Shown in pieces: positions 1 through 64,000 of a stretch of DNA of 64,000 nucleotides. Under the pieces are notes generated by a model. That model was given only the letters and a program-made list of their open reading frames with translations. It did not search any database and was not told where the DNA came from. The position numbers and the translations under genes are program-made. Source of the stretch: Halobacteriovoraceae bacterium (GTDB lineage Bacteria; Bdellovibrionota; Bacteriovoracia; Bacteriovoracales; Bacteriovoracaceae); the NCBI GenBank assembly GCA_963719505.1, contig CAVRCF010000003.1:64001-128000 (forward strand). Reading direction: 5' to 3'. Positions within the stretch are counted from its first letter, which is position 1. The number at the start of each line of letters is the position of its first letter.

Positions 1-501
1 GCTGCAAAAACGGCGAGTGAACTTATTATTTGTGTTGCAAGACGTGATACATGGAGAAAGCATGCTAAGCAGATGGTAGAGTTTTTTCAAAATCAAGAAG
101 GGGAGACACCAGAGTCCGTTTTGTCTTACTATTCAAACTTAGTATACCTTGCCAATACAGTAGGTCCTTTTGGGATCGTAGGTTGCTTTAAAAAACTTCT
201 TATTGGAGTAAAGAGACTGTCGGGCATAAGTCCTGGTGGAAATAGCTCTATCGCTGATATGAGGGTTTGGGCCCATAAGTCTACAGCTCTTGCTTGTGAG
301 AACATGATGCTGGCCTTTAGGGCCTATGGATATGACTCATGTCCTATGGAAGGATTTGATGAGAAAAAAGTAAAGAAGCTTCTCAAACTACCTAGAGGAG
401 CAGAACCTACCATGATTATTTCCGCGGGTAAGCGTGCGGAAAATGGTGTTTATGCTCCAAGAATACGATTTCCTAAAGAGCAGTTTTATTTTGAGATCTA
501 A
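1..501 (+). CDS. Nitroreductase family protein (5' truncated by window edge)
   Basis: Frame open from base 1; C-terminal 'ACENMMLAFRAYGYDSCPMEGFD' is typical of nitroreductases. Confidence 0.85.
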   Translation, partial: AAKTASELIICVARRDTWRKHAKQMVEFFQNQEGETPESVLSYYSNLVYLANTVGPFGIVGCFKKLLIGVKRLSGISPGGNSSIADMRVWAHKSTALACENMMLAFRAYGYDSCPMEGFDEKKVKKLLKLPRGAEPTMIISAGKRAENGVYAPRIRFPKEQFYFEI

Positions 502-589
502 AGTCCCTCAAGTGTCCAAGTTCTAGGCACCTAAGAGTAATACTTTCAATACATGCCTTATTGAAAACTCTTATTGATATAATGGACAG

Positions 590-1285
590 ATGAAAAAATA
601 TTCTGCCATTATTGTCTTTATTCTCTCTATCTCCACTGCTTTCGCAGATGTTGATCTCGCTATCGAAAGAACACATTCCATGAACTCTGAGTTTAACTTG
701 CTCACCCAAGGAAGTATCTCTATCAAAGAACTTTCCCTTGATATCCAAAACTTAGACTGGGAGAAAAAGTCAAACCCCGAGCAAAAAGGCAGTCTACGGG
801 AAGTAAGCTACAACTTTGGCCTTGATGAAAATGGTGATTTCATCGTTGAAAATATATATGTCGGCTCAAGTAACTCAGCTCAAATTACTATGGCCCATCA
901 CAAAATTAAAAAGTGGCTTGGACAATTTCATTCCCATCCCTATAAGTATGAATCCGTGAGAAATAACCCCTTCAGTACTCAAGATATTTTTATGGCTTTT
1001 GAAAAAGTTCGACATACGGATAAGGGATTTATTTGGCTATTGGGAGCAGGAGATTATTACTTTGCTCTTGAAGTTTTAGATCCTCAAAAGATGACAGATT
1101 TCTATAAGGAACAAACAATTATAGCGAAATCAAAAGGCTACCAATTTGTGCGAGACTATTTACAGAAAAAGTATTATGGAGCCAGAGGTGGTAGTTCGGT
1201 TTTAGAAACAATGTCCAATTCGGTTATGGCCATTGTTCAAGATGAGAAAGTATCGGGATTGAGATTTCTCACAATCCCCAGATAA
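590..1285 (+). CDS. Secreted protein with JAB/MPN-like metal-binding motif
   Basis: Signal peptide (MKKYSAIIVFILSISTAFA); upstream Glu (LREV) plus GQFHSHP-x11-STQD. Confidence 0.55.
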   Translation: MKKYSAIIVFILSISTAFADVDLAIERTHSMNSEFNLLTQGSISIKELSLDIQNLDWEKKSNPEQKGSLREVSYNFGLDENGDFIVENIYVGSSNSAQITMAHHKIKKWLGQFHSHPYKYESVRNNPFSTQDIFMAFEKVRHTDKGFIWLLGAGDYYFALEVLDPQKMTDFYKEQTIIAKSKGYQFVRDYLQKKYYGARGGSSVLETMSNSVMAIVQDEKVSGLRFLTIPR

Positions 1286-1293
1286 TTCAAAGA

Positions 1294-1665
1294 TTATTTT
1301 TTGTCTTCAGTTGCTTCTGATTCAGGAGCAGCCGTTGGAGCTGTATCAGTTGGAATCGCTGATCCAGCGTTTGCAGCATCATTATTAAGAGGAGCAGCTA
1401 CAGGAGTTTCATCATCAAAGATAGATTCTTTCGATGTTTTAGATGTCAGTGATGTTAAAATTACTGAATTAACCATGAATGCAATGGCCAAAAATGTCGT
1501 CATCTTTGTAAAGAAGTTTCCTTTTGAGCTTGATGTAAACACAGCTTGAGAAGAACCCCCGCCCATCATTGCACCTGCTTCAGCACCTTTTCCAAATTGA
1601 ACAAGAACTGTAACAGTTAAAAGTATACATATAACAACGTGTAAAATAATTAATCCAGATAACAT
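1294..1665 (-). CDS. secG: Preprotein translocase subunit SecG
   Basis: 'VLVQFGKGAEAGAMMGGGSSQAVF...FTKMT' pattern, two TM helices, canonical position downstream of tpiA. Confidence 0.92.
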   Translation of the reverse strand: MLSGLIILHVVICILLTVTVLVQFGKGAEAGAMMGGGSSQAVFTSSSKGNFFTKMTTFLAIAFMVNSVILTSLTSKTSKESIFDDETPVAAPLNNDAANAGSAIPTDTAPTAAPESEATEDKK

Positions 1666-1760
1666 GTTTGATTTCCTTAATTTAATCTATCTCTAATAAT
1701 CAAATGATTATAAACATTTCCAAGCTATTCTTCTAGCAAATAAAGTTTCTCTTTGCAAGA

Positions 1761-2495
1761 TTATGCGTTGCAAAGATCTATAAAGCTTTCTGCATCAAGG
1801 CTAGCACCACCAACGAGGCCACCATTTATATTCGGCTGAGCGAGAAGCTCTGCAACATTTGATGGCTTAACCGATCCACCATATAAAATGCTGATATTGG
1901 CACCGTGAGCATGGTAAAGCTGTCCAATTTTTTCTCGAATAGCCCCGTGAACTTCTTCTGCTTGTTCCGGACTTGCCGTTTTTCCCGTACCAATTGCCCA
2001 AACTGGCTCGTAGGCTATAATAATATCGTCAGGGCTCTTAAGACTTATATTTTTTAACGCGGCACTTAGCTGTCCTAAAACAACATCTAAAGTTTCACCA
2101 TTCTCGCGTTGCTCTAAGCTCTCTCCAATGCAAATGACTGGAACGAGTCCAATCTCTAAAAGCTTTTGGGTCTTCTCATTAATGAGCTGATCAGTTTCAC
2201 TAAAAAGAGATCTTCTCTCTGAGTGTCCAACCAAACAAAAATGAGCTCCAATTTCTTTTAAATTTACAGGGGAAGTCTCGCCTGTGAATGCACCGGAGTC
2301 ATAATTGGAGCAATTTTGCGCTCCAATTTTAATTTTCCCGCTGTGCTTGAGGCATGTACTTATGTGGAGAGTCTGAGGAGCAACCCAGTAATTTCCTTTT
2401 TTAAGATTAGCTTCTTCAATTGTGTAGAAGAAATCATTGATCTCTTCTAAACTTTGATTCATCTTCCAGTTTCCAATCATATAAACTTTTGCCAT
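1761..2495 (-). CDS. tpiA: Triosephosphate isomerase
   Basis: GNWKMN, GHSERR, AYEPVWAIGTG, LYGGSV, LVGGASL; start taken at ATG 2495, adjacent to the pgk stop. Confidence 0.98.
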   Translation of the reverse strand: MAKVYMIGNWKMNQSLEEINDFFYTIEEANLKKGNYWVAPQTLHISTCLKHSGKIKIGAQNCSNYDSGAFTGETSPVNLKEIGAHFCLVGHSERRSLFSETDQLINEKTQKLLEIGLVPVICIGESLEQRENGETLDVVLGQLSAALKNISLKSPDDIIIAYEPVWAIGTGKTASPEQAEEVHGAIREKIGQLYHAHGANISILYGGSVKPSNVAELLAQPNINGGLVGGASLDAESFIDLCNA

Positions 2496-2496
2496 C

Positions 2497-3684
2497 TTAT
2501 ACTCCAAACCTTAAAGCTTTCACTCCAGGGAGCTCGCCTCTTTCGATGTATTCTAAACTAGCACCACCACCAGTTGAGATATGTGAAAATTTGTCTGCAA
2601 ATCCTGATTTATTAACGGCACTAACTGAATCTCCACCACCGACAAGTGAAAAAGAGTCTGAGTTTGCCACTGCTTCAGCTATGGCCATCGTCCCTTTAGC
2701 AAAGTCAGCATTTTCAAAAAGCCCCATCGGACCATTCCAAAGAACAGTTTTCGCTTCATTGATAATTGCTTGATACTGGCTGATTGTACTTGGGCCAATA
2801 TCAAGTCCCATACAGTCTTTAGGAATATCTTTAGTTTCGCAAAGCTGTGGTTTTCCACCAAACTCTTTGGAGATAATATGATCAGTAGGAAGTTTTACCT
2901 TAAAAGCCTTGTCGGCTTTTAAAATTTTGGTGGCAAGGGCCACATCTTCATCACTACAAAGAGAAGTACCAACCTCAGCACCCTTTGACTTAAGAAATGG
3001 ATAAGCCATAGCTCCACCAATGATGAGACTATCTACATTGACAATGAGCTTCTCTATCGTTTTGATTTTATCACTAACTTTTGCACCACCAACGATGGCA
3101 ACAAATGGCTTGTCTGGTTTACCCAAAATTTTATCTAAGGCTTGAATTTCTTTTTTCATAAGAAATCCACCGTAGTTTCTCGCCTGGAAAAATTTATTGA
3201 TAATATGAGTTGATGCATGCTCTCTATGAGCTGCACCAAAGGCATCATTGAGGTAAACCTCACCGTACTGGGCTAGCTTTGCAGCAAAGTCCTCATCATT
3301 CTCTTCTTCTTCTGGATGAAAACGCAAGTTCTGTAAAAGGACAATTTTGGTCTGCCCAAGAGTAAGAAGCTCCTTGACCCCTGCATCTACAGCTGATTCC
3401 GCCATAATGACATCGACATCTAGCTTGCTTGCAAGATAAGTGGCAACTGGCTCTAAGCTATAATCCATATTCACTTTACCGTCAGGTCTCCCAAGGTGGC
3501 TCATAAGAGTAATCTTAGAAGCCCCGTTGTCGAGAAGGTACTGGATCGTTGGAAGAGCTAAATCAATACGACTTGTATCTGTGATTTTAGTTCTATCTTT
3601 TTTATCCAAAGGCACGTTGAAATCAAACCTCGCAAGTACTCTTTTTCCCTGTAGGTCAGCTTCGTCTATGAACTTTAAAGCCAT
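2497..3684 (-). CDS. pgk: Phosphoglycerate kinase
   Basis: RFDFNVP, SHLGRP, GGAKVSDK, WNGPMG, GGGDS, HISTGGGA. Confidence 0.98.
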   Translation of the reverse strand: MALKFIDEADLQGKRVLARFDFNVPLDKKDRTKITDTSRIDLALPTIQYLLDNGASKITLMSHLGRPDGKVNMDYSLEPVATYLASKLDVDVIMAESAVDAGVKELLTLGQTKIVLLQNLRFHPEEEENDEDFAAKLAQYGEVYLNDAFGAAHREHASTHIINKFFQARNYGGFLMKKEIQALDKILGKPDKPFVAIVGGAKVSDKIKTIEKLIVNVDSLIIGGAMAYPFLKSKGAEVGTSLCSDEDVALATKILKADKAFKVKLPTDHIISKEFGGKPQLCETKDIPKDCMGLDIGPSTISQYQAIINEAKTVLWNGPMGLFENADFAKGTMAIAEAVANSDSFSLVGGGDSVSAVNKSGFADKFSHISTGGGASLEYIERGELPGVKALRFGV

Positions 3685-3714
3685 TGTTTATTCCTTATTT
3701 ATTATCGGTTACAA

Positions 3715-4737
3715 TTACATTTTACTTGCAACATAAGATGCAAGATCAACAACTCTATTTGAGAATCCAACTTCATTGTCATACCAAGTAACGATCTTTG
3801 CAGAGTTACCGATAACATTAGTTAGGCCTGGATCAAAAATAGATGAATGAGGGTTACCGAGGAAGTCAACAGAGACAAGAGGCTCTTCTTCATAACCTAA
3901 AATATTTTTCATTGATCCCATGCTAGCTTCTTTCATAGCATTATTAATTTCTTCTTTTGTTGCAGCTTTTTTCAGATTAACAGTTAAATCTACCATTGAT
4001 ACGTCAGGAGTTGGGACTCTTACTGCATAACCATCAAGCTTCCCTGCAAGTTCTGGAAGAACAAGTCCAACTGCTTTTGCTGCACCTGTTGTTGTTGGAA
4101 TCATGCTCATCGCTGCTGCGCGAGCACGTCTTGGGTCAGAGTGCGTTTTATCTAAAAGGTTTTGATCACCAGTGTATGCATGGATAGTTGTCATAAGACC
4201 GTTTTCAATTCCAAAAGTATCGTTTAGAACTTTTGCAACTGGCGCAAGACAGTTTGTTGTGCAACTTGCGTTTGAAATAATATGGTGGTTAGCTGGGTCA
4301 TAACTTGTGTGGTTAATACCAAAGACAAAAGTTCCATCGAGATCATTTCCTGGAGCACACATAATAACTTTTTTAACTGTTCCACCGATATGTTTTCCAA
4401 GTCCTGCTTTATCTTTAAAGATTCCAGTTCCATCGATAACGATATCAACTTTTTCCTCAGACCAAGGAATCGCACTTGGATCTTTGTCACCAAAGATAGT
4501 CATTTTCATATCACCTGCGTGAAGAACATTACCCTCAAGATTTACTTCAGCTGGAAATTTTCCATGAAGTGAATCGTATTTGAAAAGTCTCGCCAACTGA
4601 TCAAGCTTACCTGGATTATTGATGGCAACGATCTCAATATTGGAATAAAGGCCTTCTTGTTTTCTTTTATAAAACTCTCTAACAACTGTTCTACCAATTC
4701 TTCCGAATCCATTTATTCCTAGTCTGATTGTACTCAT
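3715..4737 (-). CDS. gap: Glyceraldehyde-3-phosphate dehydrogenase type I
   Basis: GINGFGRIGR, SNASCTTNCL, WYDNE; likely start MSTIRLG at 4737 with upstream AAGGTGG SD-like sequence. Confidence 0.98.
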   Translation of the reverse strand: MSTIRLGINGFGRIGRTVVREFYKRKQEGLYSNIEIVAINNPGKLDQLARLFKYDSLHGKFPAEVNLEGNVLHAGDMKMTIFGDKDPSAIPWSEEKVDIVIDGTGIFKDKAGLGKHIGGTVKKVIMCAPGNDLDGTFVFGINHTSYDPANHHIISNASCTTNCLAPVAKVLNDTFGIENGLMTTIHAYTGDQNLLDKTHSDPRRARAAAMSMIPTTTGAAKAVGLVLPELAGKLDGYAVRVPTPDVSMVDLTVNLKKAATKEEINNAMKEASMGSMKNILGYEEEPLVSVDFLGNPHSSIFDPGLTNVIGNSAKIVTWYDNEVGFSNRVVDLASYVASKM

Positions 4738-4868
4738 CTTTACCACCTTGTGCTTTGCAAAAATAATGTTTAAAAATTTCAAGTGAGTTTATCCCATTTA
4801 ACGCTATCTTGCTAGATTTCTAATGAATTTTCTGCCACACTTTGGGCTTAATTTAATGAGGAGAATAA

Positions 4869-5960
4869 ATGTCGCTGCCGCGAGTAAAAATTGCTGATCT
4901 AAAGCCAAAAGAAAATATAAAATCTGTCTTTCTCATTAAATACATCGCTGTAATGGAAGCTAAAGATGGGAAAAAGTATCTGAATATCATCTTAACTGAT
5001 GGAAAAGGGGACTTGGAAGGTAGATCCTGGTCTCAAGCCGAAGAAATTGAAGAAAAATTCAAAAAGGGTGACTTCATCCTTGTCGAAGGAAAGATCAATC
5101 TCTTTCAAGGCCGAAAACAGTTTATCATGCAAAGATATGACTCAGTGGACTCAAGTTTGCTCAACTTAGATGACTTTATTTTAAAATCAGATAAAGACCC
5201 TGAAAGAATGTATGAAGAGCTTTTAGCTATCGTTAAGAATCTCGATGACTACTATATAAGAGAGCTTATTCTAAGCATCATCACGGACGATGAGATTTCA
5301 AGGCGATTGAAAACCTGGCAAGCGGGCAAGACAATTCATCATGCCTATAGGTCAGGTCTCCTTGAACATATCCTTTCTTGTACCAATTTAGCTGTAACCC
5401 TTAGTCCCCATTACAATGTAAATGTAAATTATGTCGTAGCAGGAACTATTTTGCATGACCTTTGCAAGGTCTATGAACTTACCGACGGGGTCAATATTGA
5501 ATACACCGAAGAAGGTAAACTGGTTGGACACTTGGTGAAGATACTGGAAGTCATGGATCGATTTAGTTACAAGATAAAGGATTTTCCTTACCAGTTAAAG
5601 CTCCACTTAAAGCATATTATGCTCTCTCATCACGGCCACTATGAGTATGGATCTCCAAAGATTCCTCAAACCTCTGAAGCAATGCTTGTGCATCTTATCG
5701 ATATGATGGATTCCAAAATGCACTCATTTGAAACGGTGAAGAGAAACGATAGCAATACTGGTCACTGGACAGGTTTTGTAAAACATCTCGATAGAATTAT
5801 CTATAAGGATGAACTTCCTTTTTTCCCAGAACCCATCTCGGACAGTAATAGTAGAAGCCCTGCTAAGACTCCGACAAAAAATAATTCAAAACCCATTAAT
5901 AAAGAAATTAAAAATAACTTAGGAAGTCTGCTCAAAGACTTTAAGGTAGGTGAAGAGTGA
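4869..5960 (+). CDS. yhaM: 3'-5' exoribonuclease YhaM-like (OB fold + HD domain)
   Basis: N-terminal OB fold; HHAYRSGLLEH, LHDLCK, SHHG..EYGSP, HLIDMMDS. Confidence 0.88.
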   Translation: MSLPRVKIADLKPKENIKSVFLIKYIAVMEAKDGKKYLNIILTDGKGDLEGRSWSQAEEIEEKFKKGDFILVEGKINLFQGRKQFIMQRYDSVDSSLLNLDDFILKSDKDPERMYEELLAIVKNLDDYYIRELILSIITDDEISRRLKTWQAGKTIHHAYRSGLLEHILSCTNLAVTLSPHYNVNVNYVVAGTILHDLCKVYELTDGVNIEYTEEGKLVGHLVKILEVMDRFSYKIKDFPYQLKLHLKHIMLSHHGHYEYGSPKIPQTSEAMLVHLIDMMDSKMHSFETVKRNDSNTGHWTGFVKHLDRIIYKDELPFFPEPISDSNSRSPAKTPTKNNSKPINKEIKNNLGSLLKDFKVGEE

Positions 5961-6481
5961 CTGTATTATTAAAACAAATCTTTGGATTTTTAAAACTTCT
6001 CAATTCAGACAAAGGTGAAAACCAAATAGCCGTGGGCATAGCCTGTGGCTTAATTTTAGGTTTTGCTCCAAGCTTCTCCTTACAAACACTTATTGTTATT
6101 GTGATTCTTTTTTTCTTTCGCATTCAAATCGGTGCCGCAATGATAGGTATGTTCTTTTTTGCCATCATTGCTTGGATTTTTGATCCTGTGTTTGATTCGA
6201 TTGGAAGAGCAACGCTTGAATTGTCCAGTATGAAAGGTCTCTTTACAGCAATGTACAACATGCCAATCGTTCCTTTTACGAAATTTAACAACTCTGTTGT
6301 CATGGGGTCTTTGGTCTTGTCCTTTATTTTAGCACCACTAGTTTTTATCATTTCAAAGGTTCTCATTATTAAATACAGAATAGCTGTCTTTGAGAGGTTT
6401 AAAGATTCAAAATTCTTTAAAGCCGTTAAAGCGACGGGATTCTATAAATGGTATGCAAAATACGATTCACTTTATAATTAA
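5957..6481 (+). CDS. TIGR03546-like (DUF2062) membrane protein
   Basis: 'LNS...NQIAVGIACG', 'FTKFNNSVVMGS'; paired with a TIGR03545-like gene. Confidence 0.8.
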   Translation: MTVLLKQIFGFLKLLNSDKGENQIAVGIACGLILGFAPSFSLQTLIVIVILFFFRIQIGAAMIGMFFFAIIAWIFDPVFDSIGRATLELSSMKGLFTAMYNMPIVPFTKFNNSVVMGSLVLSFILAPLVFIISKVLIIKYRIAVFERFKDSKFFKAVKATGFYKWYAKYDSLYN

Positions 6482-6495
6482 TTTTAGGAAACAAT

Positions 6496-8382
6496 ATGTC
6501 TGATGAACTTAAAAATAAAAAAGTAAAAAAACAAAAAGGTCCTATTCGAACTGGAGCAGTGCTACCTTTTATCATTTTTGTTGCTGTTGTCACGGTGTTC
6601 AATATTTTCTTTCTCGATAATATTGTAAAAAACTCTATGGAGTATATTGGGCAAAAAGCTAACGGGGCTGAGGTGAATATAAGTCAAGTTAATATTGGGT
6701 TAACAGACTTAAGCTTTAAAGTCTTAAAGATGGAGTTCACGGATCCAGAAAAACCAGATTTTAACCGTTTTGAAATTGGTGAGATTAGTTTTAAGGCATT
6801 GTGGGATGGAGTTTTAAGGGCGAAGCTCGTTGTCAATAAAGCTTTCTTAAGAGATATAAAAGCTAAAACAAAACGAAGTTTTACCGGTTATGTTGTCCCT
6901 GAGGAAGAGAAAAAAACAGCCTTCACTGCTGAAGTCCTTGAGAAAACCCAAAAGGAATTCGCTGGAAATGTTCTAGGAGATATTGCCTCTCTCATCACGG
7001 GAACAAGTGTAACGAAAGGGATGCGAGTTGAAGATAACTTAGAAAGTAAAAAGAAGTACGAGGAACTTTCAACCCAGGTGGATGAAAGGGCCAAAGAGAT
7101 GGATCAAGCCTTTAAAAGCCTTCCCAATAAAGACCAGCTAGAAGATTTAAAAAAGAGATTTGAAAAAATCAAATGGAATGACATTGGTAATATTACCAAG
7201 GCCCCTAAAGTTTTAGCTGATATTGATCAACTAAAAAAAGATGTGGACGATACAAAAGAAAAGATTGAAAGAGCAAATAAACTAGTGAACCAAAACGTAA
7301 AGTTTATCAATGAAGGGCAAAAAGAAATTCAAACTCTTGTCAAAAAAGACATTGAAGGAGTTCAAAAAAGACTAAAACTTCCAACGCTTGATACTAAAAC
7401 AATCGCGAAGCTTCTTTTTGGAAACCAGGTTCTCGATAAAATCCAAACGGCTGAGAGACTTCACGCTCAAATAAAGGATTATCTACCACCTAAGAAAACA
7501 AAAGAGCAAAAAGAGGCGAGTAAGCCAGACTATACTAAGCACCCAAGAGGTAAAGGGCTAGACTATCAGTTTGTGAAAACGAAATCCTATCCACCAGTTT
7601 GGATTCAAAAAGTCATTATTGACTCACAAAATGATCAAGGGAAAGTATCAGGTGAGATAAATGATATTACTAATAACCAAAAGATAGTAGGAAAGCCGAC
7701 AACACTAAAGATCCAAGCGGACCTGGTGAAAGAGAACTTAAGAGATATTGTTATCACGGGATCATTTGATCACAGAGATATTTCAAAAGATAGTGTGGAC
7801 ATGACCATTGGAAGTTATCCTGTGAGTAATAAAGCACTTTCGAAATCTAAGTCCGCTAAGCTTATTATCGATAAAGCTCGCGGTGAAGCTGTTTTTAACG
7901 TGACTTTCATTGAGTCAATCCTGAGCTTTAAAGCAACAAATTATTACAAAGAAATTGTTTATGAGTACGATGCCGAATCTGACACAATGAAAGAGGTTCT
8001 GGGTGCAATTGCGAATGATACAAAAGTTATATCAATGCAAGCAACTGCTAAAGGAAAAATAAATGATTTAAATTGGGATATTAGAACTAACCTTGCGAGT
8101 GCGATTCAAAAATCTGTTGGGAACCTTATTCAAAATAAAATCAATAAAGCTAAAGCTGATATCGAAAATGAAATTAATAAATCTCTTTCTGGATCCAAAT
8201 CCCAGTTAAACTCAAAGCTTGCTTCATTTAAAAATGAATACGAGTCAAAATTGAATAAACAAAAGAGTCAGTTTGATAATTTTAAAGATCAGATTGATGA
8301 TAGACGAAAGAAAGAAGAGAAAAAAGCGAAGTCGTCACTTGAGGATAAAGCTAAAAAGCTCTTCAAGGGAATTAAGTTTTAA
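6496..8382 (+). CDS. TIGR03545-like protein (AsmA-like N-terminus, coiled coils)
   Basis: N-terminal TM, 'ANGAEVNI', 'RGKG.DY.F...YP..WI', long coiled coils. Confidence 0.78.
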   Translation: MSDELKNKKVKKQKGPIRTGAVLPFIIFVAVVTVFNIFFLDNIVKNSMEYIGQKANGAEVNISQVNIGLTDLSFKVLKMEFTDPEKPDFNRFEIGEISFKALWDGVLRAKLVVNKAFLRDIKAKTKRSFTGYVVPEEEKKTAFTAEVLEKTQKEFAGNVLGDIASLITGTSVTKGMRVEDNLESKKKYEELSTQVDERAKEMDQAFKSLPNKDQLEDLKKRFEKIKWNDIGNITKAPKVLADIDQLKKDVDDTKEKIERANKLVNQNVKFINEGQKEIQTLVKKDIEGVQKRLKLPTLDTKTIAKLLFGNQVLDKIQTAERLHAQIKDYLPPKKTKEQKEASKPDYTKHPRGKGLDYQFVKTKSYPPVWIQKVIIDSQNDQGKVSGEINDITNNQKIVGKPTTLKIQADLVKENLRDIVITGSFDHRDISKDSVDMTIGSYPVSNKALSKSKSAKLIIDKARGEAVFNVTFIESILSFKATNYYKEIVYEYDAESDTMKEVLGAIANDTKVISMQATAKGKINDLNWDIRTNLASAIQKSVGNLIQNKINKAKADIENEINKSLSGSKSQLNSKLASFKNEYESKLNKQKSQFDNFKDQIDDRRKKEEKKAKSSLEDKAKKLFKGIKF

Positions 8383-9142
8383 AAAATAAATTTAAGGAAT
8401 TTTCATAAAAGTATTTGGCCGCAACTTCAGGACTTACTCCCTTCAGTTCGGCCATCTTGTCTAAAATAAAAGGCAGATAAAAAGGAGCATTCTCCTTACC
8501 TCTATGTGGCACTGGGGTTAAAAATGGGGCATCAGTCTCTATTAAAAGGTTTTCAATCGGAGCGTATTTTACATTCTCTCGAACCTCTTCAGCTTTTTTA
8601 AATGTAATAATACCGTTAAAACCTAGATAAAAACCTTCATCTATAGCCTTAGTTGCTAATTGACGAGTGGAGGTAAAACTATGGATAACGCCTTTTCTAC
8701 TTAGCTTAGGAGCATATTCACTAAGCATGGCAATCATATCCTCATCAGCATCCCTTGAATGGATAATGACGGGCTTTTTAGTATCGACAGCTATTTGAAG
8801 TTGCTCTTCAAAAACTTCAAGTTGTTTTTTTCTTGGAGAATTATCATAGTGGTAATCAAGCCCAATTTCGCCTACGGCTACCATTTTTGTTTCAGATGTT
8901 CTTTGCGCAATTTTTTTCATTACCTCTTGGGTTGATTCTTTTGCATCGTGGGGGTGAATACCCTGAGAGAAATAGATGAGATCATTATTCGTCGAAATCT
9001 CAAAAACTTTATCCAAATTCTCTGGATCAACACCGATGGTGATAATTTTTTCAATTCCAACATCGGTGCATTTTTGAATAATCTCATCAAGTGGAAGCTG
9101 TTTGAGGTAGTCCAAATGACAATGAGTCTCAATTATTTTCAT
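8372..9142 (-). CDS. tatD: TatD family hydrolase/DNase
   Basis: ETHCHL, GIHPH, VGEIGLDY, HSR, HSF, ETDAPFL. Confidence 0.93.
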   Translation of the reverse strand: MKIIETHCHLDYLKQLPLDEIIQKCTDVGIEKIITIGVDPENLDKVFEISTNNDLIYFSQGIHPHDAKESTQEVMKKIAQRTSETKMVAVGEIGLDYHYDNSPRKKQLEVFEEQLQIAVDTKKPVIIHSRDADEDMIAMLSEYAPKLSRKGVIHSFTSTRQLATKAIDEGFYLGFNGIITFKKAEEVRENVKYAPIENLLIETDAPFLTPVPHRGKENAPFYLPFILDKMAELKGVSPEVAAKYFYENSLNLFFKT

Positions 9143-10314
9143 TATTTTTTACTTCTTTTTAAAATCTCATCCATAATTGCGGTCATAACACTGACCCCTC
9201 TGGCTCCTTCGAGTTTTCTTCCGTTGAGGATAATTGTGGGAGTTGACTGAAGATTGTACTGATCTCCTGAGAGAATCGTCATCTGAATATCTTCCTGAAT
9301 ATTTTTATTTTCAAAACAATTCGAGAGCTCAAATTTCTCTCTCCACTGCTCAATATTTTCATAACTTAATTGGCTTTGGTTTTCAAAGATAAAGTCATGA
9401 ACTTCAGGAAACTTTTCTTTGTCACAAGCCGCAAGGTACGCTGCACGGCAGGCGAACTTGTGAAAGGATGATTTTATTTTTGGGTTACAGCTATTATCAA
9501 GTGGATAAAACATATACTGAACATTGATATTGCCTTTGTATTTTTTTATTAACTCATCAACATTAGCGGCGACATTTTTACAAAAGGGACATTCAAAGTC
9601 CGAATAAAGAGAAAGTCTAAGCGGGGCATCCGAAAATTTTTCTGTACTCATCACAAGCTTATATGGAGACTCTGAGGCAGGGTCGCCAGGGATAGAGAGC
9701 TTAAAGAACTGCTCAATATACTGTCCATTTAGACTTTCCTGACTCTTCTTCTTTGATACAAAATGATTATGCATGAAAATTGCAGGAACGATCGTAATCA
9801 CAGCAAAAGGTATAATCGTCTTTAATCCTAATCCAAAGCGAGCATCACTTTTCTTAATGAATATAAAAGCGGCAATGAAAGAGAGAATGTAGTAGACGGT
9901 ACACATTGGGCAAAGTCCACCAAGAGCCACTAAAGAGTAGATAAAAAGAACTGCACATCCTAGGGCATTGAAAATAACAAGAGTTTTTACCGTTTTTTCA
10001 CTTTCTTCACTTGGAAAGATATTAGCAAAAATTCCCATGACCCCAATAATAATTCCGAAAAAGGCAGTGGGCACGTGGAAGAAACTTCCTAAAGGAGATA
10101 GGGAGGCTTTATCACATCCCCAAAACTCATTTATTGAGCAAAATGAATCGCCTGTGATACCAGTTGGAAAATGAGCCTCGTAAAAATGATTAGTGAGGTA
10201 GCCACTAACAATAATCATACCGACTGAAATAAGAAGATAAATGAGATTTGGAGTTGTAAGTCCATTAAGAGTCAGTCGTTGATTCCCGTTTTGGTTAGCA
10301 TTTTTGTTTTTCAT
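9142..10314 (-). CDS. VKOR domain fused to DsbA-like thioredoxin domain
   Basis: VKOR loop cysteines (CSINEFWGC), TM CPMC; C-terminal SDFECPFC and STPTIILNG. Confidence 0.85.
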   Translation of the reverse strand: MKNKNANQNGNQRLTLNGLTTPNLIYLLISVGMIIVSGYLTNHFYEAHFPTGITGDSFCSINEFWGCDKASLSPLGSFFHVPTAFFGIIIGVMGIFANIFPSEESEKTVKTLVIFNALGCAVLFIYSLVALGGLCPMCTVYYILSFIAAFIFIKKSDARFGLGLKTIIPFAVITIVPAIFMHNHFVSKKKSQESLNGQYIEQFFKLSIPGDPASESPYKLVMSTEKFSDAPLRLSLYSDFECPFCKNVAANVDELIKKYKGNINVQYMFYPLDNSCNPKIKSSFHKFACRAAYLAACDKEKFPEVHDFIFENQSQLSYENIEQWREKFELSNCFENKNIQEDIQMTILSGDQYNLQSTPTIILNGRKLEGARGVSVMTAIMDEILKRSKK

Positions 10315-10340
10315 TATTTCACCTTTTTCTTTTTATTATA

Positions 10341-10931
10341 CTAGATTGAGAAGATATTCCAATTTCTTTTGTCGGTTTTGTCTCTGCGATAGCTATTGTA
10401 GTGGAGATTTTCAAAAGTACACTGTGCGCAATTTATGGTGTAGATACCAGGGAAATTTATATTGAGTTGCTTCATGGCTTCAGCTTGAAGATTAAAAGTT
10501 AATTGATGCTTTTGCTCAAAAAAACCGGAAGAGTTTTGAAAATGATCCTTAAACTCTTTAGTAACAATAAAATTGCGAGCACTAATAGAGGGTCCTATAA
10601 ATGCTACCGTGGGTTTTATTTGTGCGAGCTTTTTACTGGCAATAATTTTATTGGCCAAGCCTCTCCATCCGGCGTGAAGGAGAGCGACCTTTTCTTCACC
10701 AAAAAGAAGAATTGGTAAGCAATCGGCTGTCTTTATGGCAAAATGATATTCTTTTGCTTGAGATTTACTAAAAATAACTCCATCACACTCGGACAAAGTC
10801 TCTGAAGGATCAAACTCTAAGACAATATTAGAGTGAGTTTGTTGAAGTGATATAAGTTTTTTAAAGTCAGGTTTGTCGTTATAGACCTTAAACGATCCCA
10901 TATCAAAACTATGCTCAAAAATTTGTTCCAT
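10341..10931 (-). CDS. pgeF: YfiH/PgeF polyphenol-oxidase-like protein
   Basis: QTHS, TADCLPI, HAGWRG, IGPSI, SYRR; canonical position after rluD. Confidence 0.88.
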   Translation of the reverse strand: MEQIFEHSFDMGSFKVYNDKPDFKKLISLQQTHSNIVLEFDPSETLSECDGVIFSKSQAKEYHFAIKTADCLPILLFGEEKVALLHAGWRGLANKIIASKKLAQIKPTVAFIGPSISARNFIVTKEFKDHFQNSSGFFEQKHQLTFNLQAEAMKQLNINFPGIYTINCAQCTFENLHYNSYRRDKTDKRNWNIFSI

Positions 10932-11886
10932 TCTTTTTCTCTTTTAATGCTTGTAGCATCTTTTTGAATACAGTTGGGGGCTCTACTTCAAAGCGCAGAG
11001 CCTCTTTTGTTATGGGGTGAATAAAACCTAACACTTTTGCGTGGAGAAGAGGGTGCTCATAGTCCTTTAAAAGGGTCTTCATTTCAGAATTAAATCTGAG
11101 CTTTTCTTCTTTTTCTCTGCCATACATTGGGTCGTTTACTATAGGTGAATTTAAAAGCTCTGATAAATGAACTCTTATCTGATGTGTTCTTCCTGTTTCC
11201 AACTTGAGTTCGCAGTGTGAAAAATGATCGTAAAACTCAAGGACTCTCATATGGGTAATGGCGTTTTTACCTTGAGTCACTTGGGTCGACATCTTTAATC
11301 TATTCGTGGGATGTCTTGCAATTAAAGATTCTAGTTTTTTGTTGGACTCTAGTCTAACACCTAAGACAATGGCTTCATAGAACCTCTCTATATCGTGTTT
11401 GCTAAAGAGCTCAACAAGTCCTTCATGGGCTTTTTGACTTTTGGCGACAACCATAATTCCGCTGGTGCCTTTATCAAGTCTATGAACAATCCCTGGTCTT
11501 TTTTCATTCCCAATTCCAGAAAGGTTTGGACAGTGAAATAAAACAGCATTAACTAAGGTTCCATCGGGATTTCCAGGGGCTGGGTGAACCACAAGTCCAG
11601 CCTGTTTATTAATAATTAATAGATGATCGTCTTCAAACAAAATCTCTAGTGGAATTTCTTGCGGTTTTATATCTGTATCTTTAAGCTCTGGCGTTTTAAA
11701 GATAATCGTCGTTCCGGTGTCGGGTAGTTTTTTTAGATTTAACTGCTCGTTACTTATAAAGAGTCCATTGATAAAATGCTTCTTTATAAGTGATCGACTG
11801 ATATCGGGAAGTTTTTCACTAAGATAGGTATCGAGTCTTTTATGACTTTCTTTGTCTTGATCATTAATTGTAAAACTTAGATCCAT
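10915..11886 (-). CDS. rluD: RluA/RluD pseudouridine synthase
   Basis: S4-like RLD, NKQAGLVVHP, HRLDKGTSG, TGRTHQIRVH, LHAKVLGFIHP. Confidence 0.92.
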   Translation of the reverse strand: MDLSFTINDQDKESHKRLDTYLSEKLPDISRSLIKKHFINGLFISNEQLNLKKLPDTGTTIIFKTPELKDTDIKPQEIPLEILFEDDHLLIINKQAGLVVHPAPGNPDGTLVNAVLFHCPNLSGIGNEKRPGIVHRLDKGTSGIMVVAKSQKAHEGLVELFSKHDIERFYEAIVLGVRLESNKKLESLIARHPTNRLKMSTQVTQGKNAITHMRVLEFYDHFSHCELKLETGRTHQIRVHLSELLNSPIVNDPMYGREKEEKLRFNSEMKTLLKDYEHPLLHAKVLGFIHPITKEALRFEVEPPTVFKKMLQALKEKKNGTNF

Positions 11887-11894
11887 CTCGCTTT

Positions 11895-12668
11895 TTATTG
11901 GTTAGCTTGAGCTTTTAACTGTCTCACGTGGTGCAGATAGCTTGTCGCAGCTAACTCAGGATTAAGCTTAAGAGTTTTTGCGTATTGGTAAACAAACCCT
12001 CTAGTATAGACATCCGCTGGTAGTTTTGAGTACTCATCGCTTTCAATATTTTTGATATAAGTTTTAGAGATTCGAGTCATATCTGCGAGTCTTTCAATAG
12101 AGACATTTTTATATTCTCGAACTTTCTTGAGAAATGCTCCATTGTACTCTGTTGTGTTCTCTATTTCTGTTTCAACACTTGGAACGACATCATAGTTTAG
12201 TCCAAACTTTTTAAAAGCTTGAACCTTTGACACGGAGACTTGATTTCTGTTTGAGTGTTCTTGGTTGTATTTGAACTGCTCTCTTTGCTCTTCTTGTTTC
12301 ATATCAAATGAATCAGAACTAGCATTATTCGTTTCGCTGATCAGATCACTAAGAGAGTTTTGAGGTTGATAGTCCGGTCTTTTCATAAACTCTTCTTGAA
12401 AGCCTTCGGGAGTATTATTTTGGTTTAAACCTTTTACTTTGTCATACTCTAGTCTTTTATCAGCCACACCAAGAACAGAATAAGCTTCTTCTATTTGGCT
12501 AAGAATTTGTTCGCACTCATGTTGAGTCATTAAAGAGTAGAGGGCTGCACTATCCCCTGAGTATGCATTCTTTGCTCGAACATAAGCATTATGTATTTCT
12601 TGAAGAGTTGCATTTGTTTGCGTCTCAAGAATATCGTAGTAGTTTTTATTGTCGCTTAAATTTGTCAT
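11895..12668 (-). CDS. Degenerate J-domain + RodZ-type HTH protein
   Basis: NYYDIL...IEEAYSVL...RLEYD (J-like, HPD replaced by SGD); C-terminal 'GAFLKKVRE...YIKNIE...LPADVYTRGFV..YA..L'. Confidence 0.75.
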   Translation of the reverse strand: MTNLSDNKNYYDILETQTNATLQEIHNAYVRAKNAYSGDSAALYSLMTQHECEQILSQIEEAYSVLGVADKRLEYDKVKGLNQNNTPEGFQEEFMKRPDYQPQNSLSDLISETNNASSDSFDMKQEEQREQFKYNQEHSNRNQVSVSKVQAFKKFGLNYDVVPSVETEIENTTEYNGAFLKKVREYKNVSIERLADMTRISKTYIKNIESDEYSKLPADVYTRGFVYQYAKTLKLNPELAATSYLHHVRQLKAQANQ

Positions 12669-12672
12669 TTTA

Positions 12673-13620
12673 TTATCCCATCTCTATGAGTTTATGCACG
12701 ATTTTATCAAAATTATTTACAAGGCGAGAATTTGGGAATTCCATCAATAAGGGCTTTCTCTTTTTCACACTTTGCCAAACGCTTGGATCGTAGTCTAGAT
12801 ATCCTGCATAATCGATGTCTATACCAAAATATCTTTTGCAAACACTTTGAATAGAGAACCCGATATCAATATCATTTTGACCACGAATCTGATTCATAAT
12901 AATTTTAGGTTTAAACTTACTAATTTCAGCTTTTAATTTCATTCCCATTGTTGGGTTAATTTCAATAACACGTCTTACAAGATCTACCGGAGTGCTTTGT
13001 GCTGTCGAAATTTTTGAGTTCATTGCTTGATTAATAAGAGGTTGTATGTCGAGAAGATCTTCAATCATTTTTAATCGTCTGTGGTAAACCGACTTGATAA
13101 AACGGTAAGTATTCTCAATTGAAGTAGGCTCAGGTAAAATAACGAGAACACCTTTGTCTGCTGAGATAAAAAAGTCGAGCGTATTAAAAGTTGTACCAGC
13201 CCCTAAGTCTAACAAAACGTAATCAGCATCCAGCTCATTGAGCTTGGATAGAATTTTATTCTTATGCATTTGTTTAAGGTTGGCTATTCCAAGGTCATCC
13301 TGAGCTCCTGAGATTATTTGGAGATTTTTAATAGGTGTTGGAACCAGAAGATCTTTTAAACTTGGAACTTTTTTTGAGATATAATCTGAAAGTGTTTTTT
13401 CAGGAATAGGTATTCCTAAACAGGTGTGCATATTTGCTCCACCTAGATCAAGGTCTACAGTTACTACTTTATAACCCATAAGGGCTAAGCAGATAGAAGT
13501 ATTGGCCGTTACAAGGCTTTTTCCAACTCCACCTTTTCCACCACCAATGGCCCAAACTTTACAGTTTCTTCCATTTCCAAGCAGTGAATTGTTTTTATTT
13601 AGTTCGTCAGCTATGTTCAT
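12673..13620 (-). CDS. MinD/FlhG(FleN)-like ATPase
   Basis: Deviant Walker A GGKGGVGKS, DLDLGGAN, DLGAG, PEPTSIENTY. Confidence 0.85.
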   Translation of the reverse strand: MNIADELNKNNSLLGNGRNCKVWAIGGGKGGVGKSLVTANTSICLALMGYKVVTVDLDLGGANMHTCLGIPIPEKTLSDYISKKVPSLKDLLVPTPIKNLQIISGAQDDLGIANLKQMHKNKILSKLNELDADYVLLDLGAGTTFNTLDFFISADKGVLVILPEPTSIENTYRFIKSVYHRRLKMIEDLLDIQPLINQAMNSKISTAQSTPVDLVRRVIEINPTMGMKLKAEISKFKPKIIMNQIRGQNDIDIGFSIQSVCKRYFGIDIDYAGYLDYDPSVWQSVKKRKPLLMEFPNSRLVNNFDKIVHKLIEMG

Positions 13621-13712
13621 ATTATAAGTTGTTGATTTTCCATTAAATATTAGTATATATATCTAACGTTATTATAGGTTCTTTTCTCCGTTTTGAAAGA
13701 GATAAAATCACT

Positions 13713-13739
13713 TAAGATAGAGAACAAAGTAGCCGACAA
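13713..13739 (+). promoter_or_regulatory. Putative sigma28 (FliA) promoter
   Basis: TAAG-N15-GCCGACAA versus consensus TAAA-N15-GCCGATAA. Confidence 0.6.
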
Positions 13740-13766
13740 GGAAAGTACACTAATTTTAGGACTATT

Positions 13767-14414
13767 ATGAATTTAAATGTAAGCAAGCTAGCAAGAAGAA
13801 CTGATCTCCATATGCTGAGAAAAATTTGGCATATTGTTTTTGGTTCTATCTGTCTTTTTATCTATAAATCTATGGATGTGGAAATAACGTTCTGGGGATA
13901 TTTTGCAACCTTCTTTGCTATTGGTGGGTTTGCGATGGACCTTGTTCGTCTCAATAATAAAAAGATAAACAAAATTGTTCTTAAAGTCATGGGCCCCGTT
14001 ATGAGGCAATCAGAGGCGAAGAGCTTCTCTGGGCTTCCATTTTATGCACTTGGTGTTGGGCTCTCAATTTTATTTTTTAAAGAAGATATCGCCGTTCTCT
14101 CGATTATGTTTTTAGTTTTTGCCGATCCGATTGCCTCTTTTGTAGGTGTTAATTATGGTCGCGATAAAATCCTGCCCAACAAGTCTCTTCAAGGAGCAGT
14201 GGCCTCTTTTATCACTTGCGTATTCATTACCATTTTTTATTTTTATCAAGTTGAAATTTCCGATTTAAATCTTATCCTTTTCTCTTTGGCCGCAGGCTTA
14301 ATTGGTTGTCTCTCAGAGTTAGCGAGTGCATTCAATATTGATGATAACCTGACTATTCCAGTTCTTTCTGGTGCTGGTCTTACTCTTATTAATGGTCTTT
14401 TGGGAATATTCTAA
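13767..14414 (+). CDS. CTP-dependent diacylglycerol/polyprenol (phytol/dolichol) kinase family
   Basis: RKIWH, 'ADPIASFVG..YG', KSLQG, IDDNLTIP; multi-TM. Confidence 0.82.
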   Translation: MNLNVSKLARRTDLHMLRKIWHIVFGSICLFIYKSMDVEITFWGYFATFFAIGGFAMDLVRLNNKKINKIVLKVMGPVMRQSEAKSFSGLPFYALGVGLSILFFKEDIAVLSIMFLVFADPIASFVGVNYGRDKILPNKSLQGAVASFITCVFITIFYFYQVEISDLNLILFSLAAGLIGCLSELASAFNIDDNLTIPVLSGAGLTLINGLLGIF

Positions 14415-14422
14415 AGTCTTAT

Positions 14423-14449
14423 TAAATAAATTTAAGTTTTTGTCGATAA
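14423..14449 (+). promoter_or_regulatory. Putative sigma28 (FliA) promoter
   Basis: TAAA-N15-GTCGATAA, one mismatch to consensus. Confidence 0.6.
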
Positions 14450-14452
14450 GGA

Positions 14453-14740
14453 ATGAGTATGGCAACAACTAAAGAATGCACAATCTGCAAACATATTGGA
14501 AAGAGAAGTACAGACCAGGCTGATCCAGAGGCCGGTTTCCTATTCAACGATATAGAGCATCCTTCAACAATTCAGATTAGACTTTGCCGCTCTCATTCAG
14601 TAGAGCTTTTTAAGATTGGTCAAAAAAAGTTTTTGCTTGAGTATCACCATATTTTACATGATCTCGTTAACTCAGATGAAATGGAATTTATTAAGCTTCT
14701 TGATCGAGTAGTCAAAAAGAATTTAGACGCAATATACTAA
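14453..14740 (+). CDS. Small hypothetical protein, possible Zn-binding (CxxC...CxxH)
   Basis: CTIC and CRSH motifs; fills the intergenic space. Confidence 0.6.
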   Translation: MSMATTKECTICKHIGKRSTDQADPEAGFLFNDIEHPSTIQIRLCRSHSVELFKIGQKKFLLEYHHILHDLVNSDEMEFIKLLDRVVKKNLDAIY

Positions 14741-14835
14741 GCAACTAGTATCTCGTAAAACTCAATAAAATTTAAAGAATTTTTCACTTCAGATGTCAGA
14801 CTATTTTAAAAAATATTCTCTGGCCGTAATGCCAA

Positions 14836-14911
14836 TTGACACTTATTCTTAAACTACACAATATGTAGACGAACAAAACGATTCTGACACAAGAACAACA
14901 CAATATGTAGA
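14836..14911 (+). promoter_or_regulatory. nrdB promoter (-35 TTGACA) with two tandem NrdR boxes
   Basis: TTGACA at 14836-41; identical ACACAATATGTAGA at 14856-69 and 14898-911 (42 bp apart), matching NrdR consensus acaCwAtATaTwG. Confidence 0.8.
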
Positions 14912-14964
14912 TTAGAAAGTCAAAAGAACGACAAAAAATTGACAGTAGCGGAGAGAGGCTTACG

Positions 14965-15944
14965 ATGACGAAAGAAGTATTACTCGACAAAAGTAACGAC
15001 AGGTTTGTTTTATTCCCAATTAAGTACGATGACATTTGGGAGATGTACAAAAAAGCAATGGCATCATTTTGGACGGCAGAAGAGATTGATCTTTATCAAG
15101 ACCTTGATGATTGGAACAATAAACTGAATGATGACGAAAGACATTACATCAAACACATCCTCGCTTTCTTTAGCGCTAGTGATGGAATTGTTAATGAGAA
15201 TTTATGCCTACGTTTTTATAACGATGTTCAGATTCCGGAGGCGAGATGCTTCTATGGTTTTCAAATCGCTATGGAAAATATTCATGCAGAAACTTATGGT
15301 CTTTTGATTGATACTTATATTAAAGATCCAAAAGAGAAAGATTATCTCTTTAATGCTATCGACAATATTCCTTGTATTAAAAAGAAAGCCGACTGGGCTA
15401 TAAAATGGATTTATGGACAAGATGACTTTGCTCTAGACTTTTAGCTTTTGCTGCTATCGAGGGAATCTTCTTCTCAGGATCTTTTTGTTCAATCTTTTGG
15501 TTGAAAAAACGTGGTCTAATGCCAGGTCTAACTTTCTCTAATGAGTTAATCTCAAGAGATGAAGGTCTTCACACTGACTTTGCTTGTCTTCTTTATAGAT
15601 ATATTCAAGACAAACCATCTAAGGAAAAAGTTCTAAGCCTCATTAGAGAAGCAGTTGAGTTTGAGCAAGAATTTATCACGGAAGCACTTCCGGTATCTCT
15701 TATTGGGATGAACTGCGGATAGATGAACGATTATGTTGAGTTTGTTGCTGACAGACTTCTTGGTGAAATTGGTATGGAGCCAATCTACGGTTCAAAAAAT
15801 CCATTTGACTGGATGGAGTTAATTTCTCTTCAAGGTAAAACAAACTTTTTTGAAAAAAGAGTTTCTGAATACCAAAAAGCAGGAGTTATGAACTCAGTTA
15901 GGTGATCGGTATGACTTTGACTTTCAATGGACGCAGATTTTTAA
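14965..15944 (+). pseudogene. nrdB: Ribonucleotide reductase class Ia beta subunit, interrupted (frameshift ~15433, in-frame TAG 15720-22, disrupted C-terminus ~15900-15922)
   Basis: [14 protein letters not shown], then shifted [30 protein letters not shown] and terminal MDADF* at 15944; may be sequencing error. Confidence 0.85.
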
Positions 15945-15977
15945 CTCAATTAAAAATAATTAAATAAGGAAATAAAA

Positions 15978-18300
15978 ATGTTTGTTATTACAAGATCAGG
16001 AAAAAAAGAAACAGTAAAATTTGATAAAATTACTCATAGAATTCAAAAACTAACTTACGGTCTAGATACATTTTTTGTTGATCCAATGGAAGTTGCTAAA
16101 AAAACAATTCAAGGATTGTTTGATGGAATTACAACTGATGAATTAGATAATCTTTCAGCGGAGGTTGCAGCCTACTTATCAAGCGTGCACCCGGACTATT
16201 CTAGATTAGCCTCAAGAATCTCAATGAGTAATCTTCATAGAAATACGAGTGATTCATTTTTAGAAACAGTTGAGAAGTTAGAAGAATCAATTGATGAAAA
16301 AGTTATAGAACTGGCAAAGAAATATAAAGATAGAATTTCTGCTGAAATCGCTTACTCAAGAGATTTTGAATACGATTACTTTGGATTCAAAACACTTGAG
16401 AGAGCCTACCTTCTTAAAAAAGATGGGAAGATTGTTGAGCGTCCTCAGCATATGCTGATGAGAGTTGGACTTGGAATTCACGGAGAAGATATTGAGTCAG
16501 CAATTGAGACTTACCACCTTCTTTCTCAGAAGTGGTTTACTCATGCGACGCCGACACTTTTTAATGCCGGGACAAAGAAGCCACAAATGTCTTCATGTTT
16601 TCTTTTAACAATGAAAGACGACTCTATTGATGGAATTTACGATACTTTAAAACAATGCGCACTAATCTCTCAATCTGCAGGGGGAATTGGTCTAACCATT
16701 CACGATATTCGTGCAAAAGGTAGTTTTATCAAGGGAACCAATGGTACATCGAATGGAATCGTTCCGATGCTAAAAGTTTTTAACGATACTGCCAGATATG
16801 TTGATCAAGGTGGTGGAAAGAGAAAAGGATCTTTCGCTATTTATCTAGAGCCATGGCATGCTGATATCCATGACTTTTTAGATCTTAAGAAAAACTTTGG
16901 TAAAGAAGAAATGAGAGCAAGAGATTTATTTTATGCTCTATGGATTAACGACTTATTTATGGAAAGAGTTGAAGCGGACGCTCAGTGGTCTCTTTTCTGT
17001 CCAAACGAAGCTAAGGGCTTAGCTGATACCTATGGTAAAGAGTTTAATGCTCTTTATGAGAAGTATGAAAAAGAGGGCAGTGCTAAGAGAAAGTGTAAGT
17101 GCAAGAAAACTTTGGTATACAATCTTAGAATCTCAAGTTGAAACAGGTTCTCCGTTTATGCTTTATAAAGATGCAGCAAATGAGAAATCAAATCAAAAGA
17201 ACTTAGGAACTATTAAATCAAGTAACCTGTGTACAGAAATTATTCAATACACAAGTGATAAAGAAGTTGCTGTTTGTAATCTAGCTTCAATTGCTCTTCC
17301 AATGTTTGTTGAAGATGGAAAGTATAATTTTGAAAAGCTATTTGATATTACAAAAACAATTACAAAAAACTTAAATAAGGTTATTGATGTTAATTACTAT
17401 CCAGTAAAAGAAGCAGAATATTCTAACCTAAAAAATCGTCCGATTGGTATTGGTGTTCAAGGACTTGCAGATACTTTCGCAATGTTGAGAATGCCATTTG
17501 AATCGGATGAGGCGAAGCTTTTAAACCAAGAAATTTTCGAAACAATTTATTTTGCAAGTTTAACAGCTTCAAATGAATTAGCTGAAAAAGATGGAGCTTA
17601 CGAGTCTTACCCAGGGAGTCCAGTATCACAAGGAATTCTTCAGTATGATATGTGGGGAGTTAAGCCAACTGATATGTGGAACTGGGAAGAGTTAAAGAAA
17701 AAGATCTCTTTGCATGGAACGAGAAATTCACTTCTTTTAGCTCCAATGCCTACTGCTAGTACATCTCAGATCCTTGGAAATAACGAATGTATTGAGCCTT
17801 TTACTTCAAACATTTATACAAGAAGAGTTCTAAGTGGAGAGTTTACTGTCGTTAATAAATATTTAATCGAAGATCTTATTAAGTTGGATCTTTGGAATGA
17901 CTCAATGAAAAATAGAGTTATTGAGGCAAACGGATCTGTTCAAGCAATTGAAGAAATTCCTGCAGATCTTAAAGAGCTTTATAAAACTGTTTGGGAAATT
18001 AAGCAAAAGAGAATTCTTGAGATGGCAGCAGATCGTGGAGCATTTATCGATCAGTCTCAATCTCTCAATATTCATATGACAGATGTAAATATGGGTAAAT
18101 TGAGTTCGATGCATTTTTATGCATGGAAAAGTGGCTTAAAGACTGGAATGTATTACTTGAGAACCAAAGCTGCTGCTGATGCAATTAAGTTCACAGTTCA
18201 GAAAACGGAGAAAACTCCAACTGCTGAAGCTATGACTACGGAAGAGGCCATGATGTGTAGTCTGGATAATCCAGATGACTGCATCGCTTGTGGAAGTTAA
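15978..18300 (+). pseudogene. nrdA: Ribonucleotide reductase class Ia alpha subunit with ATP-cone, one frameshift at ~17080-17092
   Basis: ATP cone, [35 protein letters not shown]-terminal CIAC; split across two overlapping ORFs; may be sequencing error. Confidence 0.88.
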
Positions 18301-18327
18301 ATTTCAAATCATTAACAAATAAATTCG

Positions 18328-18358
18328 GCCTGAAACAATCTGTTTCGGGCTTTTTTTT
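18328..18358 (+). terminator. Rho-independent terminator after nrdA
   Basis: GCCTGAAACA-atc-TGTTTCGGGC followed by T8. Confidence 0.85.
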
Positions 18359-18501
18359 AAGTCCTTGATTACACATTGAATTGATTATGTATAAACTTCA
18401 CTGCTTAAGTCTAAGCATCTCTTTTTTCTCAATTTCTGCTAAGAGAGCATTAGAATCATTCGCAAAATGATAAAGACCTTACCCCTCCCAAGGAGAAACA
18501 A

Positions 18502-19656
18502 ATGATTAAAGCAAAATCCCTGATTGTTTTTACAACCGCTTTTATCTCTATGAATTCGTTCGCACTCGTTTGCCAGACGGATATGGTTAGAGCAAATGGA
18601 AATATTATAGACTCCTTCTACGGAGAAGGTTTCTCCGAACAAGAGGCTTGTAAAGAAGCAAGAAAAGAATGTAGCAAGGCCCTAAGACTTGGAGATAGAG
18701 CTGGCCAATTTCCAAATGCACAATGTGTTTTGATTGGAGTTGTTGGTTCTGGTGGAACGACGAATCCTCTTCCAAATCCGACACCGATTCCTACTCCGGT
18801 ACCAACACCAAACCCATACCCAACTCAACCTCATGGACAATTTGATTACCAACTTGACCAAATCGAAAGAGATATAAGCACTGGTGGTTGGCAAAGAAGA
18901 AGATATGCAGTTGAAGAATTGACAAAATACCCAGCTCCAAGAGCGATCAGTATCGCTATTAAAGCTATGGGAGATTCAGATAGTGATGTTAGAAATTCTG
19001 CGAGTAGAGTTTTAAATGAACTTCCAAGACTAATGGACCTCAGCTACAATGCACTTGAAATTCTAAACCTCGTTACTCCAACATTAAAAAATGGTGGATG
19101 GATGGCCAGACAAGCGGCTGCAAAACTTATTGGAAAACTCCAAACAGCTCAAGGGATTATTCCTCTTCTTAGCTCAATGGGTGATTCAGACAGTGACGTT
19201 CGTACTGCTTCTTATAATTCATTAAATACGCTAAAGCAGTCTTATGACTTTCAAGAAGTTATGAGAAGTAACAAACATGTAATGGAGCAAATCTTAGGTT
19301 CAAGTACATGGACTGCTCGTCAAATGGTTGTTCGCTTGATTGGTGAATCTCAAGTCAATCGATATATTGATACTGTTGTCGCTGCAATGGGAGATTCTGA
19401 TTCTGACGTAAGAACAGCTGCCTATAATGCTATTCGTAAAATTACTCAGTCGAGAAACTATACGAACTTAAGTATCAACCTTATTAATAAGCTTGGACAA
19501 TATTCTCAGGGTGGCTCTTGGATGGTAAGACAGCAAGCAGTATTCGCTCTAGGTGAGACAAGAAACTATGCGGCTAGAAATTTTGTTATTAGAGCACTTG
19601 ATGACAATGACTCTGACGTAAGAACAGCTGCTAGAAACGCTCTTAATAAAATTTAG
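18502..19656 (+). CDS. Secreted HEAT/PBS-lyase-repeat protein with Cys-rich N-domain and Pro/Thr linker
   Basis: Signal peptide; PNPTPIPTPVPTPNP linker; four ~70-aa repeats containing W..R..A and (G/D)D(S/N)DSDVR. Confidence 0.8.
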   Translation: MIKAKSLIVFTTAFISMNSFALVCQTDMVRANGNIIDSFYGEGFSEQEACKEARKECSKALRLGDRAGQFPNAQCVLIGVVGSGGTTNPLPNPTPIPTPVPTPNPYPTQPHGQFDYQLDQIERDISTGGWQRRRYAVEELTKYPAPRAISIAIKAMGDSDSDVRNSASRVLNELPRLMDLSYNALEILNLVTPTLKNGGWMARQAAAKLIGKLQTAQGIIPLLSSMGDSDSDVRTASYNSLNTLKQSYDFQEVMRSNKHVMEQILGSSTWTARQMVVRLIGESQVNRYIDTVVAAMGDSDSDVRTAAYNAIRKITQSRNYTNLSINLINKLGQYSQGGSWMVRQQAVFALGETRNYAARNFVIRALDDNDSDVRTAARNALNKI

Positions 19657-19681
19657 TTTTATTTAAATTCTGCAAATAAAT

Positions 19682-19707
19682 AAGCCCCATAAAATGGGGC
19701 TTTTTTT
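19682..19707. terminator. Probable bidirectional terminator between HEAT gene and acs
   Basis: AAGCCCCAT-aaa-ATGGGGCTT followed by T-run, A-rich on the left; convergent genes. Confidence 0.85.
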
Positions 19708-21595
19708 ATAACTTTTTCTTTAAGCTTTCAACGATTTCAGGATTCAACAAAGTCGATGTGTCCCCAATAGAATCAAATTCTCCGGCTGCAAGTTTTCTTA
19801 AAATTCTTCGCATAATCTTTCCCGAGCGGGTTTTTGGAAGATCTTTTGTGATGACAACCTTATCAAGCTTCGCTATTGGTCCAATTTGTTTTGTGATGAT
19901 CTTATTGAGCTGTGTATGGAGTTCTTGCTCACTCAAGGTGTTTGTGCTCGATGAGATAACATAGGCCATAATACCCTGACCTTTTATATGGTGAGGAAAT
20001 CCTGTTACAGCGGATTCAATAACATCGGTGTGAAGTCCGATTGCATCTTCAACTTCCGCCGTCCCAATTCTATGCCCGGAGACGTTAATAACATCGTCCA
20101 CGCGGCCGGTAATTCTGTAGTTTCCCTTGGCATCTCTTTTAGCGCCATCTCCAGTGAAGTAGTATCCCTCGTAGGTTGAAAAATAAGTTTGTCTGTATCT
20201 TTCGTGATCGCGATAAATAGTTCGTGCAATTCCTGGCCATGGTCTTTTTAAACAAAGATTTCCCTCAGCTGGATTACCTTCAACTATTTTTCCTTCGCTA
20301 TCAACTAAAATGGGCTCAACACCAGGCAGGGGCGTGGTAGCATGTCCTGCTATGGCCGGTGTGACTCCAGCTAGATTTGAAATCATAACCCCACCTGTTT
20401 CAGTCTGCCACCAAGTATCGACGATAGGGCATTTCTCTTTTCCAATATTTTTATGATACCAATTCCATGCCTCTTCATTGATGGGCTCACCAACTGTTCC
20501 TAAAACTTTGAGACTGTCTAAAGTACTATTTTGAACGTAGGAGATGTTACAGGCCTCAAGTGCTCTTATGGCCGTTGGAGCTGTATAAAAATGGGAGACT
20601 TTGTACTTATCTATAACTTCCCAAAAACGAGCAGGAGTTGGAAAAGTTGGAATCCCTTCAAACATGACCTGAGTAGCCCCATTGAGAAGCGGCCCGTAAG
20701 TTATATAACTGTGTCCTGTTATCCAACCAATATCAGCTGTGCACCAAAAAATATTTTGATCGTTAAACTGAAAGACTTTTTTAAATGTTTCACTGGCCCA
20801 AACCATATAACCCGCAGTCGAGTGCTGAAGTCCTTTTGGCTTACCTGTTGATCCTGATGTGTACAATATAAAAAGGGGATCCTCGGAATTCATGGGTTCT
20901 GCTGGGCAGTCAGTTGAGGCATCATTCAGTAAAGTTGCAAGGTCAAAGTCGCGTCCCTCTTTCATAGGAACTTCTGTCTGTGTTCTTTTAAAAACCAGAA
21001 CTTGTTTTACACATGTCGCTCTATTACATGCCTCATCAGCAATAGCTTTTAAGGGAATGACCTTGTCTCCTCTTGGTCCTTCATTACAAGTGATGAGAAC
21101 CTGTGAGTCGCAGTCAGTAAGTCTGTCGGCAAGCGCGTTGGCAGAAAAACCACCAAAAACAACAGAGTGAACGGCTCCAATTCTGGCCGTAGCGAGAACT
21201 CCAAATAAAAGTTCAGGAACCATTGGCATATAAAAACAAACTCGATCACCCTTTTTGACGCCTTTATCCTTTAACACATTTGAAAATTTCTTCACTTGTT
21301 CGTGTAACTCAGCGTAGGTAAAGACTAAGGCTTCTTCACTAGGATCGTTTGGCTCCCAGTAGATCGCAACTTTTTCAGGATTCTTATCCACATGACGATC
21401 GATACAATTTTCTGTAATATTTAAAACACCGTCTTCGAACCATTTGACATCAAGATCTTTAAAGTCACCTGTATGAACGATACTAGGCTCTTTATGCCAA
21501 GAAAAACTTTTCGCTATATTCGCCCAGTATTTTTCTGTGTGGGTAAGGCTTAAATCATAAGCCTTTCGATAGTCTTCAATTTTCTTAACTTCCAC
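19706..21595 (-). CDS. acs: Acetyl-CoA synthetase
   Basis: YTSGSTGKPKG, WCTADIGWITGHSY, DTWWQTETG, PKTRSGKIMRR. Confidence 0.96.
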   Translation of the reverse strand: MEVKKIEDYRKAYDLSLTHTEKYWANIAKSFSWHKEPSIVHTGDFKDLDVKWFEDGVLNITENCIDRHVDKNPEKVAIYWEPNDPSEEALVFTYAELHEQVKKFSNVLKDKGVKKGDRVCFYMPMVPELLFGVLATARIGAVHSVVFGGFSANALADRLTDCDSQVLITCNEGPRGDKVIPLKAIADEACNRATCVKQVLVFKRTQTEVPMKEGRDFDLATLLNDASTDCPAEPMNSEDPLFILYTSGSTGKPKGLQHSTAGYMVWASETFKKVFQFNDQNIFWCTADIGWITGHSYITYGPLLNGATQVMFEGIPTFPTPARFWEVIDKYKVSHFYTAPTAIRALEACNISYVQNSTLDSLKVLGTVGEPINEEAWNWYHKNIGKEKCPIVDTWWQTETGGVMISNLAGVTPAIAGHATTPLPGVEPILVDSEGKIVEGNPAEGNLCLKRPWPGIARTIYRDHERYRQTYFSTYEGYYFTGDGAKRDAKGNYRITGRVDDVINVSGHRIGTAEVEDAIGLHTDVIESAVTGFPHHIKGQGIMAYVISSSTNTLSEQELHTQLNKIITKQIGPIAKLDKVVITKDLPKTRSGKIMRRILRKLAAGEFDSIGDTSTLLNPEIVESLKKKL

Positions 21596-21597
21596 TT

Positions 21598-22269
21598 CTA
21601 CACTCCAGTGTTGTTCGTTCTAATTGGTAACTCGTATGTCACTTTTCCATGTTTTTCATAAGTCACTTCAAGGTAAATGCTATTTGGGATTTTACCGTAT
21701 GGTATTTTTAAAAGAATCCATCTCTTTACAACTAGTCCTGCCGGAATTGAAATATTTGAATAGAGGTGTCCTCGTGGAATCATTTTTGCTCTTTCTAGTT
21801 CACTTATGCCATCGGCAATTTCATTTGCTGCGAGAACTCCTACTGAACCGGTGTAGAGGGCGGCACCAGCAATGGCCCCACCTCTATTTCCACTTGCTGC
21901 CATAGTGACGACACCTGCAGCTGCAATGGAGCCCAAAAGGACTTCTCTATTATGTTGATCAATAGCAATTTTATTTTGAATAGCATCAGACCAATCAGTC
22001 AGATCTTGTCCTAGAACAACAGAGGCTTTATTTGCTTCTTGAGACTTTAGATCTAACGAAATACTTTTAATTCTTGTCCAGTCTTCTGTTTGATTTCCAA
22101 AAGTAAATTGTATTAGAGCGTAGTGATCTGTGGTGAAGTCTTGATCAATGTAGCCGGTGATAGGTGTATTTCTAGGATGATTGCCTTTAACTATAAGAGC
22201 ACCTTGACCAGGTTGATAAGAGGCACAGCTCGATACAAAAAGAGCGACTGAGAGAATAAAAAATTTCAT
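21598..22269 (-). CDS. Hypothetical lipoprotein
   Basis: Lipobox-like VSSC after a hydrophobic stretch; internal Gly/Ala-rich segment. Confidence 0.65.
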   Translation of the reverse strand: MKFFILSVALFVSSCASYQPGQGALIVKGNHPRNTPITGYIDQDFTTDHYALIQFTFGNQTEDWTRIKSISLDLKSQEANKASVVLGQDLTDWSDAIQNKIAIDQHNREVLLGSIAAAGVVTMAASGNRGGAIAGAALYTGSVGVLAANEIADGISELERAKMIPRGHLYSNISIPAGLVVKRWILLKIPYGKIPNSIYLEVTYEKHGKVTYELPIRTNNTGV

Positions 22270-22473
22270 TTTTCTTTCCTTTTTTAAAATTTTAAAGCCA
22301 AATTCTCCTAAAATAAGTCCAATAAGTCACTGGCCACAGAGTCTAGAGATTATCTTTTCCTAAGTCTAAGTCCCTGATTTAAATAGGAAGTTAGTAAGGT
22401 AATTTCTTCAAGTGACATTGCGCGCCGCGCTGGGGCGTGGTACTCAAAGCTTTAAATTACCCTAGGAGATCAA

Positions 22474-23928
22474 ATGAAGCACCTACTAATAAGTTTAGCT
22501 ATTTTGCTCATAAGTCAAAGTTTGTTTGCGAATAGTGAGTATACATGTATCAACACAGAGAACAGTTCGAAAGCTACTTTAAAGTTAAAAAGCGCAAGCT
22601 TGACATTAGTACTAGACAACTCAACGAAAGTATTTACTTTCAAACGTGCAACAGATTCAAAAATTGTTCTAAAAAATGGTTTTTCAAGTCTTCGTGTTGA
22701 AAATAATAGTGGACTCGTTCAAATTATATATAAGCCGAATTTATTTAAAAAAATAGTTATTGAAGAATGTCAGAAAAGTGAAAAAGTGATTCCTCTTACA
22801 TTTCATATAGCTGGAAAAATCATAATTCCAAAACATAAAATTTTTAAACAATATGGAAAACTCGCAAAAATAAAGTATCAGCCTGTCACTTCTCCGTTGA
22901 ATTTTAAATATGATCTGGTTTACTACATACCTCAAAAGTTAAAAGGAAAAAAAGATTTAAAAGCTCTCGTTTTTCTTCATGGTGGTGGAGCAAGTACCAG
23001 CGATAGATCAGGCTCTTTAAGAGTTATCGATATGTACGCAGCTGATTTGAAAGCTATGGCTGACTCTTTAGGATTTGTTTTGGTTATGCCTTCTGGATCT
23101 GGACTAAACTGGGGATCTCATATGTTTAATTACTTGAGAGACCTCAACCAATCTCTTCGAAACGACTTGCCCCTAGACGCTAATAAAATTGGTCTTACTG
23201 GCCACTCTATGGGCGGGATGGGAATAACAAGAGCTGGTCATTGGCTAACGGATGACTACGCTTTCTTTATGCCAGTAGCTGCCGGAATGGATGAGAGACA
23301 CCAAGTTGAAAAGAATCTCCTACCTTACTTTAATATGAAGTATTACCACCTTCAAGGATTGAACGACCACTTTGATGTTTTTATCTCTCGTTGTAAAAAA
23401 CAAAAAGTTGAAATCGAAAAACTTGAAAGAAAACTTGGAAAGAAGTCTGGTTTTGTTCTCGACCTCTATAATGGATCACATAATTATCCAAGAGCTCATT
23501 ACCAAAATGTATTAGGAAAACTTTTCAAAGAAAACTCTCGGGACCTCTATCAAACAGAACTCTCTGGTATGTTCTACTTTAGAGATGAGATTTACACTGA
23601 TCAATGGAGTAATGGTAACGATTTTTATCTAGCTCCAAGAGATAGATACTTTTGGTTAAAAGCGACTGAGTTTTCTAAAGATAAAACGGTCGTGGAAATG
23701 AAAGCAAAGATCGTTTCCAACACAATCAAAATTACAATTGCTCCAGGGGTAAAATCCTTGAGAGTTTACTTATCCTCAAAAAATCTAGATCTTACTAAAG
23801 AGATAGAAATTGTTGCAAACGGTGCTGTTAAGTTTAAGGGGATGGCTCCAAGTGGACAGGATATGTCCGCTGAAATTAAACGCGATGCTGGTTATATTTT
23901 CAATGGCTATATCGATATTACTCTTTAA
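22474..23928 (+). CDS. Secreted alpha/beta hydrolase (esterase/PHB-depolymerase-like)
   Basis: Signal peptide; FLHGGG oxyanion motif, GHSMGG nucleophile, GLND, GSH. Confidence 0.78.
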   Translation: MKHLLISLAILLISQSLFANSEYTCINTENSSKATLKLKSASLTLVLDNSTKVFTFKRATDSKIVLKNGFSSLRVENNSGLVQIIYKPNLFKKIVIEECQKSEKVIPLTFHIAGKIIIPKHKIFKQYGKLAKIKYQPVTSPLNFKYDLVYYIPQKLKGKKDLKALVFLHGGGASTSDRSGSLRVIDMYAADLKAMADSLGFVLVMPSGSGLNWGSHMFNYLRDLNQSLRNDLPLDANKIGLTGHSMGGMGITRAGHWLTDDYAFFMPVAAGMDERHQVEKNLLPYFNMKYYHLQGLNDHFDVFISRCKKQKVEIEKLERKLGKKSGFVLDLYNGSHNYPRAHYQNVLGKLFKENSRDLYQTELSGMFYFRDEIYTDQWSNGNDFYLAPRDRYFWLKATEFSKDKTVVEMKAKIVSNTIKITIAPGVKSLRVYLSSKNLDLTKEIEIVANGAVKFKGMAPSGQDMSAEIKRDAGYIFNGYIDITL

Positions 23929-23947
23929 TTCATGAGATAACATCAGC

Positions 23948-23978
23948 AAAAAAAAAGCCCCTAAAAGGGGCTTTTTTT
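23948..23978. terminator. Bidirectional terminator between hydrolase gene and leuS
   Basis: A9-GCCCCT-aaa-AGGGGC-T7. Confidence 0.9.
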
Positions 23979-26379
23979 ATTTCGCGACAAAATTACAAAT
24001 CTTTCCAGGAACATAGATCTCTTTCACAATTGTTTTACCTTCAAGGTATTTAGCAACTCGTGGATCCGCCTTGGCTTTCGCCATAAAATCTTCTTTTGAA
24101 ATATCGGCTTCGACCTCAATCGTTGCACGAGTTTTTCCCATAATTTGAATGGCCATGGTAATGGTCTCATCCTTGGCAAGCTTTTCATCAAACTGTGGCC
24201 AAGTCGTAAAGCTTAAACTTTCTGAGTGGCCTAAGAGCTTCCAAATTTCTTCCGCAGCATGAGGAGCATAAGGTGCGACAAGTTGAGCGAAGATTGAGGC
24301 TGTTTTTTTAGTAAATTTTTTCTCTTTGGCACAGTGATTAGTGAAAATCATCATTTGAGAAATAGCGGTATTAAACTTCATCTCTTCAATATCACTTGTT
24401 ACTTTTTTTATTGTTTGATGAAGAATTTTCGTTGTCTGTGCATCTTCTGATTCACTCCAAAATTCAGAGTTGGCAAAGGTTTTATAAGCTTTAGAGATAA
24501 AACCGTAGACACCTTTAACACCGTTCATAGACCAAGGTTTTGTTTTCTCAAGAGGACCCATAAACATTTCATAGAGTCTAAGGGTATCAGCACCATATTC
24601 TTCTACTACCGAGTCGGGATTTATAACGTTTCCACGAGACTTACTCATCTTTTCGCCATCTTGTCCAAGAATCATTCCTTGGTTAACAAGTTTTTTAAAA
24701 GGCTCTTTTGTTGAAACTAAACCGAGATCAAAAAGAACCTTGTGCCAAAAGCGAGCGTAAAGAAGGTGCATTACTGCGTGCTCCATACCACCGATATATA
24801 GATCTACAGGCATCCAATATTTTTCTAAATCTTCATCCCAAGGCTTTTCCGTATTTTTGGGATCAATAAAGCGAAGGTAGTACCAACAAGAACCGGCCCA
24901 TTGAGGCATGGTGTTTGTCTCTCTTCTTACTTCTTTTCCTGAAACTTCATCTTTAAAATATAACCATTCATCGATCGTTGCCAGTGGAGACTCACCAGTT
25001 CCAGATGGCTCGTATTTTTCAACTTCTGGTAAAACCACTGGAAGTTCATGAGGCTCTAGACAACGAACGACCTTTCCAGTCTCTTTGTCTTTAAGAAGTG
25101 GAAATGGTTCTCCCCAATATCTTTGTCTAGAGAAAAGCCAGTCTCGTAATTTATAGTTTATAGTTTTTTTACCAAGCTTCTTTTCTTCAAGATATGTATT
25201 TATTTTTTCAATGGCTTCTTCTTTTCCAAGTCCGTCTAAAAAATCAGAATTAATATGCTTTCCATCTCCAGTAAAAGCTTCTTTCTCAATATCTCCACCA
25301 TCTAAAACAGGAGTAATCTTTAAATTAAATTCTTTAGCAAATTCCCAGTCTCTTTGATCGTGAGCTGGCACGGCCATGATCGCACCTGTTCCATAAGTCG
25401 AAAGAACATAGTCAGAAATCCATACCGGTACTTTTTCTCCACTCACAGGATTGATTGCAAAAGCGCCTGTATGGACACCCGTTTTATCTTTGTTGAGCTC
25501 TGTTCTCTCTAAGTCAGATTTTCTACTTGCTTCAATTGCATAAGCCTCAACAGCTTTTTTATTCTCATCGGTTGTTATCTTTGAAACGAGTTCATGGTCT
25601 GGAGCAAGAACCATATAAGTTGCTCCAAAGAGAGTGTCAGGTCTTGTTGTGAAAACACTTATCGTGTCACCGGATTCTGTTTTAAAATCAACTTCGGCAC
25701 CAACACTTCTTCCAATCCAATTTCGTTGCATTTCTTTGACTGACTCAGGCCAATCCATATCCTCTAGGTCTTCTAAAAGACGATCTGCATACTCAGTTAT
25801 TTTAAGCATCCATTGTTTCATAGGTTTTCTGATAACAGGATGTCCTCCGATCTCACTTTTTCCATTCACAACTTCTTCGTTTGCTAAAACCGTTTTAAGC
25901 TCAGGGCACCAATTGACATTCATCTCACTTTCGTAAGCCAGTCCTTTATTATAAAGTTGAACAAAGATCCACTGAGTCCACTTATAATAGTCTACCGAAC
26001 TGGTCGCTACTTCTCGCTCCCAGTCATAAGAAAAACCAAGCATTTGAAGTTGTCTTTTAAAGGTCTCAATATTTTTCTCAGTTGTTGCTTGTGGGTGCGT
26101 TCCTGTTTTTATGGCATAGTTTTCGGCAGGTAGACCAAAGGAGTCCCAGCCCATGGGGTGAAGGACGTTAAACCCGTTGGCTCTTTTGTATCGAGCCATA
26201 ATATCTGTGGCTGTGTATCCTTCAGGGTGACCTACGTGAAGACCTGATCCAGAAGGGTAGGGAAACATATCCAGAACATAATACTTTGGCTTTGATTTAT
26301 CCATTTGAGTTTGAAAAGTTTTATTTTCGGCCCAAAAGTTTTGCCAATTTTTTTCTATTTCTGAGAAATTGTAATCCAT
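23977..26379 (-). CDS. leuS: Leucine--tRNA ligase
   Basis: [26 protein letters not shown]; start MDYNF at 26379 with AAGGA SD. Confidence 0.98.
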
Positions 26380-26490
26380 TAAAATAATCCTTGTTCGTTG
26401 CGTAAAAATCTTTGTTAATTTAACACTTAATAATGGCGTTTGTGAAATAAAATACACACTGATCAGCTCTATTTCTGGTAAGATATCCGG

Positions 26491-28275
26491 ATGACTTTAG
26501 GAATTTTAGAAACATTGGGAATTGTCTTTTCACTTGGTATCACTTCACAGTGGCTTGGTTGGAAACTTAAAATTCCTGTTATCATTTTACTCACCCTGTC
26601 GGGACTGCTAGTAGGACCCGTTTTCGGACTGGTTAACCCTCATGCTGTCTTTGGGAATTTACTTCACCCTCTTATCGAGCTTGGTGTTGCTATTATTCTT
26701 TTTGAAGGTGGGCTTCTCTTAAAGGCCAGTGAATATAGAAAACAATCTGGAGGAATGAAGAGACTTTTCTCGGTAAGTGTTCTCCTCAACTGGGGTCTTG
26801 GGACCTTGGCCTGTCACTACATCGCGGGTGTCGACTTAAATATTAGTTTACTTATTTGTGGTTTGCTCATCGTGACAGGACCCACAGTTATTCTTCCTGC
26901 CCTCCGAGAGGCAAGATTAAAGAAGAGAGTTTCCAATTACCTAAAATGGGAAGGGATTGTAAATGATCCTATTGGTGCGATACTGGCCATTCTCGTTTAT
27001 GAATATATCCTTTTTTCAAATACCTATGTGACCAGTGGCATGCTCTACGTAAGTTTGGTGAAGATAGTACTTCTGTCGTTGGGCTTTAGTTATGGGGCGA
27101 GGTGGTTAACACTTTGGCTAACGAAGAGGGCTTTGATTCCTGAGTTTTTAAAGCTACCTTTTTTAGTCTCATCGGTCATTGGACTTTTTGCCCTTTCAGA
27201 AACCTTCCAGCACGGTACAGGTCTTATGACTGTAACTCTCTTTGGTATCCTTCTTGGAAATTCTGATTACTCTTCACTGGGAGATGTAAAGAAACTTGGG
27301 GAGTCCATTTCAATATTCACAGTGAGTGGTGTTTTTATTATTTTATCAGCGACGATGAATATGGAAATTATCTCCATGTTAAAGCCTCAGCATTATATTT
27401 TTATTGTGCTTATTGCTTTTATTATTAGACCCGTTTCAATTTTAATTTCAACTTTGGGCTCAGAGATGTCTTTTAATGAAAGACTTCTTATTGGTTTTTA
27501 TGGGCCTAGAGGGATCGTCGCAGCCTCTGTGGCCGGAGCTATTGGCTCAAAACTAACTTCCCAAGGTATAGAGGAGGGAAAATATATTCTTCCCATTATT
27601 TTCCTCGTTATTATTGTGACAGTTGTCTTTCATAGTTTGAGCCTTTCTCCTTTAGCAAAAAAATTGGGATTAAAAAATAAAGGCGAGCACGGTGTGATGA
27701 TTGTCGGAGCAAGTGTTTGGAGTGTCCAACTTGCAATAAAGCTTCGTGAACTAAAGATTCCAGTCCTTATTTCTGATACCTCTTGGTATAAATTAACCCG
27801 GGCTCGAATTAGAGGAATTGACTTCCACTATGGGCAGGCGATAACAGACTACGATGGTGGACAAATAGATTTAACTGAAATTAATTATCTTTTAGCGGCC
27901 AATGAAGACGATCATTATAACTCTCTTGTCTGCAATAAATTTGGAGATATTCTCGGTAAAGAACATGTTTATCAGATTGCCATTCACGATGCTACTTATA
28001 GACAGCAACATGGCTTAGGTCAAAGAGATATCTGCTTTTTACATCGACCTGGTGTTGGAAGATATGAAATTTTGAACAATAAATATCATGAAGGTTGGAA
28101 CTTTCATAATATTGAGATAACAGAAGATTTTACTTTGGATGACTTCAAGGCAGATCATAAGGATGAGGAAGTTATTCTGTTTGCTATTATTGGCAGTGGC
28201 AGAGTTATAGAATTTATTTCTCCAGATCATGACCTCAGAACCACGACCGGAAATCTTATCTATTATGGTGCATAA
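26491..28275 (+). CDS. CPA1 cation/H+ antiporter with C-terminal Rossmann-like domain
   Basis: [32 protein letters not shown]-terminal GVMIVGA. Confidence 0.88.
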
Positions 28276-28316
28276 AAAAAAAGCCAAAGCTTAGGGGGAA
28301 GCTTCGGCTTTTCTTT
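28274..28316. terminator. Probable bidirectional terminator
   Basis: A9-GCCaAAGCTT-aggggg-AAGCTTcGGC-TTTT between convergent genes. Confidence 0.75.
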
Positions 28317-28345
28317 GGTTATTTAATCTCAAAATTTTTATGAGA

Positions 28346-28687
28346 TTAGATATTTTTACAAGTTAATGGGTATGTCATTTTATGCCCTTTTGGGTTAGTG
28401 ATCGCTAGAAAGTCCTCACTTTGTGAAAAGGCATTTTGGTTCTCTATATTAATTGTGTGTTTATTTCCGTCTATATACATTGTCTTTCTAAAACCCTTTG
28501 ATGTCTTTGAAGACATAACTCCAAGAGTTGAAGAGATACTTCTTCCACCTTCACTTTTTTTGTAAAAAGCGACTGATGATTTTTCAATGGTAAATGCCTT
28601 CTCTCCAAAAGCTGTTTCACACTCAACTGAAGAAAATGCTTGGCCTGCGATAGTCATAAAAAAGATTGCTGTTAGTAATGATTTCAT
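28346..28687 (-). CDS. Small secreted hypothetical protein
   Basis: Signal peptide (AFS cleavage), two Cys; GGGGG SD. Confidence 0.7.
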   Translation of the reverse strand: MKSLLTAIFFMTIAGQAFSSVECETAFGEKAFTIEKSSVAFYKKSEGGRSISSTLGVMSSKTSKGFRKTMYIDGNKHTINIENQNAFSQSEDFLAITNPKGHKMTYPLTCKNI

Positions 28688-28720
28688 GTAATCCCCCTTG
28701 TTTGGTTACACTTATATATA

Positions 28721-28736
28721 TACAAGCTAGGTGCCA
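28721..28736 (-). promoter_or_regulatory. Putative sigma54 -24/-12 promoter
   Basis: Minus strand TGGCAC-CTAGC-TTGTA (consensus TGGCAC-N5-TTGCW). Confidence 0.6.
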
Positions 28737-28796
28737 AAAAAAATCTCGTCTTTTTAAGGGGTTACAAGTCAATAAGTGTGTAAAAATTCTGGAGGG

Positions 28797-28813
28797 TGTC
28801 TAAATTTTAGTCG
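28797..28813. promoter_or_regulatory. Imperfect palindrome, putative enhancer-binding-protein site
   Basis: TGTCTAAATTTTAGTCG, near-identical to the palindrome at 55757-55773. Confidence 0.5.
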
Positions 28814-28828
28814 ATTTTTATAACAGAA

Positions 28829-29440
28829 TCAGTCTACAACATTAACAGAGGCTTTAGTGATAGCGTCTTCTGACCATGCTGGAGCATCTTCAAGAACCTG
28901 GAGGATATCGTCAAGACTTTCACAAACGGAGTACATTTGCCTATGAAGCGGACGGTGAAATTTTTCTTTTTCCATATTATCTAAAAGGGTAAGGAGGGGA
29001 TCGTAATATCCCTCAAAATTCATAATAATAAGGGGCCCAGTATGAAGGCCAAGTCTTTTTGAGGTTAACCACACAAAGAACTCCTCAAGAGTTCCAGAGC
29101 CACCAGGTAAGAAAATTGTCGCATTGGCCTTTGTCATCATTAGATGCTTTCTCTCATCCATAGAACCTGTAATTTGGAGGTTTGTAAGACTTGGGTGTTG
29201 CCATTCAACTTCGATCATAAATTGGGGGATATAACCATGGACAACTCCACCGTGAGCTAAAGCGCCGTCGGCCACTTGTCTCATCAGGCCTTTTGCTCCA
29301 CCGCCGTAAATAACTTCGTGATTATTTTTGGCCAAAATTTCACCTAAAGAGTGGGCCATTTCTAGAAATTTTTTATCGCAGGCATCACTAGAGCCGCACA
29401 TCACACCAATAGTTTTATATTTCATACTTACCTTTTTCAC
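28829..29440 (-). CDS. LOG family nucleotide phosphoribohydrolase (TIGR00730-like)
   Basis: VMCGS, YGGG..GLM, MDERK, LPGGSGTLEE. Confidence 0.9.
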   Translation of the reverse strand: MKKVSMKYKTIGVMCGSSDACDKKFLEMAHSLGEILAKNNHEVIYGGGAKGLMRQVADGALAHGGVVHGYIPQFMIEVEWQHPSLTNLQITGSMDERKHLMMTKANATIFLPGGSGTLEEFFVWLTSKRLGLHTGPLIIMNFEGYYDPLLTLLDNMEKEKFHRPLHRQMYSVCESLDDILQVLEDAPAWSEDAITKASVNVVD

Positions 29441-29550
29441 TCAAGCTTTGACCGCGTCGTCATGCAGTATTCTCATATTAAGTTATAATAATGCGGTTGA
29501 GAAATAAAGCAACTATAGATTGAGCTATAGCTTATTTCAAAGGAGCAAAT

Positions 29551-30936
29551 GTGTTAGACAAAACAGTGGCCAACGATGTTATTCAAGCAGCTTTAGAGTG
29601 CGGTGCAAGTTTTTGCGATATCTTCGTTGAGAGAACGACAAATCAATCAATTAGTTTTAGAAGCTCCGAGGTGAAAGATATCAAGTCTGGAATTGATTTT
29701 GGAATTGGTGTTCGATTAATTTTTGGAACTCAAGCTCTTTACGCTTATACAAACTCTAAGAAAAAAGATGATCTTATCGGTATGACAAGAAACCTTGCGG
29801 CTTATTATAAAAGAGATCAAACGGTAAATCCTGGGACATTGAATTTTTCAAAACCTGTCGACTATAAGACAGTGGAGTCTATTGGAGATACAGATGTTTC
29901 CTTGGAGCACAAACTAGAAGTCTTAAAAAAACTAGATCTTTTAACCAGAAAAGAGAGTGATAAAATTTCACAGGTAAACTTAGGACTTTGGCAGTTTAAG
30001 CAAAATATTGAAGTCTTTGATTCAGAAGGTTTATACGCTACAGAAGAAAGACCTTATATACGGTTAAGCTCAACGGCCATCTCAAGTGATGGAACAAATC
30101 AATCCACGGGAAGTGATAATCCAGGCGCTAGAGGTGGTTGGGACTATATTGAAAGTGTGAATCTGGAAAGACTTGCAAAAGATATTACAAAACAATCGTT
30201 AACAGTATTAGATGCTGATCCATGTCCTGCTGGAAATATGCCCGTTGTTATAGACAATGGCTTTGGCGGAGTTATTTTTCATGAGGCTTGTGGCCACCTA
30301 TTGGAAACAACAAGTGTTGAGAAAAAAGCAAGTGTGATGTGGGATAAAAAAGGTGAGATGGTTGCTCACGAGGCCTTAAGTGCCGTTGACGATGGAACTA
30401 TTGCTGGTGAGTGGGGTTCTCTTTCAATTGATGATGAAGGAATGGCTACGCAGAAAACTCAGCTTATAAAAAATGGAAAACTTGAAAACTTTATGTGCGA
30501 TAGATTAGGCCATATGAAAACTGGTCATCCAAGAACAGGATCAGGAAGAAGACAAAATTATAAATACGCTCCAGCAAGTAGAATGAGAAATACATTTATC
30601 GAAGGTGGAAATCATAAGCTTGAAGAGCTCATTGGAAGTCTTGGAGATGGTCTCTACGCTAAAAAAATGGGCGGAGGATCAGTGAACCCTGGAACTGGAG
30701 AATTCAACTTCTCTGTGCGAGAAGGTTACCTTGTCAAAAATGGCAAAATTGATAAAGCGATAAAAGGTGCAACCCTAATTGGTAAAGGGGCAGATGTCCT
30801 AAAGAAGATTAGTATGGTGGGAGACAACTTTGAGTTGTCGGTCGGAATGTGTGGCTCTGTGAGTGGCAGCATCCCTGCAAATGTAGGGCAGGCGGCTATT
30901 AAAGTTGATGAGATCCTAGTAGGAGGTCAAGCGTGA
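29551..30936 (+). CDS. tldD: TldD metalloprotease
   Basis: FHEACGHLLE, DDEG, GSGRRQ, RMRNT, terminal CG motif. Confidence 0.92.
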   Translation: MLDKTVANDVIQAALECGASFCDIFVERTTNQSISFRSSEVKDIKSGIDFGIGVRLIFGTQALYAYTNSKKKDDLIGMTRNLAAYYKRDQTVNPGTLNFSKPVDYKTVESIGDTDVSLEHKLEVLKKLDLLTRKESDKISQVNLGLWQFKQNIEVFDSEGLYATEERPYIRLSSTAISSDGTNQSTGSDNPGARGGWDYIESVNLERLAKDITKQSLTVLDADPCPAGNMPVVIDNGFGGVIFHEACGHLLETTSVEKKASVMWDKKGEMVAHEALSAVDDGTIAGEWGSLSIDDEGMATQKTQLIKNGKLENFMCDRLGHMKTGHPRTGSGRRQNYKYAPASRMRNTFIEGGNHKLEELIGSLGDGLYAKKMGGGSVNPGTGEFNFSVREGYLVKNGKIDKAIKGATLIGKGADVLKKISMVGDNFELSVGMCGSVSGSIPANVGQAAIKVDEILVGGQA

Positions 30937-32273
30937 ACAATGAACTAAAACAAAACCTTGAAAAGATAATTGAATTTGCAAAGAAAAACGGTGCTGATAG
31001 TGCGGATGCTATTCTCAACACGGGAACATCATTCTCAGTGAGTGCTCAAGACGGTGAGATCGATAAGTATAAACTCTCAGGATCTTCAGTTATTGGAATC
31101 AGAACTATAAAAGACAATAAAGTTGGGCTGTCCTACACAGAGGCGATGGACAATGAATCTTTAGAGTTTGCAGCAAAAGCAGCTATCGAAAATGCCATAA
31201 ACACTGATGTTGATGAATATCAAAAGATTAGTATAAAGTCAGATGGTGATCTTATTTCTGAAAGTAAATTTAAAAAAGAAGATATTTCAACTCAGGAGAA
31301 AATTGATTTTTGTCTCAAACTTGAAAGCGAAGTTCAAAAAAGAGACAAACGAGTTCAAGCCGTTCCTTACAATGGTTTGAGCGAGGGAGAATCAGCCACT
31401 TACTATTTAAATAGTCTCGGTACTTTCGGATTTGATACTGAGTATTACACCAGCTGTTACACATCAGCTTTAATTCACGAAGGCTCAGACAATTCAATGC
31501 ACTACCACAGCTCCATGGGCCGAAAGCTGGCCGATCTAAATTTAGAAGAGTGTGTTGAAGAGAGTTTACTTCACGCATCAAACTGGTTAGGTGCCCAGCC
31601 GATTAAAACAGGTGCTTACGATATTATTTTTACCGAAGACTCCTTGCAAACAGTTCTAGGAAGCTTTGGAAATATGTTCTCTGCCAAAGCAGCTATTGAA
31701 AAAACAAATCCGTTTGCCGGAAAACTTGGAGATAAGGTTGCCGTGGAGGAGCTATCGATAACCGATATGCCTCGCTATGAAAAAGCTTTCTTTCATTATG
31801 AATTTGATAGTGAAGGAGTCAAACGAGAAGATTTACAATTAATTGAAAATGGAAAACTAAATTCTTTCTACCACAATAGTGCAACAGCCAATTTTTATAA
31901 AACACAAACGACAGGTCATGCCTCAAGAGGACCAAAAAGTGCAATGGGAACTGGGGGGACGACTAAAGTTATCCAGCCTGGTAAAACGAGTGATAGTACG
32001 ATAACGAATGGGGAGTACCTTGAAATTCATTCTCTCCAGGGAATTCATTCGGGCGCGAACGCGATCTCGGGAGAGTTTTCTTTTGGTGCATCTGGATACC
32101 TTTGTCGAGATGGAAAACGCATAACTCCGGTTAAGGGGATTACAGTGGCAGGAAACTTTCATCGAATGTTATTGAACATCAAAGCAATCGGTGACAAGAT
32201 TTACGCAACTGGTGATAGAGGATTTTTTTCACCTAAAATTAGATTTAATCAGATTAGCATTGCAGGAAATTAA
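30933..32273 (+). CDS. pmbA: PmbA/TldE partner protein
   Basis: FDSEG, TGHA, SGEFS, GITVAGN; lacks HExxxH; overlaps tldD stop. Confidence 0.85.
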   Translation: MNNELKQNLEKIIEFAKKNGADSADAILNTGTSFSVSAQDGEIDKYKLSGSSVIGIRTIKDNKVGLSYTEAMDNESLEFAAKAAIENAINTDVDEYQKISIKSDGDLISESKFKKEDISTQEKIDFCLKLESEVQKRDKRVQAVPYNGLSEGESATYYLNSLGTFGFDTEYYTSCYTSALIHEGSDNSMHYHSSMGRKLADLNLEECVEESLLHASNWLGAQPIKTGAYDIIFTEDSLQTVLGSFGNMFSAKAAIEKTNPFAGKLGDKVAVEELSITDMPRYEKAFFHYEFDSEGVKREDLQLIENGKLNSFYHNSATANFYKTQTTGHASRGPKSAMGTGGTTKVIQPGKTSDSTITNGEYLEIHSLQGIHSGANAISGEFSFGASGYLCRDGKRITPVKGITVAGNFHRMLLNIKAIGDKIYATGDRGFFSPKIRFNQISIAGN

Positions 32274-32795
32274 ATGAAGTCATGGAAAGTTAAAATAATT
32301 GCTCTACTTGTTATCACCTCTTTGGGTTTTCTTACCTATTATATTTGTTATCAGTTTTCGGTCTCCTCAGGGAAAAGAGTTGGGAACCTAACAAAGATAT
32401 CTAAAAAGGGAAAAGTATTTAAAACCTGGGAAGGAACTATTGATGAGGGAAGTGGAGACCAATTGACGTCGTTATTCTCTGTGAGAAATGATGAGTTGGG
32501 TGAACAGCTTTATGAGTTTGAAGGCAAGCAAGTCGTCATTTATTATGAGGAGTACCTCGTCGGATGGCCTTGGGATACGAAGTACAATGTAACCTCATGG
32601 AAGACTCAGGATGTGATGAAAGTTAATGAGGTGGGTGGCTCTTCAGAAAAACTAGTCGACTATATGGGGAAGACACTTTTTTGTTCTGTTTTAGGAACTC
32701 TTTTGACAGATGAACAGCTGTATAAAAAAGTGAAAGAACATGTAAAAAATAATAATATTTATCTTTATGAGCAATTCTCTAAATGTAATGAATAA
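32274..32795 (+). CDS. Conserved membrane-anchored hypothetical protein
   Basis: N-terminal TM; 'SSGKRVGNLTKISKKGKVFKTWEG' motif. Confidence 0.7.
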   Translation: MKSWKVKIIALLVITSLGFLTYYICYQFSVSSGKRVGNLTKISKKGKVFKTWEGTIDEGSGDQLTSLFSVRNDELGEQLYEFEGKQVVIYYEEYLVGWPWDTKYNVTSWKTQDVMKVNEVGGSSEKLVDYMGKTLFCSVLGTLLTDEQLYKKVKEHVKNNNIYLYEQFSKCNE

Positions 32796-33546
32796 AGTCT
32801 TTTTAATTATTGGGCTCACAAAAGAATCTCGTCATTGGGATAATGATTTCGTTGATAACCTAAAATTACTTTTCAAGGTCGATGAAGTCATTGGAATAGA
32901 TCTTCCGGGGTCTGGAATTCTTAGTGAGAAACAAAGTCCACTGAGCATGAAGGAAATCGTCAAGATCTCAAGAGACTCAATAGAGTCTAAGCTTGGCGGT
33001 GACAACAATCTGTTGATATCAATTTCTCTTGGAGGAATGGTTGCAACTGAGTGGATAAAACTCTACCCCAAAGACTTTCAAAAACTGGTCATTATCAATT
33101 CTAGTTTTAAAAACTTTAGTCCTGTTTATAAAAGAGTCCAGCCCTATGCAATAAGAGAGTTTCTAAGAGTCTTTAAAGAAAGGGATTTAAAGCAAAGAGA
33201 ATCTTTGGCTTTGAGTTTATGTAGTAATAATCCCGCTCCCTTTGATAAGACCTTAGAAAAATGGCATCAAATTGCAATTGATAAACCGATGAGAAGATCA
33301 GACATGCTTAAACAGACGATAGCGGGAGCTCGCTTTAGTCTCAACTTCACCCCTTCTATTCCAGCTCTCATTATTGCTTCTCGACATGATCGTTTGGCGC
33401 ATTTTTCATGTTCAGAAAATATTCAAAAGTCTTGGAAGAAAGACTATTTCTTATTTGAAGATGAAAAAGTTGGTCACGCCGCTCACGTGGATGCACCAAA
33501 AGAGTTGGCGACGAAAATTTATCAATGGTCTCAAAATGCTCGTTAA
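32788..33546 (+). CDS. Alpha/beta hydrolase
   Basis: DLPGSG, SISLGG nucleophile elbow, HDRL, GH; start at 32788 overlaps the upstream stop. Confidence 0.8.
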   Translation: MNKVFLIIGLTKESRHWDNDFVDNLKLLFKVDEVIGIDLPGSGILSEKQSPLSMKEIVKISRDSIESKLGGDNNLLISISLGGMVATEWIKLYPKDFQKLVIINSSFKNFSPVYKRVQPYAIREFLRVFKERDLKQRESLALSLCSNNPAPFDKTLEKWHQIAIDKPMRRSDMLKQTIAGARFSLNFTPSIPALIIASRHDRLAHFSCSENIQKSWKKDYFLFEDEKVGHAAHVDAPKELATKIYQWSQNAR

Positions 33547-34840
33547 TTTTAAAGCAGTAAAAAGTTTAACCTATTTCTCTATTCCTATTATCTTTGGACA
33601 AATCGGCGTTATGCTCATTTCAGCTGGAGATATGTATGTGGCTGCGGCACATTCCACTCTTTCTGTTGGAGCTATAGGTGTGGCAACGGGAGTTTTTAAT
33701 CCGGTCTTTCTTTTTGGTATAGGTCTTATGATGGGTCTCTCTCCCGCATTAGCGATCGAAAGAGGAACGGGTAAAAATATAGAACAGCATTTTTCTAGTG
33801 CTATTGTCTTTGCTCTATTAGCTGGAATTGTTTTATGTGGCGTTATGCTTTTAGTGAATGAATTTGTTCCTATGATGGGAATTGAGCCCGAGATGATTCC
33901 CTTTATTCAAAAATATAATAAAGTTATCGCTTGGTCATTTCCATTAGCTTTTGTTTTTCAAGCTGTTAAAGAATTTCTTCAATCTTTTGAAGATGTATTT
34001 TTTGCTAACCTTATCTCTATTGTTGCTGTGTTTGTGAACTTGGGACTTAATTATTTTTTTGTTTTTGGTCTCGACAATTTTCGTGGTTTTGGCTTTGATG
34101 GATTAGCGTATGCAAGTTTTTCAATTCGCGTTTTTCTCATGCTTACTCTTTTGGTTTACGCTCGAAAGTATTTTAAAAATTCTAGGATCGACTTTGAGTT
34201 TATAAAAAGAACTTTTAAATTTAGCTTACCAATCGCTTCGATGTTTTTTATTGAAGTTTTAGCCTTTTGTGTGGTGGCCATCTTGGCTGGCGGAATGGGG
34301 GTAGGAGTTTCTGCTGCCAATTCAATTATCACAAATGTTGCATCGATCACCTTTATGGTGCCTTTATCAATATCAAGTGCCGTGAGTGTAAAAGTCGGAG
34401 CCAAATTTGGAGAGGGCGACAATAGAGGGGTTAAGGACTATGCTTTTTCATCTCTTTTTATGTCGACTCTTTTTATGGTTTTTTCGGCAACGCTCTATGT
34501 CCTTTTTCCAGAGTCTTTAATGAGACTAGTAACAGATGATCCTTATGTTGTAGAAATAGGTGTCGGTATTCTTTTTATTGTAGCAATCTTTCAAATCGCT
34601 GATGGTTTGCAAATAACGCTGGGCGGGATTCTTAGAGGATTGGCCATGACAAAAGAGCCTTTTATAAGTATTTTAGTAGGTTACTGGGTCCTTGGTATTC
34701 CTTTTGGTGTGTATCTCGCTTTTGAGAAATCTATGAACGCTCAAGGGCTGTGGATAGGCCTTGCAGTTTCTTTAACAATTGTTGCATTATTCATGGGGCT
34801 GATTTTTAGAAAACGCCTAGTCAGCCTTCAAAGTCAGTGA
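33536..34840 (+). CDS. MATE family efflux transporter (NorM-like)
   Basis: About 12 TM; IPII.GQ, FQIADGLQ, GLWIGL; likely start MLVNF at 33536. Confidence 0.9.
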   Translation: MLVNFKAVKSLTYFSIPIIFGQIGVMLISAGDMYVAAAHSTLSVGAIGVATGVFNPVFLFGIGLMMGLSPALAIERGTGKNIEQHFSSAIVFALLAGIVLCGVMLLVNEFVPMMGIEPEMIPFIQKYNKVIAWSFPLAFVFQAVKEFLQSFEDVFFANLISIVAVFVNLGLNYFFVFGLDNFRGFGFDGLAYASFSIRVFLMLTLLVYARKYFKNSRIDFEFIKRTFKFSLPIASMFFIEVLAFCVVAILAGGMGVGVSAANSIITNVASITFMVPLSISSAVSVKVGAKFGEGDNRGVKDYAFSSLFMSTLFMVFSATLYVLFPESLMRLVTDDPYVVEIGVGILFIVAIFQIADGLQITLGGILRGLAMTKEPFISILVGYWVLGIPFGVYLAFEKSMNAQGLWIGLAVSLTIVALFMGLIFRKRLVSLQSQ

Positions 34841-34901
34841 CTTCGGAAGCTACTTCTGTTAAAAATAATTCATATCGTTAAATTTTATATGAGAGGTTCA
34901 T

Positions 34902-35954
34902 TTGGAAAATGATCAAGATAAAGTAACTGAAATTAAAGAAGAGCTTTTAAGTCTTGGGCAGTACAATAGAGCTGTTTCTGCTGAGTTACCCAAAGAGCTT
35001 TTTAAAAGACAGCCGTGGCGCTTAGCTTATGGTGTTCTTTTCTTTGGCGGTGTTCTCTCTATTATTTACGTTCTTTTGAATTTTAACCTGATTTGGCCTT
35101 TTAAATTATTGCTCTCAATTGCTATGGGTGTTCTCATTGGTGGTGGGGCATTTTTATCTCATGAAGTTATGCATGGTGCGGTTGTTAAAAATAAAAAGCT
35201 ACAAAACTTTATTGGATTTTTTGGCTTTGCTCCTTACCTCATTTCTCCAAGCTACTGGCGGTTTTGGCACAATAATCTTCATCACGGAAATACGCAGCTC
35301 CTTTATAAAGACCCTGATGCATTTCCAACGAAAATGATTTGGAAAAGAAGTAAGTTTATGAAGTGGGCTTACCCTTTTACTCCAGGATCTGGACATAAGA
35401 GAAGCTTCCTTTATTTCTTTTGGTGGTTCTCTTTTCAGGCCATTTTAAATCAAGTTTATATGAGATTTGGCAATAAGATGTGGGCAAAAATGGATCATCG
35501 AAAAGTAACTTTAGAGTTCACATTAGCTGTGAGTTTAGCTTTGGTTTATTTAGCTTTTATCGGTGTAAACAATTGGATGTGGTTGGCCGTAATACCTTTT
35601 ATGGTTCAAAACTACACAGTCATGAGTTATATTTCTACAAATCATAACTTGAGTCCTTATACAAAGATAAATGATCCATTAATGAATTCGTTGTCAGTGA
35701 CAAATAGTCCTATAATGGAATTTGTGAATCTAAATTTTGGTTATCATACTGAGCATCATCTTTTCCCAAGCATGCCAATGAGTAGTGCTAAAAAGGTGAG
35801 TGAAAAGCTCAAGAATATGTATCCCGAAAGATACAAAATTATGCCCAAGCACAGAGCGATGAAGTTATTGTACTCGACTCCTAGGCTATATAAAAATAGA
35901 GATATTCTGGTCAATCCAAAGACAAACGAAGAATTTAGAACTCTAGGGCGCTAA
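34902..35954 (+). CDS. Membrane fatty acid desaturase
   Basis: Three His boxes HEVMH, HNNLHH, HTEHH. Confidence 0.9.
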   Translation: MENDQDKVTEIKEELLSLGQYNRAVSAELPKELFKRQPWRLAYGVLFFGGVLSIIYVLLNFNLIWPFKLLLSIAMGVLIGGGAFLSHEVMHGAVVKNKKLQNFIGFFGFAPYLISPSYWRFWHNNLHHGNTQLLYKDPDAFPTKMIWKRSKFMKWAYPFTPGSGHKRSFLYFFWWFSFQAILNQVYMRFGNKMWAKMDHRKVTLEFTLAVSLALVYLAFIGVNNWMWLAVIPFMVQNYTVMSYISTNHNLSPYTKINDPLMNSLSVTNSPIMEFVNLNFGYHTEHHLFPSMPMSSAKKVSEKLKNMYPERYKIMPKHRAMKLLYSTPRLYKNRDILVNPKTNEEFRTLGR

Positions 35955-36097
35955 CACAACCTTAACAGAATTAATTATTTTAAGCATTTACATAATGTAG
36001 CTCTCGCGATTACATAGAAGCGTTGAATTTCAAAGTCTGGATAGACTTGTCAGTTTTTGACATGGATGAATTTCAATTAACCAAGGGACGGTCTTTC

Positions 36098-36997
36098 GTG
36101 AAAAATCTATTATTGCTTCTTTTATTAATTTCATTCTCAGCTTCAGCTGGTTTAAAGATCTCGTCTTATAATATAAGAAATTATGATAAAAGTAGTGAGC
36201 GAACAAACAAAGCTGCTTTAAAGAATATTATCCAAGGCCTCAATTCTGATCTCATTGGAACAGAAGAAATCTATAATAATAATTCATTTGAAAAATTTGT
36301 CTCCAAAGAATTTCCATCTTATAAGTTAGCACTTTCTAAGTGTGGTGGTGGCGGCAGTCAGAACCTGGGGTTCATGTATAAAGATGAAGTGTTGGAGCTT
36401 GAAGACCTTATTGAAGATCCAAAAATAGCTGACCTTGATAGTATTTCCTCTTACGGTTGTAGTTCACTTAGACCCGCACTATTAGGTTTCTTTAAAGTAA
36501 AAGCCACGGGTGAGAAATTTGTGGCCATTGTTCTTCATTTAAAAGCTGGAAGTGGAACAAGAAACTACGAAAAAAGACGCAAGCAATACCGATACATATT
36601 AAAAATGATGAGAAACCTCAAACTTGCAGGCCATAAAGATGTTGTTGTTTTAGGTGACTTAAACACAACGGGATGGAATAAAAGCGATGCTAAATCGACA
36701 GATGCTGACCACCTGAACTTTGAAGACCTATTATCAAAATCTGGAACCAGAACAATTACAGACCATTTAAAATGTACTTCTTATTGGTCTGGACCTAACC
36801 GTCATGACGATATTGAAATTCCCTCAACACTAGATCACCTTCTTGTTACATCAGACTTTATGGGAATGAAGCTTGATCGTGCTGAAGTTGGCTCACATTG
36901 TAAAAAAGTGAACTGTATCGAGACTTATGACAGTGAACTAGGAAAAAGTTACAGCAATGTAAGTGACCATTGTCCAATATCTGCGACTTTCAAATAG
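36098..36997 (+). CDS. Secreted endonuclease/exonuclease/phosphatase (DNase I-like)
   Basis: GTG start with signal peptide; SYNI, EE, HLKAG, GDLN, LDH, SDHCP. Confidence 0.85.
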   Translation: MKNLLLLLLLISFSASAGLKISSYNIRNYDKSSERTNKAALKNIIQGLNSDLIGTEEIYNNNSFEKFVSKEFPSYKLALSKCGGGGSQNLGFMYKDEVLELEDLIEDPKIADLDSISSYGCSSLRPALLGFFKVKATGEKFVAIVLHLKAGSGTRNYEKRRKQYRYILKMMRNLKLAGHKDVVVLGDLNTTGWNKSDAKSTDADHLNFEDLLSKSGTRTITDHLKCTSYWSGPNRHDDIEIPSTLDHLLVTSDFMGMKLDRAEVGSHCKKVNCIETYDSELGKSYSNVSDHCPISATFK

Positions 36998-37000
36998 ACA

Positions 37001-37645
37001 ATGTCTTTTGGTAAAGACTACTGGGACCATAATTATTCAAGTCCAAAAACAATGGATGGAATTGGAAATGCAAAGGACCATGTCAAATATCTTAAAGCCT
37101 TTTTAGAGCTAGAGCTGGTTGATGTTTCAAGTATCATCGACTTAGGCTTTGGCTATGGCTACATGTTTCAAAAAATGATGAAAGCTTTTGTGCCCTATAA
37201 AGCTTGTGGCATTGAACCCTCAAAGCATGCTTTTGATAAAGCTAGGGCCAGAAAACTAAAACCTGTTGAATCGACAAAACTCACTCTTTATAATGAATCA
37301 ATCCAAGACTGGTGTCGTCGAGCGCAGTCAAACTCCGTGCGATTTGATCTGGGACTATGTAACTCCGTTTTCCAGTACGTCGATGAAGAAGACTTAAATT
37401 TTATCCTTCCTATTTTGGCCTCTAGAATAAAGTATCTTTATCTGAGTGTTCCCACCGATAAAGAGCTCGATAGGCAAATTGAGGAGCTAGAGTTCAACGA
37501 CACCTATGCTTTGCGTCGATCGAGAGAATTTTACCGTGAAATTATTGGCAAGCATTTTACCAATATTTCGAGTAAACTATGGGAGAGTAAATCCTACTTT
37601 GATGAGGATTCTACTTTTTTTACAGATCTACTATATAGAAGTTAA
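37001..37645 (+). CDS. Class I SAM-dependent methyltransferase
   Basis: IIDLGFGYG motif I, GIEPS, FDL..CNSVFQY. Confidence 0.75.
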   Translation: MSFGKDYWDHNYSSPKTMDGIGNAKDHVKYLKAFLELELVDVSSIIDLGFGYGYMFQKMMKAFVPYKACGIEPSKHAFDKARARKLKPVESTKLTLYNESIQDWCRRAQSNSVRFDLGLCNSVFQYVDEEDLNFILPILASRIKYLYLSVPTDKELDRQIEELEFNDTYALRRSREFYREIIGKHFTNISSKLWESKSYFDEDSTFFTDLLYRS

Positions 37646-37657
37646 TCGGGGGATACG

Positions 37658-38854
37658 TTGAGCGTAATTTCAGACAGAGCAAATAATCTTCAAGAATCAG
37701 TTACGATAAAAATGGCTGCGTTAGCAACAGAGCTAAAAGATAAAGGGCAAGACGTCATTAGCCTCACTTTAGGTGAACCTGATTTTAATATTCCTGACTT
37801 TATCAAAGAGGCTGCAAAAAAAGCTATCGATGATAATTATTCCCACTACACTCCAGTTCCAGGACTTAAGGAATTAAGAGTCGCGATTGTAGAAAAACTA
37901 AAAAGAGATAACGGTATCGATTATACATTTGATCAAGTGATTGTAAGCACAGGTGCAAAACAATCATTGATGAATGTCGTCCTCTCAGTGGTTAATCCTG
38001 GTGATGAGGTTATACTTCCTGCACCTTACTGGGTGAGCTATATTGAAATGGTTAAATTTGCTGAGGGGAACCCAGTCATTATTGAGTCAACTGTCGATAC
38101 GGGATTTAAAATCACAAAAGCTCAGCTTGAGAATGCTATTAGTGATAAGACAAAAGCTTTTATTTTTTCAAATCCTTGTAACCCTTCTGGAGGAGCTTAC
38201 TCTAAAGAAGAGCTTGCTGATCTTGCGAGCGTTTTCGAAAAGTTCCCTAATTGTGTGATTGTCTCAGACGAAATCTATGAGTATATAAATTTTTCTGGTC
38301 ATAATACGAGTATGGCAAGTTTTGAGAAAATTAAAGAGCAAGTTGTGACGGTTAACGGAGTCTCAAAGGGCTTCGCTATGACGGGGTGGAGAATAGGTTA
38401 TATTGCAGCTCCAAAAGAGATTGCAAAAGCTTGTAATAAGATTCAAGGCCAATTCACATCTGGAGCAAATGCAGTTGCACAAGTTGCGGCGATTACGGCA
38501 CTTAATGGTGGTCAAGAAAAAGTCTCTTTTATGAAAGATGAATTTCTTAAGCGAAGAGACTTAATGTTTTCACTTCTTAGCGAAGTGAAGCATCTTAAAG
38601 TAAGACAGCCCGAGGGAGCATTTTATCTTTTTCCAGATGTCTCTAGTTTTTATGGCTGTGAATTTAGAGGAAGCAAAATTAATAATTCAGAAGATATTTG
38701 CTCATTTTTAATTGAAGAAGCCCTGGTTGTCACAACACCTGGTGGCGCTTTTGGAAGTCCTGACTGTATCAGACTCTCGTATGCGACGGATGAAAAAACG
38801 TTAACGGAAGCTGCGAGACGAATGAAGTCAGCATTTGAGAAATTAAAGTCTTAA
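37658..38854 (+). CDS. Aspartate aminotransferase (PLP class I)
   Basis: GEPDF, GAKQ, NPCNPSG, SDEIY, SKGFAMTGWRIG. Confidence 0.92.
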   Translation: MSVISDRANNLQESVTIKMAALATELKDKGQDVISLTLGEPDFNIPDFIKEAAKKAIDDNYSHYTPVPGLKELRVAIVEKLKRDNGIDYTFDQVIVSTGAKQSLMNVVLSVVNPGDEVILPAPYWVSYIEMVKFAEGNPVIIESTVDTGFKITKAQLENAISDKTKAFIFSNPCNPSGGAYSKEELADLASVFEKFPNCVIVSDEIYEYINFSGHNTSMASFEKIKEQVVTVNGVSKGFAMTGWRIGYIAAPKEIAKACNKIQGQFTSGANAVAQVAAITALNGGQEKVSFMKDEFLKRRDLMFSLLSEVKHLKVRQPEGAFYLFPDVSSFYGCEFRGSKINNSEDICSFLIEEALVVTTPGGAFGSPDCIRLSYATDEKTLTEAARRMKSAFEKLKS

Positions 38855-39846
38855 TTAAATCGACCGGCCAATATCTCTGCAACAGAACTTGTGATAGTAA
38901 ATCTGCTGCAGATGATTTTTAAAGCAACAGTTATCGGTACACTTAAAAACATTCCAGGTACTCCCCAAATAAATCCCCAAAAGGCGAGAAAGAGTAAGAT
39001 CGTCACAGGATGAAGATCCATACTTTCTCCAAACATCTTTGGCTCAATAATATTACCTGCGATAGTCTGTAGTGTGCCTGTAACCACTAAAACAAAGACT
39101 GTTTGCCAGCCTAATCCAAACTGCAATAAAAGAACAGGTAGGGGTACGATAACAGCGATAACGGATCCTATATTAGGAATGAAGTTCAAGAAAATAACGA
39201 GAACAGTAAACATTAGCGCCAAATCTAGACCCGCGATAAGAAAAGTTATATAGCTTAGAAGGCCCGTGGCCAAAGAGAGCAGAACCTTTCCAGCGGCGTA
39301 CTTGGCAATAACAGATTTTATTTCCTCAAAAGTTTTAAGTTCTCTTTTGCTCATACTCTCACCTGTGAGGAGAAAAAGAGTAATAATAATAATGAGAATC
39401 GTGTTTGAGAATACTCCAACGATACTGCTGGTAAAGCTCTTCACAAAAGAGAAGATAGGTAGTTCCTGAAGCTTTCCTTTGAGGTCATATTGTTGGGTAT
39501 CAACACCGTAATTTTGGGCCCTTTGTTCAATATAGCTTACTGCGTTTTGAACTTTTCCTTTGTATTGATCAGCTCCCTCAATAAATGAATCAATAGAGCT
39601 TGATGTTAAAAAGGTCACAGCAAAAAAACCAACGACAAAAACAGTAACCGTAATAAGGAGGGAAACATTATGGTGGAGTTTAAACTTCGATTGGAGCCAT
39701 AACATTGCTCTGGAAATGATGAGATAAAGAAAGGTGGAAAAGACAAACGGGATCATCACCGACTTGGTGAAGGTGAGGACTGCTGCCGTGGCATAAACAG
39801 TCAAAATTAGAATACAAATAGTGCTTATCTTTTGATACTTTTCCAT
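38851..39846 (-). CDS. AI-2E family transporter
   Basis: LNFIPNIG, GNIIEPK..G.SMDLHP, WG..WG.PGM.LSVP. Confidence 0.88.
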   Translation of the reverse strand: MEKYQKISTICILILTVYATAAVLTFTKSVMIPFVFSTFLYLIISRAMLWLQSKFKLHHNVSLLITVTVFVVGFFAVTFLTSSSIDSFIEGADQYKGKVQNAVSYIEQRAQNYGVDTQQYDLKGKLQELPIFSFVKSFTSSIVGVFSNTILIIIITLFLLTGESMSKRELKTFEEIKSVIAKYAAGKVLLSLATGLLSYITFLIAGLDLALMFTVLVIFLNFIPNIGSVIAVIVPLPVLLLQFGLGWQTVFVLVVTGTLQTIAGNIIEPKMFGESMDLHPVTILLFLAFWGFIWGVPGMFLSVPITVALKIICSRFTITSSVAEILAGRFN

Positions 39847-39874
39847 AGAGAAATACTAGCAAGAAGAATACAAA

Positions 39875-41347
39875 ATGATAAAACATACTTTAAAGACATT
39901 TCTTTTTTTATATCTCTTTGTTAAATACAAGAAATCTTTAAAAAAGGGACAGAGCGAAAAAGCGGCATTAAAACTTGCGGACTTTATCACCAAAGAAAGA
40001 GGTGTTTTTCTCAAAATGTGCCAATATTTAGGAACGAATAAGAAGCATCATGTCATCATCAAAAATCTTAGCTTCCAAAAAATTGAACTTTTAAGCACTT
40101 CAGAAATTGAGCTTGTCTTAAAACATTCAAAAGTGACCTTGCCTCAAGAGACAATAGTAGGAGAGTGCTTGGCAAGTGCTTCGATTGGGCAAGTCAACGC
40201 GATTGAAATCGACGGGGCAAAAGTTATTAAAGTAAAATTCCCTGGTCTTGATAAACAGATAAAGCACCAACAAACTCTTTTAAAGATTTTGCCAAAAAAA
40301 GTAATCAAAAGAAAAACCAAAATTGACCTGGATGATTATAGTCATATGATTGGGTCACTGCTGAGCAAAGAATGTGACTTTGCTTTCGAATTAAAAATGC
40401 AAGAAGAAGTTTCGAGCATTTTTCCAGGAAATAATCATTTTAAAGTTCCAAAAGTTTATGCTCAATTTAGTTGTAAAGAATTTATTATTAGTGAAAGGCT
40501 AGAGCCTGTTCAAAGCCAAGTTGTTGCTCAAAATGCCAAAGCTTACTGTGAAAACTTGGCCTTTACTTATCTCTACCTCTTTGAGTCTGGATATGCTCAA
40601 GGCGATAGTAATCATGGAAATTTTCTTTTCCTTTCAGATAATAAAATTGGGGTTATAGACTTTGGCCAGTTCTATCGATTTTCACAAGAGTTCATTGGCG
40701 CTTTAGTGTCACTGATTTATAAGCTCAGGGGACAAGAGCAGTTTGATGACTTTGATTATTATAAAGCGATGGGCTTTAAACCAGAGGTGTTAGAGTTAAT
40801 TCGACCTCATTTAAGAATGTTGAGTCTCATCTTATTTGAACCCTTTCTTGTTAATAAAAGCTTCAATCTTTTGACGTGGGATTATGTGACTAAAATCAAC
40901 TCCATCCTAGGCCAAAAAAAATGGCTCTTTAGAAGTGCTGGTGGAGAGGAGTTCTTTATGATTATAAAGTCATTTGTTGGGCTCAAAAACTTGATTATAA
41001 AACAAGAATCCCTTGTTAATTGGTACCAAGTCTTTGACGAGGTTTTTTACGGTACAAATTGGAGATCATTTGAACCTGAAAAGAGCTTTGGTGTTCCCAC
41101 CAATCAAGCCCAGTGGATAAAAATATTAGTTAAGGAAAATAATAAAACTAAAAGTGAACATAAGTTTTCACTTGGTGAAGTTTTTCAAATTGAAAATCAT
41201 CTCCCAAGCTCTTTAACAGATGAGCTTATTCTCAAAGGTATTGATCTCAGGGCCATCTGCACTGAGGCTTTAAAGTCGGGTTCGTCGCCTTGTGAACTTA
41301 TTGACTTTGAAATAGAGGGAAAAAAATACTTTATCTCAATGATCTAA
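39875..41347 (+). CDS. ABC1/UbiB atypical kinase family protein
   Basis: KMCQ, ASASIGQV, KVKFPG, E.DF..E, D..HGN, IDFG. Confidence 0.8.
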   Translation: MIKHTLKTFLFLYLFVKYKKSLKKGQSEKAALKLADFITKERGVFLKMCQYLGTNKKHHVIIKNLSFQKIELLSTSEIELVLKHSKVTLPQETIVGECLASASIGQVNAIEIDGAKVIKVKFPGLDKQIKHQQTLLKILPKKVIKRKTKIDLDDYSHMIGSLLSKECDFAFELKMQEEVSSIFPGNNHFKVPKVYAQFSCKEFIISERLEPVQSQVVAQNAKAYCENLAFTYLYLFESGYAQGDSNHGNFLFLSDNKIGVIDFGQFYRFSQEFIGALVSLIYKLRGQEQFDDFDYYKAMGFKPEVLELIRPHLRMLSLILFEPFLVNKSFNLLTWDYVTKINSILGQKKWLFRSAGGEEFFMIIKSFVGLKNLIIKQESLVNWYQVFDEVFYGTNWRSFEPEKSFGVPTNQAQWIKILVKENNKTKSEHKFSLGEVFQIENHLPSSLTDELILKGIDLRAICTEALKSGSSPCELIDFEIEGKKYFISMI

Positions 41348-42858
41348 GGGCAAGTGGAACTTCTATCTCTTTTTATAAAAACTTTCTTCACAACGTGATA
41401 GTAGGCGCAGTGAGAATGTTTTCCAAAAGACGGTGCATCAGGATAGAGAGTCTTTATCTTTTTCTCTAAAGCAACAGCTTCTTTCCACTTTAAAGAAAAG
41501 GGAGTACTCGTGTGCAGTGTGATGAGATCATTTGTGGGAAGAGAAAAGTTATCAACCATCTGAGGGTCAAGAACATCATTTGTACCTCGCTCTAATGACC
41601 ACAGGTAGTCAAATTCTACTTTGAAGGCTCTTATTATTTCAGTAAAGCGAGAACCTTTATACAGAACTTGGTTGTCAAACTTTGCATGCTCAGCTGTCTT
41701 AGAGTAGTTATATGAGCCTGCCAGTAGTTTTGTTTCAGCGAGATTTTTTTCATCATAATCAATAAGCATATATTTATGATGATTGAGAGACCATGACGAG
41801 TAATGCGGGTTCAAACTATAGAACTTAATTCTGACAGGTGCTTCGCTGTCTTGGCCTTTAAGCTTTTTATAATCACTAACAAATAAAGGTGTTTTTTCGC
41901 GGGGGTGAAGATAGCTGTGAAACTCAAGCGAGTCTACCACCATCTTGACATCAACGCCTCTTTTGACAGCAGCGATGAGTGCATCAGAAATTTCTTCAAG
42001 GTTAAAGTGATTGATGCTAACGAATATATTTTTTTTGGCATTATTGATATGTTTAATTAAGCCATCCCTAACGGTCCAAAGCTGAAGTTTCCTCGAAGGC
42101 TTTCTGTCGAGACTTATGACCGCTCCTTGATCTCTATCTCTTTGACTGGGTTTTTCAATTCGATAGTTCATTGAAGTTGAAAGAAGCCTTGCTTGTGAAG
42201 AGAGTTCAACTGTATTTTGGTCTTTTATAAAATGATCAAGAACATCTGCTGTTGTGACCTCTTCTTCGGTAATATAGTCGGAAGCGCTATTCCATATAAT
42301 GGCAAATTCATTTTCAAAGTCTTTAAAGAGTGAGGTTATCGGTGAGCCTTTAGGCTCTTCAAGCGCATCGATAAAAACAAAGTCCTCACTGTATTTATTT
42401 TCCGCTCCACCTGAGAGGTTTGCTGAACTATTGATGAGTTTATCACCGTCGATGATAAAAAACTTTTCGTGAAGGTTTATTTTGGAAACTTTAAACATCG
42501 CCCCTTTGGCTTCTAGAGCTGTTATCGTTTTATGATGCTTTTTAAACTGAGCTCGGCGCATGGCTATTCTAACGATAGGAGGATTCTTTTTATCGAGTGC
42601 AAAATGGAGGGCTTCATTAAAGTCGGCATCTGACCAAGAGTAAATTGTGACCTTGATCGACTTCTTCGCCTCTCTCACTCTTTTGTAGATTGCTTCGAAA
42701 GCTTGAGTTCCCTGGTGAGGAGACATATAGACTTCAAATTTTGACTTACCCTCTTCGGATTGAACTTGAGGTGTTCGGGTGTTGGGTAGGGTGTTAGAAT
42801 TATCATTGCTCTTTTGAGAACAAGAAACAATCGCTAGTAATACCAACAGCTTAAGCAT
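41344..42858 (-). CDS. Phospholipase D superfamily lipoprotein
   Basis: Lipobox IVSC; two HKD motifs (LHEKFFIID...SSAN; NHHKYMLID...GSYN). Confidence 0.85.
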   Translation of the reverse strand: MLKLLVLLAIVSCSQKSNDNSNTLPNTRTPQVQSEEGKSKFEVYMSPHQGTQAFEAIYKRVREAKKSIKVTIYSWSDADFNEALHFALDKKNPPIVRIAMRRAQFKKHHKTITALEAKGAMFKVSKINLHEKFFIIDGDKLINSSANLSGGAENKYSEDFVFIDALEEPKGSPITSLFKDFENEFAIIWNSASDYITEEEVTTADVLDHFIKDQNTVELSSQARLLSTSMNYRIEKPSQRDRDQGAVISLDRKPSRKLQLWTVRDGLIKHINNAKKNIFVSINHFNLEEISDALIAAVKRGVDVKMVVDSLEFHSYLHPREKTPLFVSDYKKLKGQDSEAPVRIKFYSLNPHYSSWSLNHHKYMLIDYDEKNLAETKLLAGSYNYSKTAEHAKFDNQVLYKGSRFTEIIRAFKVEFDYLWSLERGTNDVLDPQMVDNFSLPTNDLITLHTSTPFSLKWKEAVALEKKIKTLYPDAPSFGKHSHCAYYHVVKKVFIKRDRSSTCP

Positions 42859-42942
42859 TTTTACTCCAAGAAGTTAAAAGTTAAGAGCAACTTGTATTAT
42901 TAAATGAACGAATTGAAAACCTAGGGGGTAAAAGAGAAAGGC

Positions 42943-43329
42943 TTAAATCTTGAGTTCACAGTGTCCACTGTGACATCCTCGTTTCGGTAGGTTAGGACGT
43001 ATATACTTAGCAAATGAGATATAGAACACATCGAAAATAGGTCTAAGAAATGTGTTTTGTGTAATTTTTGTAAAAAAATCAAAGCCTGGAATTCGCTTCC
43101 AAATTTCAATAAAAGTATCAATCCCAGTGTAGACATTGCCGGACTCATCAATAGCATGAAGCTTAAGATTCACCTCATCGATATCTAGGCCGTAATCTTC
43201 AATTTTAAAGTCTGGATGAGCAATGTCTATGCACATGAGAAGTCCACTTGCATCTTTCTTTTTATAGTGAAGAATCTCTTTATAACAAACTGGGCAATTA
43301 CCATCATAGAGTACTGTTAGCTTTTCCAT
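42943..43329 (-). CDS. DCC family thiol-disulfide oxidoreductase (DUF393)
   Basis: LYDGNCPVC, LH.ID..G...G.D.F..IW. Confidence 0.88.
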   Translation of the reverse strand: MEKLTVLYDGNCPVCYKEILHYKKKDASGLLMCIDIAHPDFKIEDYGLDIDEVNLKLHAIDESGNVYTGIDTFIEIWKRIPGFDFFTKITQNTFLRPIFDVFYISFAKYIRPNLPKRGCHSGHCELKI

Positions 43330-43390
43330 ACCCTTATTGTATCAGCATTTTTGAAGTCTCTGGATGAACATTTGATAGACGAATAGAAAA

Positions 43391-43759
43391 TTAAAGGGAG
43401 TCGTAAACTTCCTGAGCGTAAGTAAAAATAACATCCAAATCAATAGGTTTGGGGAGGAGGTCAACCGCACCAATTTTTCTCGCATCCTCAGTCGTTAATT
43501 GGCTATCTCCCGAAACAAGGATAACAGGGGGAGGTTGAGAATAATCTTTTAAGGCTCTTAAGAGATCTTCTCCTGAACCTTCAGGCATTCGCATATCGCT
43601 GATGACGAGGTGAATCTCTTTTTGTTTGATAAGCTCAAGAGCTTCATATCCTCCAGAAGCTTCGAGTACTGAATAGCCCTCTTCAGCCACCATGAGCGCG
43701 ATAATCTCTCTTAATTCAGGTTCGTCGTCTACAATAAGGACAACCATTTTCTCTTTCAT
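43391..43759 (-). CDS. Single-domain response regulator
   Basis: LIVDDE, ISDMRMP, SG, KP; start taken at ATG 43759. Confidence 0.88.
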   Translation of the reverse strand: MKEKMVVLIVDDEPELREIIALMVAEEGYSVLEASGGYEALELIKQKEIHLVISDMRMPEGSGEDLLRALKDYSQPPPVILVSGDSQLTTEDARKIGAVDLLPKPIDLDVIFTYAQEVYDSL

Positions 43760-43821
43760 AGTCACCACTATATCAATAAGTTTAGACGTGCACAATTTTG
43801 TTGGTAAGAGTTCTTATTATT

Positions 43822-44517
43822 TTAAGAGAGAAAGGTCGTTACTAAGCCTATGAGAGCTCCAAAAACTCCACCCCAAATGACGAGCCATCCTAGGTGTTCA
43901 CGTATCATATCGTTAATAATTTCTTTGACCATAATGGGTGTAAGCTCATTGAGTCTCTCTTTAACAACTTTTTCAACTTTAATGAGAAGGTCGCCTCCAA
44001 GGTCACTTTGAGCCGCTAACTTTTGAGTAAAGTCCGGATTTTCAACAATATCAACTAAGACTTCTTCAAACTTCACTTTGAATTGAGGCTTTAGGGGATC
44101 AAGAGCTTGCTCTCCGCCAAACATGCCTAACATACCTCCAAAAGGAGACTCTAAAATCGCCGATTTCAACTTAAAAAAGACTTGATCAAAGTCGACAACG
44201 GCCAAGATACTTTGTGCATCTATGATTGGAGCTTTACCACCGGTGAGGAATTTATCTAAGTTCTCTTTTGTAAAGAACTGCGTCATAATAAGTTTTTCAA
44301 TTCCCACTTTAAATTCTTCAAATCGTTGAGTGATAATACCTGAACCATAGAGGCCTGGAACTTTCTCAAAAAGCATGTGTATGGCCAACCAATTGGTGAT
44401 GGCCCCTGAAAATGAATAAAGACCCATTGTTTTAATTTCTTCAGAGTAGACAGGAGAGATATAACCCACCGCAATTAGAGCAATTGAAAAAATATTGGTT
44501 AATAGACTTTTATTCAT
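43822..44517 (-). CDS. DUF445 family membrane protein
   Basis: GAITNWLAIHMLFEKVPGLYGSG; HLGWLVIWGGVFG. Confidence 0.85.
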   Translation of the reverse strand: MNKSLLTNIFSIALIAVGYISPVYSEEIKTMGLYSFSGAITNWLAIHMLFEKVPGLYGSGIITQRFEEFKVGIEKLIMTQFFTKENLDKFLTGGKAPIIDAQSILAVVDFDQVFFKLKSAILESPFGGMLGMFGGEQALDPLKPQFKVKFEEVLVDIVENPDFTQKLAAQSDLGGDLLIKVEKVVKERLNELTPIMVKEIINDMIREHLGWLVIWGGVFGALIGLVTTFLS

Positions 44518-44530
44518 TTAGAATCTCCTT

Positions 44531-45373
44531 ATGAAAAATATATTTATCTCTTTATTTTTAATCCCTCAAGTCGTTTTTGCTATTTATGGCGAAGACAATC
44601 GTATGGATCTGCATCAAGTAAAAAATCCACTTTTAAAAAAAGCCGCTCAAGCAGTGGCTTACCAAGTCGATAAAAATGAACTCAGAGGTTGGACCTTTAA
44701 TCGGTACTGGAAGTTTAGACAGAGACCGCTTTTAGAGAGAAATGTCTGCGAGACAGAAAGGTTTGCTGAGCAGTCTTCTATTAGAGCAGGGTGCTCGGGT
44801 GTCCTCGTTGGGGAGGATCTTCTTCTTACCGCTGGAAACTGTATAACTGAACACTACTGTTGGAATGATTTATATTACTGGGCGTTTAACTATTCTTTTG
44901 ACTCTAAAAGCTCAACTCTAGATAAACTTCACAGAACGAATTTTTACAAGTGTGATAAAGTTGTGAAGAGATATTTCTCACCAGATCAAGGAATAAGCTT
45001 CGCTTTGCTAAAGCTTAAGAAAAAAGTTAAAGGAATTGAGCCGGTGAAGATGTCATCTCGCGATATTGACCCAAGTATGAAGTTAGTTGCAATGGGACAT
45101 CCAAAAGGTATTCCTTTAAAAATAGCGGGAGATGTTAGAGTCCTTGACCAAGATGAAAATCTCTTTATTACAAATTCCGATATCGGCGGTTCAAATAAGG
45201 GAGTTCCTTTATTTGATGAGTCTACTGGTGAGTTGATGGCCATCTCTATTTATGGAACGGCAAACTTTTACGACTTTGGAAAAGGCTGTAAGGAAAATCC
45301 GACCTTCGAAGATAATGAAGGTCAGGAGCTTTTTATTAAGTCAAAGACAATTAAGTCTTATCTTAACTATTGA
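44531..45373 (+). CDS. Secreted trypsin-like serine protease homologue, catalytically degenerate
   Basis: IYGEDNR, CSGVLV..DLLLTAGNC, GHPKGIPLK; triad positions read N/S/K rather than H/D/S. Confidence 0.8.
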   Translation: MKNIFISLFLIPQVVFAIYGEDNRMDLHQVKNPLLKKAAQAVAYQVDKNELRGWTFNRYWKFRQRPLLERNVCETERFAEQSSIRAGCSGVLVGEDLLLTAGNCITEHYCWNDLYYWAFNYSFDSKSSTLDKLHRTNFYKCDKVVKRYFSPDQGISFALLKLKKKVKGIEPVKMSSRDIDPSMKLVAMGHPKGIPLKIAGDVRVLDQDENLFITNSDIGGSNKGVPLFDESTGELMAISIYGTANFYDFGKGCKENPTFEDNEGQELFIKSKTIKSYLNY

Positions 45374-45588
45374 TTGGCCAAGACTTTTTCAGCACGATGA
45401 ATTTGAACAACTAAATTTTCTAATTCCCCAGCTTCCATCTCATAAAGAATATGACTCTTGCTAAGCTCAGACTTTGGGTTGGCTTTAAGAGATAAAATTC
45501 TATTTTTAGAATTAATCTTGAGTTTTCTAAGTTCTTTCATTGTCCAAGAACTTAAATCATTTAAATCTTTATCATTTATTTTTGCCAT
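45367..45588 (-). CDS. Small hypothetical protein
   Basis: 73-aa ORF directly downstream of 45593-46093 on the same strand. Confidence 0.55.
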   Translation of the reverse strand: MAKINDKDLNDLSSWTMKELRKLKINSKNRILSLKANPKSELSKSHILYEMEAGELENLVVQIHRAEKVLANQ

Positions 45589-45592
45589 TTTC

Positions 45593-46093
45593 TTACCAGT
45601 TCGCCTGTTTGGCGATAAATCTTTCTTTGCCTTTAAAAATTAAGATCTCTTGTTCAACCCCTGTGTTTCCAAAACGATTGACCTCAAAATCTAGTACCAT
45701 ACTGTGACCAATAGCATAGAGACTATTTGAGTTTGTGTGGATGGTAAAGATAAGAGTTTCATAGTTTCCATAAAGGCAGTCAGTCAGTTGATCATAATTA
45801 TTGCAATCAAAGTTTAAATCAGACTTTTTTGTGGCCATGACCTTTGCCGTCAACCCACCCATGGAAATCACCTTGGTATGGTTAAAGGTCTTGGAGCTTA
45901 AAAGAAGGAGGTTCTTTATATAGCTTTTTTCAAAAGAGTCTTGATCATAGCCCGACCTAATAGAGAGATTATTCCCAGTTAGTTTATAGATATTTTTTGT
46001 GGCCTTAATAAAGACTTCTTTGGATTCAATATCCCAGTCAGCGTAAGAGTTCACGGCAAGAAATAAGCTTGCAAGAAGCAGTAAGTTTTTCAT
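45593..46093 (-). CDS. Secreted hypothetical protein
   Basis: Signal peptide MKNLLLLASLFLAVNSYA; AAAGGA SD. Confidence 0.65.
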   Translation of the reverse strand: MKNLLLLASLFLAVNSYADWDIESKEVFIKATKNIYKLTGNNLSIRSGYDQDSFEKSYIKNLLLLSSKTFNHTKVISMGGLTAKVMATKKSDLNFDCNNYDQLTDCLYGNYETLIFTIHTNSNSLYAIGHSMVLDFEVNRFGNTGVEQEILIFKGKERFIAKQANW

Positions 46094-46163
46094 AATTTAT
46101 CCTTTGTGTGCATATAACACCGAGAATTAAAATAAAGAATAGATTATTAAGTTTATGAAATTA

Positions 46164-47336
46164 TTATAGAGAAGCTATGATTGCTTTATTTCTTGGCGAT
46201 AAACTAGAGTCAAAAACATCCATAATTTTCACGTGGTAGCCATTATTTTGTAAAAAGAGAGCTCGGTCGAGCAAAAGGTAAGTTTCTATGAGCTCTCCAA
46301 AATATCTCGCCATGGCATAATAAGCCCAAAAATAGTTCATAAGCTCCCTATTGGCTGTACTATCGTAGAAAGCTTGCATCTTCTCTTCTGAATCGATAGC
46401 AAATTCACTAAAAAATTTATCGACAGTGGTTTTTGAAAATTCATAGAAACTCTTATCAAAAAGACTTCTTCTGGAGTTACTCATCGAGACGAAGTTAATC
46501 ACATTATAATTTTTGTATAGCCAATGGTAGAAACTCATTTTAAAACTCACGATCTTCTCCCTAAAATGAAAAAAATCAGCGGGTATAGGAGCAAAGCCTA
46601 GGGTGGCAAAAGATAGGGCGCGCTGGTTAAAAGTCAAATTCTTGTCACTTTCAAAGGAGAGGTTGTAATCATCATTTTGAATCTTTGAATAACAGCAGCC
46701 AAAATTAATAAGAGAAGGGAGCCTCTGATCGATGGCCAATCGAAAAATATCAGTGCTAAAGCTTCCACATGTATGAAGTCCAACTCCTAGGTCAAATGAT
46801 TTTAAAGATGGATTTGATTCCTTTGAGATATGGCATTGGGAGAAGCTGACATTACTTCCCAGATTTCCAAGTTTCTTTTTCCCTTTGTTTATCAAGGCTT
46901 GGCTTTGTTCGAGAACTTGAACCTTCATTAGATATTCTTGTTCAAGAAAATAGGCGAAGTTTCCAACTCCACCACCAAAATCAACTGTGTTTTTATTCTT
47001 GTGAGGGTTTAAGAGACTACCAAGTTGAGTTAGCTCATGACGTTTTTTTGTATTTCCCAAAAAATGTTCTTGTGGATGCAACCTATCGACTTTATCGAAA
47101 GAGCAAATCTCTTTGATCTGTTGGGCCAGATGAGTCCATTCTGGATCCTTTAATACTGTCGGGTCTCTTTGAGCGTCAAAAGCCATTTTTTGTTCTTGTG
47201 AGAAACCAGCAATTGTCTCAAGCCAAGAGTGTTTGAAAACCTGGCCTTTAAATACATCTTCATCTTGTTGAGAATAAAAATCCTTGAACTGGTCAAGGAT
47301 TTTTGATGCTCTTTTTAATTTATCACAGAGACTCAT
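46164..47336 (-). CDS. Methyltransferase of METTL25/RRNAD1-like type
   Basis: KKRHE, VDFGGGVG, GLHTCG, GCCY, LLLDR..FL, SPRN. Confidence 0.75.
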   Translation of the reverse strand: MSLCDKLKRASKILDQFKDFYSQQDEDVFKGQVFKHSWLETIAGFSQEQKMAFDAQRDPTVLKDPEWTHLAQQIKEICSFDKVDRLHPQEHFLGNTKKRHELTQLGSLLNPHKNKNTVDFGGGVGNFAYFLEQEYLMKVQVLEQSQALINKGKKKLGNLGSNVSFSQCHISKESNPSLKSFDLGVGLHTCGSFSTDIFRLAIDQRLPSLINFGCCYSKIQNDDYNLSFESDKNLTFNQRALSFATLGFAPIPADFFHFREKIVSFKMSFYHWLYKNYNVINFVSMSNSRRSLFDKSFYEFSKTTVDKFFSEFAIDSEEKMQAFYDSTANRELMNYFWAYYAMARYFGELIETYLLLDRALFLQNNGYHVKIMDVFDSSLSPRNKAIIASL

Positions 47337-48062
47337 TTATAGATCAATTTCTATCCATGGGTTTGAAACTCTTACACTTTGAGATTGAACTTTTTCTAGT
47401 TCATCAAAAACTTTATTTTTAACATTCAAAATTCCAACCTTTGCTCTTTCCACTTTTATTCTTAAAAGGCCCGGAGTATAATAGGCTTTCCCTGAACCTT
47501 TGACATTAAATCCAGCAGCTCTAATTGTGAAATTCAAACCATTTTTATTAAATCTAAGATCAGCGTCATTGACAACATCCTTACCATTATTGGCAAATTT
47601 ATCAATCTTGATGCGACCATTGTTATTAACGCAAGAATTTAAGACTTCATCTTTAATATCAGCTGAGAGATGTTCATAATCACAGTCGATTGATAGTGAT
47701 TTTACATCGATGTCAGCATCTAAATTATTTCCAGCCAACTTATCGACACTTAAAAATATTTTTGTGTTATTCGTTCTCAGGTTTAGGTTAGCGACGGTCA
47801 ACTTCTCCAGTTCCATAATTTGCTCTGGAATATCTTCAATAGTAAGGCTTTCATTTGTTGTCTCTAAAATAAAATTTCCAGCTTGCTTCTCGACTGTAAA
47901 GTTTGGAGAGTTCTCAAAAGAGTAGCCCGGAACAATGAGATGATCAGCAGATGCGACTCCTGATGGATCATTGTAACTTAAGTTAAAATCAGTAACAGAT
48001 GTCGTTGGAACTTGAGCAAACGCGATGCTTGTTACACTTAAAATTGTGATTAATATTTTCAT
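47337..48062 (-). CDS. Secreted beta-rich hypothetical protein
   Basis: Signal peptide (AFA); CAGGAG SD. Confidence 0.65.
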   Translation of the reverse strand: MKILITILSVTSIAFAQVPTTSVTDFNLSYNDPSGVASADHLIVPGYSFENSPNFTVEKQAGNFILETTNESLTIEDIPEQIMELEKLTVANLNLRTNNTKIFLSVDKLAGNNLDADIDVKSLSIDCDYEHLSADIKDEVLNSCVNNNGRIKIDKFANNGKDVVNDADLRFNKNGLNFTIRAAGFNVKGSGKAYYTPGLLRIKVERAKVGILNVKNKVFDELEKVQSQSVRVSNPWIEIDL

Positions 48063-48322
48063 ATATAACTCCTGGTTAAAGAGCTATTCGGTGCCTATTT
48101 TTTTTAATTCTCGACCATTTCTATTGTCTAGCAAATTTTTCCACACGCACTTCCGGTTGACCGTTTTGCTTGGTTTTTCTTTAGTTTTTAGTGAGTTAGA
48201 CCTTAGATTTACTAATGTAAATTAGTTGCAATGCAATCTACACATTTTCATCATGAGCCTTAAACCACTTTTTTTTTGAGACGCATAAACTGGTAACAGA
48301 TCTTAACGCAAAGGAGCACAAG

Positions 48323-48577
48323 ATGAGTTACACAGCAAACACAAACACGATTAACAAATCTGCACTTCAAATGATCCCTCAACTCTTCGATTCTAATTTG
48401 ATGGATAAATACTCAAACTTCGATGACTCAAATAACAAAGAGATGAGAATGATTGAGCAAGAGATTGAAGATTTAAGAGATGTGAATAGTATTTACGAAA
48501 ATGGAAGATTTGCTACTCAATTAAAGCTTGAACAACTTAAAGAGAAACTTAATCAACTTGGAAGAGTGTTAAGCTAA
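48323..48577 (+). CDS. Small coiled-coil hypothetical protein
   Basis: AAGGAG SD; heptad-like C-terminus. Confidence 0.6.
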   Translation: MSYTANTNTINKSALQMIPQLFDSNLMDKYSNFDDSNNKEMRMIEQEIEDLRDVNSIYENGRFATQLKLEQLKEKLNQLGRVLS

Positions 48578-48628
48578 AGCTTTTAAAGTTAAAAAATATC
48601 GTTTATCATAGATTCTAAAAGGAAATTT

Positions 48629-49456
48629 ATGATAGACAAACAAATGTCAAAACTTTCGCAAACTGCGATTATAGTCCAAACTGCAATGTACATTCTTCTG
48701 GTCATTGCTCTTACAAATTTTAATAGCTTCTATCATAGCCTTGACCATGAAGATGGCTTTGTTGAGCTCACAGGTGCATTCTCTTTACTTGTGGCGAGCT
48801 TTATTCTCTTTCGATCAGCTTTTGTGAGAAAGACTAAGGTTAAAAAAGACATAAAATTTTGGACCTTGATCGTTGCTGGATTAGCCTTTTTTTGGGCTTC
48901 AGGAGAAGAAATAAGCTGGGGCCAACATATGTTTGGAACTGTGACTCCTGAGTGGCTAGCTGAGGTTAACGGGCAAAATGAAACCAATTTACATAATATC
49001 AATAAAAAGTTTTTCGACAGATGGCTTGAAAGGCTGACTGCTCTTTTGGCCATCATTTCAGCTGTCGCTCATTTTAGAGGGAAAGATCGGTTCTTGAGTT
49101 TTAAGTTACCTGAATACGGTTTAGCTATGGCATTCATTCTCATTCCTATTTATAGAAAGCTTCAATCAATTTATGGACATGATATTTGGCCTGTGGGATT
49201 TCTCTTCTTTTTTGTCTATCCTTATCTCGCTTATAAATTGAAAAATTTAAAACTATTCATATATTGCCTACTTTTCGTTTTTACAACAGCACTTGTGGTC
49301 TACATTCATCACAATAATCTTGCCCTTTTTAATGGTAAAAGTAATATCTTGCATGAGGTTAAAGAGATGATGTTCTCGTTGATGTGCGTTTTCTACGCTT
49401 TAACTCTTTTGAAAGACGAAAAGCAAGGGGCATTGGCTTCTTTGAGTGAAAATTAA
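48629..49456 (+). CDS. Conserved integral membrane hypothetical protein
   Basis: EDG.VE, GEEISWGQH, NGQNETNLHN motifs; multi-TM. Confidence 0.7.
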   Translation: MIDKQMSKLSQTAIIVQTAMYILLVIALTNFNSFYHSLDHEDGFVELTGAFSLLVASFILFRSAFVRKTKVKKDIKFWTLIVAGLAFFWASGEEISWGQHMFGTVTPEWLAEVNGQNETNLHNINKKFFDRWLERLTALLAIISAVAHFRGKDRFLSFKLPEYGLAMAFILIPIYRKLQSIYGHDIWPVGFLFFFVYPYLAYKLKNLKLFIYCLLFVFTTALVVYIHHNNLALFNGKSNILHEVKEMMFSLMCVFYALTLLKDEKQGALASLSEN

Positions 49457-49465
49457 ATCTAAACT

Positions 49466-50677
49466 TTAAAGGCAGTTTAAAAGTGAGGCTCTATCAACCT
49501 TTCCACTGGGGAGCCTTGGAATACTTTCAAGTTTTTTAAAGTTCTTGAAAGGGATATTAACCGGAATTGTCTTTAATATTTGGATGTGCTGCTGTCTTGA
49601 TATTTCTATGATTGAAAAACAAAAGAGTTCATCTTTTGGGCTCACTAAGAGAACGAGTTCATTTTCTTTAAGAGTACTTTGAATAGCTTCTTGAAGATGT
49701 AAGAGACTAATTCTATTTCCATCAACTTTAATAATGTCATCAGTTCGGCCTTGGATTGTAATCAGACCTTCCTCTTGAGTTGCTTGATCTCCAGTTTGCA
49801 GCCATCCATCTTTATCGATAGGAGAATCTCCATCAATATAGCCAATCATCAATTGGTCACCTTTAAAAAAGATCTCTCCATTTTCGATTTTAAAATCAAT
49901 TCCCTCGACTGGGTATCCTGTAGCCTTTGTTAAAAAATTCTTGTCTTGAGAATTGAAACTAAGAGCCCTAGGTCCGATCTCTGTTTGGCCATAGTTATTA
50001 TAAATAGTGGCTTTGGGAAAAGCCTCGATGAGGTCTCTTCTAAGGTCTAATCCTAAAAAAGCACCTGCGCTCACAACGTGAGTGATGCAAGTGTTATCTT
50101 TAAGAAGTTTTATAAGGCTTGGAAAGTGTGAAGGGACACCGCTGACCATATTGATATGTTGCTCTTCCACAAGATTTTTTACCTTGATGAAGTGATTGAC
50201 CAAGTAGGTTGTTTTTCCTAATGATAGCGCCGTAAAAAGTTGCCCGATAAGGCCAAATGAATAGGACAGAGGAAGAAAAAGTATTTGAGATTCAATATCT
50301 GAAAAGTTTAAACTTTTTGAGATGGAGGAGATATTTCTTTGAATGCTTTTAAGTGAGAGCTGAACAAGCTTAAGTTTTCCTGACGATCCTGAAGTAAGGA
50401 GCACAAGAGCACAGTCTGGATGTAGGTTCTCTTTAGCCAATATGCTTTCGAGATATTGGGTCTCTTTAAAATCTTTAGGTAGCACCACAGCCGGAATATT
50501 GGCCTTAAGAGAAGCTAGTATTTTCACAATAAACTCAACTGTGGCTCTTGCCTCAAGAATCTGAGTTCCACTGAGCGTTTTAGTCTCCTTTTCCACTAAG
50601 GAATTAAGAGCACCGAAGGAGTAGCTTTTATCGTCTATAACGAGGGCAATAGCTTTAGAATTTATTTGTGATAACAT
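49466..50677 (-). CDS. Short AMP-dependent acyl-CoA/acyl-ACP ligase
   Basis: LTSGSSGKLK, YGQTE, TGD, GRTDD, PRLPSGK. Confidence 0.85.
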   Translation of the reverse strand: MLSQINSKAIALVIDDKSYSFGALNSLVEKETKTLSGTQILEARATVEFIVKILASLKANIPAVVLPKDFKETQYLESILAKENLHPDCALVLLTSGSSGKLKLVQLSLKSIQRNISSISKSLNFSDIESQILFLPLSYSFGLIGQLFTALSLGKTTYLVNHFIKVKNLVEEQHINMVSGVPSHFPSLIKLLKDNTCITHVVSAGAFLGLDLRRDLIEAFPKATIYNNYGQTEIGPRALSFNSQDKNFLTKATGYPVEGIDFKIENGEIFFKGDQLMIGYIDGDSPIDKDGWLQTGDQATQEEGLITIQGRTDDIIKVDGNRISLLHLQEAIQSTLKENELVLLVSPKDELFCFSIIEISRQQHIQILKTIPVNIPFKNFKKLESIPRLPSGKVDRASLLNCL

Positions 50678-50686
50678 AAATTTATT

Positions 50687-51730
50687 ATGAAATTAATCAA
50701 GCCTAATATCAATCTAAAAGTCAAAGGTTCTAGCACCTTCGTTCCACGTGAATTTGAGTATTCAAATTTGGACATTTTAGATATTCACCCTACAACTAAA
50801 ATTCTTCCAAAGTTTGCTAAGAAAAAACTTGCAAGCTCCATTGAGAAGAAATTTGGTTTTGAAAAAAGATGCATGATAAGAAAGCCCGGAGACGACTCAA
50901 GTGTCGCTGATCAACTCAGTAGCGAGGCGATGTCATCTCTTTGCCTTAAGAACTGTTATAAGGACAGCCAGGAGGAAGTTGGCTATTTCATCATGGGTAC
51001 AACGACATCTAGCCGCTATACTGGCTCACAAGCGACAAGTGTCTTAAGTTCGATTAAACAGTTTTCTCCCGCAGTTGAAATGATGGCAGGATGCTCAACC
51101 TCGTTAGCATCTCTCTATACCGGAATTATGGCCCTTCAAAGTGGGCACGACAATGTGATGGTCGTCTGCAGTGAGACAATGTCAAAGATTGTTAATCCCA
51201 AAATAAGAGAGACTTGGTTTGGACTGGCCGATGGGTCAGCAGCTCTTTGGTTAGAAGTGAACAATAAAGATCCAGATTTTAAAGCTCTAGGAATGATTTT
51301 TGGCACAGACGGTGAACATGTCGACATGTACACGACTCAAGGAAAGTTTCCGCCAAATCAAAAAGATCTTGATCATGGAGGCTATGTTTTGGCAGGGGAT
51401 GGTGACAAGCTTCGTGAACTTTCATTAAAGTATTATGGACAGATGATTGAGCATTTTAAAACGCAGTACAATCTAGAGGAAATAAATTATCTGATCCCTC
51501 ATCAAGTTAATAATTCAATCATTACCGAATTCGTTAACAGTCACTTTAAGGACTCAGCTCTTAAGGTGCTAAAAAATAATAAAGAAATAGGTAATATTGG
51601 AGGAGCATCAGTTCTCTATACACTTTGCGATTCTATTGAAAAAGATACTTTTAAAAAAGGTGATAAAATTTTACTCATGAGTGTGGGCGGGGGACTAAGT
51701 TTCTCGATGCATTTATGGGAAAAGCTATAA
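50687..51730 (+). CDS. FabH/KSIII-like ketosynthase (divergent)
   Basis: AGCST, ADGSAA, PHQVN, GNIGGAS, SVGGG. Confidence 0.85.
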   Translation: MKLIKPNINLKVKGSSTFVPREFEYSNLDILDIHPTTKILPKFAKKKLASSIEKKFGFEKRCMIRKPGDDSSVADQLSSEAMSSLCLKNCYKDSQEEVGYFIMGTTTSSRYTGSQATSVLSSIKQFSPAVEMMAGCSTSLASLYTGIMALQSGHDNVMVVCSETMSKIVNPKIRETWFGLADGSAALWLEVNNKDPDFKALGMIFGTDGEHVDMYTTQGKFPPNQKDLDHGGYVLAGDGDKLRELSLKYYGQMIEHFKTQYNLEEINYLIPHQVNNSIITEFVNSHFKDSALKVLKNNKEIGNIGGASVLYTLCDSIEKDTFKKGDKILLMSVGGGLSFSMHLWEKL

Positions 51731-52735
51731 AACTTCTAAAACCATATTCGCGGCTAAACCACCACCACCAGCTGAAATAAGAAGAACCTTCTCTCCTGAT
51801 TTTATGGGATAGGAGGTGAGAAGTTCATTTAAGGCCATCCCCACACTTGCTCCACTTGTGTTTCCATACTTCTTTACCGTTTGAATAACTTTCTCCATTG
51901 GAAAATTTAACTTCTTCGCTAAAGCTGTAATCATATGCAGATTGGCTTGATGAGGCACAACCCAAGATATATCTGTAAGATTCATTTTTGAATTCTCTAG
52001 AAGAGTTAGTGTGGTCTCGTGCATTCCGGCCAGAGCTTTTATATAAAGCTCTGCACCACCTTTCATTTTTAGATAGGGATGAAACTCCTCCTTTACATCT
52101 TGATAAGGTGTTCTTGAACCTCCGTGGGGAATTGAAATAATATCAGAGGCACTTCCATCGCTAAAGAGTTGGCCACAGAGGATTTGAAAAGAAGCTTCCT
52201 TTTTAGAAGAGGATATAACACAGCTTGATGCTCCATCTCCAAATAGAACAGAAGTTTGAAAGTCATCTGGATTTAAAAATTTAGATCGAATCTCACTTGA
52301 ACAAAGAAGAACATCTTTTTTAAACCCACTGGCTATTTGCGCTCCAGTCAAGAGTGAAGTGACAAACCCCGCACAGGCAGCCCCAAGATCAAAAGCTCCA
52401 ATATCTTGTAGATCGAGTCGATCTTGTAAAAGAGGGGCTGTCGGGGGGACTGGATAATCAGATGATACAGTGGAGAAGATCAGGCTAGCGAGATTTTCTA
52501 GGCAGTGAGGATGTAACCTTTTTAACGCCATTACACTTTCAAATCCTAGGTCGCTAACAGCTTTATCTTTTGAGACCCAGTAGCGTGTATTGATTCCTGT
52601 TCGCTTTTCTAAAAGTGAGGGTTTTATGTCACTTCCTATCCAGGCCGCAAAGTCCTCATTGGTTATAAGTCTATCCCCTTTTGCCATACTAGGGCCTATA
52701 ATAAATAAAGGATGATCCGGCTTATAGAAACTCAT
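51725..52735 (-). CDS. FabH/KSIII-like ketosynthase
   Basis: AACAGF, LFGDGA, PHQAN, GNTSGAS, SAGGG. Confidence 0.9.
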   Translation of the reverse strand: MSFYKPDHPLFIIGPSMAKGDRLITNEDFAAWIGSDIKPSLLEKRTGINTRYWVSKDKAVSDLGFESVMALKRLHPHCLENLASLIFSTVSSDYPVPPTAPLLQDRLDLQDIGAFDLGAACAGFVTSLLTGAQIASGFKKDVLLCSSEIRSKFLNPDDFQTSVLFGDGASSCVISSSKKEASFQILCGQLFSDGSASDIISIPHGGSRTPYQDVKEEFHPYLKMKGGAELYIKALAGMHETTLTLLENSKMNLTDISWVVPHQANLHMITALAKKLNFPMEKVIQTVKKYGNTSGASVGMALNELLTSYPIKSGEKVLLISAGGGGLAANMVLEVL

Positions 52736-52737
52736 TA

Positions 52738-53451
52738 TTAAAGCTTACCGGAATTTGGAATGGGGAGTCCACCGGAGACTTCAAGTTTTGTACCAGTTAT
52801 ATAAGAGCTTTCAGCGATAAGCATTCTTACCGGCGCAATAATATCTTCTGGATTGCCCATTCTATTTGTTAAGATCTGCTCGTTCATCTGGTTTTGATAG
52901 GCTTCTCTTTTCCAAATCATTTTATTTCGAGAAGTTTTAAAAAGGCCAAGCCTTAGAGTGTTGGCCAAGATATTTGAAGCGCCGTACTCAACTGCAATAT
53001 TGGTCATTAAACCCTCAAGGGCCGATTTAAGCATAATATAACTGGAGTATTTTGATGTTCCCATGATTGTTGAAATGGATGATATTAGAACGATTCTTCC
53101 AAAATCATTATCACGCATGCTCTCTAATGAAGACTTAATAATAGATAGATTTCCCTTGAGGTTGGACTTTATATAATCGAGCTCCATCTCAGTGTCGAGC
53201 TGTTCAAGCTTGGCAAGTTTATTCATTTTTGAACAGGCATTAAGAATTAAAATATCATAAGAATCTTTTGGGGCTTCATGATCAAAATGGTGAACGATAC
53301 CTTTTGCCTTAAAACCCTGATAACGAATTTCATTTTGCTTTAGAGAGTCTAAACTTGAACAGGTGTAGGTGATATCATAATCTTTATCAAAGGCTAAAAT
53401 AAGAGCATGAGCAATATCTGATGATCCTCCGGTTATAAGCAACTTTCTCAC
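52738..53451 (-). CDS. SDR oxidoreductase (FabG-like ketoreductase)
   Basis: ITGGSSDIA, GRIVLISS, YIMLK, YITG..L.VSGG. Confidence 0.85.
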   Translation of the reverse strand: MRKLLITGGSSDIAHALILAFDKDYDITYTCSSLDSLKQNEIRYQGFKAKGIVHHFDHEAPKDSYDILILNACSKMNKLAKLEQLDTEMELDYIKSNLKGNLSIIKSSLESMRDNDFGRIVLISSISTIMGTSKYSSYIMLKSALEGLMTNIAVEYGASNILANTLRLGLFKTSRNKMIWKREAYQNQMNEQILTNRMGNPEDIIAPVRMLIAESSYITGTKLEVSGGLPIPNSGKL

Positions 53452-53675
53452 TTTGTATTTCCTTTGATAAAGGACTCTATATTTTCTATTGTTCTAAAAG
53501 ACTCTTCTGTGAAGTCTTTAGTCGAAAGTTGCCTCTTTGTTGCCGTCTCTAACTCTGAAAATAAAAGGGCACAGGTTAGACTATCTAAACCATAACTTGA
53601 GAGATCGTCAGTCGCCTTTTCAGGGAGTGTCTCCAAGCCTACGTTTAATAGGGCATCTCTGATAATAGCTTCCAC
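53448..53675 (-). CDS. Acyl carrier protein 2
   Basis: GLDSL phosphopantetheine site; FRTIENI; start and stop overlap neighbours. Confidence 0.85.
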   Translation of the reverse strand: MEAIIRDALLNVGLETLPEKATDDLSSYGLDSLTCALLFSELETATKRQLSTKDFTEESFRTIENIESFIKGNTK

Positions 53676-55423
53676 TAGCTTACCCTTGCTCTAATTTTAT
53701 TCTTGATATTCCTAAAGTTCATTTTAAAGAGGAAAAGAGAGGTTCTTAAAAGAGATTTAGCCTCTTTAGTTAAAAGCTTACCTTCTTCCCATTTCTTTAG
53801 AGTCATTCTTCGTTTTAGTTTTCCTGAACTTGAGCGTAAAAGGACTCCAGGGGAGTAGAGTTCAATCGTAAAAATGGGAAGCGATTCAGAGGCAATGATC
53901 TTTCTGATTTTTCCTTTTATTTCGTCACCATCTTTGGAGATGAGAGTTGTCTGGGAAACTTCAGCAAGAACAACAAGCTCTTCAGTATCATTCTTTCTAT
54001 TATAGAATGATGAAACAATGACTCTTCCTTTTCTGAGACCTTCTATATGATATATTTTTTCTTCAAAAAGTGTTGGATAGTAGTTCTTTCCTCTTATGAC
54101 CATGGTGTCTTTTAGCCTGCCACAAAGGTAGAGTTCTCCTTGATGTATAAATCCCTCGTCACCCGTATCTAGATAATCATCGATAAAAAGACTTAATGTT
54201 TTTTCTAAATCGTTATAGTAACCAGAAGTTATAGATGGACCTTTAATAAGAACTCTTCCAATTTTTCCATCATCTACTTTTGCGCCCTTTTCATCGATGA
54301 TTTTTAAGTCAAAACTTTTTAGCATTCTACCAATGCAACATATTTCTTCGCCATTTGGGTCGAGTTTTATGTGACCCTTAGCTAGTTTTTCTTTATTAAT
54401 TTTTATAAAGCTCATCCCTCTTTTCTTGTCTACCATGGCCACGGCCAAGGTCGCCTCCGCCATACCGTAAACAGGAATTAGGGATGCGCAGTCAAACTTT
54501 GCAGGCTTCACATGGGCAATAAATTTTTCCATGGTTTCACGATAAACCATCTCAGCACCACACATAGCGACTTTGAGGTTAGACAAGTCGTAAGTGGCAA
54601 TCTTATCACTGGGGACTCGTTTTTGAATTAGACCATAAGCAAAGTTAGGCGCTGTAGTGCAAGTCGTTTTAAAATCACTCATCGCTTTGAGCCAAAGATA
54701 CGGTTTTCTTATAAAGTCATCAGGTCTAATCAAGGTGAGATCATTCCCAACAAATAAAGACACCATAAGGACACCCACGAGTCCCATATCGTGGTAGAGG
54801 GGAAGCCATGACGTTACAGATAGATCTATTGGGTCAATAGGTGTTTCCTCAATAATAATATTTGTATTAGTGACAGCATTTTCTTGTGTGATAATAACAG
54901 CTTTTGGGGCACCAGTAGTCCCAGAACTAAACTGTAAAAAACAGATATCAGACTTCTTATAGGTCTCGATATCAAATCTAAAGAGCTCGACACTTCTGTT
55001 GATGCTTTCTATTGTATGAATAGAGATTTGAGTAGAGCTCAGTATGTCATCGCAAAGAGATGATATGTTTAAATCTGTGATAAGGGCTTTACTCTCGATG
55101 GAGTTAATCATGGCACTTGTTCGGTCTGACCACTCGGTCATATCCGTTAGGCTTGCTGGTGGATAGAGAGAAACAGGCACTGCTCCTATCATTTGAGCCG
55201 CAAAAAAAGCGGCTAAAAATTCCTCACATGTAGGAAGCATTAAAGAGATAATGTCATCTTTTCCAAGTCCTATTTTTTTGTAATAGGCAGCATATTTTTT
55301 TGTGTCTTGTAAAAGTGCAGGATATCGATATTCTCGATACTGAGCTTTTCTATCCATAAAACGTATTACGGATCTATCTTCGCCAGCTCGTTCTAAAAGA
55401 AAGTGGAGCGTGTGAAAGTTCAT
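53675..55423 (-). CDS. Fatty acyl-AMP ligase (FAAL)
   Basis: FLQFSSGTTGAPK, SWLPLYHDMGL, TTAPNFAY, YGMAEATL, GRLKD..VIRGKNYYP, SSGK. Confidence 0.92.
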   Translation of the reverse strand: MNFHTLHFLLERAGEDRSVIRFMDRKAQYREYRYPALLQDTKKYAAYYKKIGLGKDDIISLMLPTCEEFLAAFFAAQMIGAVPVSLYPPASLTDMTEWSDRTSAMINSIESKALITDLNISSLCDDILSSTQISIHTIESINRSVELFRFDIETYKKSDICFLQFSSGTTGAPKAVIITQENAVTNTNIIIEETPIDPIDLSVTSWLPLYHDMGLVGVLMVSLFVGNDLTLIRPDDFIRKPYLWLKAMSDFKTTCTTAPNFAYGLIQKRVPSDKIATYDLSNLKVAMCGAEMVYRETMEKFIAHVKPAKFDCASLIPVYGMAEATLAVAMVDKKRGMSFIKINKEKLAKGHIKLDPNGEEICCIGRMLKSFDLKIIDEKGAKVDDGKIGRVLIKGPSITSGYYNDLEKTLSLFIDDYLDTGDEGFIHQGELYLCGRLKDTMVIRGKNYYPTLFEEKIYHIEGLRKGRVIVSSFYNRKNDTEELVVLAEVSQTTLISKDGDEIKGKIRKIIASESLPIFTIELYSPGVLLRSSSGKLKRRMTLKKWEEGKLLTKEAKSLLRTSLFLFKMNFRNIKNKIRARVS

Positions 55424-55656
55424 TATAATTTTGCCTCTATAATATGCGCCAGATCCCCGACAGTTTCGGGATTTTTCTGTAGTTCCTCAGGCTCGAGAGA
55501 AACTTCAAATTTCTCTTCAATCTCATCAATGATTGTCAAAATACCAAGACTATCAAGCCCAAGATCTTCTTTCAGTTTGTCTTCTTTGGTTACTTCTCTA
55601 TCTAAGTACCCATTTTTTTGCACAACTTCATTAATAAAAGATACAATTTTGTCCAT
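55423..55656 (-). CDS. Acyl carrier protein 1
   Basis: LGLDSL, IEEKF, TVGDL; CAGGAG SD. Confidence 0.9.
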   Translation of the reverse strand: MDKIVSFINEVVQKNGYLDREVTKEDKLKEDLGLDSLGILTIIDEIEEKFEVSLEPEELQKNPETVGDLAHIIEAKL

Positions 55657-55683
55657 TTTAATTCTCCTGATTTACCTTTATGG

Positions 55684-55699
55684 AGCAATTTAAGTGCCA
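55684..55699 (-). promoter_or_regulatory. Sigma54 -24/-12 promoter of the ACP-FAAL operon
   Basis: Minus strand TGGCAC-TTAAA-TTGCT, full consensus match. Confidence 0.8.
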
Positions 55700-55756
55700 A
55701 GATCAACAAGATATCTCTTCTGAATCTTTTCAAGGGAGTGTTTAAAAAATAAAAAG

Positions 55757-55773
55757 TGTCTAAAGTTTAGACA
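55757..55773. promoter_or_regulatory. Perfect 17-bp palindrome, putative activator site
   Basis: TGTCTAAA-G-TTTAGACA, 58 bp upstream of the -24 element. Confidence 0.65.
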
Positions 55774-55785
55774 TATTAAAACTTA
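55774..55785 (+). repeat. Left target-site duplication of IS (TATTAAAACTTA)
   Basis: Repeated exactly at 57099-57110; identity extends to ACATATTAAAACTTATG (55771-87 and 57096-112). Confidence 0.8.
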
Positions 55786-57098
55786 TGTGTTGAATCCCAG
55801 CGACTATGTCCGTTTAATATCCCAGCGATTATGTCCTACCTTGTGTGTCATATTGCTCGCTTTTTATAGTCATAAATCCTCTTTGTGTTGAACACTATTG
55901 GATATATTTCTTTACCCATAATATCAAAGCTCTGACTGCCATCAAGATGGGTATTTATATTCACTTCGCGACCTCGATAGCAAAACTTTTCGTCTATCAA
56001 CCAAGTAATTGCTTTGAAAGAAAATACGTTTCCAACTCCAATTTTTCTTCTCTCTTTTTTACAAAAAACTCTGTCTAAATTTCCAAAAACATTTTTCCTG
56101 TAAGCTGTATCGAAGCTTTGCGACTCTACCGAGAACTGCTTATTAAAAGCTTCTATAAAAGTTGTTCTCAAATAGTCATTTGCCTCTTCCAAAGTTTCTA
56201 TTTTATAAAACGAAAGCTCCGCTACCAGTCGATCTTGTAGAGTCCTAAAGAGACGCTCTACTCGTCCTTTAGCTTGTGGAGAGCTTGCAAGAATTAAGTT
56301 AATATTAACCTGATCAAAGGCTCTTGAGATCTGAGATTCCCAGTCTCGATCTACCTTTCCATAAATCCCTGCTTGATCCATGTAGAAGGCTTCTGGAATT
56401 CCATTTTTATCAATTACTTCCTTGATAACTTTCATCGAATGCATCGACTTCTCTCCATAAAAAAACTCTGCTGCTAAAATCTTTCCGGTTGCATCGTCGA
56501 TTGCTGCAATTAAGTCCGATTTGTGATTACCAAACCAAGGGTGATGGCTTCCATCGAACTGCACGAGCATACCTTCTTGAGGGACTCTGGCTCTAGGCTT
56601 GAAAGATCTTCTCTTCGCTCTTCTTGGAGCTTTTACAAGATTGTGTTTAGTTGCAATTCGATGAAGTGAAGACTTTGAAATTTTAATGTTTTCATTTTTA
56701 ATTAACATTTCGTTAAAGTGAGTGAGATTAAATCCAACATACTTATAAGTTAGAAGATCTACGATCAAAGCTTCTAGTCTTTCAGAAGTTTTATTTACTG
56801 GAGCAACACCAGAATTTTTATGTATGACTCCTATGAAGTCATGAGTCTCAACATTCTTAATAATACGTTGAGACTGGCGATACGACTTTTTAGATATGAT
56901 GGAAAATTCTTTAATAGAAATTTTTCCGGCTAAGACTTCACAGGCGAGTCTATAAAGCTTCATTTGTTTAGCATCCATGCTTATTTTTCCCATTTAACAC
57001 CTCAGGTTTGATTACCTGAGTATTGTAATATTAATGCGTTAAGTAGGACATTTTCGCTGGGAAATAAGGATAGGACATAATTGTCGAATCTTTATACA
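55786..57098 (-). mobile_element. Insertion sequence, IS1202/ISNCY-like (~1.3 kb)
   Basis: TGT...ACA ends; two subterminal repeats per end (ATGTCC core, three of four preceded by CCCAGCGA); flanking direct repeat; single DDE transposase. Confidence 0.85.
55848..56993 (-). CDS. DDE transposase (IS1202/ISNCY, IS481-related)
   Basis: N-terminal HTH; GMLVQFDGSHHPW, IDDATG, YMD, SPQAKGRVERLFRTLQDRL. Confidence 0.93.
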   Translation of the reverse strand: MGKISMDAKQMKLYRLACEVLAGKISIKEFSIISKKSYRQSQRIIKNVETHDFIGVIHKNSGVAPVNKTSERLEALIVDLLTYKYVGFNLTHFNEMLIKNENIKISKSSLHRIATKHNLVKAPRRAKRRSFKPRARVPQEGMLVQFDGSHHPWFGNHKSDLIAAIDDATGKILAAEFFYGEKSMHSMKVIKEVIDKNGIPEAFYMDQAGIYGKVDRDWESQISRAFDQVNINLILASSPQAKGRVERLFRTLQDRLVAELSFYKIETLEEANDYLRTTFIEAFNKQFSVESQSFDTAYRKNVFGNLDRVFCKKERRKIGVGNVFSFKAITWLIDEKFCYRGREVNINTHLDGSQSFDIMGKEIYPIVFNTKRIYDYKKRAI

Positions 57099-57110
57099 TA
57101 TTAAAACTTA
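57099..57110 (+). repeat. Right target-site duplication of IS
   Basis: TATTAAAACTTA immediately after the terminal ACA. Confidence 0.8.
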
Positions 57111-57157
57111 TGATCTGTATGGAGACAGATGTTTTGAAACCATGGTACATTTGACCT

Positions 57158-58456
57158 ATGAATTATAGATTTTTGAACCTTGCTGTCGGTGACGCATTTT
57201 ATCTGAGTGAAATTAAGGATCTTCTTGATCCTAATTCTGAGGTTGAGTTTTTTGTCCCCAAGGACTGTGAGAAAATCCAGAGAAAAACATTCGATGGCTT
57301 TTTTACGATGATAACGACTATTGAAGGTGAGAAAGTTGCTATTTGTTATAACGATTTTCGAGGTTTTGGTTCCACTTTTGGTGTTGAAAACTCTTTAAGG
57401 GTTGGAGCATTCCTAGACCATATTACTGATAAAAAGATCCCTCTTATATATTTGGCCAATAGCTCTGGAATACGAGTTCAAGACTCAAGAAAAGTCTTTA
57501 GAAACTCTTTTACTCTTGTGGCCAAGATAAAGAAATTTGCAAAAGAAAACTTATATATTTCAGCTTCCCTTGGACAGACTCTCGGATTAAGTGCATTGCT
57601 CTACTCGTTAGCAGATTATCGTCTGGCCTTAAAAGAGGTTTGTAAATTTAATTTGACGGGGCCTGAAATTTTTAAAATGTTTTTTGGAACAAAAGTTGAC
57701 TTCAGTGATGCCTGTAATGCGGAAACAATGTTGCTTGAAAATCAACTCGTTCAAGACATAGCAGTAGATAAAGCCGATCTTTTCAAGAGGCTCAGAGAGA
57801 TTTTTCAAAAGTCAGCCCCACAATTTAGTCCCGTGGTCACGAATATGGGAGAGCTTCAAAGGTGGATTGAAGGTGACTCTTTAGAACTTTTTTCGAGTTT
57901 TGGTAAATCAGTAAGAATTTTTTTGAAACAGACGGAGCAAGGAAAGATAGGCGTTTTTTATAATCCTTTTAATAACCCAAATATGATGCGGGTTATTGAC
58001 GTACAAAAAATGAGATTTGGTCTCAGCTTTTTTCAAAAATTAGGAATACCTATTTTAAATTTTGTTGATACTGCCGGTGGAGATCCTAGAATAAGTGAAA
58101 ATAATAATAATATCGCCAGGCAGTTATATGATCTTGCCAGTGATATTATTGATTATCCATATTATAAAAGGGCGATTATTTGTGGTCGCTGCTTTGGTGG
58201 CGCATCGATTTTATCTTTTCCAGTCTTCTTTGGAGGGGATAAAACCATCTTAATTGACGGAGCTAAAATAGGCATCATGGACAATAATATAATCAAGCAC
58301 CTTCTTTCAAACGCAAAACCTCTTCTATCAATTTGGGAAGAAAATAAAAAAGAAGAATTTGAAGACTATTCTGACTACGTCAAAGATGGACTGACAACCT
58401 CCTTAATGTCTATTGAGGAAGCTTTTGAGACTCTTACAAAAGAGATTAACTACTAG
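57158..58456 (+). CDS. Stand-alone acyl-CoA carboxyltransferase (beta-subunit-like, divergent)
   Basis: NDF..FGSTFG, NSSGIRVQD, LTGPE, FVDTAG, GRCFGG: two crotonase-fold CT domains. Confidence 0.78.
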   Translation: MNYRFLNLAVGDAFYLSEIKDLLDPNSEVEFFVPKDCEKIQRKTFDGFFTMITTIEGEKVAICYNDFRGFGSTFGVENSLRVGAFLDHITDKKIPLIYLANSSGIRVQDSRKVFRNSFTLVAKIKKFAKENLYISASLGQTLGLSALLYSLADYRLALKEVCKFNLTGPEIFKMFFGTKVDFSDACNAETMLLENQLVQDIAVDKADLFKRLREIFQKSAPQFSPVVTNMGELQRWIEGDSLELFSSFGKSVRIFLKQTEQGKIGVFYNPFNNPNMMRVIDVQKMRFGLSFFQKLGIPILNFVDTAGGDPRISENNNNIARQLYDLASDIIDYPYYKRAIICGRCFGGASILSFPVFFGGDKTILIDGAKIGIMDNNIIKHLLSNAKPLLSIWEENKKEEFEDYSDYVKDGLTTSLMSIEEAFETLTKEINY

Positions 58457-59736
58457 TTTTTCCTCTTCATTTTTATAAGAATTTCTCTGTCTGGCTTTAA
58501 TGTGATGAGCCCTTTTGGTTTTACATCCGGCTTTGACTCCAAAACAAAATCGAAGTGGTAAAAAAGATGCTTTATGACGGTATAAATTTCTGTTTCGGCA
58601 AGTATCTTTCCAATGCAATTTCTCGTTCCAAGGCTAAAGGGAAAATAGGTAAATTGATTAGGCTTTTTGAATTGTCCTTGTGAGTTTAGCCATCGAGATG
58701 TTTTAAAGACCTTTGCATCTTTGAAGTACTTCTCATCTCTTTGAGTCGTATAGGGGCTTAGACTTAAGTAATCTCCAGCTTTAATTTTTACTCCCGATAT
58801 TTCTACATCTTCTATAGCTTTTCTGCCGATATTCCAAACTGGAGGATAGAGTCTGAGCATCTCAAAAATAAAAGCCTTAACAATTGGCTGTTGTTCTAAG
58901 TCTTCGTAAAGAATTTTTTCTTCATAGCATTTTGATATCGCCTCGAGAAGCTCGCCAGTGATAAGACTGTCTTTCACACTTGTATAAAGAATCCACGTTA
59001 GTACTGTGGCCGTCGTTTCATGACCAGCTAAGAAGAGAGCAAGCATTTGGTCATTGATCTCTTTTGGGTCACAACCAGCATTTAAAAGAATACCTATAGC
59101 CCCATTTTCCTCGTCATTTGAATGATTTTCTACCAGTTCTGAAGAGATACTCTGGATGTTTAAAATAGCTTTTCTATATTTTAGGTGGTGGGGCAGAGGC
59201 AGCCACATGATCTTTTTATAACCAGGAATACTCATGTAGGCTATAAGCTTCAAAGCATCTTGCAAACTCTCGTCAATCACCTTCATTTTCTGATCTAGCT
59301 TTTGCCCAAAAAGTAACACTGAAATAATGTCCATTGAGACTTTGGTAAAGAACTCTTCAGTGTTTACTATTTGTGTTTCAGTGTTTTTCAATTGAAGAGA
59401 CATGAGTTCATTTATTTCAGTCTCAAAGCGAGAGACAAAAGCCTTTGAAAAAACTTTTGAAAGATCTTTCCTTCGCTTTATATGATCTTCACCGTCACTC
59501 GATAGAATATTGTCCCCAATTAAAGCTTTTGCATTATTTAAGGCCATTCCTTTGTTGAAGGACTTAGCTTTAGTGAGAAGAATTTCTTTGACGGCTTCTT
59601 GGTTATAAAAAAGATATATTTTTGTTCCGGCCATTCCAATCACATTTATGTCATGCCCTTCTTCAGACATTTTAAGCTGATAGGCCGGTGCATCTTTCAT
59701 ATACTTTATGGCAGAGGCTTTGTTTACTTTACTCAC
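58453..59736 (-). CDS. Cytochrome P450
   Basis: LAGHETT, EMLR (ExxR), heme motif FSLGTRNCIG. Confidence 0.95.
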   Translation of the reverse strand: MSKVNKASAIKYMKDAPAYQLKMSEEGHDINVIGMAGTKIYLFYNQEAVKEILLTKAKSFNKGMALNNAKALIGDNILSSDGEDHIKRRKDLSKVFSKAFVSRFETEINELMSLQLKNTETQIVNTEEFFTKVSMDIISVLLFGQKLDQKMKVIDESLQDALKLIAYMSIPGYKKIMWLPLPHHLKYRKAILNIQSISSELVENHSNDEENGAIGILLNAGCDPKEINDQMLALFLAGHETTATVLTWILYTSVKDSLITGELLEAISKCYEEKILYEDLEQQPIVKAFIFEMLRLYPPVWNIGRKAIEDVEISGVKIKAGDYLSLSPYTTQRDEKYFKDAKVFKTSRWLNSQGQFKKPNQFTYFPFSLGTRNCIGKILAETEIYTVIKHLFYHFDFVLESKPDVKPKGLITLKPDREILIKMKRKN

Positions 59737-60410
59737 TATGCGCTCTTTTGAAAGTAAGTGAATGCAGCGAGCTCAGTACCATCTTTAATTTTATGACGCA
59801 TAAGAAAATTCCAAGGTCCAATCATGCAGTTGTCTCCAACTTTTGTTCCTGGACCAAGTTTTGAGTTAATCCCCACAAAAGAGTTTTTCCCCATTGTCAC
59901 TTTCTTAAGATAGATGTGATTGTCTTGAATAAGGTGACAGCCAATTTGAACCTCATCACCGAGCATGGAGCCTGAACCGATTTCAATGAGCTGAAGATCA
60001 ACCAGATTTACGTACATGCTAGAATTGATACCAAAGGCAATTTTGGCACCCATGGCACGCCAGTATAGGTATTTTAAAATATAAGAAGAGTAGAATAGAT
60101 CTTGAAGTTGGAAGACTCTAATCGCTCGACCTAAGGAGAGATTCAGTCCCCACGCGATAAAACCTTTGTTCATCGTCATAGGAAAGCGTCCCTCTTTGAC
60201 ACGGGGAAGGCATAGCCTTATGCAAAAAATAAAAAATATAAAAATAAAGGGAATAAGAAGAAGAGGGGTAAAGGCTAAAATTTTAAATTGGATTCTATTT
60301 AATAGCCATGAGATAATAGAGTACTCTATGATAAAAGTTAGTATACCGGGCGTCAGTGTTAGGGTTGACGAAATAGTATCGCTTAAAAGAGTGCCAAATG
60401 GATTTTTCAT
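59736..60410 (-). CDS. Membrane-anchored hexapeptide-repeat (LbH) acyltransferase-like protein
   Basis: Two N-terminal TMs, 'YWRAMGAKIA', IEIG/VTMG/TKVG hexapeptide repeats; likely start MKNPF at 60410. Confidence 0.75.
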   Translation of the reverse strand: MKNPFGTLLSDTISSTLTLTPGILTFIIEYSIISWLLNRIQFKILAFTPLLLIPFIFIFFIFCIRLCLPRVKEGRFPMTMNKGFIAWGLNLSLGRAIRVFQLQDLFYSSYILKYLYWRAMGAKIAFGINSSMYVNLVDLQLIEIGSGSMLGDEVQIGCHLIQDNHIYLKKVTMGKNSFVGINSKLGPGTKVGDNCMIGPWNFLMRHKIKDGTELAAFTYFQKSA

Positions 60411-60441
60411 ATCAATCTTTTCGGCTTTAAAGGGTAAAATA

Positions 60442-61902
60442 ATGAGTATAATTAGATCTGTAATGTCGGTTGTCACTTATATGAAATATCGTCAATTCAT
60501 AAAAGCGTGCAAAAACCCCAAAGCGGCTCAAGCAAAGGCTTGGAAGAAAACCTTCTCAAAACTGGCCAATACCTCTTCGGTCAAGCACAACTTAAAAGAC
60601 AATAGAATTACGGAAATATCCGACTACGAAGCTCTGTTTAATGCTAAAAGCAAAAGCCGTTTTAATCCCCTAACAGGTGAGGAGATTCTTTTTTGGGCAC
60701 AAAGTGCTGGAACAACCGGAACCCAAAAAATCTTTCCTCTAAGTAAGTCTTACCAAGAGCAGTTTCAGACTTCTCTGCCTCCTTTTATCTATGGCTTTAT
60801 AAAGAAGTATAAAAACTTTTTGGTAAACCCTTCATTATATTTAGCTGCTATAGATCCTGATGAAAAAGCAGCCTCTGGAATACCAATTGGATTTATTTCA
60901 AATTATAATTATCATCACATGCCTAGATTTATAAAAAACATCTATGTGCTTCCTGATAAAACATTAAAAAATTCGAAGGTCTTCTCAAAGCAAGGTCCTC
61001 TCTATGCACTCGCGGGTGAGCTCAATAGTATTTTCGCCGTGACTCCATTGAGTATTCAAAAATATATGGAAAATATCATTATCAATTGGACTTTTTTTAT
61101 TGAAGAGCTAGAAAAAGAGAATGTAAGTATTTCAGAATCTAGACTTCGCCATCTCCGAGCTCTCGATCCAGATGCTCTGACACTCAAAGAGATTTGGCCA
61201 ACTTTAGAGTTTATTTGCTGTTGGAAGTCTTCTATATGTAAAAATCAGTTAAGAAATATGAAAGACCTCTTAGGTGGAGTTGCTGTTCATGATGCGATCT
61301 ATTCAGCTACTGAGGGATGGATTAATGTACCAACCCCAGAACTTCCTTTTGGTGGACCGGTTCATCCAAGGACCCATGTCGTCGAGTTTCTAGACGTTGA
61401 AAAAGAAGTTTTAGAAGAGAACCTGATCGACTTGTGGGAATTAGAGAAAGGAAAAGAATATGAAATCTTCATCACCAATAATATGGGCCTCGTTAGATAT
61501 CGAATTCAAGATATCGTAAAATGCACCGGCTTTTTTCATCGTTCACCTATTATCCACTTTGAAAGAAAGGCTTCTTCTCAAATAAGCTTGGGGCTTGTGA
61601 CGATCTCTGAAAATGAATTAGTCCAAGCATGCTTTAAGTTAAATATAAAGTTAGATGAGAATCACTACTTTACTCCCAATGAAGAGTCTGACGGGCTTGT
61701 TTACTGTTTTTCCGGAGAGAAGCTTACTCGTGAGGAGTTAATCAACTTGAATGAGTCTCTTAAAGAGATGAATGTAAATTTTAAGAAGTATAGCGAAAAT
61801 GGAACCATTAAAGGTGTGACTCAGCATAGAAGTAAAAAGAGTGAAAATCGATTTCATGCTCAAACAAAGCCTTGCTATCTTTATCAAGAATACTTAGGCT
61901 AA
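60442..61902 (+). CDS. GH3 family acyl-acid amido synthetase-like adenylating enzyme
   Basis: SAGTTGTQK, YSATEG, GLVRYRIQD (GH3 motifs I-III); start estimated at 60442. Confidence 0.85.
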   Translation: MSIIRSVMSVVTYMKYRQFIKACKNPKAAQAKAWKKTFSKLANTSSVKHNLKDNRITEISDYEALFNAKSKSRFNPLTGEEILFWAQSAGTTGTQKIFPLSKSYQEQFQTSLPPFIYGFIKKYKNFLVNPSLYLAAIDPDEKAASGIPIGFISNYNYHHMPRFIKNIYVLPDKTLKNSKVFSKQGPLYALAGELNSIFAVTPLSIQKYMENIIINWTFFIEELEKENVSISESRLRHLRALDPDALTLKEIWPTLEFICCWKSSICKNQLRNMKDLLGGVAVHDAIYSATEGWINVPTPELPFGGPVHPRTHVVEFLDVEKEVLEENLIDLWELEKGKEYEIFITNNMGLVRYRIQDIVKCTGFFHRSPIIHFERKASSQISLGLVTISENELVQACFKLNIKLDENHYFTPNEESDGLVYCFSGEKLTREELINLNESLKEMNVNFKKYSENGTIKGVTQHRSKKSENRFHAQTKPCYLYQEYLG

Positions 61903-61906
61903 AAAA

Positions 61907-62983
61907 TTGATCACCTTTGTTTATTTTCTCAATGTTTTCTTTAACTTTTTTTATGGGATGTTCATTCCTATCATTCCGTTAATGAATGAGTCTCAGGCGG
62001 GTCTTGCCTTCAGCTCCTATGGTCTTTCAAAAATTTTTACCTACTACCTGTTTGGTAAGCTTATTGATTCAGGACGAATAAGACTCTCTCTTGTTATTAC
62101 CTTATTCTTAGTTCTTTTAGTTCCACTCTTCTATTTATTGCTACCGACCTTACCAATAGTTGGAAAGTTCATCGAGGGAATAGCTTTCGCCGGTGGAACT
62201 GTCTTTTGCTTTACTTTTATAACGATCATCTGTGTATCCAAGGAAAAATTCGAAAAAGAACTTAAGAAAATTATGATTCTTTCAAGTCTTGGCTCACTTC
62301 TTGGGCCAATGGCAGGCTATGCTCTTATAGGGGCAGATATCAAAAGTGCTTCGATTCTTTTTCTTGGACTAGCACTCTTAATAAATGGCTTTGGATTTAT
62401 TTTTTCAAAGCAGTTAAAAAAACTTAAAGAGAATCAAATTAATATAGAGTTCTCAGACTCTAGGTCAGATAAACTAAACTACAATCTAGTTGCCTTAGTT
62501 CTCATCTTTAAAGGAATTTTGATGGGGATTCAACCATGTATTGCTTTTTGGTGTAAAGATGTGTTTGGGATGAGTTTATTCGCTTCAGGTGGGGCTTATC
62601 TCGTCTCTGGACTTGGTTTTATCATTGGTACTTTGAAACCTCGTTTTATGGGGATCATTTTTCCAGTCATCAGCTTTGGATTATTAGAAATATCTTTTCT
62701 TTATAGGAGTGAACTCTTTTGGATTGCCAACTTTGCAATCTCTTTTTGGCTAGGATCAAGCTTGGTCAGGTGCCTGCTTGATCTGGGATGGGTGACAACG
62801 GACAAAGCAGGAAAGCTTAATTCTTCTTGGATGGCCATCTCAGATTTGCCTTTAATGATTACTCCTGCTCTATTTTGGGAGGTAAAGCTTGTCAGTAGTC
62901 TCTCTGTTAGAGTCGGCTTAATAGGGATGTTTTTAGCCGCAGCTTTATACTTTCAAACAAGACAAAAAAGGAGATGGACTTGA
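61907..62983 (+). CDS. MFS transporter (divergent)
   Basis: About 12 TM; GKLIDSGR motif-A-like, GKFIEG, GSLLGP. Confidence 0.75.
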   Translation: MITFVYFLNVFFNFFYGMFIPIIPLMNESQAGLAFSSYGLSKIFTYYLFGKLIDSGRIRLSLVITLFLVLLVPLFYLLLPTLPIVGKFIEGIAFAGGTVFCFTFITIICVSKEKFEKELKKIMILSSLGSLLGPMAGYALIGADIKSASILFLGLALLINGFGFIFSKQLKKLKENQINIEFSDSRSDKLNYNLVALVLIFKGILMGIQPCIAFWCKDVFGMSLFASGGAYLVSGLGFIIGTLKPRFMGIIFPVISFGLLEISFLYRSELFWIANFAISFWLGSSLVRCLLDLGWVTTDKAGKLNSSWMAISDLPLMITPALFWEVKLVSSLSVRVGLIGMFLAAALYFQTRQKRRWT

Positions 62984-63372
62984 TAAAAAAAACCTTAATG
63001 ATTTTACCTCTCGTTTGCTTCTTGTTTTTATTAGGTCGAAATATTTGGATCATTAATGATTCGGTTGAAGAGATAGGAATTCAAATTTCTTGTTCAGTAA
63101 AAACGAGTCAAAGTGGTAAAGTCCTCGCTAGAAATATCCCCGTGGTTCAGAGGAAAAATGGTAAAAAAGTTTATGGATCAATAGGCGAGCCAAAGGTCTT
63201 TGACTATTGTAAAGGGTCTATCGGGAAGAAGGTTAAAGTGCTCGTTGAAAAAGGTGGATCTGAAGATGCGAGGATTTATACCTTTTGGCAGTTTTGGTTC
63301 TTACCTATGCTTTTTGCCTTTTTTTCTCTTATCTGGATTATAGGTATTAAGAATAAAATGACTAAAGATTAG
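62974..63372 (+). CDS. Small two-TM protein (DUF3592-like)
   Basis: TM, beta-rich region, 'IGKKVKVLV...EDARI..FWQFW', TM. Confidence 0.55.
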   Translation: MDLIKKTLMILPLVCFLFLLGRNIWIINDSVEEIGIQISCSVKTSQSGKVLARNIPVVQRKNGKKVYGSIGEPKVFDYCKGSIGKKVKVLVEKGGSEDARIYTFWQFWFLPMLFAFFSLIWIIGIKNKMTKD

Positions 63373-63472
63373 TTCGGTTTTAGCGAATTCTATCTTGTGA
63401 AAGTTCACCGTGGCTAACTGTGAGTAAATACTTGAGAAAAACTAAAAAATGCCTAATGATCTGGCCAGTTAT

Positions 63473-63501
63473 TTGACTTAAATGGCTATTTTTAGTATAA
63501 T
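63473..63501 (+). promoter_or_regulatory. Sigma70 promoter of proB (likely leaderless)
   Basis: TTGACT-N17-TATAAT, ATG 7 nt downstream, no SD. Confidence 0.75.
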
Positions 63502-63508
63502 ACGCGCA

Positions 63509-64000
63509 ATGAAATCAATCGGAAATTTATCACTTAGAAAAGAACTTATTGGCTGTAAACGACTGGTAGTCAAGGTTGGAAGCAACGTTGTTACAAAATC
63601 TGATGGTCGCTGTGATATTCGGAAAATGCGAATTATTGTGGAGGATATCTGCGAACTTGTAGACTCTGGCTTTGAGGTTATTCTTGTCAGCTCGGGTGCC
63701 GTTAGTGTCGGAAAAGCATTCTTAAAGACCATGCTTCCAAAAGAGGGAAGGGTAGATCTGCAGCAGTCTGCTAGTTCAATTGGTCAGCCAAAACTTATAA
63801 ATAAGTACTCGCAGTTATTTGAAGATCACGATCATATTTGTTCTCAAATTCTTTTAACTCACGATGACTTTAGAAATAGAAAGAGGTTTCTTCACGCTAA
63901 ACAGACCATAGAAGTTCTTTTACAAAACAAAATAACTCCTATCTTAAATGAAAACGATTCTATTTCATATTCAGAAAATACAGTCGGCGATAATGATCAT
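63509..64000 (+). CDS. proB: Glutamate 5-kinase (3' truncated by window edge; not in ORF track)
   Basis: Own translation: RLVVKVGS, ILVSSGAV, IGQ, QILLT.DD, PILNEND, GDND. Confidence 0.93.
   Translation, partial: MKSIGNLSLRKELIGCKRLVVKVGSNVVTKSDGRCDIRKMRIIVEDICELVDSGFEVILVSSGAVSVGKAFLKTMLPKEGRVDLQQSASSIGQPKLINKYSQLFEDHDHICSQILLTHDDFRNRKRFLHAKQTIEVLLQNKITPILNENDSISYSENTVGDNDH

Follow-up and report, generated by a model that had tools for sequence, protein, structure and literature searches.

Introduction

The sole bacterial GH3 enzyme to have been characterised is OlsH, which, according to the available text of its description, makes N-acyl-ornithine from free fatty acid, ATP and ornithine, and whose product is then O-acylated by OlsI (PMC12493201). 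[quoted passage not shown] In the mycolic system, the accessible part of the literature describes alpha-alkyl beta-hydroxy acids as the products of accD4-pks13-fadD32 together with CmrA (PMC8733736).

Here we describe a gene cluster in a window of 64,000 nucleotides (the whole stretch of DNA analysed) from the genome that we call G000; compared loci carry L-numbers and sampled genomes G-numbers. Relying on gene content and on analogy with known systems, we tentatively propose, at somewhat short of even confidence, that the cluster encodes a single pathway to a specialised cell-envelope lipoamino acid or aminolipid. The initial annotation had not recognised this combination of genes as a characterised pathway, and the literature searched likewise yielded neither a published description of the cluster nor a characterised match.

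Results

The cluster comprises a short AMP-ligase (ligS), two FabH-type KSIII enzymes (KS3a and KS3b), an SDR, two ACPs, a FAAL, a carboxyltransferase (CT), a P450, an LbH acyltransferase, a GH3 enzyme and an MFS transporter, as recovered with Pfam and NCBIfam (Table 1). These include every domain named in the initial annotation, whose coordinates agree exactly with the ORF ends. Its statement that eleven of twelve genes have recognisable motifs was right as to the families but not as to the count, which is 12 recognisable genes plus one 132-aa ORF without a family. Also as claimed, the same searches found no modular PKS or NRPS in the stretch, and the adenylating enzymes are three separate proteins (ligS, FAAL and GH3). 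Housekeeping fabH and fabG are located elsewhere in the genome. Since homology begins at 60442 in GH3 and at 60410 in LbH, and the longer ORFs of the two overlap one another, the ATG at 60442 and position 60410, respectively, are the most likely starts.

Table 1. Position and family assignment of the features of the cluster.
Feature	Position	Strand	Family or basis
Twelve-gene putative lipid cluster, including one IS and one doubtful 132-aa ORF	49466-62983 (IS-containing stretch); ORF to 63372		
ligS, compact 403-aa class I adenylate-forming ligase	49466-50677	-	Pfam AMP-binding, 94 bits
KS3a, divergent FabH-type KSIII	50687-51730	+	Pfam ACP_syn_III + ACP_syn_III_C
KS3b, FabH/BioZ-like KSIII	51725-52735	-	Pfam ACP_syn_III + ACP_syn_III_C
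SDR, classical, FabG-like ketoreductase	52738-53451	-	Pfam adh_short_C2, 85 bits
ACP1, core carrier protein	53448-53675	-	Pfam PP-binding, 26 bits
FAAL, 582-aa fatty acyl-AMP ligase, accessory to the G000/L032 lineage	53675-55423	-	Pfam AMP-binding, 194 bits
ACP2, AcpP-like carrier adjoining FAAL	55423-55656	-	Pfam PP-binding, 38 bits
18-bp palindrome GTGTCTAAAGTTTAGACA	55756-55773		ACP2/CT divergent intergenic region
ISNCY-family insertion sequence (IS)	55788-57096 (transposase 55848-56993)	-	NCBIfam transpos_ISNCY_2
CT, short (432 aa) divergent two-domain carboxyltransferase, acyl-CoA carboxylase beta type	57158-58456	+	Pfam Carboxyl_trans, 59 bits
P450, accessory tailoring oxygenase	58453-59736	-	Pfam p450, 206 bits
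LbH, membrane-anchored left-handed beta-helix acyltransferase	59736-60410 (long ORF to 60476)	-	Pfam Hexapep
GH3 acyl-acid amido synthetase, anchor of the cluster family	60442-61902 (long ORF from 60166)	+	Pfam GH3 + GH3_M
MFS-type membrane transporter	61907-62983	+	Pfam MFS_1, 42 bits
132-aa ORF, hydrophobic ends	62974-63372	+	ORF call; no family

The closest relative, on the metagenome contig L032, carries all twelve genes in unchanged order at approximately 80% identity (53-94% for the cluster proteins), with the same flanking genes and without the IS. There, proB directly follows MFS, and the 132-aa ORF, which matches no Pfam or NCBIfam family, has no tblastn match; its membership of the cluster is doubtful. 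The IS, whose transposase scores 303 bits against transpos_ISNCY_2 (cut-off 250), is bordered by the direct repeat CATATTAAAACTTATG, occurs in five copies in G000 at 99.7-100% identity and is missing from the matching intergenic region of L032. By these sequence features it is a recent insertion, with no gene broken. The palindrome GTGTCTAAAGTTTAGACA has a single exact copy in the window and is kept in L032 with one change. All five genomic IS copies abut a similar palindrome; GTGTCTAAAGTTTAGACA may be either an operator-like site or merely the target of the IS.

Comparison with other genomes bore out the view of the cluster as a single unit; the lack of co-conservation that, according to the initial annotation, would refute it was not seen. 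In 9 of the 13 loci of the GH3 clade, ligS, KS3a, KS3b, SDR, CT and GH3 occur together, and this core, which also includes an ACP and is often accompanied by LbH and MFS, is kept despite rearranged gene orders and GC contents of 35-72%. In a sample of 401 genomes of the phylum, 10 had the GH3 clade, and 8 of these 10, but no others, had the KS3a type as well; in 6 of the 7 KS3a-positive genomes besides G000, KS3a and GH3 share a contig, with less than 8 kb between them. Because the genes are co-conserved in other genomes, the grouping is not due to chance and, by these comparisons, the genes are a co-conserved unit. The initial annotation's inclusion of the whole gene set holds for the core; FAAL, ACP2 and P450 lie outside it, with orthologues seen in L032 only (82%, 94% and 77%, respectively).

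A variant operon in L017, tightly packed on one strand, consists of SDR, FAAL, KSIII, KSIII, ACP, a canonical CT (433 bits), GH3 and a fatty-acid hydroxylase. Because this operon carries its own versions, CT, FAAL and hydroxylase functions recur via non-orthologous genes and, judged from L017, CT is integral to the cluster; orthologues of the G000-type CT occur in 8 of the 9 core loci. This second version of the cluster combines a canonical CT, in place of the G000 type (177-433 bits across variant clusters), with a distant FAAL (23-29% identity in L015, L017, L030 and L031). Transport genes also accompany the cluster in relatives: L018 and L029 have ABC ATPase, FtsX/MacB permease and LolA_like genes between KS3a and MFS-GH3, L019 has ABC and FtsX genes, MMPL genes occur in L013 and L015, and MlaD occurs in L017. 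No LolA, MacB or MMPL gene is present in the G000 cluster.

The named motifs TSGSSGKLK, YGQTE, TGD, GRTDD and, at the C-terminus, SGK are all present in ligS by eye. Its nearest NCBIfam models, all under cut-off, are MenE, the acyl-ACP synthetase part of Aas, A-domains, AmcH and DltA. In the PDB, the profile of its orthologues aligns over the full ANL fold with MenE, oxalate-CoA ligase and DltA (153-161 bits; FadD5 139 against 161 for MenE) and is also near 4-coumarate (4CL) and 4-chlorobenzoate ligases. It is only 53% identical to the L032 copy, against 77-94% for neighbouring genes, and by family probably puts a carboxylic acid onto ACP1, or onto CoA. Both carriers have the GLDSL serine motif; ACP1 orthologues were detected in 5 of the 9 core loci, detection being weak for so short a protein. 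The nearest NCBIfam model of FAAL is the fatty acyl-AMP ligase PRK09192 (367 bits, under the cut-off of 600), and its top PDB matches are E. coli FAAL (3pbk, 223 bits) and then other FAAL entries.

KS3a adjoins ligS in every case and is a conserved subfamily of its own. Its Cys (AGCST), His (HQVN) and Asn (GNxGG) are retained in 10 of 10 aligned orthologues, and the best PDB match of its profile is FabH (114 bits). KS3b scores 243 bits against the KASIII model PRK09352, slightly under the cut-off of 249, and retains AACAG, PHQAN and GNTSG in 9 of 9 aligned orthologues. It is 33% identical to the housekeeping fabH product (on C1), and its top PDB matches are 3-oxopimeloyl-ACP synthase (BioZ, 162 bits) and FabH (150 bits). 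The SDR, with YxxxK at 138-142 and an N-terminal TGG, falls under cut-off for the NCBIfam 3-oxoacyl-ACP reductase models. Both halves of CT align with propionyl-CoA carboxylase beta (1vrg), with SGIRVQD, DTAGGDP and FGGA at the usual motif positions.

The P450 has the haem motif FSLGTRNCIG as well as AGHET and EMLR. The best match of LbH is the Pls/PosA terminal domain model TIGR02353 (59 bits, cut-off 423), with weak PDB matches to GlmU and LpxD; a hydrophobic stretch lies at 62-95 of its long ORF. The GH3 motifs SAGTTGxxK, YSATEG and YRxxD show little or no variation within a small clade (among the matches listed, 43 of 44, the window's own included, are at E<=6e-63 and the next at 7e-28), and the PDB matches are JAR1 and plant GH3 enzymes at 31-46 bits. 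MFS has many hydrophobic segments, and its homologues adjoin GH3 or LbH in 5 of the 9 core loci.

Discussion

By family assignment and intact motifs, the cluster supplies three adenylating enzymes, two carriers with the phosphopantetheine serine and two decarboxylative FabH-type condensing enzymes with Cys-His-Asn, together with a FabG-like ketoreductase, a two-domain carboxyltransferase, a haem-competent P450, a membrane LbH protein, a GH3 enzyme with nucleotide motifs and an MFS transporter. The fatty-acid or ACP-based chemistry suggested in the initial annotation is supported, and its view of GH3 as an amide-former agrees with OlsH, as described in the available text (PMC12493201).

In our best reading, the product would be built on a dedicated acyl chain, hydroxylated at the beta and possibly branched at the alpha position, which is linked to an amino acid, receives a further acyl group and is destined for the envelope. 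ligS would load a carboxylic acid onto ACP1, and in the G000/L032 lineage FAAL would additionally load a fatty acid onto ACP2. CT would provide a carboxylated extender, which KS3a and KS3b would condense with an acyl primer, and the SDR would reduce the 3-keto group to give the beta-hydroxy acyl chain. GH3 would then adenylate the carboxylate of the acid and link the acid to an amino acid or amine at its amino group, ornithine being the partner in the case of OlsH, and LbH would move a second acyl group from an acyl-ACP (here ACP2) to a hydroxyl or second amine, the step of OlsI in planctomycetes. P450 would hydroxylate the lipid and MFS would carry it into the envelope, as would the MacB-type ABC, LolA-like and MMPL proteins in relatives. 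A two-chain lipid formed by KSIII condensation is plausible, and we slightly favour a mycolic-type condensation over one or two ordinary malonyl extensions. In the mycolic-type case, an activated fatty acyl thioester would be carboxylated by CT at its alpha-carbon, and two long chains would be joined head to head by a KSIII to give an alpha-alkyl beta-hydroxy acid.

Several observations are consistent with the aminolipid proposal. GH3 and LbH adjoin one another in 9 of the 13 GH3-clade loci, even in G199, and the fatty-acid hydroxylase adjoining GH3 in L017 is the kind of enzyme to which OlsE belongs. Other features fit the proposal less well. The cluster has no thioesterase to release an ACP-bound acid for GH3, its acyltransferase is an LbH protein and not an alpha/beta-hydrolase like OlsI, and the need for a second KSIII has no explanation. 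The G000-type CT is very divergent, and could be a decarboxylase or a mere supplier of malonyl units. The G000 cluster also lacks LolA, MacB and MMPL, and the nearest relatives of ligS (small-, aromatic- and dicarboxylic-acid ligases) and of KS3b (glutaryl-primed BioZ) would both fit a short non-lipid starter.

Such a starter is central to the main alternative, which we consider unlikely: a small metabolite that diffuses, acting as a signal or an antibiotic. ligS would load the starter (short, aromatic or dicarboxylic) onto ACP1, the two KSIII and the SDR would extend it by one or two malonyl units, GH3 would conjugate the acid to an amino acid, much as jasmonate and auxin are conjugated by the plant GH3 enzymes, and MFS would export it, with FAAL, ACP2 and LbH adding a lipid tail in some lineages only. 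Beyond the ligS and KS3b matches, this would suit ACP1, whose sole NCBIfam match is the cispentacin carrier AmcB (ligS weakly touches AmcH too), MFS as the sole transporter of the G000 cluster, and a spread as patchy (10 of 401 genomes) as that of accessory metabolites. The margins are narrow, however (FadD5 139 against MenE 161 bits, FabH 150 against BioZ 162 bits), FAALs are present again in variant clusters, LbH is anchored in the membrane by its hydrophobic stretch, and the one characterised bacterial GH3 enzyme uses fatty acids, as its available description has it (PMC12493201). Because relatives carry LolA-like, MacB-type ABC, MMPL and MlaD genes in or beside the cluster, which fit a lipid, an envelope lipid is indicated rather than a diffusible agent; the suggestion in the initial annotation of a signal or anti-prey compound is not supported.

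The OleABCD, lipstatin (LstA-F) and nocardiolactone (NltA-D) systems likewise cluster two KSIII-fold genes with an ANL enzyme and an SDR, and the lipstatin route adds an amino acid afterwards, in the available portion of the source (bioRxiv 10.1101/856955). A comparable route here, with an OleA-like KSIII heterodimer joining two acyl-CoAs without decarboxylation, the SDR reducing the product and ligS closing a beta-lactone, would end in a beta-lactone or olefin, but is already disfavoured and very improbable. Both KSIII are FabH-like and keep Cys-His-Asn in all aligned orthologues, whereas NltB and LstB are described there as lacking the triad; OleA chains reach 29-34 bits in the PDB against 59 (KS3a) and 162 (KS3b) for the best FabH-type chains, with none at E<=1e-10 using the KS3a profile. 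ligS, at 403 aa, is much shorter than NltC (60 kDa) and is closest in the PDB to ligases that act on CoA or carrier proteins. The cluster has no OleB-like hydrolase, and its conserved carboxyltransferase and ACP are not needed by such a pathway.

We give equally little credence to two or more unrelated modules (KSIII/ACP, GH3/LbH/MFS and FAAL/ACP/P450) lying side by side without a common product. tblastn found no KSIII homologue in G199, which has GH3 and LbH, GH3 stands without cluster partners in eight distant loci (L021-L028, Sericytochromatia-type and other Cyanobacteriota MAGs), and orthologues of FAAL, ACP2 and P450 were seen in L032 only; yet all 8 KS3a-positive genomes of the 401 sampled are also GH3-positive, the genes remain together through many rearrangements and a GC range of 35-72%, and L017 is one compact same-strand operon. 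Least probable of all, and already disfavoured, is an aryl-polyene, flexirubin or dialkylresorcinol-type outer-membrane pigment cluster, of which LolA-like, MMPL and ABC genes, as in the relatives, are typical and with which ACP, ligase, SDR and KSIII would agree, but Pfam and NCBIfam detect no FabF/FabB-type KS, dehydratase or DarA homologue in the stretch, and the DarB model reaches 38-40 bits, at the C-terminus only, against a cut-off of 550.

MmpL3 is the exporter of the mycolic system, and Pls domains couple acyl groups from a carrier to free amines; the cluster resembles the mycolic system in that two carrier units are present and its relatives have MMPL transporters. Also shared with the mycolic system, so far as its available description goes, are a FAAL loading a carrier, an acyl-CoA-carboxylase-type CT, a decarboxylative condensing enzyme and an SDR ketoreductase (PMC8733736). 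The KSIII here are stand-alone and FabH-type, whereas condensation in that system is by a type I PKS that includes AT and TE domains; the CT here is short and divergent, GH3 adds an amide step, the alpha-branched product is a proposal, and the hosts are Gram-negative Bdellovibrionota-like bacteria. LbH resembles the C-terminal domains of Pls, the epsilon-poly-L-lysine synthetase, in having an acetyltransferase-like (LbH) domain after transmembrane segments, but is one stand-alone unit scoring far under cut-off, whereas Pls, in the available text, has three tandem units fused to an A-T module (PMC8117764). With FabH and BioZ, of fatty acid and biotin synthesis, both KSIII share the Cys-His-Asn triad and their best PDB matches, yet they are paralogues distinct from the housekeeping fabH, occurring as a pair and linked with GH3, CT and ligS.

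Set against OlsH and OlsI of Singulisphaera acidiphila, the cluster differs, as far as the available text describes them, in that the partner of GH3 is an LbH protein and not an alpha/beta-hydrolase, in having no OlsG methyltransferase, and in that GH3 sits within a KSIII/ACP/CT/ligase set, which OlsH does not have; the two are likened by GH3 family and not by measured identity. What they have in common is a GH3 enzyme with nucleotide-binding motifs adjoining a second acyl-transferring enzyme and tailoring genes (PMC12493201) and, in the chemistry expected here, an amino acid that is N-acylated at the expense of ATP and then acylated a second time.

Gene content of the cluster

The cluster is built of parts from familiar families, called by Pfam and NCBIfam scans of 15 ORFs. 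All fourteen ORF ends that the initial annotation had placed in 49466-63372 agree with our coordinates, and proB is the next gene beyond. The ORFs of 275 and 132 aa at the edges are hydrophobic and belong to no family.

Features of the cluster, in order along the window, and further copies of its insertion sequence (IS) on contigs C1, C2 and C5 of the source genome
Feature	Position	Strand	Family call
275-aa membrane ORF, upstream of ligS	48629-49456
ligS, compact AMP-ligase, 403 aa	49466-50677	minus	Pfam/NCBIfam
KS3a, divergent KSIII	next after ligS	plus	Pfam/NCBIfam
KS3b, FabH-like KSIII	after KS3a	minus	Pfam/NCBIfam
SDR, FabG-like		minus	Pfam/NCBIfam
ACP1		minus	Pfam/NCBIfam
FAAL-like ligase, 582 aa		minus	Pfam/NCBIfam
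ACP2		minus	Pfam/NCBIfam
Palindrome	55756-55773
IS element	55788-57096
ISNCY-family transposase	between ACP2 and CT		NCBIfam
CT, short carboxyltransferase, 432 aa		plus	Pfam
P450		minus	Pfam/NCBIfam
Hexapep/LbH protein (LbH)		minus	Pfam/NCBIfam
GH3		plus	Pfam/NCBIfam
MFS		plus	Pfam/NCBIfam
132-aa ORF without family	62974-63372	plus	Pfam/NCBIfam
IS copy	C1:89365-90671
IS copy	C5:845647-846953
IS copy	C2:381878-383184
IS copy	C2:178701-179993

As judged from sequence motifs, the catalytic equipment of the cluster enzymes looks intact. The usual adenylation motifs are visible by eye in the printed sequence of ligS, a protein that falls only into generic short AMP-binding clusters in the ESM Atlas. 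CT scores 59 bits with Carboxyl_trans (Pfam cut-off 22.3) and both of its halves align to the propionyl-CoA carboxylase beta subunit 1vrg; SGIRVQD, DTAGGDP and FGGA occupy the expected motif positions, presumably with the customary roles, and one GG reads G-L in CT. The FAAL-like ligase reaches 367 bits with the NCBIfam FAAL subfamily model, below its cut-off of 600; its top PDB matches are the FAAL entries 3pbk, 7r7e and 3kxw, the alignment to 3pbk is continuous, and its gene is flanked by ACP genes on either side. GLDSL is present in both ACPs, YxxxK in the SDR and FSLGTRNCIG in the P450, and the N-terminus of the LbH protein is a hydrophobic stretch. Both KSIII proteins contain both ACP_syn_III domains (Pfam), as found in FabH-type enzymes, and the Cys-His-Asn triad is kept in 10/10 aligned orthologues of KS3a and 9/9 of KS3b. 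The GH3 protein scores 63 bits with GH3 and 71 bits with GH3_M (PF03321/PF23571; cut-off 23.6 each), and its nucleotide motifs SAGTTGxxK, YSATEG and YRxxD, which we take to be counterparts of plant GH3 motifs, are invariant or nearly so in clade alignments of 22 and 9 sequences. Nucleotide-binding motifs of GH3 enzymes are the subject of a general statement in the available text of PMC12493201.

The cluster holds no thioesterase and, by Pfam, no BCCP or biotin carboxylase gene, and housekeeping fabH, fabG and a canonical carboxyltransferase are encoded elsewhere in the source genome. Another region of that genome (C5 ~330,200-336,200), with SDR, FAAL-like and KSIII-like tblastn matches at 23-29% identity to the cluster proteins, may be another lipid cluster. 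GC composition of the cluster is unremarkable, without an island signature. Sequencing runs listed for it comprise one DNA run, with a small share (0.08), and no RNA run. A scan of 48000-64000 returned promoter-like and terminator-like sites at about the expected numbers (44 against 43.5, and 14 against 12.9). Start codons of divergent genes are separated by ~9 bp at ligS/KS3a (50677-50687) and ~31 bp at LbH/GH3 (60410-60442, the most likely starts of LbH and GH3, respectively), so that promoters must sit within the neighbouring coding sequences. This close divergent spacing is seen again in four related loci (L013, L018, L019 and L029).

Conservation of the cluster

The initial annotation had proposed that these genes form one cluster, and the grouping proves to be real on the evidence of synteny with the closest relative, of loci anchored on GH3, of distant GH3 loci, of a 401-genome sample and of the size of the GH3 clade. 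The closest relative, the metagenome contig L032, carries all twelve genes in unchanged order, with GH3 81% identical, and the neighbours of its cluster, a small upstream gene and proB-proA, are those of the source genome. This shared content and these borders indicate that the cluster spans ligS to MFS; neither the 132-aa nor the 275-aa ORF has a tblastn match in L032. Identity is 53% for ligS (394-1578 in L032), 64% for ACP1, 66% for SDR and 77-94% for the other nine genes, a pattern that could come from selection on the loading module, either relaxed or diversifying, in the lineage with FAAL-ACP2.

A GH3-anchored search of 185,579 species genomes, built on 9 closer sequences, gave 19 loci; two further loci came from sampled genomes and one from a metagenome scan. 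Thirteen loci have a GH3 with 33% identity or more along most of the protein; among them, orthologues of both KS3a and ligS are found in nine (L032, the G011 locus, L013, L014, L016, L018, L019, L020 and L029) and LbH likewise in 9/13. Eight of the nine KS3a/ligS loci also contain KS3b and the short CT, the ninth beginning inside KS3b; SDR is present in 8/9 and MFS in 5/9. These loci differ in gene order and range in GC from 35% to 72%. Coverage of L034 (genome G221) was by tblastn and ORF list. Eight distant loci from Sericytochromatia-type and other Cyanobacteriota MAGs (L021-L028; GH3 26-28%) have no partner genes, and the partial distant locus L030 contains a FAAL.

In an even phylum sample of 401 genomes, the GH3 clade (E<=1e-40) occurs in 10 and KS3a in 8, all 8 within the 10; we attach no P value to these counts because related genomes are not independent. 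Besides the source genome, GH3 and KS3a lie less than 8 kb apart on one contig in 6/7 genomes, the seventh being an assembly of 630 contigs. The clade itself is small: among the 44 proteins listed, 43, the window's own included, fall at E<=6e-63 and the next at 7e-28. Only a few members bear names, and these are MAGs of Halobacteriovoraceae or Bdellovibrionota. In three fragmented genomes of the same genus, flanking proteins are 45-51% identical to those of the source genome.

The core copy in G011 (L011, G011:C23, 13147-20000) has whole KS3a, KS3b, SDR and ACP genes, a CT in two ORFs, a ligS in three pieces and a GH3 with one internal TAA. These broken frames could be decay or assembly error, the MAG being 66% complete.

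Variant clusters and transport genes

Three high-GC loci (L015, L017 and L031) carry a variant of the cluster. In L017, a same-strand operon encodes SDR, FAAL (427 bits with the NCBIfam FAAL model), two KSIII proteins in succession, ACP, a canonical carboxyltransferase (Carboxyl_trans, 433 bits), GH3 and a di-iron fatty-acid hydroxylase, with LbH, another AMP-ligase, a PLD-like gene and MlaD nearby. L015 has the variant core and two MMPL genes; an apparent LbH-ligase fusion there was rejected, its two matches lying in different frames. That FAAL, carboxyltransferase and hydroxylase recur through non-orthologous genes argues that these functions, and not just these genes, belong to the pathway.

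Genes of lipid-trafficking types recur in the relatives as well: in L018 and L029 the interval from KS3a to MFS-GH3 contains genes for an ABC ATPase, a MacB/FtsX permease and a LolA-like protein, ABC and FtsX genes are present in L019, and an MMPL gene follows MFS in L013. The GH3-LbH pair persists in genome G199, in which no KSIII homologue was found. G199 is of another genus within the family, and its pair is part of a different lipid-type cluster (L033, G199:C17:52000-71999, ~8600-19800), with an extended SDR/3-beta-HSD-like protein, an HMG-CoA reductase fused to an APH-type kinase, a CarS-like protein, a PEP-utilising enzyme, a methyltransferase and a PlsC-type acyltransferase.

An insertion sequence beside a palindrome

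The IS element in the divergent ACP2/CT intergenic region breaks no gene. Since its five copies in the source genome are 99.7-100% identical and it is missing at the same spot in L032, the insertion is recent. All five copies lie immediately 3' of a TGTCTAAA-N-TTTAGACA-like palindrome, and the four full-length copies have a flanking direct repeat of 16-19 bp whose first bases are the last ones of the palindrome; this suggests that the element is target-specific and makes a long duplication. The genome contains 41 palindrome-like 17-mers with at most three changes, compared with 1.5-17.5 for ten scrambled controls. The palindrome beside ACP2 is certainly a preferred target of this ISNCY-family element; it is retained in L032, and it may be an operator.

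Proposed pathway

We tentatively read the cluster as a pathway dedicated to an envelope lipoamino acid or aminolipid. In this scheme, in which we infer all substrates, the sequence of steps and how the acid leaves ACP, ligS would load the carriers, together with FAAL in the lineage of the source genome and L032, and CT would provide a carboxylated extender. KS3a and KS3b would then condense and SDR reduce, GH3 would amidate the resulting acid with an amino acid or amine, and LbH would add a second acyl group from acyl-ACP. The P450 would hydroxylate the product and MFS would carry the lipid out, as would the ABC, LolA-like and MMPL proteins in relatives.

Within such an envelope-lipid pathway, head-to-head condensation of the mycolic type is slightly preferred, since it gives the conserved carboxyltransferase a necessary role. 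In its fullest form, which we consider unlikely, Bdellovibrio-like Gram-negatives and some high-GC lineages would perform a mycolic-like condensation from free-standing parts, followed by GH3 amidation of the alpha-alkyl beta-hydroxy acid. Here the ligase or FAAL would load ACP, CT would carboxylate a long acyl thioester at its alpha-carbon, a FabH-type KSIII would join two fatty chains head to head, SDR would reduce the keto group and GH3 would attach an amino acid. If true, two-tailed aminolipids of a new class would result, in which the second tail is carbon-carbon linked and not ester-linked.

The main rival, to which we give a similarly low probability, is that the cluster makes a small diffusible amide from a starter acid that is short or dicarboxylic, as is hinted by the closest relatives of ligS and KS3b. 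If the product is an envelope lipid, as we tentatively favour, it could, being patchy in occurrence (10/401 sampled genomes), bear on envelope properties of the carrier lineages. The compact ligase, GH3 and membrane LbH protein are candidates for making N-acyl amino acid surfactants.

Comparison with known systems

To our knowledge, few specialised lipids or natural products have been described from predatory Bdellovibrionota, and in the open-access literature we found no description of this gene combination, nor of aminolipids or GH3 clusters in that phylum. Several known pathways can be set aside. DarB and dialkylresorcinol synthesis was rejected at 38-40 bits against a DarB cut-off of 550, and an aryl-polyene or flexirubin type because no FabF/B-type KS, dehydratase or DarA/DarB pair is present among the ORFs scanned. 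The best NCBIfam match of the LbH protein is the Pls/PosA terminal domain TIGR02353, at 59 bits against a cut-off of 423. Pls domains are described in the available part of PMC8117764 as acetyltransferase-like units between TM segments, and only the general layout, TM segments then LbH, is common to both.

The Ole/Lst/Nlt systems share an outline with the cluster, namely two KSIII-fold proteins, an ANL enzyme and an SDR. Membership was rejected because both KSIII proteins keep the triad and are FabH-like rather than OleA-like: the best FabH-type chains reach 59 bits with KS3a and 162 bits with KS3b, compared with 29-34 bits for OleA chains, and the KS3a profile matches no OleA chain at E<=1e-10. 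NltB, by contrast, is without the catalytic triad, according to the available portion of bioRxiv 10.1101/856955. The 403-aa ligS, which is closest in the PDB to MenE, oxalate-CoA ligase and DltA, is shorter than NltC (~60 kDa in the same source), and no beta-lactone synthetase is among its listed matches.

An analogy is offered by OlsH of Singulisphaera, which, in the portion of PMC12493201 available, makes N-acyl-ornithine from free fatty acid, ornithine and ATP, after which the alpha/beta-hydrolase OlsI adds an ester-bound chain. The GH3-LbH pair looks like an equivalent of OlsH-OlsI in which the second enzyme differs: the neighbour of GH3 here is an LbH acyltransferase, whereas OlsI is an alpha/beta-hydrolase, a family absent from the 15 ORFs scanned with Pfam and NCBIfam. 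The same source counts thousands of bacterial GH3 homologues, with a known function for OlsH only. A 2026 review (PMC12971839) defines OlsH homologues by at least 30% identity and at least 70% coverage and, in the sections available, names no Bdellovibrionota order among those with such homologues; it describes OlsE as a di-iron enzyme of the fatty-acid-hydroxylase superfamily. The cluster would represent GH3-dependent synthesis of an N-acyl amino acid or aminolipid, supplied by a custom acyl-chain module, and a distinct GH3 clade tied to a dedicated acyl-chain factory provides a concrete, testable case for a second function in the GH3 family.

The mycolic condensation system, which comprises the accD4-pks13-fadD32 genes and CmrA in the available text of PMC8733736, is matched function for function by FAAL, carrier, carboxyltransferase, decarboxylative condensation and ketoreduction. 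Pfam and NCBIfam scans show no AT, TE or type I KS domain, and the KSIII and ACP genes stand alone; lacking a type I PKS, the cluster is therefore not a member of that system. If CT and the KSIII pair do join two chains, the system would be a disassembled diderm equivalent of mycolic acid condensation that arose by convergence.

What the first reader, a model, noticed from the sequence alone, without database searches (positions are those of the whole stretch)
50687..58456. Lipstatin/Ole-like head-to-head condensation logic: two KSIII + carboxyltransferase + AMP ligases + ACPs + SDR
Seen: both KSIII proteins keep Cys-His-Asn (AGCST/PHQVN/GN and AACAG/PHQAN/GN) yet differ strongly from each other. 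A carboxyltransferase is present with no biotin carrier or biotin carboxylase in the window. Known: lipstatin assembly uses two FabH-like proteins, a carboxyltransferase/acyl-CoA-synthetase/ACP protein and a dehydrogenase to make an alpha-branched beta-hydroxy acid or beta-lactone, and OleC-type AMP ligases close beta-lactones. Inference: an alkylmalonyl unit on one ACP is condensed with a fatty acyl chain on the other and then ketoreduced. Alkylpyrone or dialkylresorcinol chemistry is an alternative.
Basis: partly seen in the sequence, partly recalled or inferred. Interest (0 to 1): 0.72.

Follow-up and report, generated by a model that had tools for sequence, protein, structure and literature searches.

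The report
Legionellol-type surfactant lipid gene cluster
This is a distant relative, in a predatory Bacteriovoracaceae-type bacterium, of the Legionella 'legionellol' surfactant gene cluster: two FabH-like condensing enzymes plus helper genes, recently split by a jumping gene, with chemistry still unsolved in any organism.

Summary
Two divergent KSIII genes both keep Cys-His-Asn, and there are an SDR, two ACPs, a FAAL and a carboxyltransferase (CT). No biotin carboxylase or carrier lies in the window. The 381-aa ORF inside the range is an ISNCY transposase. A second, short AMP-ligase lies just outside the range. The cluster runs on through a P450, a membrane hexapeptide acyltransferase, a GH3 enzyme and an MFS pump (about 49466-62983).

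The closest known system is not Ole or lipstatin. It is the L. pneumophila lol cluster (lpg2225-2234, legionellol surfactant). Nine of its ten gene types are present. KS1 and KS2 are 39% and 45% identical to the 353-aa and 336-aa L. pneumophila KSIIIs.

The core KS1+KS2+SDR+ACP+short ligase recurs in all 11 long related loci. FAAL (6 of 11) and CT (at least 7 of 11) are optional, so a CT- and FAAL-dependent head-to-head condensation cannot be the shared chemistry. Both KSs resemble FabH, not OleA, and lack the OleA/LstB-type glutamate.

The most likely product is an exported hydroxylated acyl-amine amphiphile. The Pls/PosA-like acyltransferase is a new candidate for the missing release step. 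This is a new variant of a known but biochemically unresolved kind.

The parts
49466..50677 (-). AMPs: short (403 aa) adenylate-forming ligase, counterpart of Lol6. Probably loads the starter acid onto ACP-B.
   Evidence: Pfam AMP-binding 94.5 bits. Best PDB matches are 4CL, DltA and MenE. Present in 11 of 11 long related loci, and beside ACP-B in several.
50687..51730 (+). KS1: divergent FabH-like KSIII, counterpart of Lol4/lpg2228.
   Evidence: Cys136, His272 and Asn303 are invariant in 24 sequences. 39% identical to the 353-aa L. pneumophila protein. AF2 pLDDT 90.7, with FabH structures as top Foldseek hits.
51725..52735 (-). KS2: FabH/BioZ-like KSIII, counterpart of Lol8/lpg2232.
   Evidence: NF006829 243.4 bits against a cut-off of 249. 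PDB best is the 3-oxopimeloyl-ACP synthase at 162 bits, with FabH at 150 bits. 45% identical to the 336-aa L. pneumophila protein.
52738..53451 (-). FabG-like classical SDR ketoreductase, counterpart of Lol7.
   Evidence: adh_short_C2 85.5 bits. TIGR01830 90 bits. Present in 11 of 11 long related loci.
53448..53675 (-). ACP-B: the carrier protein conserved in the core cassette.
   Evidence: PP-binding hit and DSL motif. Found by tblastn in 8 of 11 long loci, plus one more by Pfam.
53675..55423 (-). FAAL: fatty acyl-AMP ligase, counterpart of Lol5.
   Evidence: NF006624 367 bits. Best PDB matches are FAALs: 3pbk at 223 bits, then FadD23, FadD32 and FadD28. Present in 6 of 11 long loci.
55423..55656 (-). 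ACP-A: second carrier protein. Its stop overlaps the FAAL start by one base.
   Evidence: PP-binding 38 bits. Found only in L020, L021 and G161 among the 11 long loci.
55788..57095 (-). ISNCY-family insertion sequence (transposase 55848-56993), inserted between the divergent ACP-A operon and the CT gene. It is flanked by a perfect 17-bp direct repeat (55771-55787 and 57096-57112).
   Evidence: NF033594 302.8 bits, above the cut-off of 250. Repeat and ends. Absent at this site in the 84%-identical relative L020. Four full-length and one near-full copy at 100% identity in the genome.
57158..58456 (+). Divergent two-domain carboxyltransferase, functional counterpart of Lol3.
   Evidence: Pfam Carboxyl_trans 59 bits. 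Both halves align to PccB. Full length compared with L020. Only 16-17% identical to the canonical CT of the Legionella-type loci.
58453..59736 (-). Cytochrome P450, probably a tailoring hydroxylase.
   Evidence: Pfam p450 206 bits. Also present in L020 and G161.
59736..60410 (-). Hexa: membrane-anchored left-handed beta-helix acyltransferase, like one repeat of the Pls/PosA C-terminal domain. Candidate chain-release and amide-forming enzyme.
   Evidence: Hexapep hit. TIGR02353 58.8 bits. His168 is invariant in 16 sequences. The AF2 model has two long N-terminal helices plus a beta-helix. VIA Z 8.4 to maltose O-acetyltransferase. Present in 9 of 11 long loci.
60439..61902 (+). GH3-family acyl-acid amido synthetase, counterpart of Lol1. 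The start codon is approximate.
   Evidence: GH3 and GH3_M Pfam hits. PDB matches are JAR1 and other GH3 enzymes. Present in 9 of 11 long loci.
61907..62983 (+). MFS transporter, counterpart of Lol10. Probable exporter.
   Evidence: MFS_1 hit. Syntenic in L020, G104 and L034.

Best explanation
This is a legionellol-type (lol-like) cluster of discrete enzymes in a Bacteriovoracaceae-type genome. It probably makes an exported amphiphilic lipid: a hydroxylated acyl or short polyketide chain joined to an amine.

Shown here:
- Gene content and order match the lol cluster of L. pneumophila and a widely scattered family of related cassettes.
- All genes are intact and under purifying selection.
- A young IS sits in the divergent promoter region between the ACP-A operon and the CT gene.

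Inferred steps:
1. The short ligase AMPs loads a small carboxylic acid onto ACP-B. The FAAL loads a medium or long fatty acid onto ACP-A.
2. KS2 and KS1, both FabH-like with an intact Cys-His-Asn triad, each perform a decarboxylative Claisen condensation with a malonyl-type extender. The FabG-like SDR reduces the beta-keto groups. No dehydratase or enoyl reductase is encoded, so the hydroxyl groups stay.
3. The CT, working with biotin carboxylase and carrier encoded elsewhere, supplies or edits a carboxylated extender. This step is optional across the family.
4. The membrane-anchored Pls/PosA-like hexapeptide acyltransferase releases the ACP-bound chain onto an amine such as an ornithine- or lysine-type diamine. 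GH3 can form a further amide from a free acid.
5. The P450 hydroxylates the product and the MFS pump exports it.
For: Match to the lol cluster. Table 1 of PMC5640695 lists GH3 509 aa, acyl-CoA dehydrogenase 563, CT 479, KSIII 353, acyl-CoA synthetase 581, ligase 464, reductase 250, KSIII 336, ACP 75 and MFS. The window has 9 of these 10 types.
- KS1 is 39% identical to a 353-aa L. pneumophila KSIII (E 3e-72).
- KS2 is 45% identical to a 336-aa L. pneumophila KSIII (E 3.4e-90).
- Metagenome loci L037 and L040 carry KS1 homologues 73% identical to the L. pneumophila protein. Their gene order and sizes match lol1-lol8, with a Hexa gene in addition.

Conservation in the 11 distinct relatives with at least 20 kb (plus):
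- AMPs 11, KS2 11, SDR 11.
- ACP-B at least 9.
- Hexa 9, GH3 9.
- A CT of either type at least 7.
- FAAL 6.

Other support:
- KS1 and KS2 form two clades (100/100) with the same subgroups in each.
- pN is 0.04-0.30 against saturated pS of 0.72-0.83 for all 12 genes compared with L020.
- Lipid-export genes sit beside relatives: MMPL in G104 and L021, and LolA-like plus MacB-like in L034.
- A knock-out of lpg2228 in L. pneumophila abolished legionellols and sliding motility.
- The Pls/PosA C-terminal domain is built of three units, each a transmembrane-helix pair plus a beta-helix. It makes amide bonds from carrier-bound thioesters to diamino acids (passages of PMC10522769).
Against: - No product is known for this organism.
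- The biosynthesis of legionellol itself is stated to be unclear.
- The GH3 knock-out did not change legionellol production in L. pneumophila.
- The window lacks the acyl-CoA dehydrogenase (lol2).
- Its CT belongs to a different, very divergent lineage: 16-17% identity, and no tblastn link at 1e-6.
- Identities to the Legionella-type genes are only 25-45%, so the product is probably different.
- Hexa's link to Pls/PosA rests on a 58.8-bit hit to a model whose cut-off is 423 bits. Foldseek gave no match at E <= 0.001.
- The IS may have silenced the CT gene or the operon.
- That L. pneumophila protein P0101 is lpg2228 is inferred from its length and family, not read from a locus tag.
Confidence: 0.65

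Rival explanations
1. Head-to-head, mycolic- or lipstatin-like condensation. The FAAL loads a fatty acid on ACP-A. The CT alpha-carboxylates a second acyl thioester to an alkylmalonyl unit. A KSIII, possibly a KS1/KS2 heterodimer, joins the two chains. The SDR then reduces the product to an alpha-branched beta-hydroxy acid or beta-lactone precursor.
For: - The window, L020 and G161 hold every part needed: FAAL, two ACPs, CT, two KSIIIs and a ketoreductase.
- KS1 and KS2 always travel together and have co-diversified, as would be expected of a heterodimer.
- LstA and LstB are also KAS-III-like, 23% identical to each other and only 18-26% identical to FabH (passage of PMC12141560). FabH-likeness alone therefore does not exclude this chemistry.
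Against: - Relatives lack the CT (L021, L026, L030), the FAAL (G011, G104, L026, L030, L034) or a second ACP (8 of 11), yet keep both KSs.
- Both KSs keep full triads, whereas in the passage read only LstA is reported with the triad and LstB contributes Glu60.
- Neither KS family has an acidic residue in the loop about 26 residues before the catalytic Cys, where OleA Glu117 lies. That position is derived from numbering I recall.
- The KS1-family profile scores 112 bits to FabH, while the OleA entries are not within E 1e-8.
- There is no OleB- or OleD-type gene.
Confidence: 0.15
2. A primer or elongation module for a special cell-bound lipid, such as an unusual hydroxy fatty acid for an envelope lipid, and not a secreted secondary metabolite.
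For: - KS2 is very close to the FabH and BioZ models (243 bits against a cut-off of 249).
- The SDR is FabG-like.
- The Hexa soluble part also resembles LpxD-type N-acyltransferases, though weakly.
- MMPL and LolA-like genes in relatives point to delivery into the envelope.
Against: - Distribution is patchy. KS1 homologues occur in 4 of 238 genomes of the class at E <= 1e-40 and in 8 of 401 of a phylum sample at E <= 1e-60. This is typical of accessory metabolism.
- An MFS pump is part of the cluster.
- In L. pneumophila the homologous cluster gives extractable legionellols and a surfactant film.
Confidence: 0.1
3. The cluster is present but currently silent or decaying, because the IS has split the shared promoter region.
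For: - The IS sits 62 bp upstream of the CT start and 131 bp upstream of the ACP-A start. The target duplication is perfect, and there are further 100%-identical copies in the genome. The insertion is therefore recent.
- In G011 the CT carries 5 in-frame stops and AMPs lies in three frames. Decay of this cluster does occur in the family, unless these are assembly errors.
Against: - All 12 genes in the window are full length relative to L020.
- The transposase points the same way as the ACP-A operon, so read-through transcription could drive it.
- Promoter-like sites are no more frequent than chance, so nothing can be read from them (43 found against 40.5 +/- 5.7 expected).
Confidence: 0.1

Closest known systems
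Legionellol (lol1-lol10, lpg2225-lpg2234) cluster of Legionella pneumophila (Johnston et al. 2016, PMC5640695). I read section 3.2 with Table 1 and the Discussion.
   Same: - The same set of discrete enzymes: GH3, CT, a KSIII of about 350 aa, a FAAL of about 580 aa, a short ligase, a FabG-like reductase, a KSIII of 336 aa, a small ACP and an MFS pump.
- KS1 and KS2 are 39% and 45% identical to the L. pneumophila proteins of matching length.
- Legionella-type metagenome loci also carry the Hexa gene.
   Different: - No acyl-CoA dehydrogenase (lol2).
- The CT belongs to a different, highly divergent lineage.
- Extra parts: a second ACP, a P450 and an IS.
- Different gene order and a different phylum.
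- The product is unknown and probably not legionellol itself.
OleABCD olefin/beta-lactone pathway and the lipstatin LstABCD and nocardiolactone systems
   Same: Two KAS-III-like genes, an adenylate-forming enzyme and a reductase lie side by side. The pair is about as divergent from each other (about 30%) as LstA is from LstB (23%).
   Different: - The KSs score as FabH-like, not OleA-like.
- Both keep full triads.
- No Glu at the OleA-Glu117-type loop.
- ACPs are present, whereas Ole and Lst use acyl-CoAs.
- The reductase is a classical SDR, not 3beta-HSD-like.
- No OleB.
Mycolic acid condensation system (FadD32 FAAL, Pks13, AccD4 carboxyltransferase, CmrA reductase). This comparison is from my own knowledge.
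   Same: A FAAL plus carrier protein, a CT that would need a biotin carboxylase and carrier in trans, a condensing enzyme and a ketoreductase.
   Different: - The condensing enzymes are free KSIIIs, not a type I PKS.
- The FAAL is far below the FadD32 model cut-offs (206-231 bits against 875-975).
- The CT and the FAAL are dispensable in related cassettes.
C-terminal polymerisation domain of Pls/PosA homopoly-amino-acid synthetases (PMC10522769, passages read)
   Same: Hexa has the same unit: a pair of transmembrane helices, short helices, then a left-handed beta-helix. It hits the NCBIfam model of that domain. Those domains form amides from carrier-bound thioesters to lysine or ornithine side-chain amines.
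   Different: Hexa is a free-standing single unit of about 224 aa, not three fused units on an NRPS. Its score is far below the model's cut-off, and no activity is known.
BioZ (3-oxopimeloyl-ACP synthase) and housekeeping FabH
   Same: These are KS2's best solved relatives (162 and 150 bits). KS2 has the same triad and a FabH-like dimer-interface loop.
   Different: - A separate housekeeping FabH exists in the genome, 34% identical.
- At the position that is Phe in the genome's own FabH, the 15 KS2 rows carry other residues, small (V, S, T, A) in most.
- KS2 is embedded in an accessory cluster.

Membership tests
Legionellol-type (lol) cluster | Paired KSIIIs of the Lol4 (353 aa) and Lol8 (336 aa) types | tested here: met
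   KS1 is 39% identical over 98% coverage to the 353-aa L. pneumophila protein. KS2 is 45% identical over 100% coverage to the 336-aa protein. The two form clades with matching subgroups.
Legionellol-type (lol) cluster | FAAL, short ligase, FabG-like reductase, small ACP, GH3 and MFS encoded together | tested here: met
   All are present in 49466-62983. The same set is seen in L037 and L040, whose KS1 homologue is 73% identical to the L. pneumophila protein.
Legionellol-type (lol) cluster | Acyl-CoA dehydrogenase (lol2) | tested here: not met
   No Acyl-CoA_dh domain in any of the 62 window ORFs scanned. It is present in L037 and L040.
Legionellol-type (lol) cluster | Canonical PccB-like carboxyltransferase (lol3) | tested here: inconclusive
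   A CT is present but scores only 59 bits to Pfam, against about 300 bits for the L037 and L040 CTs. It is 16-17% identical to them.
Legionellol-type (lol) cluster | Makes legionellol and a surfactant film | not testable with these tools
   No chemistry is available for this organism.
OleA / LstAB head-to-head thiolases | Closer to OleA than to FabH in sequence and fold | tested here: not met
   KS1: FabH 58.7 bits against 30.8 bits (C-terminal 80 residues only) for entries 3row and 3s21, which I recall to be OleA. Profile: 112 bits to FabH, with those entries absent at 1e-8. KS2: absent at 1e-10. The listed Foldseek rows (to rank 48) are FabH-type KAS III structures and PqsD. No LstA or LstB sequence was available for comparison.
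OleA / LstAB head-to-head thiolases | Catalytic glutamate reaching into the partner's active site (OleA Glu117, LstB Glu60) | tested here: not met
   The loop about 26 residues before the catalytic Cys reads GTTTxxRYTGSQ in 21 of 21 KS1 rows (invariant Arg, no acidic residue). In 15 of 15 KS2 rows it is a FabH-like SGD(Y/F)xxPP. The positional equivalence uses recalled OleA numbering. Glu117 and Glu60 themselves are cited.
OleABCD pathway | OleB alpha/beta-hydrolase and OleD 3beta-HSD-type reductase in the cluster | tested here: not met
   None among the ORFs of 43822-63372. The only alpha/beta-hydrolase in the window, at 32767-33546, is 16 kb away.
OleABCD pathway | OleC-type beta-lactone synthetase | tested here: inconclusive
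   Two ANL enzymes are present. Their best matches are FAALs and 4CL, DltA and MenE. No OleC reference was available.
DarABC dialkylresorcinol system | DarB-type ketosynthase | tested here: not met
   NF053539 scores 38 bits (KS1) and 40 bits (KS2) against a cut-off of 550. NF005293 scores 35 and 52 bits against a cut-off of 450.
Housekeeping FabH | Passes the FabH models and is the genome's only close copy | tested here: not met
   KS2 scores 243.4 against 249 (NF006829) and 235 against 292 (TIGR00747). KS1 scores 120 and 95 bits. Another FabH-like gene lies on contig C1.
Mycolic-type condensation (FadD32, Pks13, AccD4) | FadD32-type FAAL and a Pks13 type I PKS | tested here: not met
   FadD32 models score 206-231 bits against cut-offs of 875-975. 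No type I PKS domain is in the window.
ISNCY insertion sequence | ISNCY transposase, target duplication, several genomic copies | tested here: met
   NF033594 scores 302.8 bits, above the cut-off of 250. There is a 17-bp perfect direct repeat. Four full-length and one near-full copy at 100% identity, plus 8 copies at 66%.
Pls/PosA C-terminal (TM pair + beta-helix) domain | Matches the domain model and has the TM-pair plus left-handed beta-helix unit | tested here: inconclusive
   TIGR02353 scores 58.8 bits (window) and 51.3 bits (L040) against a cut-off of 423 for the three-unit model. The AF2 topology fits one unit. Structural matches are only generic hexapeptide acetyltransferases.

The most novel reading that the evidence does not exclude
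The membrane-anchored hexapeptide acyltransferase (59736-60410) is a free-standing, probably trimeric single unit of the Pls/PosA polymerisation domain. It would be the long-missing chain-release enzyme of lol-type pathways, coupling the ACP-tethered hydroxyacyl or polyketide chain at the membrane to an ornithine- or lysine-type amine. On this reading the KS1+KS2+SDR+ACP+ligase+Hexa cassette is a widespread but unrecognised route to secreted acyl-amine surfactants. It is shared by predatory bacteria (Bdellovibrionota, Myxococcota) and amoeba-associated bacteria (Legionella).
Probability: 0.3. Interest if true: 0.7.

Novelty: new variant of a known kind. Interest (0 to 1): 0.5.

Why it matters
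Only one member of this cluster family has been studied. That is the legionellol surfactant cluster of L. pneumophila, and its authors state that the pathway is unclear and that no chain-release enzyme could be identified.

This window shows that the same cassette exists, intact and under selection, in a non-pathogenic predatory lineage and in many uncultured bacteria.

Comparing the variants separates a fixed core (two KSIIIs, a reductase, an ACP and a short ligase) from optional parts (FAAL, CT, GH3, oxygenases). It also points to a conserved Pls/PosA-like membrane acyltransferase as the candidate for the missing release step.

The chemistry can therefore be tested in a harmless source organism. 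Such work could uncover a new class of bacterial acyl-amine surfactants.

My literature searches for legionellol, for lpg2225-2232 and for GH3 with KSIII clusters found no description of this family outside Legionella.

Tried and rejected
- The genome-contig scan with KS1 alone gave only two weak, unrelated hits.
- The search of earlier findings returned nothing, by place or by sequence.
- Literature searches on FabH with FAAL in Legionella, and on GH3 with KSIII, were mostly noise until the three-term whole-word search.
- The promoter and terminator scan was at chance level: 43 sites against 40.5 +/- 5.7 expected, and 13 against 11.1 +/- 3.0. I draw no conclusion about the promoters.
- Foldseek on the Hexa model gave no match at E <= 0.001.
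- VIA-align gave only generic hexapeptide acetyltransferases, Z 8.4 and 8.1.
- The ESM Atlas gave only unnamed or generic Hexapep clusters.
- The word-based homologue search for Hexa found 7 proteins, none of them named for Legionella.
The trimer idea is untested.
- I did not run a KS1/KS2 heterodimer model. Any two thiolase-fold proteins are likely to dock by likeness to solved dimers, and the controls would not separate a hetero- from a homodimer.
- The Stewart et al. 2011 paper on surfactant genes is not held. Whether the bbcB surfactant gene lies in the lol locus remains open.
- I considered that mem275 (48629-49456) belongs to the cluster and rejected it. It is absent from L020 and has homologues in genomes lacking the cluster.
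- I considered a sphingolipid Spt-like reading of 37658-38854 and rejected it. It scores as an aspartate aminotransferase.
- A reference phylogeny with OleA, LstA/B, DarB, PpyS and MxnB could not be built, because those sequences could not be fetched. Scores against PDB entries and NCBIfam models were used instead.

Full report
WHAT IS THERE

- KS1, 50687-51730 (+), carries the motifs AGCST, PHQVN and GN.
- KS2, 51725-52735 (-), carries AACAG, PHQAN and GN.
- The two are only about 30% identical to each other.
- On the minus strand a tightly packed operon runs ACP-A (55423-55656), FAAL (53675-55423), ACP-B (53448-53675), SDR (52738-53451), KS2. Gene ends overlap or abut by 1-4 bases.
- The CT, 57158-58456 (+), aligns to PccB in both its N and C halves.
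- No biotin carboxylase or carrier domain occurs in the 62 window ORFs scanned. The genome has three Biotin_carb_C loci elsewhere, so a CT could borrow its partners in trans.

- The 381-aa ORF in the middle of the range (55848-56993, -) is an ISNCY transposase (302.8 bits against a cut-off of 250).
  - The element spans 55788-57095 and is flanked by a perfect 17-bp direct repeat.
  - It is absent from the same intergenic spot in a close relative.
  - It occurs as four full-length and one near-full copy at 100% identity in the genome, plus eight copies of a 66%-identical relative.
  - It is therefore a recent insertion, 62 bp upstream of the CT start and 131 bp upstream of the ACP-A start.
- A second, short adenylate-forming ligase (AMPs, 49466-50677, -) diverges from KS1 with only 9 bp between the two start codons.
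- Downstream lie a P450 (58453-59736, -), a membrane hexapeptide acyltransferase 'Hexa' (59736-60410, -), a GH3-family enzyme (about 60439-61902, +) and an MFS transporter (61907-62983, +).
- proB begins at 63482, so the cluster ends before it.

ORGANISM

- The window's genome falls in a class of 238 held genomes, almost all in one family.
- Two same-family genomes match proteins that sources label Halobacteriovoraceae and Bacteriovoracaceae bacterium.
- The host is therefore a Bacteriovoracaceae-type predatory bacterium, not Legionella.
- KS1 homologues are rare. They occur in 4 of 238 genomes of the class at E <= 1e-40 and in 8 of 401 of a phylum sample at E <= 1e-60. Both counts include the window's genome.

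RELATED LOCI

I mapped the window's proteins by tblastn onto the three class relatives (G011, G104, G161) and 21 metagenome loci.

- L022 duplicates G104 and was dropped.
- Twelve contigs shorter than 11 kb were left out of the counts. They agree as far as they reach: AMPs lies next to KS1 in L023, L024, L028, L029, L031, L033 and L038.

Counts in the 11 distinct relatives with at least 20 kb:

| Gene | Present in |
|---|---|
| AMPs | 11 |
| KS2 | 11 |
| SDR | 11 |
| ACP-B | 8 by tblastn, 1 more by Pfam |
| Hexa | 9 |
| GH3 | 9 |
| FAAL | 6 |
| Window-type CT | 5 |
| Canonical CT | 2 further loci (L037, L040) |
| ACP-A | 3 |
| P450 | 2 |

- Two loci with 70% GC have KS1 homologues 77% identical to a Myxococcus stipitatus protein. 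They hold only Hexa-KS1-ACP-SDR-KS2-AMPs.
- L020 is 84-87% identical in both KSs and is fully syntenic with the window. It lacks the IS and the membrane-protein gene at 48629-49456.
- G161 has the same CT / ACP-A-FAAL-ACP-B-SDR-KS2 arrangement.
- In a maximum-likelihood tree, KS1 and KS2 form two deep clades (100/100) with the same subgroups in each. The genome's own FabH joins the KS2 side on a long branch.
- Compared with L020, all 12 genes show pN of 0.04-0.30 against saturated pS of 0.72-0.83. They are real genes under constraint.

CLOSEST KNOWN SYSTEM

A whole-word search for GH3, Legionella and acyl carrier protein found Johnston et al. 2016 (PMC5640695). I read section 3.2 with Table 1 and the Discussion.

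The legionellol cluster lol1-lol10 (lpg2225-2234) encodes:

- GH3, 509 aa
- 'isovaleryl-CoA dehydrogenase', 563 aa
- 'propionyl-CoA carboxylase', 479 aa
- KSIII, 353 aa
- acyl-CoA synthetase, 581 aa
- acyl-CoA ligase, 464 aa
- 3-oxoacyl reductase, 250 aa
- KSIII, 336 aa
- ACP, 75 aa
- MFS pump

What the paper reports:

- Inactivating lpg2228 (the 353-aa KSIII) removed the legionellols and sliding motility.
- Inactivating the GH3 gene changed nothing.
- Legionellol A (C23H42N2O7) contains an ornithine-derived 2,5-diaminopentane-1,3,4-triol.
- Forms acylated with C12 or C14 hydroxy fatty acids are the better surfactant.
- The authors say the pathway is unclear and that chain-release enzymes are missing.

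How the window compares:

- KS1 is 39% identical to a 353-aa L. pneumophila KSIII found on hundreds of contigs of that species.
- KS2 is 45% identical to a 336-aa L. pneumophila KSIII.
- Loci L037 and L040 have KS1 homologues 73% identical to the L. pneumophila protein. They show the lol order and sizes: GH3 508-530 aa, acyl-CoA dehydrogenase 563-564, CT 472-480, KS1 349-350, FAAL, ligase 447-456, SDR 250-251, KS2 336. They also carry a Hexa gene next to GH3.
- The window therefore holds 9 of the 10 lol gene types. It lacks the acyl-CoA dehydrogenase.
- Its CT is of another lineage: 16-17% identical, 59 against about 300 Pfam bits, though the conserved glycine positions are shared.
- Equating the named L. 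pneumophila proteins with lpg2228 and lpg2232 rests on length and family, not on a locus tag.

TESTS OF THE OLE/LIPSTATIN READING

- By phmmer against PDB sequences, KS1 scores 58.7 bits to FabH. It scores 30.8 bits, over the C-terminal 80 residues only, to entries I recall as X. campestris OleA.
- KS2 scores 162 bits to 3-oxopimeloyl-ACP synthase (BioZ) and 150 bits to FabH. The OleA entries are not within 1e-10.
- A profile of 24 KS1-family sequences gives these scores, and the OleA entries are not within 1e-8:

| PDB entry | Bits |
|---|---|
| FabH | 112 |
| PqsD | 72 |
| 4v2p (recalled as MxnB) | 61 |
| PqsC | 51 |
| BioZ | 51 |
| CorB | 42 |

- The AF2 model of KS1 (pLDDT 90.7) has FabH-type KAS III structures and PqsD as all its listed Foldseek neighbours.
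- OleA needs Glu117 (title cited in PMC7064751). LstAB needs LstB Glu60, and in that passage LstA is the subunit reported with the triad (passage of PMC12141560).
- In the loop about 26 residues before the catalytic Cys, all 21 KS1 rows read GTTTxxRYTGSQ, with an invariant Arg and no acidic residue. All 15 KS2 rows have a FabH-like SGD(Y/F)xxPP loop.
- The DarB models fail by a wide margin.
- One caveat remains. LstA and LstB are themselves only 18-26% identical to FabH, and I could not fetch their sequences. Likeness to FabH lowers but does not exclude Lst-like chemistry.
- The stronger argument is comparative. The KS pair persists in cassettes that have no CT, no FAAL and only one ACP. A CT- and FAAL-dependent head-to-head condensation therefore cannot be the family's shared reaction.

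MOST LIKELY MECHANISM (inferred)

1. AMPs has DltA, MenE and 4CL as its best solved relatives. It sits next to ACP-B in L032, L034, L035, L038 and L040 and probably loads a small acid onto ACP-B. The FAAL loads a fatty acid onto ACP-A.
2. KS2 and KS1 each add a malonyl-type unit by decarboxylative condensation. The FabG-like SDR reduces the keto groups. With no dehydratase or enoyl reductase encoded, the hydroxyls persist. This fits the secondary alcohols and hydroxy fatty acids reported for legionellols.
3. The CT supplies or edits a carboxylated extender.
4. Hexa is the candidate release enzyme.
   - It has an invariant His168.
   - Its AF2 model shows two long N-terminal helices, short helices and a left-handed beta-helix.
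   - It hits the NCBIfam model of the Pls/PosA C-terminal domain (58.8 bits here and 51.3 bits in L040).
   - According to PMC10522769 (passages), that domain consists of three units, each a transmembrane-helix pair plus a beta-helix, and polymerises carrier-bound lysine or ornithine through amide bonds.
   - This is a lead and not a membership. The score is far below the model's cut-off of 423, and structural searches found only generic hexapeptide acetyltransferases.
5. GH3 can add a second amide, the P450 hydroxylates and the MFS pump exports.

MMPL, LolA-like and MacB-like genes sit next to relatives. This supports an exported or surface lipid.

VERDICT

- The thing is a new variant of a known but biochemically unsolved kind, the lol-type cassette, in a new phylum, with a recent IS insertion.
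- My literature searches found no description of the family outside Legionella.
- Supplementary files of the two Legionella papers were not read. They may hold the legionellol structure notes and wider cluster maps.

Noticed in passing
window 55788-57095; G000 contigs C1, C2, C5: The ISNCY element has four full-length and one near-full copy at 100% identity, plus 8 copies of a 66%-identical relative, in the 3.69-Mb genome. Each end carries two copies of a motif of about 16 bases in inverted orientation.
   Followed up: partly
window 55757-55773: A perfect 17-base palindrome (8-1-8) sits in the ACP-A/CT intergenic region and is nearly conserved in L020. It is a possible operator site, and the IS target duplication overlaps its last 3 bases.
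   Followed up: no
window 48629-49456: A 275-aa multi-pass membrane protein with no Pfam match lies between a small ORF and AMPs. It is absent at this spot in L020. It has homologues in genomes that lack the cluster (13 of 41 genomes searched), so it is probably unrelated to the pathway.
   Followed up: yes
window 49466-50677, 52738-53675: AMPs, SDR and ACP-B are much more diverged from L020 (54-67% amino-acid identity, dN 0.27-0.38) than the other nine cluster genes (76-94%, dN 0.04-0.17). This may reflect a change of starter unit.
   Followed up: partly
window 50678-50686; L023; L013: The start codons of AMPs and KS1 diverge with only 9 bp between them (9 bp in L023, 6 bp in G011). Their promoters must therefore lie inside the neighbouring coding regions.
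   Followed up: no
window 51014-51016 (KS1 Arg110): The KS1 family has an invariant Arg in the dimer-interface loop, where the genome's own FabH has Phe and where OleA has its catalytic Glu (recalled). In the KS2 family this position is not Phe and is mostly small (V, S, T, A). This hints at an anionic or larger primer.
   Followed up: partly
L013 11147-12496 and 14484-15743 (G011): In G011 the cluster's CT has 5 in-frame stops within a stretch of about 40 codons, and the AMPs gene is spread over three frames. This is either decay or errors in a 66%-complete assembly.
   Followed up: partly
L037 8094-9536, L040 8456-9874 versus window 57158-58456: Two very different carboxyltransferase lineages (16-17% identical) are attached to the same cassette in different bacterial groups.
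   Followed up: partly
window 14965-18300: The ribonucleotide reductase genes look broken up. The small-subunit ORF is only 159 aa (profile positions 1-142 of 281). The large subunit lies in two overlapping ORFs (15978-17141 and 17032-18300). A frameshift, an intervening element or an assembly error is possible.
   Followed up: no
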